Source: Octopus sinensis (Eukaryota). Taken from it: a stretch of 64,000 nucleotides of DNA. A program made the position numbers and the translations under genes. The DNA lies in NCBI RefSeq assembly GCF_006345805.1, contig NW_021832971.1, forward strand, positions 1 through 64,000, in the 5' to 3' direction. The notes beneath the pieces are model-generated. The model did not search any database. It saw nothing but the letters and a program-made list of their open reading frames with translations, and was not told the origin of the DNA. Positions within the stretch are counted from its first letter, which is position 1. Each line of letters begins with the position of its first letter. Shown piece by piece: positions 1 to 64,000 of the stretch.

Positions 1-234
1 CGGCATTGCGTGTGCGAATTAATTTCATATACAACATCATTGTAGATATTGTCGTTACACAGTTTCATCTGGACGCAGAAAGAGGGCACGGCTGGACTGG
101 TTTCAGTCCTCGTGTTCTCTTCAGCAAACCATTATTGTTCTTTAACTGCGCATGAATAAAGAAGTTATTTATCGCTGCTATTGTTGGTGACAAAATTAAA
201 TTGAAGATCTTGATTGATTCACTGACAGACAGAT

Positions 235-235
<1 letters not shown>

Positions 236-317
<82 letters not shown>

Positions 318-337
318 CAGATACAAACATACCTACA

Positions 338-371
<34 letters not shown>

Positions 372-405
372 CATACATACATACCTACATACATATATAC
401 ATACA

Positions 406-439
<34 letters not shown>

Positions 440-501
440 CATACATACATATATACATACATACATACATACATACATACATACATACCTACATACCTAC
501 A

Positions 502-535
<34 letters not shown>

Positions 536-615
536 CATACATACATACACATACATACATACATACATACATACATACATACAGACAGACAGACAGACAG
601 ACAGACATACATACA
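236..615. repeat. Compound (GATA)n/(CATA)n microsatellite
   Basis: Directly visible. Confidence 0.97.
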
Positions 616-927
616 TGCATATATACATTATTTAATAACTGTATGATTCGGTTCCCGAGAGCTAGATTCGTTTTTTCGAACCTATGAAATTTTGAGTTGC
701 GTGCAGCTGAATCGAAGTGTCTTAAGTAATGTTATATCCAACTCCTAGCAAATGTCTTGAGTGCCCCCTTCTCGTTTACTCACTTACTCGTATATACATG
801 CACACACACTCTCACACACACATATATATATGTATGTATGTATATATATATGTATATATGTATGTGTATATATATATGAAAAAAAGTCAAGATAAAAAAT
901 GCTAAAATAATTTTATAAAAAGCATTT

Positions 928-963
928 CAGTACCGGTTTCAGTCATTGCGACTTTTTCAACTG
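928..963 (-). ncRNA. Minimal type I hammerhead ribozyme with U3-A8 core variant
   Basis: Minus strand: CAG-UUGAAAA-AGUC gcaau GACU-GAAA-CCGG-UA-CUG. Stem I CAG/CUG, palindromic ACCGGU helix III, GUA triplet. Confidence 0.6.
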
Positions 964-1202
964 CAACAATTAAATAATTAAATTTAGAAAAATTAAAAGA
1001 AATGATTTTTTAAAAGAATATTTGTATAATGTTCAAATACAAGTGGCATTTTCTTGGTTTCTGCCTGTCTCTGTCTCTCTTGTTTACTCTTGTGGGTTCG
1101 AGGTCGTTGTTTTTTTATAAAATTATTTTAGCATTTTCTATCTTGAGTTTTTTTCCATATATATCAACACGTGTGTTCCTTTTCATCCTTATACATACGT
1201 AC

Positions 1203-1239
<37 letters not shown>

Positions 1240-2157
1240 ATATAAACACACATGCAAGCGTATTTACGTGCGTATATAATCATTCATACACACATACATA
1301 CATTGCAATCCAAGAATCGGAGATTGCTACAAATTACCTAATAAAGAAGAGACATCGAAATCATTGGAGCTCCAAGAAGCAACCGAAAACGACGATTGCG
1401 TCACATTTCTGTGGAAGCCATCAGCCACGTAATCAGCGTCCCACTGTGACATGGTGCTTTTGCTAAAGCAATATACAATGACATCGGGAAACACGATTGT
1501 CACTGAGTAGAAACACTAACACAAGGATTATTTGTGGAGCATTCCAATGAAAACTTCTGTCAAGGGCAAATAACAGACCGTGAAACGTTGTGGACGACAA
1601 GAGGATGGATGTACCATCAAAGAGATCAGCCGTTCTGCTGATGCGAATATCTCTTTGGAAAGCGAGAAGACAGAGGATAGGTGTACAGGTAACAATTTCG
1701 AAGCCTCCAGCTTCTATATGCAGATTATAAATTCATAATTATTCCAATAATAACTGGCGCCCTTGGTTCTGTGAGTAAATACTTCAGTGATAATATGGAA
1801 GAGGTGAGCTTTTCAGAAAAAACAAGTCAACCAGCTGACACGAATATCGCGAATCCAATCTACAAGACTTTACTCAAGATTATCGAGTTACATTGTTTTT
1901 ATTTAGATTCCAACGACAGAGCTTCGTAGCTTTGTTAGAAACCAGCTCCTTCTTTACAGTAAATAACCTCAAATAACTAGAAATACATACATACATACAT
2001 ACACACATACATATATAGAAACTTCCATACATATATATATAACTGCAATTTTCTTTCAAAACACATAGAGAGCGTAGAAGTTGAACCTTATGCGTTAGCT
2101 AATTATAATGGATACAATAGAAAATGTTCAAATCGGGCAAACTACGCTTAACACACA

Positions 2158-2214
<57 letters not shown>

Positions 2215-2309
2215 CAAAATTCTTTAATCTTCGGATTTTTTAAATATGTTAATTTAATTGATTAATATCTCTGGTTTTAAGTGATTAATATCAATCTCTA
2301 CCCTTATTA

Positions 2310-2385
<76 letters not shown>

Positions 2386-3849
2386 TATAAAATACAAAAT
2401 GGGACAAGAACGCAAAATATCCAGAAGACGATACAAAAACCACGGACGGGTCATTGGAAGCCATTAATCTTCAGTCAAGAACCGGATCATCCTCATAATT
2501 TCGGCTGATTAATCTTGAGATTGCCCCAATCTGGCCAGCCCATCGTCCGTTTTTCCGTATACATTCGAAGCTTTTTTCCAAGGAATCTAATGCTCTTAGC
2601 TTAGTTTTTCCTTGGGGCTGGCCAGATTGGAGCAATCTGAAGATTAATCAGCCGAAATTGCGAGGATGATCCTGTTCTTGACTGACCCTGAACTGAACGC
2701 ATATCTAACGTAAACAACCTTTTTTCCCTGATGAAGGAGACGTTCTTTGAAAATGAATCTTCGGATTAATTTGTTATTTGGATTTGCCTGATTTGAACTG
2801 TTTCTATCGTGTATATATATATACACATCCAAACATGCACATACAGATAACGTGATGGATAAAATAAATTGATTTTATTTACCTGTCGGTATGCCATCTT
2901 CACAGCCTGTATTTAAATCCTTCACTCTTATGATAAACTTTTTTTTATCAGTAAATATTACTCCACAGAAATTACTGGTTACTGTCGTAGGAAACCTGGG
3001 AGTATCCGTGTGTACACTCACACACATACACAGATAAACATGTGTGTGTGTGTAGGGACAGAGAGAGAAAAATGCGTCTGTATTTAGCTGTTGGTGTCTA
3101 ACAGTAATAAATAACACTCACACACTCACACACACCACACACACACACATACACCACACACACACACACACACACCACACACACACTCACACACACCACA
3201 CACACTCACACACATACACACACACCACACACACACCACACACACACACATATGTATGTATATTATGTAGCGTATAGAAAGCAATTGTCTGCTTTAATAT
3301 TTTTGGGTGCGGTGAGCTTTTTACCCCACTCTCTGCTTTTGTACACCCAACTTTTCGGTCTGGTAAACCCAAATACATGTCAAACAATTGTATCGATATT
3401 CTTGACTAAGAACACCTCCCAAAACTGGTTTCTGGCTAAGTAAGAAACCTTCCTTGGTAAAATCCTGTATTTGTTGGGTGAATAAGCAATGAAATACTCG
3501 GCTTCATCGAACGGATTAACCCTTCTTGCCAAATGTCTGGTGTTCTACTTGAATCAGAAACAATATTTATTATTGACGTCGTTGTTGTTATTTGTTTTTG
3601 TTTTTGCTTTTTCCTGTTGTTTTACTTATTCTTATTGTCGCGATTATCTGTCTGTATTGAAAGGTTTTAAATTCGATAATGAAAATCGTGCATGGGTACA
3701 CCGGTTGTGTCACAACTACTGCAACTATTGTCGTTATTGTTCTTTCCCTTATTTGTAGTAGCAGCAGCAGTAGTAGCAGTAGCAGTAGCAGTAGCTGCAG
3801 CAGTAGTAGTAGTAGTAGTAGTAGTAGTAATTTAATTTTTTGGCTCAAA

Positions 3850-6780
3850 AAGCAAAAAGCAAGGCCGTGTAGGGAGACATTGAGTAATGTACAGGGTGGT
3901 GTTCATGCAAAGAGTTCAGGCCATTTCTGGTCAAGGGAGACTTTGAACTGAGCGGTCGTCGGCATCTTCACCATCTCGTCCGGCAGCTTATTCCACGGAT
4001 CCGCAACCCGGACGGAAAAAGCCCCTCTCCTTCGATTGAGATGAAATCGTCGCAGATAGACCTTTTCGGAATGACCCCGCAGCCGACGCTCTCGAGCAGG
4101 AGTGAAGAACAGCTCCTTCGAGAGGTTACACTTTCCGCTTATGATGTTGTGAGCAAGAATGAGATCACAAAGGCGTCGTCGTTTTTCTAGAGAATAAAGG
4201 TCGAGCGTCTTCAGCCTTTCTTCATAAGACAAATTCTTGAGACCAAGAACCATGCGGGTAGCCAGCTTCTGGACTCTTTCGAGATGCTATATGTCTTTGA
4301 GGAGATAAGGAGATGAGGCTTGAATCCCGTACTCCAATATGGGTCTCACCAGTGTGACATAGAGCGGTAGGAATATGGCTGCTGTGAGCATTCCGAATGA
4401 CCGTCGAATCAAGAACAGAACTCCGCGTGCTTTGTTGGCAGCATGGACGCACTGGGCCGAAGGCGAAAAGGAGGAATCCACTAAGATACCCAGGTCCTTT
4501 ACCTGGTCGGTCCTCTCCAGCTGCAGACGACCCGGCTCGAAATCAAGTTGAGTTGCAGGAGGAGAGCCAACAAGCAGATGACAGCACTTTGACACGTTCA
4601 GACACAGGTCCCAATCGTTAGACCATCTCCAAATTTGGTGGAGGCATCGATGAAGATCCTCTATGTCACCGCGAGGAGCAACCAGTTTGACATCGTCGGC
4701 AAATAGAAGGGTGTGTTGCGTGAGGTCGTCGGGCAAGTCATTTATGAAGACTAAGAACAATAAGGGCCCAAGCACTGAACCTTGAGGCACTCCACTGCTC
4801 GCACTGGAGACGTCGGACAGCGAACCATGAACTTGGACTTGGAAGGAGCGATCTGAGAGGAAGGCACCAACCCATCGTACAATATCCGGATGGAAACTAT
4901 ATGCTTGACGCTTGACAAGTAATAGGCGGTGGTTTACCGAGTCAAAAGCTTTGGCAAAGTCCAATAAAACGATGTCAACAGCATCACTATCATCGAGGAT
5001 GCGCGTCACCGATTCTTCCATTACCAGTAAGTTGGTCAAGCATGATCTCTTCGGCACGGAGTCGTGTTGTGAATCAGAGATAGAGGCTGTGTTTTGGAGG
5101 TGGAGCATCATACTTTTCTTAAGGATGGTTTCGAACATCTTGCTGATTATTGAAGTAAGGGAAACCGGTCGGTAGTTAAGCGGGTCTTCGCGGCTCCCTT
5201 TCTTGAAAATTGGGCAGATTATCGCTGTTCTCCAGTCCGCAGGTATAACACCCGTCGCCAATGACATATTGAATAGACGTGTTAAGGGCTCGCAGATGAC
5301 CGGAGCCAACGCTTTGATAACCCGTGGGTGTATGCCGTCAGGGCCGTGACCCTTGTTGACATCGAGGCCTTGAATAAAGCGTTCAACTTCGTCCCGCGTG
5401 ATGACCAATCGAAGCATTGGAGGTACCGATCTATCAAATGGAGGGGGTTCACAACTATCATATTGTTTGAAAATAGTTGAAAAAGCCTCGGCAAATAATT
5501 GACTCTGTTGATAAGGGTCCTCAATCGATACGCCTGTTGAGTCTACCAACGTTGTAACTTGGTTGTTCAAGCGGGAATTCCGTTGGACATGGGCAAAGAA
5601 GGTTTTTGGATTGCGACTGGCGTTTGCCCCGATTCTGTATTCATATCTGAAGCGTTCTTCCTTTTCAATTTTCACGGCTCGGTCTCGTTGAGTTTTGTAC
5701 ACCTCAAAAGCTGCAGTCAGTCAACCAGATTACATATACTTTGAGTGACGACCATAGTTCGTCAATTGAGGACAACGTCATCAGGGATCGCCAGTCCAGA
5801 AGCGCGGTTAGAATTTCAAGATTAATTGCAGAGAAGACTCTACGTGGCAGCGAAGTAGTCGTGGGCGTTGAAAAAGTTGTGTGCATGTCGAACTTCAGGA
5901 CCGCGTGATCACTCTTGGCAAGAGGGGCGCACACAGATAAGCCTGACACTAATCTTGGATAGCTGGAGAATACCAGATCCAGCATAGATGACTACTGCCC
6001 AGACCGATGCCTTGTCGGATATTCAACATGTTGCGATAGAAAACAATCTTCAGTTACGTCAAGAAGGGCCTGGCCGAACCGGGAAGATGACGTACAAATT
6101 GATGCGGGCCAATCGATCGTGGGAGCGTTGAAGTCTCCTAATATCAAACAGTCATGAGAAGCTGAAACGAATCTTATCGCTTCGAGTAAATGAGCATCGT
6201 CCTGGGGGTCGGCAAGAGGCGGCCTGTAGACAGCTAACACGGGCAGGCAACACCCGGATAGGCTCAGCTTGCAATAGATGGCATCGAATTTTGTTGTAGG
6301 TTGAGGTTGAGCATTAGTGGGTAGAATACCGCTGGACGGTTTGAGATCAGATTTAACATACACAGAAACACCTCCACCTCGCCTTTTTTCTCTGTCACAT
6401 CTGAAGAGGGCGTAGCCCTGTAGGTGGATTTCCGAGTCCTTTACTGCTGGAGTCAGCCAAGTCTCGGTGATAGCTATCACATCAGGGGAATCACGCATGG
6501 CCAGTGTAAATAGTTCGCTGAACTTTGGAAATAAGGAGCACGAGTTGGTATAGACGATGCTGAGCTGTGAAGTTTGAGGGGCGGGAATTGGGGAACAAGC
6601 AGAATAAGGGGTATCAGAGATAGCATCGTTGACAGGGGTATCTACTTTACTTCGATTCGCCCTCGATTCACTTTCCCTGTCAGCACTACAGCATGCGACC
6701 AGAGGTAGGACTTGATTATTTGTCCATCTTGGATGCGTAAACCCTTCTCTCCCATCTGCAGCAGCAGCAGCAGCATTTAA
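3850..6780 (-). mobile_element. CR1/L2-type LINE, 5'-truncated, with nearly complete ORF2 (AP endonuclease + reverse transcriptase) split by a few stops/frameshifts
   Basis: APE motifs IAITETWL, GGGV, GDFN (5992-6498); RT motifs NYRPVSL, LDFAKAFDSV, GVPQGSVLGPLLF, FADDVKL (4287-5702); C-terminal FSVRVADPWNKLP (3903-4253); short (gcttttt)2 3' tail near 3850. Confidence 0.92.
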
Positions 6781-6912
6781 AATGATTTAAAACAATTTAA
6801 ACCTACAAACCAGTAAAGAAGTGTCGCCTTAGTCTGCTGGCTGGGGACAGTTGACACTTTCCATCATACCCAGTAAAATAAGAAGAGAATTGTTATCAAA
6901 TGATGATGATGG

Positions 6913-6943
<31 letters not shown>

Positions 6944-6946
<3 letters not shown>

Positions 6947-7238
6947 GGGTTCTTCTCTCGAAGACGACGTACGAGCTTTCAGCTTTTCATCGAACGACTC
7001 TGCACTAATGATTTGTCTATAGTGATCAAATGTATGTGATGCACATTAGCTCCCTCTCCCTTCCATCAAATCGATGTTACCTGAACAGGTGCACGGCGTG
7101 TCACGCGTCAGGTGTCGAGATGAGCGCAGAACAAAGTGTAGTACTCAAGAACGCAACACACCACCCGGTCTAGGAATTGAAACGGCGATCACCAGGTCGT
7201 GACTGCAATACCTTAAACACTTGGCTATGTGTGCCCTC
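6944..7238 (-). mobile_element. tRNA-derived SINE
   Basis: Minus strand starts with a tRNA-like head (atagccaagtgtttaagg...gtttcaattcc), followed by gtgttgcgttcttgag, shared with the 18360 copy. Confidence 0.7.
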
Positions 7239-7430
7239 ATCATCATCATCATCATTAGAAGAAGAAGGAGGAGGAGGAGGGGAGGAAGAGGAGAAAAGGT
7301 AGACGACGAAGGAGGAGGAGAAGAAGAAGAAGAAGAAAAGAAGAAGAAGAAGAAGAAGAAGAAGAAGAAGAAGAAGAAGAAGAAGAAGAAGAAGAAGAAG
7401 AAGAAGAAGAAGAAGAAGAAGAAGAAGAAG
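7225..7430. repeat. (CAT)n/(GGA)n/(GAA)n trinucleotide tract
   Basis: Directly visible. Confidence 0.95.
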
Positions 7431-8279
7431 CACATCTCGTTCAGAGATTTATTATTGCTTGTAGACAGTTTTTCGAAATCAGTGACAGTGGTTACTGGGA
7501 AAAACATTAAATAGATATTCGCAAACAGGTCTCCCTTTATCAAAAACCGGTGATTATCGTACGTTGACAAGAGGCAAATACCTCGAAACTGCAGTCCGTA
7601 AATATCACTTAGGTTTATGAGAGAGGGATGACCTCCCTTTGCAAATACCATAAGGGCACAGAAAGTGTGCCTAAAGCCAGCTGGAGACGATGATCTCCCG
7701 GGGCTAAAAGCTACAGTAACACACACCCTTAGTGGTTAGCTATATTGAGATGGCTAGTATACTAGTCTACATCACTAGATGCAAATGATGTTTCATCAGA
7801 CTTCTCTCTTCGAGACAGATGTTTAAAGAGAGACTGTGTTCGGCCAGCGGCTGGATGGCAATTGACCCTTCACCCACCCTTTGATAGGTTTCGTTTTATA
7901 TTCTGCAGGGTATCCAATGAAAACTCTCTTTATCAGGCAGGCTTAGTAGGGTTTCCAGCTTCAGTGCCGACAGCCCGACGATGCGACAGATCGAACTGGG
8001 TTCTATGATACCAGTAACACTAAGAGCAACATAAATGCATAGATCACTCAGAGTTACATTTTACATTTTCCACTTTCGCTAATTTGAAGAGCTTTTCAGA
8101 CACACAATATTTTGAACCTGTAAATGTAGTGATTTCAGAGGATTTCTTTGTAATCTAGATGTTTAGAACCAGTTTCATTCATAACAGTTCAAATATTTTT
8201 TCACAGAATATAATGTAATTTGGTATCGTTACGAAATTATCTACATTCATTTATGTAAGTATGGATGGAAATGTGTAGT

Positions 8280-8316
<37 letters not shown>

Positions 8317-8690
8317 GTACAAATATGTATATACACACACATTTCTGTGTATGCGCGCACAGATGGCTACATATACAGATGCATGCATATGCATATGTAT
8401 GCCACACACACACATAGTTACAAGCTTACGTATACAAGGTATTCGGGATACATATTTTATGCCTATTTTTTTTCAGGAAGGGCTTCAGGTATTGTTGAAC
8501 AATCAACGGCGATGGAGAGCATAAAGATTAAAGTTTAAGTTGATCAAACGTTTGCTGACTTGAAACACTGAAAGCCATTGGAAGACAAATACCTATATCA
8601 GGACGATTTGCGCCGGATGTCACATTGCTGGCATTATGACTGCTGCTCGATACACTGTGAACACTGCAAAGGTTGTAAGACATGCATATC

Positions 8691-9290
8691 ATGAAAACCA
8701 AGTTGCCCTAAACTGTGATGGTCAGTGGGTGTGTCTCCTGTGTGGGTGAAGCCATGCCGTTCCACACTTTTGGAAAGGGCCTAAGGCTTACTTCAGATGG
8801 TTATGTGACGATACTGGAGACTGTATTGAAACCCTGGCTGGGGATTGTTACTACTGCTTGAAGGCCACGTTTGGAAGCAGAATTTGGATCTAACCATACT
8901 TTCAGAAAGAGTCAGAAATGGTTGTTGGAGAATTTCTACGGCTTTATCAGGTCCGTTTTCATGCCGCCTAATTTTCCCGATCGCAATCCGATGGATTACT
9001 ATGCGTGGGGCAATTAGAAACAATACCAACCGCTGTGTTTGCAACACCAAGGCCGAGTCGGTTGCCAAAATCAAGAAGGCGTCCCAAGATCTTCCCGACG
9101 ACACAGTGAGGAACGCATGCGCCAGGTTCCGGAACCGTCTCGAAGCAGTGGTGGAAGTTGGGTGTGGTTACTCTGAGTAAACTGCTATCTCCCAGCCATA
9201 ATCCAATTGATATCTTTTGCTCTTTTAAAATATCCTTAACTTACCTTAGGACATTGTGTTTTCGATTCCTTGTGTGCAAACTTTAACCAG
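8691..9290 (+). mobile_element. Tc1/mariner transposase remnant (C-terminal catalytic region)
   Basis: Frameshifted translation gives TVMVSGCVS..GE.MP.H.F..GLRL.SDGYV..LETVLKPWL, and SPDRNPMDYYAWG...ACARFRNRLEAVVEVGCGYSE. Confidence 0.85.
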
Positions 9291-10510
9291 AACACTCTTT
9301 ATATGTCGATCATATTACAAACAAAACTTCTTGAACCGTTTACATAATTTGACTGTCGCTCTGACAGCTTGGAGCTATAATCTTTTAGTAAGAGACGTTC
9401 TTTCTGGCTTTATGAAACCTATCCTCTCAAGATTGGCAGTGAGACAGTAGTTAGTCACGTAGCCAAGTGCACCAATAATCGTGACGATGGCTTAACTGTA
9501 TACATGTATGTCAGAAGACGTCATTGTGTGTGTATATATGTATATATGTTTGCATGTGGAGAGAGAAAGGGAAGATGAAAAAGTGAGAGAGAAAGAGAGA
9601 TAGCTAGATAGATAGATAAATAGACAAATAGAGCGAGAGAGAGAGGAATACAAAAACAGATCGATAGATGACAATATATGTAGGAGCTAAAAATAAAAAC
9701 CAAGATTTTATTACAAAAAGTAATTTTCATAATTTATGTCGAATTTATCACAGGTTTTTAAATAACTGATATAATTGTATTATTTATTACATAGATATTA
9801 TAGAGGGGTGTAAATATATGTGTGTATATATTTGTGTGTGTGTGTGTATATGCATACATATATACACATTGTTTAATTTTATATACATATATTATTTGTA
9901 CACGAGCATATATATATCCATATATACACATATAAAACTTACTTGGAAGAGGATGCGTGGCGTTCAATTATATAATAATATAAATGATAAATATATATAT
10001 ATAAATATGGCTGTCTTAAGCACCACAAAAATCATTCTCTTAGAAAACTACATATCAGGTTTCTGAAACAAAGAATAAAAAGGGAGCCGGGCGCTGCCCT
10101 TCCCTGTCTTAGACAAATATATATATATTTATATAACAAACAGTTATTATTTACAATGGTTATGGTAACGGCATCTGTTGTAACGTGTCGTATGTTCAAC
10201 GGCATCCTTGTTAGCGGAGTCCGCTCAAAGCTGCAGAGTCTCTTCTTACTAACACAATGCTGTTGGAAATAGCATACGGGTTACACCTACTTTCCTTCGA
10301 CCCGTCGAAGTTATATAGGAAATGTCGCTGTTTCTTGGATAATTTTAATGAGAAATAATTTCGCTTTATTAATCACCGGACAGATTGGCGAGGAATACAT
10401 GTTGACTTTTTACTCTTCGTATTTTCCAAATAACCGAGTATAAGATCTGCAAACTCATGTAATGTTGAAATGATTCAACACTTCACCACTGAGGCCCGCT
10501 TATATATACA

Positions 10511-10560
<50 letters not shown>

Positions 10561-11278
10561 CGTACGTGCGTGCGTGTCTTCTGTTCTTAATTATTTAAAT
10601 TCTTCCTCTGAAGAAGGAGCTGGTTTCTAACCTAGTCACAAAGCTCCATCTCTGGAATGTAGATAACGAAAACAATGTCACATTTTAAACCTGAGAAAAG
10701 TCTTGCATAACTTTATTGTTCCGCTTACAGATTATATTTGTAATGTGAGAAACAGTTGGTTGATTTCTGTTTCTGAAAATCCAAGCTTATCCAGATTAAC
10801 CGATTATTATTGTTATAAATGTAAATTTGTAATCCGGATATTTGTAATCCGGAAGCTGGAGGATTCGAAGCAGTTGTCCTTAGTTATCTTCTTTCTCTTT
10901 GATTTCCAAAGAGAGATTCACAGCAGCAGGACAGATGACCTTCTTTGATAATACATACTTTTCCCTGTCTGTCCCAAACAACAATATCCGGCCCGTTATG
11001 CTTATAACGCGATATATGAATACATACGTAAAGAAATGTCTGGAAGCACACTCACACACAAATACACATCCATGGAATCAGTTTGCTTCAGTAATTAATG
11101 CAGGTTTGAAACAGTTTAGCACAGCTTTCGACAGCCATCGAACCATTTCGATCCTGTAATTAATAATCATTGGTACAGTTTCATATTGTCAGTGATAGAA
11201 TTTTGAAACAACCTGATGTTGCAGTCATTTACATAGTTTGATAAAGTCTTTCCATCAGATTGATCCAACGATTGAATC

Positions 11279-11748
11279 GATTTATATAACCAGCTGTATA
11301 GATTGATAGATTCTTTATGAGTTCCATGATGTCATCGATATTTTGATACAAGTTCATAGGGGCTTTGTTATTGTTCGATACCGGCATTGATCCTCTGTAA
11401 CAGAGGCATCGTTACTGTTTGATACATCAAACTGTTTGATACAGCATTGAATACACTTGATGCAGGCATTACTGTCACGTGTCAGAGACACGTGACAGTA
11501 ATGCTGATACAGCCATTAATACAGTTGTACACACCTTGTTTGAGACTGTTTGATATGGACATTCAGTCAGTTCAATAATGCATTTGATACAGTTTGATAC
11601 AATCATTGATGGAGTTACTTCCTGAATTTGATACAACGGGAGATACAATACGATACGGTTATTTCGCTGTTACAGTGGAAGGTACAATGCGATACGGTCA
11701 TTTCTGCTCATATAAGCATCTTGATACAAGCATTGATACAGCGATAGA
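11279..11748. repeat. 470-bp segment duplicated at 16783-17252
   Basis: Near-identical (two substitutions seen), offset 5504 bp; contains a perfect 18-bp hairpin. Confidence 0.9.
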
Positions 11749-12129
11749 GTTTGATAGCGTTTTGCATCCAACTTGGTACAACAGACTGATGCAGACTTTC
11801 ACGGTCACCGATACATTTTCTATACAGCCATAAATACAGTGATACAGTTTGATAGAGCCTCTGTGTTTGGTTATCTATGCAGTTTGATACAGCCACTGGT
11901 ACAGATTCCCACAGCTATTCATATAATTGAAACAACTTCTGTCTTCTTTCTGTCTTTAAAAAACACGTGTATATATGTCTCCTTAATGTGAGAACATCCA
12001 AGTCTGACGCAGCAAGAAAACGATGTTGACAAACCTTCATACATATAAGCTGTTGAGCTTTATGAACATTTAACCATATTTCTTATTCCGTTGACGTTAA
12101 AATGCTGTTCCGATATTACAACAATAGTT

Positions 12130-12396
12130 ATAAGGTTTGGGACTCAATGCTTAACGAGGTTATACACTGTCTGTGGCACCCGTTAACTCCCTTTACGTTC
12201 CAGTTCTCGGCTATGAGTGTATAGTTTCTGGTTTCTGAATCAATGGCTAACGGTGGTTGAACATCGGTTCCAGCAGTTGCAGCTGTTTCTTCAGATAGTG
12301 CTCTTGCATTTTATGGCAGTTCTAGAGTTTTTCATCCAATGCTCGTATGTGGGTCTACCATTTCACATCCTATCGTTGTAGATACTTGTACAGTTT
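12130..12396 (-). pseudogene. Fossil exon (ETVQVSTTIGCEMVDPHTSIG*...) after a 99-bp GT-AG intron
   Basis: cttttcttttacag|AA ACT GTA CAA resembles the live exon start tttttacag|AT ACT GTA GAA; contains in-frame stops. The lower boundary is approximate. Confidence 0.45.
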
Positions 12397-12495
12397 CTGT
12401 AAAAGAAAAGCGAGGTTGTGAAATCCATAACAATTCAGCTGGGAACAATTTAGATGAGAGAAGACCAACTTTTTAAAAGATAACAAATTAATTAC

Positions 12496-14088
12496 CTGTT
12501 TTCAATATTGTTGTCAGTGGTGGTTCAATGCCACTTTATGATCCACTGGTATCAGATGGTTCAGTAGTTGGAGATATTACCCAATGTCTATTGATTAATT
12601 ACTCACTGGTGGTTGTAACGGATGATGAAGGTTACATTGAAGTGAGAGAGAAGTTCTCGTAGATGGTAGCTCAGTGGTTGTATTAGGGAACATTTCGTGA
12701 TAGTAGAAGGTTGTTCCTGTCTGAGTAGCTGTTAGCTCAGTGCGGTTAAGCGATTAGTTAGTGGGGGGAGACAACAGTAAAGTTAGGATGGGCTATAGTT
12801 CAGTGGTATCAGATTGGGTTCAGAGCGAGTGGATTTTGTTCCTCGGTGGCAGGTTTAATATTTGTTTTATATAAAAAAATTGTCAACTTAAAAGAAAGAG
12901 ATGATTGTTCAGTGGGGGTAGTTATGGGCCCAGGTTTAGTAATCTATTGTTCATGGGAGTAGGTGAACATTTGCAGATGAAGGCTGAGTATTGAGTGAAG
13001 GCAATGTGTGGCGAGGTTGATAATTAATGGCTTAACAGAGTCAGGCTTTACGTCACTAAAGGAGAAGATATCATCCAATGGGGCCAATAAAGACCCAGTT
13101 GTTTTGGAATGTAGATATTCTTTTCTATTCTAGGCACAAGGCCCGAAATTTGGGGGGAGGGGGCCAGTCGATTATATTGACCCCAGTACGCAACTGGTAC
13201 TTAATTTATCGACACCGAAAGGATAAAAGTCAAAGTCTACCTCGGCGGAATTTGAACTCGGAACGTAAATATAGACGAAATACCGCTAAGCATTTCGCCC
13301 GGCGTGCTAACGATTCTGCCAGTTCGCCGCTCTTTAGGTTGTAGATATTAACATAGAATGAGTTGTAAGTAAAGAAGGGCAATAACTCAATGAGAACGTG
13401 GGCGCTTGTTCAGTGAAGGTAGATGGAGTCTCAAAGGGAAAATCGTAGATAATAGAGCAATATTAGGAGGGTATGAATCGATAGATCATTGTAGAGTAGT
13501 GGTGTGAAACGGTTTAGTTACATTGGAGTGAATGAGTTTTCTACAGAAGCAAATGCGAGTGCATTGGAGAAGACATGTACCTGGGGATGGGGGATGGGGG
13601 AATGGTGGGTAGATCAGTAAAACAAGGTGAGGAGTGCAATATGGATCAGTTCGGAAGGATGGAACCTGAATGATGGTATAAGAGGGGACGATTGGGCAAT
13701 GGTGGTAAATGATTGGTGAATTCAGTTGGATGGTGGTCCAGTGGTTGTAGAGGATATTTCAATGGTGGTTGATGATTGTCCTGTGGGCGTAGAATACGGG
13801 TTTTTTCTTCTGTGAAAAGAAGATGGTGATTCAAGCTGAATAAAGATGGTTGTTCTGTTGTTGTTGATTTTTAAAATAGATTTGTGGTCTTCGATGATTG
13901 TCCCGTGGTGGTAGACAATAACTCAGTGACTGTCGAAAATATGTTAGTGAGTGTAGATGTCGCTGCAGTAGTTGTTGATGGTTGTTGCCCGGTTGGTGTA
14001 GGCTGTGGTTCTGCGGTGGATTGGGTAACTCCGACAGTTGTGTCTCCATTCTGTCTGTTCCATGCGCCGTACCATTGTCGTGGAGGGT
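12496..14088 (-). pseudogene. Fossil Ser/Thr/Pro-rich mucin-type exon interrupted by a SINE
   Basis: cttttacag|AC CCT CCA CGA... reads PPRQWYGAWNRQNGDTTVGVTQSTAEPQPTPTGQQPSTTTAATST... to a TAA at 13873-13871, with more stops beyond. Donor ACA G|gtaatt at 12496. Confidence 0.55.
13120..13339 (-). mobile_element. Octopus-type tRNA-derived SINE with 10-bp target-site duplication
   Basis: Similar to the 56117 copy (ggcagaatcgttagcacgccgggcgaaatgcttagcggtatttcgtc...gagttcaaattccgccgagg). TSD tgtagatatt at 13110-13119 and 13340-13349. Confidence 0.85.
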
Positions 14089-14214
14089 CTGTAAAAGAGC
14101 AGATTTGTGTTTCAGTCTACATTTCAAACAGACATCACACGTTTGCTTGATATTAAGAATGGTAGCAATGATGCATATAATATTTAGTGGAGTTATTAGA
14201 GGTGGGAGAAGATT

Positions 14215-14546
14215 AATAATTATAAGTAAAGAAGGAGGAGGAGGAGGAGGTAATGAGTATAATAATGGAGAAAAGAAGAAGGAAAAGAAAAATGAGGAAG
14301 AGGAGGAGGATGAAGAAGAAGAGGAAAAGGAAGAGGGGGAGGGGGAGGAAAATAAGAGGAGGTGGAGCATGAGGAGCAGGAGCAGGAGAAGGAGAAAAAG
14401 AAGAGGAGGTGGAGCAGGAGGAGGAGAAAAAGAAGTGGAGGTGGAGCAGGAGGAGGAGAAAAAGAAGTGGAGGAGGAGCAGGAGGAGGAGGAAAAGAAGT
14501 GGAGGTGGAGCAGGATGAGGAGAAGGAAAAGGAGGAGGAGGAGGAA

Positions 14547-14578
<32 letters not shown>

Positions 14579-14612
14579 AAGAAGAAGAAGAAGAAGAAGA
14601 AGAGAAGAAGAG
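14215..14612. repeat. Purine-rich GGA/GAA low-complexity tract
   Basis: Directly visible. Confidence 0.95.
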
Positions 14613-14929
14613 GAGAATATTTGTGGTTTTGAAAAAAGCTGCGCTTCTTCATTTGTCTTGCGTACAATAACCTCCCCATTCCCTCTATATTCCTTGTAAT
14701 TACTTTGGTAGTTGTCACATAAGGTACCAAAATAGATACACTTCTCTCTCTCTCATTTAACAACTGACAAGTGAGTGAACCACATCAGCATTGTGAGTGA
14801 ACCACTTAACCATTCCATATTTGGTCTCGCCAAACACACATCCTTTCTGTATTCTTTGGATATTCTTTTCTTTTTAAAAATTACTTCTCATCCTATGATA
14901 ACGGTCTTTCATAATGATGTAATGTATAC

Positions 14930-14989
<60 letters not shown>

Positions 14990-15015
14990 AAAAAAGCAAC
15001 AAGAATGGATTAAAA

Positions 15016-15103
15016 TCTCGGTACGATCGTTTCGTACGAGGACATCTTTAATAAGCTACAAAAAATGCAGTGAATACAGATGGCTCGTACTCGTCAGCCG
15101 AAA
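15016..15103 (-). ncRNA. Canonical minimal type I hammerhead ribozyme
   Basis: Minus strand: UUUCGG-CUGACGA-GUACGAG...CUCGUAC-GAAA-C GAUC G-UA-CCGAGA. All core residues present, G10.1-C11.1 pair, palindromic ACGAUCGU helix III; predicted cleavage 3' of position 15022. Confidence 0.85.
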
Positions 15104-16416
15104 AAACATCAGAGAATTCCCAAACATCAAAGGGGTAGATACAAAAGAGGTTGTAAGATTAGCTGCATTGAAGAAAGTTCGATTCATGGAGATCCGATGA
15201 AAGGTTTTAAACCTACAGAATTTATGCATGTCTACATATAGCTCATATTGAATATTTGATCAAGTTGTGTGAAGAAATTTTCGGATACAGTCATGCAAAA
15301 TTTCTGAAAATCCGAGTAAGAGGCAAAGTGACTGCCATATCATGTAGAGGAAAGTCTGAGTAAAAGCAAAGTGACTGTCATATCGTGTAGAGGAACAGAT
15401 TGTTATTGAAATTTACAAGAATCGCAGATAAGTTCGATTTTTTGGAGATCCGATGAAAAAGTCTTGAACTTACAAAATATGTGTATGTCCTTATAGTTCA
15501 TAATCCAGTTTTGTGAAGAGATTTAGGGTACAATCATGCGAAAAATATCAGGGAATCCGAATGAGAAGCAAAATGACAGTCTTATATTGTAGCGGTTCAG
15601 GTTGTTAATGAATTTTACAAGAATCACAGAAAGAGGAGGAAGGAAGTAGAAATTTAATCAGTTACTGCTATTTAAGCTATCAAAGAGAAAGGAAAGGGGA
15701 AGCTAAGGGGATGGGCACAAGTTGATACTAACAGAAAATCTAAGCTTGTTTAGAACACAAATTCGAACTGAGGCCAACAATTTATTTCTTTATTTATAAA
15801 TGTTACTATTATAGATTGTCAGGTTTACAAAGGTCATTAGAAAGGAAAGAAAAATGGGGTTGTTTTTAAATGAAATAAACAATTATATTATTATTATACT
15901 ATACTATAATACACTACACTATATTATATTATATTATTTTGTTAATTATATCACCACAATACACTACGATAGGTCTGGGATTAGCAGAATTAATTTTAGT
16001 GTAAAAGAAATTAAGAGATTAACTAACTATATTTGTAATGGGTTAAAAAATAGACTTATTGATTTATCAATTATGATTTATTTCTATTGGACCAATTATT
16101 AATAAATTAAATTTTGCTCTATTTTTATCCATTCTTAGTCTATTTTTTAACCCATTACAATATTAGTTAGTTAAATCTCTTAATTTTTGGGGGGCAACTA
16201 GATCGAACCATCTCAAGTGTAACTGCCCGAAATGGTCGTGACTTCTGGAACTTGACTGAGGAAAAAAAGCCACGAATGGCCCGTCTTTTTTTGCCTATCC
16301 TTCTAATTGTTGTTTCTCTTGTCCGTCTTTGTATCGTCTAACTGTCCGAGTGTTTTAATGTCCTCTATTGCGTTTTTGTTCCATTTTTATATTTATATGC
16401 ACACACACACACACAC

Positions 16417-16453
<37 letters not shown>

Positions 16454-16782
16454 ACACACAAACACACACACTCAAATTGTCTGTCTTGATCCTAGGCATC
16501 ATTTGAAGTGATTTAATTTTTGTAGTGAATGCCATTCTAAATAAATGGAAGAAATGTGTTTTATTCGGCAAAAACTCAGCCTAAACAACATTTCTTCTTC
16601 CGTGGATTAGAAAGTGTCTGCTTGGCTCAACGAGTGATCAATATAACATACAGTTAACCATATGATCAGCTGATCGGTTGATCACTTGACCAGCAAACAT
16701 GACCGATAGTCCTTGAAACTTCGTGATGCCCATAAAAAAAGACAGGATACATGATACAGCGTGAATCAGTCAGGAATACTGG

Positions 16783-17252
16783 GATTTATATAACCAGCTG
16801 TATAGATTGATAGATTCTTTATGAGTTCCATGATGTCATCGATATTTTGATACAAGTTCATAGGGGCTTTGTTATTGTTCGATACAGGCATTGATCCTCT
16901 GTAACAGAGGCATCGTTACTGTTTGATACATCAAACTGTTTGATACAGCATTGAATACACTTGATGCAGGCATTACTGTCACGTGTCAGAGACACGTGAC
17001 AGTAATGCTGATACAGCCATTAATACAGTTGTACACACCTTGTTTGAGACTGTTTGATATGGACATTCAGTCAGTTTAATAATGCATTTGATACAGTTTG
17101 ATACAATCATTGATGGAGTTACTTCCTGAATTTGATACAACGGGAGATACAATACGATACGGTTATTTCGCTGTTACAGTGGAAGGTACAATGCGATACG
17201 GTCATTTCTGCTCATATAAGCATCTTGATACAAGCATTGATACAGCGATAGA
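16783..17252. repeat. Second copy of the 470-bp segment at 11279-11748
   Basis: Direct comparison with the first copy. Confidence 0.9.
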
Positions 17253-18359
17253 AAGCGAGAATTTGGCAACATTGTTAGTGTGGAATACTGAGTAAAATGG
17301 CATTCGGTAACTTTTGGGTAATGGCTGTGTTGATATGCTGTACACCACCGATTTGAGGAGATCCGATGTCAGGTCCATAAAGATTCAAATGACTTCTATA
17401 TATTTCTGAGAAGCTACGAAAACTTTTAATAGCACTTCTTGAATTTTGTTGGTGATTCTTCAAGAATTTATCGGGCTTTTGACGCCTCCACACGCAGTAC
17501 CAATTTGTAGATTATCATTGCCCCCATAAATGAGGTCAAACTTCTGTAAACAAGGCTACAAAGGAATCTCTGGTATTACAACCCGCAATGTTCGTAGAAA
17601 AGGGAAATTTCTTGTCTCCATGTATAGTATGCTCTCAGCTCACCAACAGCTTTACTTTTTGGACTGGTTGGCAGAGTATTTCCGAATTCAAAAATAGAAA
17701 GAATGTAAATCTGTCCGTGTTATTAGTGTTACCCTTGAGATCTTGTAAGGGTTGACCGAGAGCTTCTAATGGAAGTCTGTGTCATATTGAGTGCTCATTT
17801 CATAATTACAGCTTGGACAGTTTTAGAGCTTTTCACTGCTCAGATGTTTTGCCAGTTTGTGCACCAGACCGTTAACGTCTGCAAGCTTGACTGACAACTT
17901 AAAGCAGTGTTGTCACGTGTGGGAAGAGCTGCAGAAATTCCTGATGGACAGCCGCAATCTGTTTGGATAAAGAAGCCGTTGCCAAAATTAGGATTATCAA
18001 AAAGGTTTTACTTGGTTCACCAAAAGTATTACCGCAAACTATCTTGTCTTTGACCGTCTATGTTTTATTTGCGCCAGTCATTAGACTTTGACCATGCGAC
18101 TTTGAAGAATGTGTAGTCGAATGAGTCGCCTCCTTTACATTGATTTAAAGCCTGGTACTTATTCTAGCGTTCTGTTTTGCCGAACCGCCAAGTTGCGAGG
18201 ACGTATGCACACCAATACTAGTCGTCCAGCGATGTAGGGAGACAGAGACAGATATAAACACACATCCACACACACACATCCACACAAACACACACCAACA
18301 CCCACACCCCATATGTATATATGTATATACACACATATATATATGCACACACTCATACA

Positions 18360-18698
18360 TATATGGCTCAGTGGATAAAGCGTCGGGTTCATAATCATGA
18401 AGTAGTGAGTTCGATTCCCGGGCCGAGATGTGTGTTGCGTTCTTGAGCAAGATACTCTGTTTCACGTCACTTCAGTTCATTCAGCTGTAGAAAGGAGTTG
18501 CGACATCACTGGTACCAATCTGCATTGGCCTTTGCTTATCCTTTGGATAACATCAGTGTCTTGGATAAGGGAGGCTGGCATGTGCATGGGTGACGACTGT
18601 TGGTCTTCCATAAAGCCTCCCGGGCTTGTACCTCGGCGTGGAGCTTTCTAGGTGCAATCCCATGGTTATTCATGACTGAAGGGCTCTTTACCCTTTTA
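18360..18698 (+). mobile_element. tRNA-derived SINE
   Basis: A box TGGCTCAGTGG (18364-18374) and B box GTTCGATTCCC (18409-18419), followed by a SINE body and a microsatellite tail. Confidence 0.8.
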
Positions 18699-18724
18699 CA
18701 TATATGTGTATAAGTATAAATGTA

Positions 18725-18759
18725 ATTATACATACATACATACATACATACATACATGC

Positions 18760-18843
<84 letters not shown>

Positions 18844-18940
18844 ATATACATATATATATACATATATATATATACATATATATATATATGTATATATATA
18901 TATTACATATATGCGTATATATATATATATACATATATGC

Positions 18941-19016
<76 letters not shown>

Positions 19017-19073
19017 TACATATATATATACATATATATATATATACACACATATATATATACACATATATAT

Positions 19074-19110
<37 letters not shown>
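18725..19110. repeat. (TA)n/(CATA)n microsatellite
   Basis: Directly visible; source of the YI-repeat ORFs. Confidence 0.97.
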
Positions 19111-19540
19111 TAGCAAATTAATTTCACATAAGTGCGAGTTAACGTAGTCGTTGTTACAGACTTCCCACCCTGGATCCGACGGAACATTGAGGACAAAGTA
19201 ACTGGACACAAAGCAGGCTATCCCAGCATTGTGTACAGGTTTCAGCTGAAAAAAGAAAATACAAGACAAACGTAAGATAATATGTTGTAGCCAAGAAGAT
19301 ATGTTAGTTGTTGTACGAAATCAAGACCTAACTAAACAAAGCAACACAACAATCGCAGATAATTAATTTAGTACAAACCACACACTCATATGCCTCTCTC
19401 CATGGGAAGAACTGTGAAAAGTCACTTCACAGTCTCCCATGAGATTGTAGCCATGACACACAGTTTCATCATTTATCCACTTAACATGATGCCATCAACC
19501 ATTATTGGGATTAGGAGGGGTAGAGTGTTTACAAACATAC

Positions 19541-22500
19541 CTGAATTACTTGTCAGCTGTTCCAGTCGATGGTGATAGTATATCACTCCATAGCGATGTG
19601 TAATAAAAATATTTCGGGCAGCAATAATGGGATTTAGTTGGTATGGCGTCGGTTAGTTGTGCAGTAGTTGAGTGCAGTCACGAAATTCTTGTGGTATATT
19701 CTGCAGATGTGCTGGTTGATTGCACAACTGACGCAGTCGGACGAGCAGGACTCTGGGCAGATATTATAGGCGAGGATGCAGTTGTTGTAGTTGACTGTGA
19801 AGTTATTGTTGATTATACGCATGACGTGGTTACTTGTTGTGTTCGGTCACTCAGTACTTATGGGTAGTTGTGCAACTGTTGTGGCTCGCTGCAGCTGGCT
19901 ATGCAGGTGTGGTTGGTTGTGAAAATGTTCTTGTAGATGTGCAGCTATTGTTAGTGTACAGGTGTTGTGCATGTTTGTCCATTGTAGGAGATGCCGTAAC
20001 AACGGCAGCATGAGCAGTCATTGAAACTGCTAATGCAGTGAAGATGGTTCTGGTGCAGTTGTTGTTGTTGATCGCTCACCAGGAGTTGTTTTGGGCTGTG
20101 CACTTACAGCCGTTGGCGGTGGAGTGTATTTGGTTGAGCAGTTGCTATGTTAGGTTGTGTAGTTGTTGTGTTTGGTTGTAGAATTGTTTTGTTTGGCTGT
20201 GCAGTTCTTGTGTTAAGTTGTACAGTTGCTGTGTTTGGTTATGCAACAGAAGTGTTTGGTTGTAGAATTGTTTTGTTTGGCTGTGCAGCGGTTGTGCAGT
20301 TGTGTTTGAATGAGAAGCTGTTGTTGTAATTACTTGCGAAGTTAATGTGGTTGGTTGAGCAGTTCTTTGTCTAAGGTTGTGTAGTTGAGGTGTGTGGTAG
20401 TACAGCTGCTGTGTTTAGGTGTGTAGTTGTAAAGTTTGGCTGTGCTATTAATTCATTGTATAGATGTTAAGACGCACAGGTGTGTTACGTTCTGCAGTTA
20501 ATATGATTGTTTGTGTATTGAGTCGGATGTTTGTGCAGTTGTCGTCATTAGATGTGCAGCTGAGGAGAATTATCATGCAGTTGTTTGTTGAGCTAGTGTA
20601 GATGCTTGTGCAGCAGATGCTGATCGTTGTTCAGTTGGTGCTATTAGTTGTTCAGCTCGTGTTGTTGGCGATTCAGCTTATGTTGTTGTTGGTTGTTCAG
20701 CTGTTGTTGGGTATGCAGCATCTGTTGTTGGTTTGTTCAGCTGATGGAGTTTGTTGTTCAGCTGGTATTGTTTGTTCAGTCGGCGTTGTCAGATGTTCAG
20801 CTGGTATTGTCGGTTCTTCAACTGATGTTGTTGATTGTTCACCTGGTGTTGCCGCTTGTTGTTGTTTGTTCTGCAGCAGTTGCTGATTACTCAGTACCTG
20901 TTGTTGGTTGTACAGCTGGTGTTGTATGTTCAGCTGTTGTTCTTGGTTGTTGAGCTTGTGCTGTTGGTTGTTCATCCGGTGTTGTTGGTTGTTCAGCAGC
21001 TGTTGTTGTTTTTTCGACTGGTGTTGCTTGGTGTTCATCAGCTTTTCTTAGTTGTTCAGCAATTGTTGTTTGTTGTTCTGTTGGAGTAGTTGGTTGTTCA
21101 CCTGCTGTTGTTGGTTGTTCATCTGGTGTTGCTGTTTGTTCAGCTGGTGTTCTTGGTTGTTCAACTCCTGATTTTGTTTGTTCACATGCGGTAGTTGGTA
21201 GTTCATCTGGTATTGTTAGTTGCTCAGCTGGTGTTGTTAATTGTTCGAAATATATTGTTGTTTGTTCGACTCGTATTGTTTTATGCTTATCAGGCGTTTT
21301 TGGTTCTTCAGCTGTTGTTTGGTGTTCACTTGGTGTGGTTTGTTGTTCCGCTGGTGTACTTGGTTGTTCAATTGATGTTCTCTGTCGGTCAGGTCATTTT
21401 GTGTGTTGTTCAGCTGGTGTTGTTCGTTGTTCAGTTGGTGTTGCTGGTTGCTCAGCTGGTGTTGACGGTTTTTCAACTATTGTTGTCTGTTGTTCGGCTG
21501 ATGTTATCAGCTGTTCAGCTGTTGTTGGCCGTTCAGCTGGTGTTGTTTGTTCAGCTGTTGTTCTTGGTTGTTGAGCTAGTGGTGTTGATTGTTCGGCTGG
21601 TGGTGTTGGTTGTTCAGTGCCTGTTGTTGTTGTTTGTTCGACTGTTGTTGTTTGTTGTTTTTGGTTGTTCAGCTATTGTTCTTAGTTGTTCCAATGGTGT
21701 CTTTCATTGTTCAGCTGATAGTTGTTTCTTTCCTCCTGCTGTTAGCTATTTAGCTAGTCTTGTTGGTTGTTCAACTCCTGTTATCGGTTGTTCAGATGCG
21801 GTTGTTAGTTGTTCAGCTGGCTTTGTTGGTAGTTCGGGTGGTGTAGTTTGTTGCTCAGCCGGTGTTGTTCGTTATTCAGTCGGTGTTCTTGGTTGTTCAG
21901 CGGCTGTTTTCGGTTGTTCAACTGGTGTTGTTGATCGTTAAGCTGGTATTGTCTGTTGCTCTGCAGCGGTTGTTGTTTCGTCCACTGGTGATGTTGATTG
22001 CTCAGCTTGTGTTGTCTGTCGTTCAGCTAGTTTTGTCGGCTGTTCAGCTTATGCTGTCGCTGATTGAACTGGTGTTGTTGGCTGTTCACTGGTGCTGTCC
22101 GTTGTTCAGTTATAGTTGTCTGTTGTCGGCTGTTCACCTGGACCTGTTATTGGTTGTTGAACTATTATTATTTTTTGTTTAACTGGTGTTGTTTGTTATT
22201 CATGAGTTGTTGTTGGTCGCTCAGCAGCGGTTGCTGCCTGTGCAGCTGTTTTTGTTTATTATTTTTTTTTAGCTGATGTTCTCTGTTGTTCCACGGTGGT
22301 TGTTGGTTGTTCAGATATTGATGTTTCTTTTCCTGCTGCTGTCGTTCGTTGTTCGAGTGGTGTTGTTTGTTGTTCAGCTGTTGTTACTGGCTGTTCAACT
22401 GGTGTTGTTGTTCTAATTGAGCTCTCGATATTTCATCTGGTGCCGTTGGTTCTTCAGCAGCTCTTGATTGTTATTTATCTGGTGCTGTTGTTGTTCAGCT

Positions 22501-23564
22501 GCTTGTATGGTTATTGTTGTTGGTTGTTCAGCCGGTGCGGTCGATTGTTCAGCATGTGTTGTTTGTTGCTCAGCAGCTATTGTCCGTTGTTCAGTTGGTG
22601 TTATTGGTTATTCATCTGTTGTTGTTGTTGTTGGTTGTTCAGCTCATGTTGTCGGTTGTTCAGCTAATGTTGTCGGTTGTTCACCTTGCAACGCTGGTTG
22701 GGCAGCAGCTTTTGTTAAGTGTTCAGTCGGTGTTGTTGGCTGTTCAGCTGTTATTGTCGGTTGTACATCTGGTTTTGTTCATTGTTCAGCAGCTATAGTT
22801 AGTTATTCAGCTGGTGTTGTTGTTTTTTCAGTAGTTGTTGTTAGCTGTTAGTCTGGTGCTGTTGGCTGTTCAGGCAGTCCTGTAGGTTATTCAGCTGGTG
22901 TTATCTGTTGTTCAGCGGGTATTATCGGTGGTTCAGCTGGTGTTGTTGACTGTTCACCATCTGCTACAGCTAGTTTAGCGACTGTTTTTTCCTCTTTCAC
23001 TTGTGTTGTTTATAGTTCAGCAGCTGTTGTTGATGTTCAGATATTGTTTTTGGTTATTCAGCAGCTGTTGTTTGTTCTGCAGGTGGTGTTGTCATTTGTT
23101 CAGCTTGTGCGGTTCAGAGTTCAGCACCTGTTGATGGTTTGTCAGCTAATGCTCTTTCATTTTTAGTAGCTGTTGTTGTTGGTTCAGCTTTATTTGTCGG
23201 GCGTTCTGCTGGAATTGACGGTTGTTCGTCGGTTGATGCTGGTTGTTCAGCAGCTGTTATTGATTGTTCAGATATTATTGTTGCTGTGGGTTCTGCAGGC
23301 TTTAATGTCGTTGGTTCCTCAAGATTCACTGTTCTACTTGGTTCTTCAGGCGTTATAATTGATGGTAGTCCTTTAGCTTTTACAATTGTTGTTGGTTTTA
23401 GCGTTTACAATTGGCATTGGTTCTCAAAGTTATACTGTTCCTGTTGGTTCTTTTGCCTTTATATTTGTTCTTGTTTCTTCAGACTTTAATGTTGTGGTTG
23501 CTACTTTAGTTGTTACTGTTGCGGTTGGATCTTCAGCCATTACAATTGCTGTTGGTCATTTAGC
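19541..23564 (-). pseudogene. Decayed continuation of the mucin exon: degenerate PTTPAEQ (21-bp) and T/S-rich repeats with many stops and frameshifts
   Basis: Unit CCA ACA ACA CCA GCT GAA CAA is recognisable, with CAA>TAA nonsense changes (gct gaa taa) and indels. Ends at a plausible donor, ttcag|gtatgt, at 19541. Confidence 0.7.
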
Positions 23565-26500
23565 CTATAATGTTGTTGTTAGTTCTTTAGACTTTGCTGT
23601 TGCTATTGGTTCTTTAGCCTTTGGTGTTGTTATTGGTTCTTTAGCTTTGGTGTTGTTATTGGTTGTTTAGCCTTCGAGGTTGTTATTGGTTGTTTAGCCT
23701 TTGGTGTTGTTACTGGTACTTTAGCCTTTGGTGTTGTTATTGGTTCTTTAGCCTTTGGTGTTGTTATTGGTTCTTTAGCATTTGGTGTTGTTATTGGTTC
23801 TTTAGCCTTTGGTGTTATTATTGGTTCTTTAGCCTTCGGTGTCGTTATTGGTTCTTTAGCCTTTGGTGTTGTTATTGGTTCTTTAGACTTTGGTGTTGTT
23901 ATTGGTTCTTAGCCTTTGGTGTTGTTATTGGTTCTTTAGCCTTTGGTGTTGTTATTGGTTCTTTAGATTTTGGTGTTGTTATTGGTTCTTTAGCCTTTGG
24001 TGTTGTTATTGGTTCTTTAGCCTTTGGTGTTATTATTTGTTCTTTAGCCTTTGGTGTTGTTATTGGTTTTTTAGACTTTTCTGTTGTTATTGGTTCTTTA
24101 GACTTTGGTGTTGTTATTGGTTCTTTAGCCTTTGGTGTTGTTATTGGTTCTTTAGCCTTTGGTGTTGTTATTGGTTCTTTAGACTTTGGTGTTGTTATTG
24201 GTTCTTTAGCCTTTGGTGTTGTTATTGGTTCTTTAGCCTTTGGTGTTGTTATTGGTACTTTAGACTTTGGTGTTGTTATTGGTTCTTTAGACTTTTCTGT
24301 TGTTATTGGTTCTTTAGACTTTGGTGTTGTTATTGGTTCTTTAGCCTTTGGTGTTGTTATTGGTTCTTTAGCCTTTGGTGTTGTTATTGGTTCATTAGCC
24401 TTTGGTGTTGTTATTGGTTCTTTAGCGTTTGGTGTTGTTATTGGTTCTTTAGCCTTTGGTGTTGTTATTGGTTCATTAGCCTTTGGTGTTGTTATTGGTT
24501 CTTTAGCCTTTGGTGTTGTTATTGGTTTTTAGCCTTTGGTGTTGTTTTTGGTTATTTAGCCTTTGGTGTTGTTATTGGTTCTTTAGCCTTCGGTGTTGTT
24601 ATTGGTTCTTTAGCCTTTGGTGTTGTTATTGGTCTTTAGACTTTTGGTGTTATTGGTTCTTTAGCCTTTGGTGTTGTTATTGGTTCTTTAGCGTTTGGTG
24701 TTGTTATTGGTTCTTTAGCCTTTGGTGTTGTTATTGGTTCATTAGCCTTTGGTGTTGTTATTGGTTCTTTAGCCTTTGGTGTTGTTATTGGTTTTTAGCC
24801 TTTGGTGTTGTTTTTGGTTATTTAGCCTTTGGTGTTGTTATTGGTTCTTTAGCCTTCGGTGTTGTTATTGGTTCTTTAGCCTTTCGTGTTGTTATTGGTT
24901 CTTTAGACTTTGGTGTTGTTATTGGTTCTTTAGCCTTTGGTGTTGTCATTGGCTCTTTAGCCTTCGGTGTCGTTATTGGTTCTTTAGCCTTTGGTGTTGT
25001 TATTGGTTCTTTAGCCTTTGGTGTTGTTATTGGTTCTTTAGCCTTCGGTGTTGTTATTGGTTCTTTAGCCTTTGGTGTTGTTATTGGTTCTTTAGACTTT
25101 GGTGTTGTTATTGGTTCTTTAGCCTTTATGTTGTTATTGGTTCTTTAGCCATCGGTGTTGTTATTGGTTCTTTAGCCTTTGTGTTGTTATTGGTTCTTTA
25201 GCCTTTGGTGTTGTTATTGGTTCTTTAGACTTTGGAGTTGTTATTGGTTCTGTAGCCATCGGTGTTGTTATTGGTTCTTTAGCCTTTGGTGTTGTTATTG
25301 GTTCTTTAGCCTGCGGTGTTGTTATTGGTTCTTTAGCCTTTGGTGTTGTTATTGGTTCTTTAGCCTTTGGTGTTATTATTGGTTCTTTAGCCTTTGGTGT
25401 TGTTATTGGTTCTTTAGCCTTTGGTGTTGTTATTTGTTCTTTAGCCTTTGGTGTTGTTATTGGTTCTTTAGCCTTTGGTGTTGTTATTGGTTCTTTAGCC
25501 TTTTCTGTTGTTATTGGTTCTTTAGCCTTGGTGTTGTTATTGGTTCTTTAGCCTTTGTTGTTGTTATTGGTTCTTTACCCTTTGGTGTTGTTATTGGTTC
25601 TTTTAGCCTGGTGTTGTTATTGGTTCTTTAGCCTTGTCTGTTGTTATTGGTTCTTTAGACTTTGGTGTTGTTATTGGTTCTTTAGCCTTTTCTGTTGTTA
25701 TTGGTTCTTTAGCCTTTGATGTTGTTATTGGTTCTTTAGCCTTTGGCGTTGTTATTGGTGCTTTAGACTTTGGTGTTGTTATTGGTTCTTTAGCCTTCGG
25801 TGTTGTTATTGGTTCTTTAGCCTTTGGTGTTGTTATTGGTTCTTTAGCCTTTGGTGTTGTTATCGGTTCTTTAGCCTTTGGTGTTGTTATTGGTTCTTTA
25901 GCCTTTGGTGTTGTTACTGGTTCTTTAGCCTTTGGTGTTGTTATTGGTTTTTTAGCCTTTGGTGTTGTTATTGGTTCTTTAGCCTTTGGTGTTGTTATTG
26001 GTTCTTTTGCCTTTGTTGTTGTTATTGGTTCTTTAGCCTTCGGTTTTGTTATTGGTTCTTTAGCCTTTGGTGTTGTTATTGGTTCTTTAGCCTTTGGTGT
26101 TGTTATTGGTTCTTTAGCCTTTGGTGTTGTTATTGGTTCTTTAGCCTTTGTTGTTGTTATTGGTTCTTTAGCCTTTGGTGTTGTTATTGGTTCTTTAGCC
26201 TTTGTTGTTGTATTGGTTCTTTAGCCTTTGGTGTTGTTATTGGTTCTTTAGCCTTGGGTTGTTATTGGTTCTTTAGCCTTTCTGTTGTTATTGGTTTTTT
26301 AGCTTTGGTGTTGTTATTGGTTCTTTACCCTTTGGTGTTGTTATTGGTCTTTAGCCTTTGGTGTTGTATTGGTTCTTTAGCCTTTGGTGTTGTTATTGTT
26401 CTTTAGCCTTTTCTGTTGTTATTGGTTCTTTAGCCTTTGGTGTGTGTTGTTTGGTTCTTTAGCTTTGGTGTTGTTATTGGTTCTTTAGCCTTTGGTGTTG

Positions 26501-29500
26501 TTATTGGTTCTTTAGCCTTTGGTGTTGTTATTGTTCTTTAGCCTTTGGTGTTGTTATTGTTCTTTAGCCTTTGGTGTTGTTATTGGTTCTTTAGCCTTTG
26601 GTGTTGTTATTGGTTCTTTAGACTTTGGTGTGTTATTGGTTCTTTAGCCTTCGGTGTTGTTATGGGTCTTTAGCCTTTGGTGTTGTTATGGTCTTTAGCC
26701 TTCGGTGTTGTTATGGTTCTTTAGCCTTTGGTGTTGTTATTGGTTCTTTAGCCTTTGGTGTTGTTATTGGTTCTTTAGCCTTGGTGTTGATTGGTTCTTT
26801 AGCCTTTGGTGTTGTTATTGGTTCTTTAGCCTTTGGTGTTGTTATTGGTTCTTTAGCCTTCGGTGTTGTTATTGGTTCTTTACTCTTTGGTGTTGTTATT
26901 GGTTCTTTAGCCTTTGGTGTTGTTATTGGTTTAGCTTTGGTGTTGTTATTGGTCTTTAGCCTTTATGTTGTTATTGGTTCTTTAGCCTTTGATGTTGTTA
27001 TTGGTTCTTTAGCCTTTGGCGTTGTTATTGGTGCTTTTGCCTTTGGTGTTGTTATTGGTTCTTTAGCCTTCGGTGTTGTTATGGTTCTTTAGCCTTTGGT
27101 GTTGTTATTGGTTCTTAGCCTTTGGTTGTGTTATTGGTTCTTTAGCCTTGGTGTTGTTATTGGTTCTTTAGCCTTTGGTTGTTGTATTGGTTCTTTAGCC
27201 TTTGGTGTTGTTATTGGTTCTTTTGCCTTCGGTGTTGTTATTGGTTCTTTAGCCTTTGGTGTTGTTATTGGTTCTTTAGCTTCGTTGTTGTTATTGGTTC
27301 TTTAGCCTTTGGTGTTGTTATTGGTCTTTAGACTTTTCTCTTTGTTATTGGTTCTTTAGACTTTGGTGTTGTTATTGGTTCTTTAGCCTTGTGGTGTTAT
27401 TGGTTCTTTAGCCTTTGGTGTTGTTATTGGTTTCTTTAGCCTTTGGTGTTGTTATTGGTTCTTTAGCCTTTGGTTGTTATTGGTTCTTTAGCTTTGGTGT
27501 TGTTATTGGTTCTTTAGCTTTTCTGTTGTTATTGGTCTTTAGCCTTGGTGTTGTTATTGGTTCTTTAGCCTTTGGTGTTGTTATTGGTTCTTTAGCCTTT
27601 GGTGTTGTTATTGGTTCTTTAGCCTTTGTGTTTTATTGGTTCTTTAGCTTTGGTGTTGTTATTGGTTCTTTTAGCCTTTTCTGTTGTTATTGGTTCTTTA
27701 GCCTTTGGTTTTGTTATTGGTTCTTTAGCCTTTTCTGTTGTTATTGGTTCTTTAGCCTTTGATGTTGTTATTGGTTCTTTAGCCTTTGGCGTTGTTATTG
27801 GTGCTTTTGCCTTTGGTGTTGTTATTGGTTCTTTAGCCTTCGGTGTTGTTATTGGTTCTTTAGCCTTTGGTGTTGTTATTGGTTCTTTAGCCTTTGGTGT
27901 TGTTATTGGTTCTTTAGCCTTTGGTGTTGTTATTGGTTCTTTAGCCTTTGGTGTTGTTATTGGTTCTTTTGCCTTCGGTGTTGTTATTGGTTCTTTAGCC
28001 TTTGGTGTTGTTATTGGTTCTTTAGCCTTCGTTGTTGTTATTGGTTTTTAGCCTTGGTTTGTTATTGTTCTTTAGCTTTTCTGTTGTTATTGGTTCTTTA
28101 GCCTTTGGTTGTTGTGTTATTGGTTCTTACCTTTGTGTTGTTATTGGTTCTTTAGCCTTTGGTGTTGTTATTGGTTCTTTAGCCTTTGGTGTTGTTATTG
28201 GTTCTTTAGCCTTTGGTGTTGTTATTAGTTCTTTAGACTTTTTGTTGTTATTGGTTCTTTAGCCTTTGGTGTTGTTATTGGTTCTTTAGCCTTTGGTGTT
28301 GTTATTGGTTCTTTAGCCTTGGTGTTGTTATTGGTTCTTTAGCCTTTGGTGTTGTTATTGGTTCTTTAGCTTTGGTGTTGTTATTGGTCTTTAGCCTTGG
28401 TGTTGTTGTTATTGGTTCTTTAGCCTTTGGTGTTGTTATTGGTTCTTTAGCCTTTGGTGTTGTTATTGGTTCTTTAGACTTTCGTGTGTTATTGGTTCTT
28501 TAGCCTTTGGTGTTGTTATTGGTTCTTTAGCTTTTGGTGTGGTATTGGTTCTTTAGCCTTTGGTGTTGTTATTGGTTCATTAGCCTTTGGTGTTGTTATT
28601 GGTTCTTTAGCCTTTGGTGTTGTTATTGGTTTTTAGCCTTTGGTGTTGTTTTTGGTTCTTTAGCCTTTGGTGTTGTTATTGGTTCTTTAGCCTTCGGTGT
28701 TGTTATTGGTTCTTTAGCCTTTCGTGTTGTTATTGGTTCTTTAGACTTTGGTGTTGTTATTGGTTCTTTAGCCTTTGGTGTTGTTATTGGTTCTTTAGCC
28801 TTCGGTGTTGTTATTGGTTCTTTAGCCTTTGGTGTTGTTATTGGTTCTTTAGCCTTTGGTGTTGTTATTGGTTCTTTAGCCTTCGGTGTTGTTATTGGTT
28901 CTTTAGCCTTTGGTGTTGTTATTGGTTCTTTAGACTTTGGTGTTGTTATTGGTTCTTTAGCCTTTATGTTGTTATTGGTTCTTTAGCCATCGGTGTTGTT
29001 ATTGGTTCTTTAGCCTTTGTGTTGTTATTGGTTCTTTAGCCTTTGGTGTTGTTATTGGTTCTTTAGACTTTGGAGTTGTTATTGGTTCTGTAGCCATCGG
29101 TGTTGTTATTGGTTCTTTACCTTTGTGTGTTGTTTTGGTTCTTTAGCCTGCGGTGTTGTTATTGGTTCTTTAGCCTTTGGTGTTGTTATTGGTTCTTTAG
29201 CCTTTGGTGTTATTATTGTTCTTTATTAGCCTTTGGTGTTGTTATTGGTTCTTTAGCCTTTGGTGTTGTTATTTGTTCTTTAGCCTTTGGTGTTGTTATT
29301 GGTTCTTTAGCCTTTGTGTGTTTTATTGGTTCTTTAGCCTTTTTTGTTGTTATTGGTTCTTTAGCCTTTGGTGTTGTTATTGGTTCTTTAGCCTTTGTGT
29401 TGTTATTGTTCTTTCTTTACCCTTGGTGTGTTATTGGTTCTTTAGCCTTGGTGTTGTTATTGGTTATTTGTTCTTTAGCCTTAGCCTTCTGTTGTGTTAT

Positions 29501-32500
29501 TGGTTCTTTAGCCTTTGGTGTTGTATTATTGGTTCTTTAGCCTTGGTCTGTTGTTTTGTTCTTTAGCCTTTGATGTTGTTATTGGTTCTTTAGCCTTTGG
29601 CGTTGTTATTGGTGCTTTAGGACTTTGGTGTTGTTATTGGTTCTTTAGCCTTCGGTGTTGTTATTGGTTCTTTAGCCTTTGGTGTTGTTATTGGTTCTTT
29701 AGCCTTTGGTGTGGTTTCGGTTTTTAGCCTTTGGTGTTGTTATTGGTTCTTTAGCCTTTGGTGTTGTTATTGGTTCTTTAGCCTTTGGTGTTGTTATTGG
29801 TTCTTTAGCCTTTGGTGTGTGTTATTGTGTCTTTAGCCTTTGGTGTTGTTATTGGTTCTTTTGCCTTTGGTGTTGTTATTGGTGTCTTTAGCCTTCGTTT
29901 TGTTATGGTTCTTTAGCCTTTGGTGTGTTATTGGTTCTTTAGCCTTTGGTGTTGTTATTGGTTCTTTAGCCTTTGGTGTTGTTATTGGTTCTTTAGCCTT
30001 TTTTGTTGTTATTGGTTCTTTAGCCTTTGGTGTTGTTATTGTTCTTTAGCCTTTGTGTTGTTATGGTTCTTTAGCCTTTGGTGTTGTTATTGGTTCTTTA
30101 GCCTTTGGTGTTGTTATTGGTTCTTTAGCCTTTTTTGTTGTTATTGGTTTTTTAGCTTTGGTGTTGTTATTGGTTCTTTACCCTTTGGTGTTGTTATTGG
30201 TTCTTTAGCCTTTGGTGTTGTTATTGGTTCTTTAGCCTTTGGTGTTGTTATTGTTCTTTAGCCTTTTCTGTTGTTATTGGTTTTTAGCCTTTGGTTGTTG
30301 TATTGGTTCTTTAGCCTTTGGTGTTGTTATTGGTTCTTTAGCCTTTGGTGTTGTTAGTGGTTCTTTAGCCTTTGGTGTTGTTATTGTTTCTTTAGCCTTT
30401 GGTGTTGTTATTTGTTCTTTAGCCTTTGGTGTTGTTATTGGTTCTTTAGCCTTTGGTGTTGTTATTGGTTCTTTAGCCTTTGGTGTTGTTATTGGTTCTT
30501 TAGCCTTCGGTGTTGTTATTGGTTCTTTAGCCTTTGGTGTTGTTATTGGTTCTTTAGCCTTCGGTGTTGTTATTGGTTCTTTAGCCTTTGGTGTTGTTAT
30601 TGGTTCTTTAGCCTTTGGTGTTGTTATTGGTTCTTTAGCCTTTGGTGTTGTTATTGGTTCTTTAGCCTTTTGTGTTGTTATTGGTACTTTAGCCTTTGGT
30701 GTTGTTATTGGTTCTTTAGCCTTCGGTGTTGTTATTGGTTCTTTACCCTTTGGTGTTGTTATTGGTTCTTTAGCCTTTGGTGTTGTTATTGGTTCTTTAG
30801 CCTTTGGTGTTGTTATTGGTTCTTTAGCCTTTTCTGTTGTTATTGGTTCTTTAGCCTTTGATGTTGTTATTGGTTCTTTAGCCTTTGGCGTTGTTATTGG
30901 TGCTTTTGCCTTTGGTGTTGTTATTGGTTCTTTAGCCTTCGGTGTTGTTATTGGTTCTTTAGCCTTTGGTGTTGTTATTGGTTCTTTAGCCTTTGGTGTT
31001 GTTATTGGTTCTTTACCTTCGTTGTTGGTTATTGGTTCTTTAGCCTTTGGTGTTGTTATTGTTTTTCTTTAGCCTTGGTGTTGTTATTGGTTCTTTAGCC
31101 TTTTCTCTTGTTATTGGTTCTTTAGCCTTTGGTGTTGTTATTGGTCCTTAGCCTTTGGTGTTGTTATTGGTTCTTCAGCCTTTGGTGTTGTTATCGGTTC
31201 TTTAGCCTTTGGTGTTGTTATTGGTTCTTTAGCCTTTGGTGTTGTTATTGGTTCTTTAGCCTTTGGTGTTGTTATTGGTTCTTTAGCCTTTGGTGTTGTT
31301 ATTGGTTCTTTAGCCTTTGGTGTTGTTATTGGTTCTTTAGCCTTTGGTGTTGTTATTGGTTCTTTAGCCTTTAGTGTTGTTATTGGTTCTTTAGCCTTTA
31401 ATGTTGTTATTGGTTCTTTAGCCTTTGGTGTTGTTATTGGTTCTTTTGCCTTTTCTGTTGTCATTGGTTCTTTAGCCTTTGGTTTTGTTATTGGTTCTTT
31501 AGCCTTTGTTGTTGTTATTGGTTCTTTAGCCTTTGGTGTTGTTATTGATTCTTTAGCCTTTGGTGTTGTTATTGGTTCTTTAGCCTTTGGTGTTATTATT
31601 GGTTCTTTAGCCTTTGGTGTTGTTATTGGTTCTTTAGCCTTTGGTGTTGTTATTTGTTCTTTAGCCTTTGGTGTTGTTATTGGTTCTTTAGCCTTTGGTG
31701 TTGTTATTGGTTCTTTAGCCTTTTCTGTTGTTATTGGTTCTTTAGCCTTTGGTGTTGTTATTGGTTCTTTAGCCTTTGGTGTTGTTATTGGTTCTTTACC
31801 CTTTGGTGTTGTTATTGGTTCTTTAGCCTTTGGTGTTGTTATTGGTTCTTTAGCCTTTTGTGTTGTTATTGGTTCTTTAGCCTTTGGTGTTGTTATTGGT
31901 TCTTTAGCCTTTTGTGTTGTTATTGGTTCTTTAGCCTTTGATGTTGTTATTGGTTCTTTAGCCTTTGGCGTTGTTATTGGTGCTTTAGCCTTTGGTGTTG
32001 TTATTGGTTCTTTAGCCTTCGGTGTTGTTATTGGTTCTTTAGCCTTTGGTGTTGTTATTGGTTCTTTAGCCTTTGGTGTTGTTATTGGTTCTTTAGCCTT
32101 TGGTGTTGTTATTGGTTCTTTAGCCTTTGGTGTTGTTACTGGTTCTTTAGCCTTTGGTGTTGTTATTGGTTCTTTAGCCTTTGGTGTTGTTATTGGTTCT
32201 TTAGCCTTTGGTGTTGTTATTGGTTCTTTAGCCTTTGGTGTTGTTATTGGTTCTTTAGCCTTCGGTGTTGTTATTGGTTCTTTAGCCTTTGGTGTTGTTA
32301 TTGGTTCTTTAGCCTTTGGTGTTGTTATTGGTTCTTTAGCCTTTTTTGTTGTTATTGGTTCTTTAGCCTTTGGTGTTGTTATTGGTTCTTTAGCCTTTGT
32401 TGTTGTTATTGGTTCTTTAGCCTTTGGTGTTGTTATTGGTTCTTTAGCCTTTGGTGTTGTTATTGGTTCTTTAGCCTTTTCTGTTGTTATTGGTTCTTTA

Positions 32501-35184
32501 GCCTTTGGTGTTGTTATTGGTTCTTTACCCTTTGGTGTTGTTATTGGTTCTTTAGCCTTTGGTGTTGTTATTGGTTCTTTAGCCTTTGGTGTTGTTATTG
32601 GTTCTTTAGCCTTTTCTGTTGTTATTGGTTCTTTAGCCTTTGGTGTTGTTATTGGTTCTTTAGCCTTTGGTGTTGTTATTGGTTCTTTAGCCTTTGGTGT
32701 TGTTAGTGGTTCTTTAGCCTTTGGTGTTGTTATTGTTTCTTTAGCCTTTGGTGTTGTTATTGGTTCTTTAGCCTTTGGTGTTGTTATTGGTTCTTTAGCC
32801 TTTGGTGTTGTTATTGGTTCTTTAGCCTTTGGTGTTGTTATTGGTTCTTTAGCCTTCGGTGTTGTTATTGGTTCTTTAGCCTTCGGTGTTGTTATTGGTT
32901 CTTTAGCCTTTGGTGTTGTTATTGGTTCTTTAGCCTTTGGCGTTGTTATTGGTTCTTTAGCCTTTGGCGTTGTTATTGGTTCTTTAGCCTTTGGTGTTGT
33001 TATTGGTTCTTTAGCCTTTGGTGTTGTTATTGGTTCTTTAGCCTTGGTGTTGTTACTGGTTCTTAGCTTTGGTGTTGTTATTGGTTCTTTAGCCTTTGGT
33101 GTTGTTATTGGTGTTGTTGTATTGGTTCTTTAGCCTTTGGTGTTGTTATGGTTCTTTAGCCTTGGTGTTGTTATTGGTTCTTTAGCCTTCGGTGTTGTTA
33201 TTGGTTCTTTAGCCTTTGGTGTTGTTATGGTTCTTTAGCCTTTGGTGTTGTTATTGGTTCTTTAGCCTTTTCTGTTGTTATTGGTTCTTTAGCCTTTGGT
33301 GTTGTTATTGGTTTTTTAGCCTTTGGTGTTGTTATTGGTTCTTTAGCCTTTGGTGTTGTTATTGGTTCTTTAGCCTTTGGTGTTGTTATTGGTTCTTTAG
33401 CCTTTGGTGTTGTTATTGGTTCTTTAGCCTTTTCTGTTGTTATTGGTTCTTTAGCCTTTGGTGTTGTTATTGGTTCTTTAGCCTTCGGTGTTGTTATTGG
33501 TTCTTTAGCCTTTGGTGTTGTTATTGTTTCTTTAGCCTTTGGTGTTGTTATTGGTTCTTTAGCCTTTGGTGTTGTTATTGGTTCTTTAGCCTTTTGTGTT
33601 GTTATTGGTTCTTTAGCCTTTGGTGTTGTTATTGGTTCTTTAGCCTTCGGTGTTGTTATTGGTTCTTTAGCCTTTGGTGTTGTTATTGGTTCTTTAGCCT
33701 TCGTGTTGTTATTGGTTCTTTAGCCTTTGGTGTTGTTATTGGTTCTTTAGCCTTTGGTGTTGTTATTGGTTCTTTAGCCTTTGGTGTTGTTATTGGTTCT
33801 TTAGCCTTTTGTGTTGTTATTGGTTCTTTAGCCTTTGGTGTTGTTATTGGTTCTTTAGCCTTCGGTGTTGTTATTGGTTCTTTAGCCTTTGGTGTTGTTA
33901 TTGGTTCTTTAGCCTTTGGTGTTATTATTGGTTCTTTAGCCTTTGGCGTTGTTATTGGTTCTTTAGCCTTTGGTGTTGTTATTTGTTCTTTAGCCTTTGG
34001 TGTTGTTATTGGTTCTTTAGCCTTTGGTGTTGTTATTGGTTCTTTAGCCTTTTCTGTTGTTATTGGTTCTTTAGCCTTTGGTGTTGTTATTGGTTCTTTA
34101 GCCTTTGGTGTTGTTATTGGTTCTTTACCCTTTGGTGTTGTTATTGGTTCTTTAGCCTTTTGTGTTGTTATTGGTTCTTTAGCCTTTGGTGTTGTTATTG
34201 GTTCTTTAGCCTTTTCTGTTGTTATTGGTTCTTTAGCCTTTGATGTTGTTATTGGTTCTTTAGCCTTTGGCGTTGTTATTGGTGCTTTAGCCTTTGGTGT
34301 TGTTATTGGTTCTTTAGCCTTCGGTGTTGTTATTGGTTCTTTAGCCTTTGGTGTTGTTATTGGTTCTTTAGACTTTTCTGTTGTTATTGGTTCTTTAGCC
34401 TTTGGTGTTGTTATTGGTTCTTTAGCCTTTGGTGTTGTTACTGGTTCTTTAGCCTTTGGTGTTGTTATTGGTTCTTTAGCATTTGGTGTTGTTATTGGTT
34501 CTTTAGCCTTTGGTGTTGTTATTGGTTCTTTAGCCTTTGGTGTTGTTATTGGTTCTTTAGCCTTCGGTGTTGTTATTGGTTCTTTAGCCTTTGGTGTTGT
34601 TATTGGTTCTTTAGCCTTTGGTGTTGTTATTGGTTCTTTAGCCTTTGGTGTTGTTATTGGTTCTTTAGCCTTTTTTGTTGTTATTGGTTCTTTAGCCTTT
34701 GGTGTTGTTATTGGTTCTTTAGCCTTTGGTGTTGTTATTGGTTCTTTAGCCTTTGGTGTTGTTATTGGTTCTTTAGCCTTTTGTGTTGTTATTGGTTCTT
34801 TAGCCTTTGGTGTTGTTATTGGTTCTTTAGCCTTTGGTGTTGTTATTGGTTCTTTAGCCTTTGGTGTTGTTATTGGTTCTTTAGCCTTTGGTGTTGTTAT
34901 TGGTTCTTTAGCCTTTGGTGTTGTTATTGGTTCTTTAGTTTTCTGTGTTGTTATTGGTTCTTTAGCCTTTGGTGTTGTTATTGGTTCTTTAGCCTTCGTT
35001 GTTGTTATTGGTTCTTTAGCCTTTGGTGTTGTTATTGGTTCTTTAGCCTTTGGTGTTGTTATTGGTTCTTTAGTTGTGACTGTTGTTGTTGGTTCTTCAA
35101 TTGTGACTTTTGTTGTTGGTTCTTCAGTCGTGGCTGTTGTTGTTAATTCTTCAGTCGTGCCTGTTGTTGTTTGTTCTACAGTAT
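23565..35184 (-). CDS. Mucin-like gene, giant exon of ~425 tandem TTPKAKEPI repeats ending at the first in-frame TAG
   Basis: tttttacag|AT ACT GTA GAA CAA... (phase 1), four TTEE-type units, then the 27-bp array to ~23583; TAG at 23567-23565. Many 1-2 nt indels in the array (likely assembly errors) break the frame as given. Confidence 0.7.
23583..35072 (-). repeat. 27-bp coding minisatellite (plus-strand consensus ttagcctttggtgttgttattggttct), ~425 copies
   Basis: Directly visible; ~11.5 kb divided by 27 bp. Confidence 0.97.
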
Positions 35185-35357
35185 CTGTAAAAATATAATG
35201 CATGTTACACAATCTGTATTTCTAGAGCGTATCACACGTTTATGTTTTATTGGGAGTGGTAACTCTCACTGATACATTGTTGTGTCGAAATTCACTATAA
35301 ATCATATGATACTAAGAAATTTAAATTGTCGTTGTATTTGTAGTAGTTGTTGTTGTA

Positions 35358-35390
<33 letters not shown>

Positions 35391-35559
35391 TTAGTATTAG
35401 TAGTAGTAGTAGTGGCAGTAGTAGTAGTAGAAGGAGAGGAGGAGGAGGAGGAGGAGGAGTTCATTTCTTTGTTGTTGCCTTTGAAATATGTTATCGTTTT
35501 ATCCTGTTAAAAGTTACTGTGAAAGAATGTAATACATCTGTTCCAATCTTTGCACTTAC

Positions 35560-35687
35560 TTTCGAAATTCACTTTCGTCTTTTCTCCTATTACACCTGTA
35601 ATATTATTCATGGTTTCGCGGACAATCTCTACCTGGGGATCTGCACGTTTGAATTCCATAATCAGGTCTGCAATCAGGCTACCGTTT
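35560..35687 (-). CDS. Mucin-like gene, exon encoding the C-terminal part of SEA domain 2 (R-NGSLIADLIMEFKRADPQVEIVRETMNNITGVIGEKTKVNFE)
   Basis: tcttgatttcag|A AAC GGT AGC...TTC GAA A|gtaagt; 128 nt, phase 2 to 1. GSLIAD matches the SEA GS-V/I-V/I autoproteolysis motif. Confidence 0.85.
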
Positions 35688-36497
35688 CTGAAATCAAGAA
35701 AGATAATCTTTACTAACTGCACGTGCATTTTACGAGAATTTGCAGAACTTTGTGCAATAACAGAAATCACCAGCTGAGATTTTCTCTCAACTCTGTTCAT
35801 AAAATCCCTCTTGGTTTACCTCTTTATGAATCAGTGCAACGCTGCGTGATCTCCACCCTACATCGTTGAACAGGGCCTCTGCCGCACTTCAGAGAGCTAA
35901 GCAAATCCAGTTGAGAATGCAGACAAACCCTTGCCAGAGATTTTTATTGCTAGAGAGCCATACGTATGGCAGTAGAATTCTCTCGTAGATTTTGATTCTT
36001 TAAAAAATCGCCTGAAGATTTTGCGCTTTCTCTTCCTTTTATGCAAACTATCAAATTCAGCCTGAACGTCCAGAACATTCACACACGCTTCTACTTCCCT
36101 ATCACTTGCTGGGGGTCACTTGATTTTCACGACTATGCCAAACATCAATATTTTTTCCAATTGCCCATTCACTTCCCTATAACAGCCTCTAACAACCCGC
36201 TTCGTTGCGCACCAACTGTCGACAGTGTGTTCTCATTTGTGAATTCCTTAATTCCCTCCAACATGTGTCCACGAAACTTTCCTTGACCGCTTTTCCATCA
36301 GCTCTAATATACTCCCTGCCATCGCTTGCATTTCTCATCTGTTTGCTTCTCCTTATAACAAAGAAAGACTCATCGACACACATGATATTCAGTTTCATTA
36401 CCCTTCCATATCTGCACATATGTGTCAGCCACAAAATATTCTGTGACATATTGTCGAATAATCGCTGACACCTCTAAAGAAGAAAGTCTATAATACT

Positions 36498-36540
<43 letters not shown>

Positions 36541-36585
36541 TGTAATTGAACCGTATATAAAAGAGATATCACCGATAGAACTGAC

Positions 36586-36653
36586 CTTAATTGTGTAACA
36601 TTATTGCCAAGATATGTGTCCGCCAACTCACTGTTTTCCATAGATTCATCGAC
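36586..36653 (-). CDS. Mucin-like gene, exon encoding the middle part of SEA domain 2 (VDESMENSELADTYLGNNVTQL-R)
   Basis: gtgtttttag|GTC GAT...TTA AG|gtcagt; 68 nt, phase 0 to 2; joins both neighbouring exons in frame. Confidence 0.8.
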
Positions 36654-37499
36654 CTAAAAACACAAAAATAAAATTCAACATGGCTGAAATGAATGTTGAT
36701 TATTGTCGCGTTTGCAATATTTGCCATTTTAAGAGAGGCTTTTTTTTGTAAAATATTCTCTGCATTTTGAATGTTGGAAATATTTCTCGAAATGCTAATT
36801 GAGTATATTTACTACTTTATTACTTTTATCATACTCTCTACTTGAAGATTACTTTCTTCCTACACCCCTATCCTTTGAGCTCACAATTATGTGTATTTCA
36901 TGATAACAATTATCATGAAACAATATATAAATTAATATTTTAACAATAAAAATCAAACACAATTCAATTAAAAAATTAAGTAATATTGTTATATAAATAC
37001 GTTACTTATCTTATCGGAAAACATTTTATAACTGAATCTTAAACGTGAAAATGTGTTAGCGTTTATAAGAAATTAAACTCGTGAAGATGTTTTGTAAAAG
37101 GATAGAATAAATTTATTAATGAAAATGAAGAAATATATTTATTAATGAAAATAACGAAAAATATTTAAGCTTCTAGAATCAAAGAATAAGAGAACAACAA
37201 ATCTATAAATGACTATTTCCTATAAATTTTACAATCCAAATAATTATTACGTAAAATATACATATTATATTTAAATTAATTTATATTACTATGATCAATA
37301 CATCTTAATAAATTTATATATTCATTTATTTATTAAGAAATATCCATGTTTAAACGTATTCAGATATAGTAATATAACATATAATATCATGCTAATTTAT
37401 ACACTAACACTACTGAATTATATCTTCAATAAATAAGTAACATACAATAAGGTTTTATATAGACGTAAAACCTATTATATAGGTAAGTGAATTTATGTT

Positions 37500-37760
37500 T
37501 GCAATTAATTATACGCTCTTCGAGTTAATTGAACGATACATAATTATGATTAAATAATATTTCCTTAAATTCATTATTACACAATAAACAAGTATTACTC
37601 CCTATACAATATGATTTTGCCTTACAAACTTTCTCCCAAGTTAATTTATAGTTAATACATTTAGATCTAAGTTCCCAAATAAGTTTACTGAGGCCTGTTG
37701 AATTAATTAGATTTCTATTCCTGAAAGAATACATGAGTTGAGCCACTCTTAATTTATTTT
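37500..37760 (-). mobile_element. Penelope-like element GIY-YIG endonuclease C-terminal remnant
   Basis: SFRNRNLINSTGLSKLIWELRSKCINYKLTWEKVCKAKSYCIGSNTCLLCNNE matches the T.LSK.IW.LK...W....A..Y....C.LC..E tail of PLE endonucleases. Confidence 0.7.
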
Positions 37761-38131
37761 GAAGGATATTCCTATAGCATCTAGAAAGGAATATATTTTA
37801 AAACTTATTGAAGATTTTATTACTAGGATTAAATGGAAATCCTACTATAATAGTTGTAACATATCTAACATTAATTATGTAGAGAATAATAATAATATTA
37901 AGTCAAAGTTTAAATCTACGTAAGAACCCCTATATAATAGAGAAATACAGGTTTTAGAGTACAATATTTGGAAGGTAGTGAAAACTATGGTCCACTGATG
38001 GATGATAACAGCATTCTGCAACATGATGCGAAAGAAAAACTGAAAAAACCTCCAGAAGCACTGCAGAAACAATACTGCTCTGTCTTTAGAGTGAAGTTAC
38101 CTGATTATTATTATACTAAAATCCATCTTAC

Positions 38132-38244
38132 CTTTGCAGAAATCTCAGCAACCTTCGTTTGTGTCTCAGCATTATTAAGGTCCGAATATATAGCTTTGTA
38201 TTCCTCATTCAAGTGCATTTCTACATTGACCAAACTAGTAACAC
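38132..38244 (-). CDS. Mucin-like gene, exon encoding the N-terminal part of SEA domain 2 (G-VTSLVNVEMHLNEEYKAIYSDLNNAETQTKVAEISAK)
   Basis: ttcttctacag|GT GTT...GCA AAG|gtaaga; 113 nt, phase 1 to 0. SEA-like strand/helix pattern. An alternative in-frame acceptor lies 27 nt upstream (exon start 38271). Confidence 0.8.
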
Positions 38245-38295
38245 CTGTAGAAGAAATGACAGTGTGACACTCTGTAAAATTCTTGGCCTTTAATT

Positions 38296-38303
38296 ATCAT
38301 TAC

Positions 38304-38360
<57 letters not shown>

Positions 38361-38366
38361 CATTAC

Positions 38367-38423
<57 letters not shown>

Positions 38424-38515
38424 CAATATTATTATTATTATTATTATTATTATATTATTATTATTATTATTATTATCATAATTAGTATTATTATTATTAT
38501 TATTTTTATTATTAT
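38296..38515. repeat. (TAT)n microsatellite
   Basis: Directly visible. Confidence 0.97.
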
Positions 38516-39027
38516 TCTGTGAATTAACGTATTACATATAATTTACTTAGTGAAATAGTTCTGTAAATCTAAATATTATCTCATAGTTAGGAGTTTTATT
38601 TTTTACGTAGTATTAGATTAAACAAATGCTTTAATTATTAATTGATAGCCTGGTTAATTCTATAAGTGAGTGTAATATAAAGAATATATTGTATTTTGTA
38701 AAATTACGTATTTTTATATCTATTTATATTTTCTTACATGATTATATACCTAAATTTATATATTTAATGGTTTTATTGTTATCTTGAACACGAAGAATGA
38801 CTATATTTATATTGAACTGATTTTACTGTCATTAGTTTGAAAATATAGCCACGAAACACGTGTAGTCATTTTGCCAATTATATTCTTTTTATTTATTATT
38901 TTATACGTTACTTAATTATTGGTGTATGTATTTATTGTATTTCTAATGTTTTCTATATGGCATAATTTAATTATAATACTTTTATTTCATTGTTGAATTC
39001 ATAAAAGGTGGTTCTTCTTTAATTTAT

Positions 39028-39110
<83 letters not shown>

Positions 39111-39382
39111 TATATACATATATATATACATAAATATATTACGTATATATATACACATGTATATATACGTATATATATATATATGTAAGTATATGTATAT
39201 GAAAATTTTCTTTCCGTTATCATAAAACTATTGTTACAAATGATGCAATGAACGCAGGACTATGCTCCTGAAAGTAAGGTGCATGTGGCGGCGTTCTCTC
39301 ACACAATTTGCCGTCGGAGATACAACTCACCACCTAATAATCGTGTTCCGAAAACACAAACCAGTGATCTGGTACATTAGGG

Positions 39383-39390
39383 ATAGATAT

Positions 39391-39466
<76 letters not shown>

Positions 39467-39468
39467 AC

Positions 39469-39538
<70 letters not shown>

Positions 39539-39540
39539 AC

Positions 39541-39599
<59 letters not shown>

Positions 39600-39600
39600 C

Positions 39601-39645
<45 letters not shown>
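39383..39645. repeat. (GATA)n tract at the 3' junction of the Tx1 element
   Basis: Directly visible. Confidence 0.97.
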
Positions 39646-41571
39646 TGTTTCTTTATTAGCCACACAGGGCTGCACACAGATAGAACAAATTACAAGGTAG
39701 AGCTTTTCTTTTGAAGATAAAAAAAAGGGGGGGTGTTCGATCAAAAGGGATCGTAAAAGGAGAGAAAGAGGACAAAAAAGGGGGGTTAAAAAAAGGGGGA
39801 GAAGAAAAAATTGATCAATATGGATCGTTATCACAGAAGTGTCAATATGAAGTGTAAAGGGGAGGACAGGTGAGGTTTACCCGTGGAAAGAAAAGCCTAC
39901 GGAAAAGACCACGGTAACCTCGGTCAATGAAGTCACATGTTATATTTATTTCTTTTATTTTTTTTTTTTTGCAAATAAGCAACTCTCTGTATTAATTTTT
40001 ATGGTTCATAGAATCATAGTCAAGGTGGCTTCGTCATTCATACGTGCCATCCTTGCTACATTCACCCATCTTTTTTTAAAACATTCACTAGACAAAACCT
40101 GCCTCTCTACTCTCACTTTCCTCCTCAACAGATACATTCTTTCGCCATAGCCACAAGTATGATAAAAATAGCTCTTCCTTCCCGTTTGAAGGAAGGAGGC
40201 GTGACGATATTAACGATAGACTCGGCTGGTAAACCGACACGTGACAGCAGTCGTTCGACATAAGCCCACAGGTGGGAAATTGCTGGACACTGCACGATTG
40301 CGTGCAGAGCGGTTTCGTCGCTCTGCCCACATCTCGGGCAGGTCGGCCCCGTGTTTCTCGAGCCATGCCTATAGAGCTTATCCCGAACGGGTAGCGCTTC
40401 TCGGTAGCACCGCCAGGCCAGGGATCTCTGGAAGTTGTCCATAGGTCCCGGGCCGAAAGTCGTTTGAAACAGGCGGGTCAGGTATTCCTCGTCGACGCTC
40501 AGGTTTGCCCCGAGCTCGTCGTCGTACCTCCCCTCCACTAAGCCCCTATAGAATGCTTTGGTTGTGTTGAAGTCACTTAAGGTCGACCCAGGACGGCAGA
40601 GTTGCTTGAGAGCAACGCGACACTCGCGGTGCCATTCGCCCTTCCTCGGCTCTTTTTGATCCACGACTGCAGTTCGGTCATGGAGACGAGCTGCGGAAAG
40701 CGTGCCTCACAAACGGCGACCACACCTGTTCACCATCGTCTACATAGAGCCAGAGATGTCGCAGTCTCAGCGCGTGTCTGCGCATCATCAACCACGGCAT
40801 GCCCAGCCCTCCTTTTAACGGGTGTTGACAGCAAATGGATCGCCTGACCATCGGGACGCATCCTTTCCACAAGAAGCGAAAGAGAATGCGTTGTAGTTTG
40901 GTGATGGTAGGGTCGGGACAAGGTACGACGGTCAGGCGGTAGTAGATGACGAACGCGATGTACGTGTTCGCCACCTCCGCTCGACCTTTTAGGGACAGTT
41001 TCCTCTCGGCCCATTGCCGGCGAGAGTGACCACCCTACTCGTTATCTCGTTCCAGTTCTTCTCCACTTGGAGGTCCGGACCAAACCAGACCCCGAGCAAC
41101 TCAACCGGGCCGTCGGTCCAGCGTCCCACGACGGAGGCGCTGGTGGACGGCATGGGCTTGCTTCTCCAGGTGCCTAGTCGCAAGCCCACTGACTTTTCCC
41201 GGTTGATTTTCGCTCCTGTCACCGCTTTGTAGTTTTTCAGTGTCTCGCCGACCAGCTCGATGTGCTCGTGGCTAGACACTATGACGGTGACGTCGTCCGC
41301 GTATGCAGACACGCTCGTCCCGCATCCCAATTCTCGGGGGATGCCCCTTATTGTCGCCAGCTTCCGCAGTAGTGGCTCAAGAGTCAATACGTATAGAAGC
41401 GCCGAGAGGGGGCATCCCTGACGGACCGAACGTGCAATGTCGAAAGGTCTCGATAGATGTCCATTTACGCGAATTAAATGGACATCTATCGAGACCTTTC
41501 GACATTGCACGTTCGGTCCGTCAGGGATGCCCCCTCTCGGCGCTTCTATACGTATTGACTCTTGAGCCACT

Positions 41572-41572
<1 letters not shown>
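39646..41572 (-). mobile_element. 5'-truncated Tx1/L1-clade LINE inserted in a (GATA)n microsatellite
   Basis: RT motifs [16 protein letters not shown] and AYADDVTV; C-terminal CPRCGQSDETALHAIVQC zinc-knuckle. The 3' end ...gctAATAAAgaaacat runs directly into (ATCT)n, and (GATA)n lies at both junctions. Confidence 0.9.
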
Positions 41573-41648
<76 letters not shown>

Positions 41649-41665
41649 CAGATAGATAGATAGAC

Positions 41666-41709
<44 letters not shown>

Positions 41710-41765
41710 TGATAGATAGATAGATAGATAGATAGATTGATAGATAGATAGATAGATAGACAGAC

Positions 41766-41857
<92 letters not shown>
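41573..41857. repeat. (GATA)n tract at the 5' junction of the Tx1 element
   Basis: Directly visible. Confidence 0.97.
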
Positions 41858-42972
41858 TACAAATGTGGAGAATAATAGTATTTTCAAATCTACATATGTG
41901 TGTTTTCTAAAGAATTTAATTTTCGATCTGATGTGATGGTCGGAATCATAGAGCAAAGGATATCGACACAACACACACACACACACACACATACACACAC
42001 ACTCAAACAGAAACACACAGACACACATACATATATATAAATATATGTATGTATGCATAAATACGTGTGTGTTTACATATATATATAAAACGGCAGAGAG
42101 ACAGAGAGAGAGAAGGAGCGAAAGACGGAGCAAATAATATAAGTGTTTATGAATATTATTATATATGTATGTTATCATTATATATGTCTAAGTATATAAT
42201 TATACGGTGGCAAGGATCCTCTAAATTCACGCCATGCAATACTGATGATTATGATGCACTACAGAAAAGGAGACGAGACCATTACACAGGACGCTCCTCT
42301 GTCGTCCAATAAAAACTTACCTCCAGTTCTCGCCTCTATTAACGTTTAGTGCAGAAGCGATCAACTACAACAAATGTAATACCTTTCCAAAGACATTTAA
42401 AGCACCGACTGCTGCCAGAATGGAGCAGATCAACAAAAGATCAACAGTTGATCAGAAAAATATCGCCAAAGGTAAAAGCAAATACTCAAACACACCGACA
42501 GAGCAATACTTAGGAAGAAATGCACGGAGTTACCTGTTCAGTCCCCTTCGGCAGGCAAAGCTTCGTACTTCTATTATTGCAGTGAACTGAATAAGCGATT
42601 CAGTAATGATTCTTACTTGGATATTATGGAGACTACTAGATGTATTCATGTAGCTATTAGTGTCTATGTATTAAGAGACCAGTGTTTACCTGTATCTAAT
42701 TGTAATACTGTGTTTTTGGAAATGGGTTTCATTCAACATCATTATGCATGTCACAACCTCAATATTTACGATAATAGTTACGTTGAAAAACAATTCCATT
42801 CTGTATTTCCAGCCAAGGCGATTTCACGTCGACACGATCGTTCATGTTTCACATTCTTCGAGATTGAATCAAGCAAGACACACCAATCGATGTCAGGATG
42901 TGAGAGATGTCAGAATCTGATCGTTGCAAAAAGAATTTGGAGAGAAGATGTTGCAGAGACTAAAACACTTAC

Positions 42973-45900
42973 CTGTTGTCGTTGGTTCTTCAGTTGTGAC
43001 TGTTGTTGTTGGTTCTTCAGTTGTTACTGTTGTTGTTGGTTCTTCAGTTGTGACTGTTGTCGTTGGTGCTGCGCTGCTGCTACTGCTTGGTTGTTCCGTT
43101 GTTGTTGTTGTCGGTGGTTGCTCAGTTATTGCTTTTGTTGGTCTCACATTTGCTGTTCTTGATTGACCAATTGTTGTTGTTGGTTCTTCAGTTGTGACTG
43201 TTGTTGTTGGTTCTTCAGTTGTGACTGTTGTTGTTGGTCCTTCAGTTGTGACTGTCGTTGTTCGTCCTTCAGTTGTGACTGTCGTTGTTGGTTCTTCAGT
43301 TATGACTGTTGTTGTTGGTTCTTCAGTTGTGACTGTTGTTGTTGGTCCTTCAGCTGTGACTGTTGTTGTTGGTCCTTCAGTTGTGACTGTTGTTGTTGGT
43401 CCGTCAGTTGTGACTGTTGTTGTTGGTTCTTCAGTTGTGGCTGCTGTTGTTAGTTCTTCAGTTGTGACTGTTGTTGGTTCTTCAGTTGTGACTGTTGTTG
43501 GTTCTTCAGTTGTGACTGTTGTTGGTTCTTCAGTTGTTACTGTTGTTGTTGGTCCTTCAGTTGTTACTGTTGTTGTTGGTTCTTCACTTGTGGCTGTTGT
43601 TGTTGGTCCTTCAGTTGTGACTGTCGTTGATTCTTCAGTTGTGGCTGCTGTTGTTGATTCTTCAGTTGTGACTGTTGTTGGTTCTTCAGTTGTTACTGTT
43701 GTTGTTGGTTCTTCAGTTGTTACTGTTGTTGTTGGTTCTTCAGTTGTGGCTGTTGTTGTTGGTTCTTCAGTTGTGACTGTTGTTGTTGGTTCTTCACTTG
43801 TGGCTGTTGTTGTTGGTCCTTCAGCTGTGACTGTCGTTGGTTCTTCAGTTGTGACTGTTGTTGGTTCTTCATTTGTGACTGTTGTTGTTAGTTCTTCAGT
43901 TGTGACTGTTGTTGTTGGTCCCTCAGTTGAAGCTGTTGTTGTTGGTTCTTCGGTTGTTACAGTTATTGTTGGTTCTTCAGTTGTGGCTGCTGTTGTTGGT
44001 TCTTCTATTGTGACTGTTGTTGTTGGTTCTTCAGTTGTGGCTGTTGTTGTTGGTTCTTCAGTTGTGGCTGTTGTTCTTAGTTCTTCTATTGTGACTGCTG
44101 TTGATGATTCTTCAGTTGCGACTGCTGTTGATGATTCTTCAATTGTAACTGTTGTTGTTGGTTCTTCAGTTGTGACTGTTGTTGTTGGCTCTTCAGTTGT
44201 GACTGTTGTTGTTGGTTCTTCAGTTGTGACTGCTGTTGTCGGTTCTTCAGTTGTGACTGTTGTTGTTGGCTCTTCAGTTGTGACTGTTGTTGTTGGTTCT
44301 TCAGTTGTGGCTGCTGTTGTTGGTTCTTCTATTGTGACTGTTGTTGTTGGTTCTTCAGTTGTGGCTGTTGTTCTTAGTTCTTCTATTGTGACTGCTGTTG
44401 ATGATTCTTCAGTTGCGACTGCTGTTGATGATTCTTCAATTGTAACTGTTGTTGTTGGTTCTTCAGTTGTGACTGTTGTTGTTGGCTCTTCATTTGTGAC
44501 AGTTGTAGTTGGTTCTTCAGTTGTGACTGTTGTTGTTGGTTCTTCAGTTGTGACTGTTGTTGTCGGTTCTTCAGTTGTGACTGTTGTTGTTGGCTCTTCA
44601 GTTGTGACTGTTGTTGTTGGTTCTTCAGTTGTGGCTGTTGTTGTTGGTTCTTCAGTTGTGGCTGTTGTTCTTAGTTCTTCTATTGTGACTGCTGTTGATG
44701 ATTCTTCAGTTGCGACTGCTGTTGATGATTCTTCAATTGTAACTGTTGTTGTTGGTTCTTCAGTTGTGACTGTTGTTGTTGGCTCTTCAGTTGTGACTGT
44801 TGTTATTGGTTCTTCAGTTGTGACTGCTGTTGTCGGTTCTTCAGTTGTGACTGTTGTTTTTGGCTCTTCAGTTGTGACTGTTGTTGTTGGTTCTTCAGTT
44901 GTGGCTGCTGTTGTTGGTTCTTCTATTGTGACTGTTGTTGTTGGTTCTTCAGTTGTGGCTGTTGTTGTTGGTTCTTCAGTTGTGGCTGTTGTTCTTAGTT
45001 CTTCTATTGTGACTGCTGTTGATGATTCTTCAGTTGCGACTGCTGTTGATGATTCTTCAATTGTAACTGTTGTTGTTGGTTCTTCAGTTGTGACTGTTGT
45101 TGTTGGCTCTTCATTTGTGACAGTTGTATGTAGTGGTCTTCAGTTGTGACTGTTGTTGTTGGTCTTCAGTTGTGACTGTTGTTGTCGGTTCTTCAGTTGT
45201 GACTGTTGTTGTTGGCTCTTCAGTTGTGACTGTTGTTGTTGGTTCTTCAGTTGTGGCTGTTGTTGTTGGTTCTTCAGTTGTGGCTGTTGTTCTTAGTTCT
45301 TCTATTGTGACTGCTGTTGATGATTCTTCGGTTGCGACTGCTGTTGATGATTCTTCAATTGTAACTGTTGTTGTTGGTTCTTCAGTTGTGACTGTTGTTG
45401 TTGGTTCTTCAGTTGTGACTGCTGTTGTCGGTTCTTCAGTTGTGACTGTTGTTGTTGGCTCTTCAGTTGTGACTGTTGTTGTTGGTTCTTCAGTTGTAAC
45501 TGTTGCCGTTGGTTCTTCAGTTGTGACTGTTGTTGGTTCTTCAGTCGTAACAGTTGTTGTTGGTTCTTCAGCTGTGACTGTTGTTGAAGGTTCTTCAGTT
45601 GTGACTGTTGTTGTTGGTTCTTCAGTTGTAACTGTTGTTGTTGGCTCTTCAGTTGTGACTGTTGTTGGTTCTTCAGTTGCGACTGTTGTTGTTGGTTCTT
45701 CAGTTGTAACAGTTGTTGTTGGTTCTTCACTTGTGACTGTTGTTGTTGGTTCTTCAGTTGCGACTGTTGTTGTTGGATCTTCAGTTGAAACTGTTGTTGT
45801 TCGTTCTTCACTTGTGACTGTTGTTGTTTGTTCTTCAGTTGTGACTGTTGTTGTTGGTTCTTCAGTTGTAACTGTTGTTGTTGGTTCTTTACTTGTGACA

Positions 45901-47101
45901 GTTGTTGTTGGTTCTTTAGCCTTCGGTGTTGTTATTGGTTCTTTAGCCTTTGGTGTTGTTATTGGTTCTTTAGCCTTTGGTGTTGTTATTGGTTCTTTAG
46001 CCTTTGGTGTTGTTATTGGTTCTTTAGATTTTGGTGTTGTTATTGGTTGTTTAGCCTTTGGTGTTGTTATTGGTTGTTTAGCCTTTGGTGTTGTTATTGG
46101 ATCTTTAGCCTTTGGTGTTGTTATTGGTTCTTTAGCCTTTGGTGTTGTTATTGGTTCTTTAGCCTTTGGTGTTGTTATTGGTTCTTTAGCCTTTGGTGTT
46201 GTTATTGGTTCTTTAGCCTTTCCTGTTGTTATTGGTTCTTTAGACTTTGGTGTTGTTATTGGTTCTTTAGCCTTTGGTGTTGTTATTGGTTCTTTAGCCT
46301 TTGGTGTTGTTATTGGTTCTTTAGCCTTTGGTGTTGTTATTGGTTCTTTAGACTTTGGTGTTGTTATTGGTTCTTTAGCCTTTGGTGTTGTTATTGGTTC
46401 TTTAGCCTTTGGTGTTGTTTTTGGTTCTTTAGCCTTTGGTGTTATTATTGGTTCTTTAGCCTTTGGTGTTGTTTTTGGTTCTTTAGCCTTTGGTGTTGTT
46501 TTTGGTTCTTTAGCCTTTGGTGTTGTTATTGGTTCTTTAGCCTTTGGTGTTGTTATTGGTTCTTTAGCCTTTGGTGTTGTTATTGGTTCTTTAGACTTTG
46601 GTGTTGTTATTGGTTCTTTAGCCTTTGGTGTTGTTATTGGTACTTTAGACTTTGGTGTTGTTATTGGTTCTTTAGACTTTTCTGTTGTTATTGGTTCTTT
46701 AGACTTTGGTGTTGTTATTGGTTCTTTAGCCTTTGGTGTTGTTATTGGTTCTTTAGCCTTTGGTGTTGTTATTGGTTCTTTAGCATTTACTGTTGTTGTT
46801 GTTCCTTTGGTTGTTACTCTTGTTGTTTCTGGTTCCTTGGTTTTTCGTGTTGTAGGTTTTTCAACCTTTGCTGTTGTTGGTACTGTTGTTACTGAAGTTG
46901 TTGGTTGTTCAGTTGTTGCTTCTGTTCCTGTTTGATCTCTGGTTGCTCTCCCTGGTGTTGGCTTGTTTGTCTTGTTTTCTTGTTCTCTTGTTGTGTTTTG
47001 TTCACTTGTTTTTGTGTCTTTTACTCTTGTTGTTCCTAGTGCAGTTGCTTTCGTTGGTCGTGTAGTTGTTGTTCTTGTCTCTCTACTTGAATTGTCTTTT
47101 C
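42973..47101 (-). CDS. Mucin-like gene, large PTS exon: unique T/K/E-rich leader, ~33x TTPKAKEPI, ~100x TTVTTEEPT-type repeats
   Basis: ttctag|GA AAA GAC AAT TCA... to ...ACA ACA G|gtaagt, phase 1 to 1. Length 4129 = 3n+1; the extra base is accounted for by a local +2/-1 glitch at ~45125-45165, otherwise the frame appears open (1376 codons once corrected). Confidence 0.85.
43170..45909 (-). repeat. 27/24-bp coding minisatellite encoding TTVTTEEPT variants, with a 297-bp higher-order unit
   Basis: Plus-strand unit ggttcttcagttgtgactgttgttgtt. The variant block gttcttagttcttctattgtg recurs at 44073, 44370, 44667, 44991 and 45289. Confidence 0.95.
45910..46785 (-). repeat. Second array of the same 27-bp TTPKAKEPI unit, ~32-33 copies
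   Basis: Directly visible. Confidence 0.95.
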
Positions 47102-47469
47102 CTAGAATAGGAACAAATTCAGAAACTTAATTGATATATTTTGTGTTTCTACGTTTGTGTTTTTCCCCTATATTTTACTATTCTCCATAATAATTCTACC
47201 TTCTGTATCTTTGCTCTACGTTAAGGAAGATATTTTATGCACTTTTTGCATTGTATCCCCTTGCTTACCTATACCATGTAGGCGTACTTTGTAGCAGGGA
47301 CTGTTTCCAGTTCGTTTTATTTCCATATATACGCATTATATGTGTGTTTGCGTGTGTATGCGTGTTTATGTATGTTTGTGTGTTTGCCTGTGTGTATAGA
47401 TCGATAAATAAATATAGATAGTTATACATTCATTTACGTAGACAAGCAAACACATGGATAGATAGTTAA

Positions 47470-47579
<110 letters not shown>

Positions 47580-49560
47580 TGACAGACAGTCAGACACGCA
47601 GGCAGACGGGCAAACAGAGAGACAGATGTGCTTTCGGAACATGAATGTAATTTTTAAGTTCACCATGCAAAAACGCTACAGAATCTTATGTCATGGCGTC
47701 AGAATACTTACTGATAAACTTGTATGAACCGAGCATCTTTTTCGATTTTCCAGTGGACCACGAGGGCAGGCAATTTAAATGAACCGAGAAGCTCATGATT
47801 ATCCTCTTTTTCCACAATTATGGCATCATGTACATCCATTTTCTTCTCACTGGCGAGACGTTCACCAAAGAGTGATTTGTGTAGCTTTTCAAGACTTTCA
47901 GGAAATAACTTCATCGTTCAAAGCCCGGGCTCTTCCACTCGTTTAGGTGGCAACTACACTAAGACAATGTACTAGTCAACAATTCCAACCTACTAACCAA
48001 ATTCTTGACAGAGATGAGCATCAAAACTTCGCTCAACGTCTACCACGATCGCCAAGCTGAAGGAGGATCTCAGGAGATACGCTTTGAAGGCGTACAAACA
48101 TGGAAGGCTGTGACAAGTGTCCTGGATATTTTAACATTGGATTTCTATCGGCTCTTCAGGAATTGGCTGCAGCGCCACAAAGGGTGTATCGAACCTGGTG
48201 GGGGGGCCCTACTTTGCAATAGATTATACTATATGTACTTGTTTGAAATTTATATATGTTAGAAAGTGTTTCAAAACTTCTTTAATGCACCTCGTGTGTA
48301 TATATATATATATATGCATGCATGTATGTATGTATGTATGTATGTATGTATGTATGTATGTATGTATGTATGTATGTATGTATGTATGTATGTATGTATA
48401 GTTGAAATTTACAGAGAGACAAAAGACGAAGACTGGTGTATGAACTACAAGCATGTGCATTAGTTTGATGCTCGGGAATGTGATCAAGTCTCTTATGTTT
48501 CTTCAACAAAAAGTAATAAGAGAAAATAAACAGAGGGGAATAAAAATAAACTTGGGGATTTAGTGGTCAAGTATGGCGAATGGTTAGAAAAAAAGTTTTG
48601 ACATGAGTGGTTGAAAGAAGGGGAGATAATAAAGTATTGGTGATCTCAAAATGGAGGTGTGCGTGTGTGCGTTTATGTGAGACTGTGTAAGAGTGTGGTT
48701 AGGGGCAACTGGCTTTGACGTGTGTGAATGTCTGCGTGTATAAATGTGTGCCTCTGTAACGTGTGTGTGTGTGTGTGTGTGTGTGAATGATGATGTGTGA
48801 GTGTGCGGATGATGATGTGTGGTATGGTTTCTGGGAAGTGGTCAGTGCTAGTGTGTGTGGAGAGGTGTAGGATGGTGTGATGTGATGTGGTGGTGTGGGA
48901 TGTGGTGGGGTGTGGTGAGCTGGAGTGTGTTCAGTGTTTTGTGGGGGGATGTGCGTATGGTGTGGGGGTGCAGATGGGGACGTGGGTGTGGGATGGAAGT
49001 ATGGGTAGGATTGTAGGATACATACATATATATATTTATAATTTAAAAATAAGATAAAATCTTCATAAGAATTTATCAAGTAGTTAGCGTGAAAAACCTC
49101 ATAAGAGAAAAATCCTTTATTTTAGTAGTTTTGACTTTGAAAGTCCCTCCTAGCGTGTGGCATTTATGTGTAATAATGCCCTCTATATAATATATATATT
49201 TATATGTATATGTTTTTAGGAATTAGAAACCTTAAATACCTTTGCGAGTATTGACCTAATTTAAGAGAGTAGGTAGCAAAAATTGCCTTACTGGCAACGG
49301 TAAAACGTTCAAGAGATGTAGCACTATTTTTTAGCAACGCTAATACCATACAAGAGAATAATTTCGGTTGAGCTTATACTCTATATTCAGATGATATCTG
49401 ACCAACAGTAAAATTAGACCCTGATGAAGTTGCACCGATAATTAAAACCAAGATACGCACTTCGCCATGTGCACTGGTGGCAGTGGAAACGTGCGTAGGT
49501 CCTGACAAAGAAACATGTGATTACTATTTTCTACTTTGGGGATGAGGAATTATATACATC

Positions 49561-50016
49561 ATTTACAATGGACCGCTTTGTCTTCTCGTCTTGTTTGTTC
49601 TTATCACAGCGTTTCGGCTGATGTACTCTCCAGTCTTCATCGGGTGTTCTGGTGGAATTTCGAATCCAACCTTTTATTTGACTAACGGGGTACACTTTTC
49701 TCATTCCTACGGTATGTTGCTGATGTTATCTTTCTGTTGATATAATTTTTCAATTCCCTGCCGGGGTTTGTACTTAGAATCCGAGGGTTAGTAGCCCGCG
49801 CTCTAAGTTCAATCCCAGGCAGGGAGGTGAAAAATAATATCAGAAAGATAACATCAGCAATATACATTAGGAATAAGAGCAGTGTACCCCATTAATCAAA
49901 TAAAGGGTTGGGTTCGAAATTCCAGTAGAACACCTAATGAAGGCTGGAGAGTACATCAGCCGAAACGTTGTGATAAGAACAAACAAGGTGAGGAGACCTA
50001 TACGTCCATTGTAAAT
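49561..50016. mobile_element. Non-autonomous Penelope-type mini-element made of ~200-bp imperfect inverted repeats, each carrying a mutated hammerhead motif
   Basis: Termini atttacaatggac / gtccattgtaaat; hammerhead-like motifs at 49605-49646 (-) and 49931-49972 (+). Confidence 0.7.
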
Positions 50017-50176
50017 AATTTAAGATGTCTTTAGCTGTATAATATAACTTGGATGTGTAAATCTCTGTTCTCCTGATCATTATTCATATATTATATACGT
50101 AACGGCGGTGCTCCAGCATGGTCACAGTCTCAAGGCAGAAACATATAAAAGAATAAAAGAATACATACATACATAC

Positions 50177-50214
<38 letters not shown>

Positions 50215-50829
50215 CTTACATACATACATACTCACACACACAGAGAAGATCTTGGAGTGTCTAGCACCTAAGTTTGAGACTGAAAACTATCCCAATCCCT
50301 AAACTGGATGCCACTGCATAATACTAAGGATCCTGCTGTCTTCATCTAAAGTAAATACCAACTACTGTAATCGTTTAAGTTTCAAGGCCCATAGCTTTTC
50401 GATAGCTTACGGAAATCCCCCATAGATCTACGAGGTGTAGATAAAGGCTGTTTAGACAAATTTTAATCAGAAGTACCAACTCAGCCCACATCGCGACAAG
50501 AAACGCAAAGAATTTGTCCCTGTCACTGCTTCTCTTGAACTAAGTTCGAAGTACTCTTAAAGTAGCAATCACACAAGTTGCGGTACACCAGTTATGGCCA
50601 CATCTTCTGGTTTAGGCCAATAAAAACATATTTTAGGTTTATACACGTCTGAATGTATTTGTTGTGTGTGGCTGTGCGTATATTATTTTAGGTGTAATTA
50701 TTTTCATAGAAAACTCTGGAAAAGCTCTGTAATTCATCTCTAGATCAAAAATAAACTCATAATTTTTAGTTTGATATGGTTTGTGTTTTGGTTTGCTTGA
50801 ATGTTTTTTCAACATGTCGTTCAACTTAC

Positions 50830-50984
50830 CTTCCCAAAGTATACAGGACTTCTCCACCAATAATGTCGGAATCTTTTTCAGGCTTTGACTAACAACGTCA
50901 GCACTTGCTACTTTTTGGATTTCTCTGATCTCCTGTATCTTACTTTCAAATTCTAACTGCATCTTCGCTAAAATACTGCCTTTT
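50830..50984 (-). CDS. Mucin-like gene, exon encoding the C-terminal part of SEA domain 1 (R-KGSILAKMQLEFESKIQEIREIQKVASADVVSQSLKKIPTLLVEKSCILWE-G)
   Basis: tttccacag|A AAA GGC AGT...GAA G|gtaagt; 155 nt, phase 2 to 1. SEA-type GS-hydrophobic motif (GSILA) directly after a phase-2 intron. Confidence 0.8.
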
Positions 50985-51953
50985 CTGTGGAAATAAAAAG
51001 GAAATTAAATTGTATTTGCTATGAAAATTGTTTTATAAAATTGTTACTTTTGTTTTTAACTCATATTTTTTTCAGGTGGTAACTTAAACCGGTTTTGCTC
51101 TTAGTCCGCATTGCAACACAGAAATGTGAGGCTCTGGATGGACACATAAAAATGCGATTGCTTGAATATGCATGGACACTCTCTGATGACACTCTCCTGC
51201 CAAAGACCATCGAGCTACCCCCAGACGTGTACCCCATTTGTAGAGGCAGAAGTGAAAGGAGCTTAATTCGACTTGTCTAATTATAATACTGACCTGAGAT
51301 AAATAGATACAGTTGTTATATGCAATATGGATGAAGTAATAATATTTTCTTTATTGGAATGAATATGTGCAAGGACCGAAATTTAGTTTACACATGGATC
51401 TGTGTTGTTTTTTTAATCATGCCCCAGGCATTTGTATTATTGTTCTTGTTTTCTGTCCCGAAATTTTGGTTATTCCCTATTTCCAGATCTAAATACCTGG
51501 ATACTTTCTCCATTTCCTTTAGAATTATATGATCAAAAGGGCGATACGATAAGGAGGCACTTCCTTTCTTGCGGCACTTGTTAACAATATCTGATTGATT
51601 AATCTTGATCTTCTTGTATGAAGTACTCTATCCCAGACTATGTTTGATTTGTCAATTTCTAGGACTTTTGTAGGACGTTTCCTTAATTCCAGTGTAAGTA
51701 AACTCAGATTCTTTTATGCATGCGGATGTATTTCCTCTTGATTTAGACTGGAGAGTCAAAGGCGATGGAATTAAATGCTTCTTTCCGACTCCCATATATT
51801 TTAGTTTTACATTTACTTTATTATGTGTCTTTGGTAGTTTCTGGTATGGAGGCTTTGATTTAGAAAACTCTTTTCTTCCTTTCATTCAGGGCGTCTGTTT
51901 TTCTTGTCAAATATTCATCATGTACGGGTTTTCTTATCCTAGTTTAAGCATCA

Positions 51954-52025
<72 letters not shown>

Positions 52026-52036
52026 TGATAATAATA

Positions 52037-52067
<31 letters not shown>

Positions 52068-52188
52068 TGGTGATGATGATTATTTCAAATTTTACCACAA
52101 GGGCGTGTGTGCGTACGCGCGCGCATGGAGGGTGAGAGCATAAATTTCAAGCCTTACAAAACAACTAATAATCATGAAAAATACTTAC

Positions 52189-52259
52189 CGAAGCTCAGTG
52201 ACCGAACTACCCGTGTAAAGTAGATTTAGTACGGAGTTTTTCTTTATTGCGTTGTCAAT
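52189..52259 (-). CDS. Mucin-like gene, exon encoding the middle part of SEA domain 1 (IDNAIKKNSVLNLLYTGSSVTEL-R)
   Basis: ttctag|ATT...CTT CG|gtaagt; 71 nt, phase 0 to 2. Clearly paralogous to the 36586-36653 exon (VDESMENSELADTYLGNNVTQL-R). Confidence 0.8.
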
Positions 52260-52683
52260 CTAGAATGTATAAACGTAAATAACATATATAGATACATACA
52301 TATATACATACATACATACATACTTACATACATACATATATATATATAAAGAAATGGAGTCAAACGCAGGTGTTATTCAAATCTTTATACTTCTGACATG
52401 TTTCGAAGAAAACATTAATATTACTCCGGGGAGAATAAAATGATGTAAAACAATGCAATAATTTTTGTCAGGGAAAAAAAAGAGAAACAAAACACATCTG
52501 GAAAAACTGGAAAAAATGGGAAAAAGACCGACCGAGAAGAAATAGAGGATAAATATATAAAATACGGAAGAACGGGTTTGCTGCAGTAATAGAGCAGTTA
52601 CGACAGAGGATCATGGCAAAAAAAAAAACCCCCAGAAGATCAGAAGATTTGTGAACAGAAGCAGTTCGAGGAGAAGAGATTGT

Positions 52684-53007
52684 TCAAAAATAACCTGAAG
52701 CAATTCTTCTGAACGTTAGAATGGGAAAATTGAAGATGTGCCAAAAAGCCTGATTGGTATTGATGTGTCTTCCTCTGTCATATTGTGCATCTTCGTCTTT
52801 GTTGTCTATCTGCTGGCTGCGTTTCTGCATAACAGTGTATGTTGCAGCACCTAAACCTTTCTTTATATATTTGCAAACATACTTAATAGAGTTAACAGAG
52901 TTGCAAAATTCAATGTTGACTCTGGCTACCTTTACTCGATTCTGCTTCCCTGTAGAATACTGACCATTTACATCTACCTCGTCTCCTCTGGCAGATGGTG
53001 AGAACAT
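52684..53007 (-). mobile_element. Helitron Rep-helicase fragment
   Basis: NIEFCNSVNSIKYVCKYIKKG...DE..QY..GRHI....A.W.IF.FPI is the conserved Helitron region following the Rep domain. Confidence 0.85.
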
Positions 53008-53142
53008 TGTTCTCAGAAACTTTTTTCAAAATTAAAATGGGTATTAAATGAAAAAAAAAAATGAGTTACGTGAATATCTTCACAAGAGTAATTGAAATAA
53101 GTGGCGATTGTGGAAGGCCGCACGCAGCTACACACACACACA

Positions 53143-53182
<40 letters not shown>

Positions 53183-53255
53183 TACACACACACATACAAT
53201 GCCGAACAGCAGATGGAATGGACGTCTGTTTGTGAGAGAGTGAGTGCCACTTAAA

Positions 53256-53298
<43 letters not shown>

Positions 53299-53774
53299 GT
53301 TTCACACACGTACATGCGCACACATATACATACATACATGTATTCAAACGAACATACAAAAACACACGTGTTCGTGTGTGACTGACTACAAATACGAAGA
53401 GCTGAAGACTTTGTACGGAAATTGACGATGTGTGCGGGTTCAAGCGAAATCTGTGAACTTAGTAAATATTTCTTCAAGTAATTTATATTAGTTCTTTACA
53501 AATAACGAGAATTAAAACTTGAAATGAAAACATTAAAATAAAGAGTGTGAGATTTCATAAATGAAAACGAAACATTTTGCCGTTGCTACGTCAATACCGG
53601 AAGCTGACATTGAGAAACGTTTTTAAAGAAGAGAATCATATATATGAAGCAATATTATTCATTTTTAATAAAAACAGAAGTAAACTGAAGAGCCTATTAA
53701 GTATCCGAGGTCAAATTGTTCATGTATCTCAACTATGGAAGCAATTCGCGCAGCTGTTTTCGCGTGAAAAGCGA

Positions 53775-53826
<52 letters not shown>

Positions 53827-54113
53827 GTCTATTTTATAGAAGAGGTATATTACATTAATAACGAACATTGAGGATGAGTTCTGAACACTACTTTGGTTGA
53901 TAAATATTCTGTATTTGTGAGTTAACACGGCTACCATTGGTTTCACGCCGAGAGTAACCTCAACAATTGTTAAGTTTGTCACATGAGACGTTGGTGTTCC
54001 TTTCCAAGACGAAGACGTCCCATGTGGCAGGCTTGAAAATTGTTGAGGTTACTCTCAACATGAAACCAAAGGTAACCTTGTTAAACCACAAACACACACA
54101 CACACACACACAC

Positions 54114-54174
<61 letters not shown>

Positions 54175-54849
54175 ACACATATGCGTATGTATGTATATTA
54201 TATAGTATATAGTATATGTATATTGTGCACTGCAGGATTTTGTAGCCCAGAATTTCAAAATTATGCTGAAATTTTCAATATTTTGGGATTTACTGTTAAC
54301 ATTTGTTCGGTACTCATGTGTTCTATATGAAGTACAAACTCCGTACTTACTGCTTGGCATTATTGTGTATTGTGAATCTGCAAAAGCGGAGCCGTAAATT
54401 CTTCGTAATTCATGGTGCATCATTGTCCCCGATAAACCAACAAGAGCAAAAGAAGCTTGTGCATCAAGGTTAAAACCAAAGTCAACGAAGCATACCAATC
54501 ACTGTACACAGGTTCTCAAGCAGCTTTTTGTGTCTGCGCCGAACAAAATACTTAGCAGCATTTCTTCTTGCACTTTAGGTTCCGAGATCTACTGAGGCTG
54601 ACTTTGCTTTTAATCCTTTCAGAGTTCGGACAAGTTTCTTCTTATAGTAGAAGAAATAGCTATGGTTCTTTGGCTGCTAAAGTTCGGTATATGTAGTAAA
54701 GCAAAATTTTTGCAGAACCCTAATTATAATTATACTCATAATTATAAAATATTAAGTTTACCGAAAAAATGGTCCTTTTAACATGCCGAATACTACTTGT
54801 TTGAATTATTAATTACTAGTTAATTAATTAATTTTACCCTTTATTATTA

Positions 54850-54892
<43 letters not shown>

Positions 54893-54894
<2 letters not shown>

Positions 54895-55760
54895 ATATTA
54901 GGGAATGAATCCAAAATTACAGGGAAAAATCAGATTTAGGGTTAGATCCAATTTTATAGTAAAATATTATATAATATAATTCGAGACAAGTCTTTTCTTG
55001 TTTGGTTTTAAAATAGTGGTTTTGTCTCGAATTATATTATATATATATTTATTCCATTTCTCCGTTCATAGTTTTGAGTGATGTCCATTTTCTAGAGCGT
55101 GAATGTGGGTTGTATGTGTGTGTGTGGGAGTATGAATAAGTATTGTGTTGAAGTATTTAGCTATTTTATTTATTTATAGTTGCCTAGACGTTTTTATGTG
55201 TATGTATAGGGATATATATATAGGTGTGTGATTTAGTGTATGTAGTTAGATATGGTTATATATAATTAGGTATATGTGTATGGGTGTATATATAGTTTAT
55301 TATTATATTATTATTATTTTTTTTGTTTTGTTTTATATTTTATATTTTATATTTTATATTTTATATTTTATATTTAATTGTTGATAGGTTTTTTTAGTTT
55401 ATATATTGTTTATATATTGATTATATATGGATTATATATAGGTTATATATGGATTATATACTTATATTTTTTCATTCATACTTTAATTATTTTAAAATTA
55501 TTATTTTATATTTTAAAATATTGATTTTTTAGATTGGAAGTCCACCTGAAGATTGTCGATCAAGACAAGAAACGATTGTAGTGGCGGTTTTTTTGACTAT
55601 TTATTAAAATTTTATGTATTGATTAAGTCTTTCCTTGTTTGTTTTGCAAAATAGTGGTTTTGTCTCTAATAATATTTTATAATATTTTACTATAAAATTG
55701 GATTTAATCCTAAATCTGATTTTTTTCCCTGTAAATTTGGATTTATTCCCTAATATTTAA
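54893..55760. mobile_element. AT-rich non-autonomous element bounded by ~80-bp inverted repeats and containing a hammerhead motif (Penelope-type)
   Basis: taaatattagggaatgaatccaaaattacagggaaaaatcagatttagg... is mirrored at ~55678-55760; internal direct repeat aaaatagtggttttgtctc; flanked by (TA)n. Confidence 0.65.
55542..55584 (+). ncRNA. Minimal type I hammerhead ribozyme
   Basis: CCAC-CUGAAGA-UUGUC gaucaa GACAA-GAAA-C GAUU G-UA-GUGG. Intact core, but a non-preferred U10.1-A11.1 pair. Confidence 0.7.
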
Positions 55761-56116
55761 TATTTATATAATAATATATATATATATATGGGTATAAGGA
55801 GGTCATTATAGAACCGAAACATATTCAGATTTATCTCCCATACATTCCTTTACTAATATTGACTCTTTCATTTTCTCTCCACCTAATTATTTTTAGTCAT
55901 TTCACTCTTACATTTGTTGTTCGCTGCATTAAATCTGTTTACATTGAGTTACCTATTAAACCATGACACCACCTTATTATTCACAGCTAGCTTCTTAACG
56001 CATTGTTATTAGGTTAGATATGTTAACCCAGTCTTATCTATTTGGTCTTTGTTACCACCTAATTGTATCTACTTATAGCTCTCCACTTCTTAGTCACGAA
56101 ATATGTCACCACTATA

Positions 56117-56492
56117 AAGGCGGCGAGCTAGCAGAGTTGTTAGCGCGCCAGGCGAAATGCTTTGCGGTATTTCGTCTGCCGCTACATTCTGAATTCAAAT
56201 TCCGCCGAAGTCGACTTTGCCTTTCATCCTTTCGGGGTCGATTAAATAAGTACCATTTACGCACTGGGGTCGATATAATCGACTTAATCCGTTTGTCTGT
56301 CCTTGTTTGTCCTCTCTGTATTTAGCCCCTTGTAGGTAGTAAAGAAATAGGTATTTCGTCTGTCTTTACGTTCAGAGTTCAAATTCCGCGAAGGTCGACT
56401 TTGCTTTCCATCCTTTCAGGGTCAATAAATTAAATACCAGTTGCGTACTGGGGTCGATCTAATTGACTGGGCCCCCTCCCCACAAATTTCAG
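56117..56492 (+). mobile_element. Octopus-type tRNA-derived SINE with internal partial duplication
   Basis: aaggcggcgagctagcagagttgttagcgcgccaggcgaaatgc...; the segment gtatttcgtctg...gtcgactttgc occurs twice. Confidence 0.85.
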
Positions 56493-56698
56493 TAGAGTAG
56501 AACAGCCGACTCAATATTCCTATAAATAATATGAGATCTGAGCAAACATAGCTGTGTAATTAATAAATTCAGTTCGCAACAATGTGGCTCCGAGGTTCAT
56601 CAAACAACGCTGAACCTTGTCAGTGGAATTTAGTATACAGGTTCTTTAGTATACGGGTAGAGGAAAACTATACGGAATCCTTTCGTATGCAAATATGC

Positions 56699-56736
<38 letters not shown>

Positions 56737-56855
56737 GTGTGTTATGATTTTCTAAACACACACATAACAAGGTAAATTAGACGCTCATGTCTAATATGTG
56801 TGTGTGTGTGTGTGTATGTGTGTGTAATTATAATATGTGACAATTATTCGGTAGC

Positions 56856-56922
56856 CATGATAAAACTCCGAGTTTCGGATGTCGGAGCGGAAACCCACGC
56901 CGGCATCTCTTCAGTTATCTGG
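56856..56922 (-). ncRNA. Type I hammerhead ribozyme-like motif
   Basis: Minus strand: GAUAA-CUGAAGA-GAUG...CAUCC-GAAA-CU CGG AG-UU-UUAUC. 5-bp stem I, GUU triplet, one bulged C in stem II. Confidence 0.6.
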
Positions 56923-57331
56923 TCATCGAAAAAATGCCATGAAAAATGACCATTAAAACAAAGGGAAATTACTCTGTACATTGTTGCTCTATTTTTAGAT
57001 TTTATTTTTTTCTGTTTGCATTATTTTGGTTGAAATGGGTAAAAATGGCATCGTGTCGACGGCCAAAACTTTAGCTTTCATTTAAACCGTCAAACTATAC
57101 CAGAAAAAAAGTATCAAATTTCACAAAATTTTAAGTAATTTTGAATTATTTTTGTAATTTTACGTGCACAAGTAAGAGAAAGAAAGGGAGAATCCGAGAG
57201 AGAGGAAGAGTAAGAGAGTGGGAAAGTGAGAGAGAAAGGAGAGAGAAACAAAGAGGGAGAATGTGGCGATAAGAAACAGAAAGTAACAACCACACCCTCA
57301 CCCGCGCGTAGAGCGGGTCACGTTAAGCTAG

Positions 57332-57716
57332 TCTCTATATTATAAATCTGAAATGCGAAAATTTTGTTTGTCTGCTTTTGGCATTGAGAACGGGTTAAAG
57401 GCCTCTAGATCCCGTCGGATTGACACCAAAATTTACAGGGACATGTAAAATGAGGTGAGGATGCCAGTGGGCTACGTTAGAAATCCCTATCTTAAAAGGT
57501 GTCGTTGCTAGGACCAAAAACGCACTTTGACAAGTCTACTCTCATTCTTTAATGTATCTGTCTTCCTCCGTCACTCACTCTATTTCCTCCCTTCCCATCA
57601 CTTTCTATATATAACGTCGTTTAACAGCGTCTAACTGCCCTTCACTTTCTCTTTATAACGTCGTCAAACAGCGTTCTATATCTCCCCCTCACCGCCTTCG
57701 ACAGCGCTTTCACACA

Positions 57717-57754
<38 letters not shown>

Positions 57755-57850
57755 ACGTCTGTCTGTATTCATAGACAGAATTATCATCGCCGCAACCACC
57801 ACACAATCATGAGAACAAATATTATGAATCGGATATTTATTGGGTTAATT

Positions 57851-57899
<49 letters not shown>

Positions 57900-58135
57900 T
57901 GTGTGTGTGTGTGTGTTCTATATATAAATATGTATATTAAACTTTTTAATACTTTTTGATAGTTATATATATATTTTTTTTTAAATAATAGATATAAATT
58001 AATAATTTTGATTTTAAATTTAAATAATTTAAATTTTTTAATTTTATATTTTATATATTTTGTATATTATATTTTTATTTTTATGTTTCCGTTTATGTTT
58101 TTCACTGTTTGATTTGCCTAATCTCTAATTTAATT

Positions 58136-58185
<50 letters not shown>

Positions 58186-59334
58186 GTATACATTTGTATA
58201 TATAATGCGTACACACACACATATATGTATATATATATAATGCGTATATATATATATAATATATATATAATGTGTGCATTATGTGGTCGGTTGAGCTGAA
58301 AATATGCACATCTATGTTAAAAGTGCTGGCGAGTTTGCATGGCAACTATTTTTTTCCTCAAATGAAAGGCGTGACCTCTAGGACAAAATTCCTCATCTTA
58401 TAAAATGTGACCCGAGTAGACCCGAATGAAATCGGGTTATATTAACCAAAATGTGAAAAGTGGTCTAAATGGGGCTGGAAGGGGATTAAAATTTACAGGA
58501 GCGGGTGTTTAGGAATTCTCTGTTACATGAAGCTAAAAAATTTGCGCCAGCCTTTAAATCTTCAATGTGTTGCCGTCCATGATGAAGAAGTTTTGAATGC
58601 TTGCATTGGTGAGTCTACTGTCGTGAGAAAGAATCACTTCAAAGCTTGGTGTTTAGGAATTTTCTTTTACATCAAGTTCAAAATTTTACTATGTTACTGT
58701 CCGTCGTTAAGAAATGCCAGCCATGGTGACTCTACTATCCTCAGATTCTATCCTTTCAAACTTTGGTTTCCAATATTTTTTAATTTTTATTCAGCTCGCA
58801 AGTTCGTCTGTCCCTTTTAAATGATAGTGTTTTGCTGTCTGCCTTGAAGCAGACCTTTCCGTTGTCACTGCCTGATATTTATGATTGATCTTTCAAACTA
58901 CTTTCTTTCTCAACTTACTCAAGATCTTTTGTTGTTTATAAATGGGAGAGAGATAGATAGAGAAAGATAGAGAGTAAGAGAAAGCGAGGGAGAGTCCGAG
59001 AGAAAGGAAGAGTAAGAAAGTGGGAAAGGGAAAGAGAAAGGAGAGAGAAACAAAGAGGGAGAATCATCATCATCATCTTCATCATCGTTTAACGTCCGTT
59101 TTCTGTGCTAGCACGGGTTGGACGGTTTGACCGGGGTCTGGGAAGCCAGGAGGCTGCACCAGGCTCCAGTCTGATCTGGCAGTGTTTCTACAGCTGGATG
59201 CCCTTCCTAACGCCAACCACTCCGTGATTGTAGTGGGTGCCACGTTCGGATGGTGCTTTTTACGTGCCGAAAGGATGCAACAGAAAATAACAACCACACT
59301 CTTATCCGGCGTAGAGCGGGTCACCTTAAGCTAG
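57332..59334 (+). mobile_element. Non-autonomous Helitron-like element (5' TC...hairpin-CTAG 3')
   Basis: Starts TCTCTATATTATAAAT immediately after the CTAG of a preceding 3' end (57328-57331). Ends with a hairpin plus CTAG|T (59331-59334). The two 3' regions (~57170-57331 and ~58965-59334) are homologous. Confidence 0.6.
59064..59262 (-). mobile_element. 3' portion of a SINE/RTE-type tail inserted in the Helitron-like element
   Basis: ggatgcccttcctaacgccaacca body with a (cat)n tail; absent from the homologous 57.2-kb copy. Confidence 0.6.
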
Positions 59335-59343
59335 TATATATAT

Positions 59344-59389
<46 letters not shown>

Positions 59390-59761
59390 TACATATACAC
59401 GTAAGAGTTTGAGTCGTGAATATCATGATTAAAGATTAGAATCCATTATTGTTTAAATACCAAACCCACAATCCCAAAAGATCAAAATTCAAAACAATAT
59501 ATTTAAAAGAATAAAGCGTTCTTGAAAGATTTATTTACAGTTTAAAATAAATTCATTTGAGAAGGATATTTAAAAAGATTTCCTTAAATGTATTCTCGCA
59601 CATTCCCTTATCTCCCTTTGATTTCACTCAATCCTTTTGTTACACCATTTCTGTTGAGATTCGTCTTTTGTTTCAATCAATTTTGAAGATTGTCTTTAAG
59701 TAACTGCCATCATCAAGTTGGGGCTTTCAAATTCTCTCTCTCTCTCCCTGTCTCTCTCTTC

Positions 59762-59818
<57 letters not shown>

Positions 59819-60779
59819 ATTTTGCTAGCCTTGAGCCAAAATTCAAAATCGCATTGAAGTTTGGAACATAAATTAACATATGATTTTGATAGAAATTTCT
59901 TATTTAGATTAAACTTGAAAATTTTATAATAGAACCAAGGATGATCTCATACGTATTGGTATCAAAAGGGTTAAAAGTGATTTACAAGAATAAGGAGGAT
60001 AAAGATCCCATTGATTTGCTATCGTCCATTTTAACTATGGAAATTATCATCAATAATTTCATATGTTCCTTATCAAATACGACCATTCTTCAAATACTTT
60101 TGTTACTGACTATTTTGTTTTTCCCCTACACATTATGGAATGATGAATAATACGATGTCCAAATATGTTTCTTTGAGTCCATAAATAACGGGAATAAATT
60201 CTTAAACGTAAATGTAGCCGATACATTTCAGTGTTTCAATCCATACCTCAAAGTGGTAACCAAATGCACGCCACCTTCTTTTTATATAATCTTTATGGAT
60301 TGTTTTGTTTTTATGATTAACTTCAATCTTGACATTCAACAATGGAAGTATTTAAAGGAAAGGGTGTATTGAAACTATTTTATATTTTTGGTTTTGTTTC
60401 TTATTTCCCTCCATAATTAATAGAGATGATCTTAAACCATTTCGTTCGGCGTTTGCAGTTTCGGAGGAAGTACGTAGATAGGTGTTACGCTACGAAAGAG
60501 TGAAATCAAAGGGAGATAAGGGAATGTGCGAGAGTAGCTGGATCCTCTAGAAACACACAAAGGTAATGGCAATGGGGACTGATAATCCCAATTTCTCAAA
60601 AAGGAAACGGTTGAGAACTCTTTAAAAATAGAAGTATCTCATTGTTAAGTCTCCTTGAAAAGTCTACACTAGATATCTGGGAAAGAGGTCTAGGATAATT
60701 ATCCTAATTATAATTAGCGAACTAAGCTAGCTGAAGAACTGTGTAGCCCCTCCTGGGCGCAACACAACCAAACAGAAAT

Positions 60780-61760
60780 ACATTTTACGACAGGTCTTCA
60801 AGAAATCTTGGCAGTATTGCCAAGAGGTGTACGCTTGTTTTGTACACCTCGTAAAGGTATATGACTACATAACAGGGGACATACTGTGGTGGGTTTTGCA
60901 GGATTTGGGGATTAATGCTGTGAAGTCCTTATACGAATGCCCAGATATTTCTGTTCGAGTATATGGTGTTAAATGGAAACCTTTCAACGCGTTTGTTAGG
61001 CTTCGCTAGAGGGTGTATTATCCCCGCTTCTTTTAATAATGTTTATGAACTGGGTTGACATGCACAGCCGTTGTGAAAGTGGCATCACAATTGATGGAGG
61101 TAGGATAGGTCGGCTGATATTTGCGGACGACATCGTGCTACTTGGCTTGGCATATGAACTCTAGCATGCACAGAAAGGGTTCGCTGCCGATTGCTGCAAG
61201 GCGAGGAATGAGAATACGTGTTGCAAAGACTGAGACGTCGGTCCTCTCAAGAAATTCTTCCCAGTGCGCTCTGTACGTTAGCGGCACATCACTGAGACAA
61301 GCGGAGAAATTTAAATATGATCTCCGGATCGTACTTGCGTGTGATGGAAAGCTGGGGGCTAAATTGGATGCTAGAATTTCAGGTGCTGGCACAATAATGC
61401 GCCAGTTCCAGCATTCGATTCTCTGAAGAGGAGAGTTTGGTTAAAATGCCAAACCTGCTATCTTCAGTTCGCTTTCGGTGCCTCTCCTAATTTGTAGTCA
61501 TGCACGTTGGGTAATGATTGAAAAAATATGATCGTGAATTTAAATTGGACGACATGGGGTTCTTCTGAAGGATCTCTGGAATAACATTACTCAACAGGGT
61601 TAGGGGATCGCAGATCAGGGAATCTTTCCAGATCAAACATTGGCTGATCACAGCTCCAGTACTACAGGCAAGTGATTAGAAAGTCGCAGAAAAGAATCGC
61701 AAGACAGAATCAGCAGGAGACGTAGAGGCAGAACCCAAACGAGATGGTTGGATGGTATAC
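60780..61760 (+). mobile_element. Decayed RTE-clade LINE reverse transcriptase fragment
   Basis: Frameshifted translation includes ACFVHLVKVYDY, LIFADDIVLL, EKFKY.L and RGRPQTRWLD-like C-terminal motifs. Confidence 0.75.
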
Positions 61761-61964
61761 GTAGCCTCAGTTGATCATGTTTCGGGAATACATCCGGTAA
61801 GTTTAATGACGGTAGCTTCTGATAGAACACTATGGCGTCTGAGGAGTCCACTCCCACAACTTTTGCTTTCTTCTTTCTTTTTTTTTTGTGTGTCTTTCCT
61901 TACTAATGGTCAGCTATAATAATAATAATAATAATATAAAGATTTACTAATCGAAATTGAAAAT

Positions 61965-62125
61965 ATGTGGTATCTCAAGATGGTTACAATACCAGTGATT
62001 CTAGGAGCACTTGGAATGATCAAAAAAGGAACTGAAGATTATTTAAGAATGATCCTTGGTTTACCCTTCATGCAGGAAGTGCAAAAGATTGTCTTAACTG
62101 CTACGTTACACGTATTGAGAAGCGC
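61965..62125 (+). mobile_element. C-terminal fragment of an RLE-type (R4/Dong-like) non-LTR retrotransposon
   Basis: IPVILGALGMIKKG....L.......VQKIVL..T.HVLR is the typical 3' end of R4-like ORFs. Confidence 0.7.
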
Positions 62126-62355
62126 ATCGTCGCTGGGAATGTTTTTTCCCGTTCCCTCCTTTATTTCCTTTTTCTACATTTTTATTTCTTATTTTTTCTC
62201 TCTGTCTTTCTTCCCCTTTTTCTCTATCACATGACTTTGTAAATGGACAATTTAGTGTGTTTATTTAATAGCCTACCACTATATACAGTGCGTTTCTCTG
62301 CCCTAGGTGTCAGATAGACACTCAGCAAGAAATGGAAACAGAGTTGAAAGAAGAA

Positions 62356-62418
<63 letters not shown>

Positions 62419-62569
62419 TACCTACCTTTTCAGTAATTTCCCGTCGTTTTTCTATCGTTAGTTTGTTTTCCGGATCTGCATATTCCTTCTTGTAAGTTTC
62501 GTTGAAGTACAGGTCCACATTCATCGTCCTTTTCACTGGATCAACTATAATACAGAAAACAAGAAATTC

Positions 62570-62616
<47 letters not shown>

Positions 62617-62836
62617 CAGCAGCAGCAGCAGTAGTAAGTTTCCGGCTTTTTGCGCTCTGACTTCAAAAGCTGCTGTCAGAAGTTAACATTGCCTTTCGTC
62701 CTCTCGAAGTCGATAAATTACCAGTCAAGTACTGAAGCCAAGGATATCGACTAAACCCCTCCATGCAAACACTACTGACCTTTTAACAAAATTAGAAACC
62801 ATTCTTCTTCTTCTTCTTCTGCCTCTTCTTCTTCTT

Positions 62837-62941
<105 letters not shown>

Positions 62942-63119
62942 TAATTCAAGAATGATCTTATTTCCGGTAGAATTAATGTGGGCAGCGAGTTACTACCTGT
63001 AACCTTACATCTGCTCATGATTTCAATAAACCTTCCAACGGCTCAAAACACATCTGATGATCTTTACTATTCTTAACAGGCAAACATTCAGTAGAAACTC
63101 TACAGGACATTCCATTCCA

Positions 63120-64000
63120 ATCTCTTTTAACCATTTCCCTAATGCACCAATTCTTGCAGATTCTTATTAGATTTCGGGCTCTAAATCCCTTACAGATTTC
63201 TTGTCCTAAATCCTCGCTATCACAAATTTTAAGGGATTGTATGTTTTTAACTTTTTACTTTCTTTCTTCACATTCCTTAAACCAAATGGACATGATGGAT
63301 CAATCGTTAAGCAAATTTGTGTTATATCTGGCTTGTTATGTTCTATCTTATGCGTTTGAATTGGAAAATCCCACAAAATCTGGCATTTTTCCGGCTCAAA
63401 CACTCTTTCAAGCCGATGATCGTCCAAGTACTTCCAACTTCAATTCACCATTTCTGACAAAGCTTCCAGTGTAAAACTTTTACAACTTGGCCATGCCTTC
63501 ATTTCTTATATTCTCCTCGGGCTAACTAGCGACATTCTGCAGCAATGTGTTCCATTGTTTCAGCCCAAATTCCACACACTCTACATTTTCCCGATTCCTT
63601 CTCTCCATACACATATTTTCCCGAGTTTTTAACGGTTCATCTCGAGCTGCTATAACAAGGCTCTCTGTTTCTTTTTTTAATTGCCCTTTTTTAACCAAGC
63701 CCAGGTTTGTGTTCCACATACGCCCTCAGTGGCTTTCAAAAACTGACCATGCAAAGGGTTCTCTTCGATCTGTCTGACATGCTCTCTTTGTATTTCATTC
63801 TTGTCCTTTTCTCCTGTTCCACATTTGGTCACTTGTTCTTTATTCATTGCTTTAGTAACTTCGCTTTACTGTTCTATAAATAATCTAGCAGGCTGCTTCG
63901 TTCCATCTGCACAAACTCTTCTACAGAAATTAAACCTCGTCCACCCTGATCTCTCTCCAAGTACAACAGGTACATATCAGCTTCCGGGTGGTGGGTTCCA
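63120..64000 (-). mobile_element. Decayed R4/Dong-like retrotransposon (zinc knuckle and restriction-like endonuclease region)
   Basis: GQLKKETESLVIAA and ILWDFPIQT..IEHNKPDI...ID..CP....KE..K...Y..L motifs. Confidence 0.8.

Follow-up and report, generated by a model that had tools for sequence, protein, structure and literature searches.

A mis-modelled gene for an SEA-type, mucin-like membrane protein with giant repeat exons in Octopus sinensis

Gene LOC115229658 and its exons

The window, the whole stretch of 64,000 nucleotides analysed here, corresponds to positions 1-64000 of the Octopus sinensis contig VCDQ01004812.1, an unplaced contig of 84.5 kb. It covers most of the NCBI gene LOC115229658, the site of the predicted SEA mucin, which lies on the minus strand and is annotated as 'uncharacterized protein'; the 5' coding part of the gene falls beyond the right end of the window. 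LOC115229658 is a real, mis-modelled gene for a cephalopod-restricted SEA-type mucin-like membrane protein. The earlier note on this DNA had described it as likely unannotated or mis-annotated. The gene is annotated, so the first description does not hold; the second does, as the database entry (XP_029655839.2) is a 414-residue fragment without both repeat arrays, because the two huge repeat exons are full of probable sequencing errors.

Inspection of the splice sites showed that the borders of eight exons in the window are all canonical AG/GT. Seven of these exons had been proposed in the earlier note with canonical GT-AG sites, and six of their borders are also present in the independent model XP_029655839.2. 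All features below are on the minus strand. SEA1 is encoded by exon a (62426-62544, xDPVKRTMNVDLYFNETYKKEYADPENKLTIEKRREITEK, phase 1 to 0), exon b (52189-52259, IDNAIKKNSVLNLLYTGSSVTEL-R, phase 0 to 2) and exon c (50830-50984, KGSILAKMQLEFES...CILWE-G, phase 2 to 1), the last with a G|S motif. Exon a, previously reported as not found, is indeed absent from the interval then considered; it exists outside that interval at 62544-62426, where it was found by tblastn paralogy to SEA2 exon a, and it is also part of XP_029655839.2. The PTS1 exon follows (42973-47101, 4129 nt), with the acceptor ttctag and the donor GTAAGT both joining in the Thr/Pro frame. SEA2 is again encoded by three exons, a (38132-38244, GVTSLVNVEMHLNEEYKAIYSDLNNAETQTKVAEISAK, phase 1 to 0), b (36586-36653, VDESMENSELADTYLGNNVTQL-R, phase 0 to 2) and c (35560-35687, NGSLIADLIMEFKR...KVNFE-N, phase 2 to 1, with a G|S motif). 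A SEA-like stretch at 38060-37902 ('...LLYRGSYVDLNF') was considered as SEA2 exon b and rejected, as it has no usable donor and scores only 20.7 bits; the true exon b at 36653-36586 came from mapping XP_029655839.2. The PTS2 exon (23569-35184) measures 11616 nt as assembled, and a TAG at 23571-23569 closes the frame that was followed. The two repeat exons correspond conceptually to about 1376 and about 3872 aa, matching the ~1376 and ~3870 aa given before, and the exon structure bears out the proposed repeated module of three SEA exons plus a giant Thr/Pro-repeat exon.

Several further features lie in or beside the gene. A third, degenerate PTS-like region (20580-23568) with a 21-nt unit (TPAEQPT) carries frameshifts and in-frame nonsense substitutions, and probably represents 3' UTR or an array that has decayed. 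A candidate terminal coding exon (13834-14089, TLHDNGTAHGTDRMETQ...NHLYSA followed by a stop) lies behind a strong acceptor and serves as the final exon in the paralog model XP_036368970.1. A non-LTR retrotransposon fragment (40128-41906; RVT_1, zf-RVT) lies within the PTS1-SEA2a intron, outside the product. Near the left end, a second copy of coding exon 1 (2883-2897, ATGGCATACCGACAG, MAYRQ), followed by the donor GTAAAT, is the start of a tandem paralog leaving the contig. As noted before, the list of open reading frames consists mainly of antisense V/G/F/C frames, because the Thr/Pro frames have no ATG/GTG/TTG starts.

SEA domains and membrane anchor

Both SEA assignments of the earlier note were upheld by a Pfam search and by structure prediction, two of the checks that it had proposed. 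Against the gathering cut-off of 26.4 bits for Pfam SEA (PF01390), the spliced SEA1 peptide scored 31.7 bits (E 1.8e-7) and the spliced SEA2 peptide 34.5 bits (E 2.3e-8). Detection needed the spliced peptides; a Pfam scan of the unspliced three-frame translations of 35150-39000 gave no SEA domain. The AlphaFold model of SEA2 (pLDDT 90.5) is an alpha/beta sandwich with the element order beta1-alpha1-beta2-beta3-alpha2-beta4. The seven PDB structures that match it best are SEA domains without exception (TMPRSS6, MUC16, mouse HAT-like), with TM-scores normalised to the query of 0.64-0.84. SEA1 shows the same secondary-structure pattern in the whole-protein model at pLDDT 75-88, and the family profile matches the SEA chains of ADGRF1, TMPRSS11D and MUC1. 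SEA1 and SEA2 are true SEA domains. A G-S pair is present in both and is invariant across 18 aligned SEA domains, and in the SEA2 model the G-S turn is placed between the two central strands. Self-cleavage is nevertheless uncertain, because the residues after G-S are ILA and LIA instead of the classical VVV (G|S[V/I]VV).

The annotated N terminus of XP_029655839.2 is hydrophilic and has no signal peptide. A cytoplasmic part of ~68 aa and a signal-anchor helix are encoded 4-19 kb past the right end of the window. Residues 75-93 (mean Kyte-Doolittle hydropathy 2.97) form the only strongly hydrophobic stretch, with five K/R upstream; the stretch ends six residues ahead of SEA1, and AlphaFold places a helix at 66-95. 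Because the N terminus consists of a cytoplasmic tail and a signal-anchor helix, the product of LOC115229658 is predicted to be a single-pass type II membrane protein. Of the earlier alternatives 'secreted or cell-surface', membrane-bound stands and secreted falls, and there is no missing signal peptide to be sought. The tail-anchor-SEA layout recurs in O. bimaculoides, in Argonauta hians and in one O. sinensis paralog, and is not seen in the SEA+PTS models of Sepia pharaonis. SEA is the only domain that Pfam found in XP_029655839.2, which showed no somatomedin-B, hemopexin or protease domain. Nor did a trypsin-like protease domain turn up in the scanned frames and ORFs, which cover part of the window.

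Repeat exons and their reading frames

PTS1 begins with ~110 unique Thr-rich residues, continues with PITTPKAKE units and ends with EEPTTTVTT units. PTS2 has a few EEPTTTVTT-like units followed by ~430 copies of the 27-nt unit GAACCAATAACAACACCAAAGGCTAAA (EPITTPKAK; PITTPKAKE register). The distal part of PTS1 contains 46% T, 4% S and 9% P. PTS2 contains 22-24% T, 17-19% P and almost no Ser. Mucin prediction usually demands repeat domains with roughly 40% or more Ser+Thr, together with Pro, and PTS2 with ~23% Thr+Ser is under this level.

In the assembly both PTS exons have an interrupted reading frame, and the frame of >5,000 aa claimed in the earlier note is not intact there. PTS1 is 4129 nt long, which is 1 mod 3 where 0 is needed. 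Its single net frameshift lies at 45114-45165, where a 26-nt and a 29-nt unit are followed by TGA; the first stop is at conceptual residue 778. The local exon phases proposed before are correct, except that the '1-1' of PTS1 holds at its two ends only. The commonest off-length anchor spacings in PTS1 are in frame (24 nt in five cases, 51 nt in three), and synonymous changes are enriched (0.47 vs. 0.28 expected). In PTS2 the Thr/Pro frame is broken by 58 switches; most of them lie between 30.3 and 26.2 kb, and most are steps of -1. Tests of PTS2 for a third-position excess (66/62/67 by codon position) and for synonymous changes gave no signal, and both are weakened by the non-independence of the repeat copies.

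One reading of these breaks is that the 414-aa product is essentially right, namely a small type II protein that has two SEA domains plus short linkers rich in Thr, and that the arrays are intronic minisatellites. XP_029655839.2 is itself such a model and splices out both arrays, the array frames are broken, and the PITTPKAKE array is absent from database proteins. The last point is a weak negative, as the search of 5.8 billion clusters returned candidate lists saturated by low-complexity proteins. However, the 'introns' within the arrays use the weak donors GTGAAC and GTCACA and a purine-rich acceptor without a pyrimidine tract, and look like devices for stepping over frameshifts. The model also terminates at a stop made by a frameshift inside an array, and has no 3' exon. 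The arrays in turn are bounded, in the Thr/Pro frame, by strong canonical splice sites. It is this frame that connects with the SEA exons on either side of PTS1 and on entry into PTS2, and every array period is a multiple of three (27, 27 and 21 nt here, 24 nt in a paralog). In the O. vulgaris array that follows SEA2, the Thr/Pro frame persists for 4.8 kb, interrupted by two shifts, and the array finishes at the same donor, TTG|gtaagtg. A database search for transcripts joining the arrays to SEA2 returned only the known fragment models, again a weak negative owing to low-complexity saturation. The short product is quite unlikely.

The breaks could also be genuine, if the contig were a decaying duplicate (a pseudogene or degenerate haplotig) with intact SEA exons and truly frameshifted repeat exons, and the functional copy lay on chromosome CM016882.1. 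The contig is indeed unplaced, the third array carries real nonsense substitutions, and CM016882.1 has a related multi-module locus whose flanks are 98-99% identical to the contig. Despite these flanks, that locus is not clearly the allelic copy, as it has another order of modules and a different array, with the 24-nt unit EQPTTTTT; it may be an allele, a paralog or a mis-assembly. The form of the breaks speaks against decay. PTS2 units of 27 nt (278) are accompanied by 26 units of 26 nt, five of 25 nt, one of 28 nt and two of 29 nt, and the commonest 26-nt variants have shortened AAA, GG, AA or CC runs. Because the breaks are mostly 1-base deletions, many at short homopolymers, they point to long-read consensus error rather than decay. 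They also cluster in the centre of the array that is most uniform, again the pattern of consensus error and not of neutral decay. None of the 278 full-length PTS2 units contains an in-frame stop, so no substitution has created one there, and the eight splice sites and both SEA frames are intact. A decaying duplicate is therefore unlikely.

A third possibility, not far short of even odds, is that the gene is real and its size is an assembly artefact, with errors in the number of array copies (about 430 and about 145) and even in the order of modules, so that '>5,000 aa' could not be quoted. Array lengths may be wrong because the contig is unplaced. In addition, 153 of the 278 PTS2 units of full length have identical sequences, older long reads typically reach only about the 11.6 kb of this array, the exon-1 region occurs at both ends of the contig, and the chromosomal locus and O. 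vulgaris both differ from the contig in module order and array type. Nothing found contradicts this possibility. It is compatible with the explanation preferred below and changes only the numbers.

Proposed product and comparison with known systems

The best explanation, with a probability of roughly 0.7, is that LOC115229658 is one minus-strand gene for a type II membrane glycoprotein in which both giant exons are translated into a mucin-like chain of >5,000 aa. This length is conceptual only, and the size and expression of the product are putative. The chain would run from the cytoplasmic N terminus through the signal anchor, the three-exon SEA1 as membrane-proximal domain, the 4.1-kb PTS1 and the three-exon SEA2 to the 11.6-kb PTS2. 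Its extracellular part would be a dense O-glycosylated brush. Each SEA domain probably cleaves itself at its invariant G-S turn, which would leave the brush held non-covalently to a membrane stub, from which mechanical load could shed it. Vertebrate SEA-type mucins behave in this way, but the topology here is mirrored.

The annotations of three octopus assemblies contain the family only in the form of fragments of 90-414 aa. The orthologous locus of O. vulgaris is represented by fragment models, with large antisense 'genes' called over its arrays. Because of these fragments and antisense 'genes', proteomic and expression studies on current octopus annotations will miss or mis-assign the family. 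Vertebrate SEA-type mucin genes, too, are typically under-assembled and mis-annotated (PMC9578598).

The vertebrate SEA-type membrane mucins (MUC1, MUC3/12/17, MUC13, MUC16) resemble the predicted octopus protein in having a giant exon of Thr/Pro tandem repeats, a SEA domain beside the membrane anchor and, at the position of autoproteolysis, a G-S turn; in MUC16, SEA domains likewise alternate with PTS linkers. However, their topology is type I, the signal peptide coming first and the transmembrane segment and tail lying at the C terminus, whereas the octopus protein is predicted to have an N-terminal signal anchor and a C-terminal brush. Orthology to vertebrate mucins was not detectable, as a search of 1.84 billion representatives gave only 14 matches at E<=1e-3, the non-cephalopod ones with 25-32% identity over the matched stretches. 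According to the mucin literature, SEA-type membrane mucins arose in vertebrates (PMC9578598), and no paper on a cephalopod SEA-type mucin was found in a literature search on octopus mucins with a SEA domain.

The order of cytoplasmic tail, signal anchor and juxtamembrane SEA is that of the type II transmembrane serine proteases (HAT/TMPRSS11D, TMPRSS6, enteropeptidase), which are among the best sequence and fold matches of the octopus SEA. In the octopus protein, by contrast, SEA is followed by giant PTS arrays, and no catalytic domain was seen in the model and exons studied. IMPG1 and IMPG2 resemble it in the domain order of SEA, mucin-like region and SEA. They differ in being vertebrate proteins with EGF-like domains and far shorter mucin regions, and IMPG2 is type I.

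The O-glycosylated repeat unit of lubricin (PRG4) is KEPAPTTP (PMC12262190). The octopus KEPITTPKA resembles it in composition and in the pattern of Lys, Glu, Pro and Thr-Thr-Pro, a compositional likeness and not homology. By this analogy, the unit suggests an extended, polyproline-II-like glycosylated lubricant brush. Lubricin itself is a secreted protein in which somatomedin-B and hemopexin domains flank the repeats, and it lacks both a SEA domain and a membrane anchor. The skin, suckers, gut and eggs of octopuses rely on mucus and on slippery or sticky surfaces. It is tentatively proposed, at less than even odds, that cephalopods independently evolved type II SEA-type membrane mucins in a tandem gene cluster, missed by all current octopus annotations. 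A self-cleaving juxtamembrane SEA would hold a lubricin-like O-glycosylated chain of several thousand residues non-covalently, giving skin, suckers or gut a lubricating glycocalyx that force can release. Should the arrays be translated, the locus and its paralogs would form an invertebrate, probably convergent counterpart of the SEA mucins with the opposite membrane orientation and a repeat close in composition to that of the joint lubricant lubricin.

Gene structure and SEA domains

The spliced peptide of SEA1, the first of two SEA domains each encoded by three exons (a, b and c), is 100% identical to XP_029655839.2 (414 aa), named 'uncharacterized protein LOC115229658 [Octopus sinensis]' and encoded on the unplaced contig VCDQ01004812.1 (84,502 bp, GCA_006345805.1). 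The window comprises positions 1-64000 of this contig, with LOC115229658 on the window minus strand, and both the gene and its SEA domains are genuine. The seven exons proposed in the earlier note are all present on the minus strand, each with canonical splice sites: SEA1b (52259-52189, acceptor tctag, donor GTAAGT), SEA1c (50984-50830, ccacag, GTAAGT), the giant Thr/Pro-repeat exon PTS1 that follows SEA1 (47101-42973, ttctag, GTAAGT), SEA2a (38244-38132, ctacag, GTAAGA), SEA2b (36653-36586, ttttag, GTCAGT), SEA2c (35687-35560, tttcag, GTAAGT) and the second giant repeat exon, PTS2 (from 35184, tttacag). Followed along the Thr/Pro frame, PTS2 ends at a TAG at 23571-23569, near the 23565 of that note. 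The first exon of SEA1, SEA1a, which the note had not located, exists at 62544-62426 (minus strand), shows 40% identity to SEA2a and is confirmed by the NCBI model. A candidate SEA2b at 38060-37902 was ruled out by mapping the NCBI protein, which placed the true exon at 36653-36586. Two long microsatellites of the (ATT)n/(AAT)n type occur next to SEA exons, one directly upstream of the SEA2a acceptor (38293-38516) and the other in the intron ~100 nt beyond the SEA1b donor (51940-52090); (TAC)n/(TAT)n runs flank SEA1a (~62330-62640).

HMMER comparison of the spliced peptides with Pfam SEA gave 31.7 bits for SEA1 and 34.5 bits for SEA2, both above the gathering cut-off of 26.4 bits, in agreement with the domains claimed earlier. 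G-S occupies the sole invariant columns in an alignment of 18 SEA domains from members of this family and distant relatives. The AlphaFold2 model of SEA2 built with this alignment as input has a mean pLDDT of 90.5 and a beta-alpha-beta-beta-alpha-beta order, with G-S predicted in the turn joining the two central strands. The best seven matches in a PDB fold search are all SEA domains (query-normalised TM-score 0.64-0.84), among them TMPRSS6, MUC16 SEA5, a mouse transmembrane-protease SEA domain (2e7v) and murine MUC16 (1ivz). Sequence searches with the SEA family profile also match the SEA chains of ADGRF1, TMPRSS11D and MUC1.

Repeat exons, reading frames and annotation

T and G strongly predominate on the plus strand at ~20-47 kb (AT skew down to -0.76), so the minus strand is A/C-rich and reads Thr/Pro/Lys/Glu. 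Tandem Repeats Finder showed 27-nt arrays of ~434 copies (23433-35097) and ~144 copies (42973-46827) and a degenerate 21-nt array (20580-22956). As noted earlier, plus-strand V/G/F/C-rich frames dominate the ORF list; the Thr/Pro frames have almost no ATG, GTG or TTG and become visible in a stop-to-stop scan. The claim of continuous coding over more than 5,000 residues did not hold, as neither PTS1 nor PTS2 is an open reading frame as assembled. PTS1 is 4129 nt long, where a multiple of three is needed to join phase 1 to phase 1; its 5' frame is open for 662 codons, its 3' frame spans the last 722, and 26-nt and 29-nt units near 45165-45114 shift the frame into a TGA. The Thr/Pro frame of PTS2 changes 58 times, sparsely in 35.2-30.3 kb and once per 50-150 nt in 30.3-26.2 kb. 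The eight exons conceptually comprise 5,466 codons, and straight-through translation hits 418 stops; the size of more than 5,000 aa is a conceptual and unproven figure.

The giant repeat exons are nevertheless very probably coding. The commonest off-length anchor spacings of PTS1 are in frame (24 nt, five times; 51 nt, three times), and its synonymous changes are enriched (0.47 observed vs 0.28 expected), the repeat copies not being independent. Full-length PTS2 units contain no in-frame stops. The four array periods seen across this family (27, 27, 21 and 24 nt) are all multiples of three. The array following SEA2 in O. vulgaris (EEPTTTVTT, 179 copies, 4.8 kb) stays in the Thr/Pro frame apart from two shifts and ends at the donor TTG/gtaagtg, the same as in O. 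sinensis. In contrast to the two 27-nt arrays, the third array, of a 21-nt TPAEQPT unit (20580-23568, minus strand), carries in-frame TAA/TAG substitutions in addition to frameshifts. Judging from its sequence, this region may represent a repeat exon that has decayed, or else untranslated or 3' UTR sequence.

We judge the frame breaks to be technical rather than biological because of the spacing of the GAACC anchors, the direction of the steps, the identity of the units and the error type of the reads. The anchor-to-anchor distances in PTS2 are 27 nt (278 times), 26 nt (26), 25 nt (5), 28 nt (1) and 29 nt (2), the commonest 26-nt variants change AAA to AA, GG to G, AA to A or CC to C, and the frame steps are predominantly in the -1 direction. 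The O. sinensis assembly presumably relied on older PacBio continuous long reads, in which homopolymer deletions are the main residual errors. Identical units make up 153 of the 278 full-length PTS2 units, a homogeneity that we judge would leave short reads unplaceable for polishing. The breaks are worst midway along the array, where unique anchors are most distant.

The NCBI 414-aa model retains 33 PTS1 residues and then uses a GTGAAC donor (47006/47005) to reach SEA2a; it likewise retains 34 PTS2 residues before a GTCACA donor (35081/35080) leading to an 'acceptor' near 29516, whose upstream sequence is purine-rich. It ends at a frameshift-made stop (29419-29417) and has no 3' exon. These odd junctions probably reflect a gene modeller stepping over frameshifts. 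The orthologous locus of O. vulgaris (GCA_951406725.2) is broken into several models. CAI9740437.1 contains SEA1, runs on into the intron and is followed by a 2698-aa antisense model; CAI9740435.1 contains SEA2 and is followed by a 1507-aa antisense model and then by a 2925-aa sense-strand model starting at L004 18149. The antisense calls cover Thr/Pro arrays (L001 55857-59511 and L004 13083-17958, both regions of OX597837.1, minus strand) in V/S/C/F-rich frames. Therefore, of the earlier description 'unannotated or mis-annotated', the first part falls, as the LOC115229658 model exists, and the gene is annotated but mis-modelled. The remark that it is hidden from the ORF track extends to the actual annotations.

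Related copies and mobile elements

An exact duplicate of coding exon 1, ATGGCATACCGACAG, followed by its donor GTAAAT, lies at 2897-2883 (minus strand; to 2877 with the donor). The surrounding block (1191-3784) shares 93-98.6% identity with the 5' end of the gene itself, located at the opposite end of the contig, indicating that a head-to-tail paralog begins at this duplicate and extends past the contig start. What lies upstream of the gene in O. vulgaris is the sequence found downstream of it in the window, indicating that the genes form a head-to-tail cluster. On chromosome CM016882.1, a related O. sinensis locus combines at least two SEA2-like modules with two arrays, one of ~109 copies of a 27-nt unit and one of ~620 copies of a 24-nt unit (EQPTTTTT; 14.5 kb, L002 13205-27699); it is annotated solely as XP_036368970.1 (196 aa). 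The 3' flank of this locus matches window 14186-7798 at 98-99% identity. The last exon of XP_036368970.1 corresponds at 99% identity to window 14089-13834 (minus strand), which is open, has a strong acceptor, ends in TGA and is a candidate terminal exon of LOC115229658. The window contig may represent an allele or a paralog of the CM016882.1 locus, or else that locus in partly mis-assembled form. Just upstream of the candidate terminal exon is a 32-nt repeat (14371-14617), GAG/GAA-rich on the plus strand.

A non-LTR retrotransposon (4290-6786, minus strand; RVT_1 104.5 bits plus an endonuclease domain) is also found ahead of the O. vulgaris gene, at the matching site (L001 5229-9082). The PTS1-SEA2a intron holds a reverse-transcriptase and zf-RVT fragment (40128-41906, minus strand) flanked by (GATA)n microsatellites (39382-39645 and 41572-41857). 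The same intron contains a long reverse-transcriptase-like ORF in O. vulgaris (L004 454-2931) and is much shorter in the chromosomal O. sinensis copy (L002).

Predicted topology, relatives and mode of action

The annotated N-terminus is encoded outside the window (contig 68426-68148 and about 83090). The signal peptide expected earlier is absent from it; ~68 hydrophilic residues are followed by the segment LVLVGIILLLLALAAGLITTIILL, whose hydropathy averages 2.97 across 19 residues and which has five K/R immediately upstream. AlphaFold predicts a helix at residues 66-95, and SEA1 begins six residues after the hydrophobic segment. An anchor helix lacking a signal peptide points to a type II signal anchor and a SEA-PTS-SEA-PTS chain predicted to be wholly extracellular. 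The tail-anchor-SEA layout and a conserved TPFWPFxFxDPT motif recur in O. bimaculoides XP_014774196.2 and in an O. sinensis paralog with a TDQTSTT array, XP_036368988.1, named 'serine-rich adhesin for platelets-like'. Argonauta hians proteins have the layout without the motif, and the Sepia pharaonis SEA+PTS models lack this N-terminus. Of 1.84 billion representatives, only 14 matched at E<=1e-3; outside the cephalopods these are a type II SEA-EGF protein from a starfish and multi-SEA proteins from cyprinids. Within the reach of HMMER, the family is restricted to cephalopods.

Established SEA and mucin biology suggests an extended brush in which the Thr-Thr-Pro-rich units would carry O-glycans added in the Golgi. 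The PTS2 unit PITTPKAKE, read as KEPITTPKA, is close in pattern to the O-glycosylated KEPAPTTP unit of lubricin, for which polyproline-II character has been reported (PMC12262190). As they fold, the SEA domains of membrane mucins cleave themselves at the G-S turn; the halves stay non-covalently associated, and their separation needs mechanical force (PMC9578598, PMC10556640). By analogy, SEA1 and SEA2 may self-cleave at G-S, although the residues that follow are ILA and LIA instead of VVV. In this mirrored topology, the tail, the anchor helix and the first half of SEA1 would stay membrane-bound, the rest of SEA1 and all distal parts would be releasable, and SEA2 would provide a second break point. 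No orthology to vertebrate mucins was seen. The protein shares its anchor-plus-SEA start with type II transmembrane serine proteases, but a protease domain was not seen. Although it lacks type I topology, a defining feature of the SEA-type membrane mucins, it would work like them.
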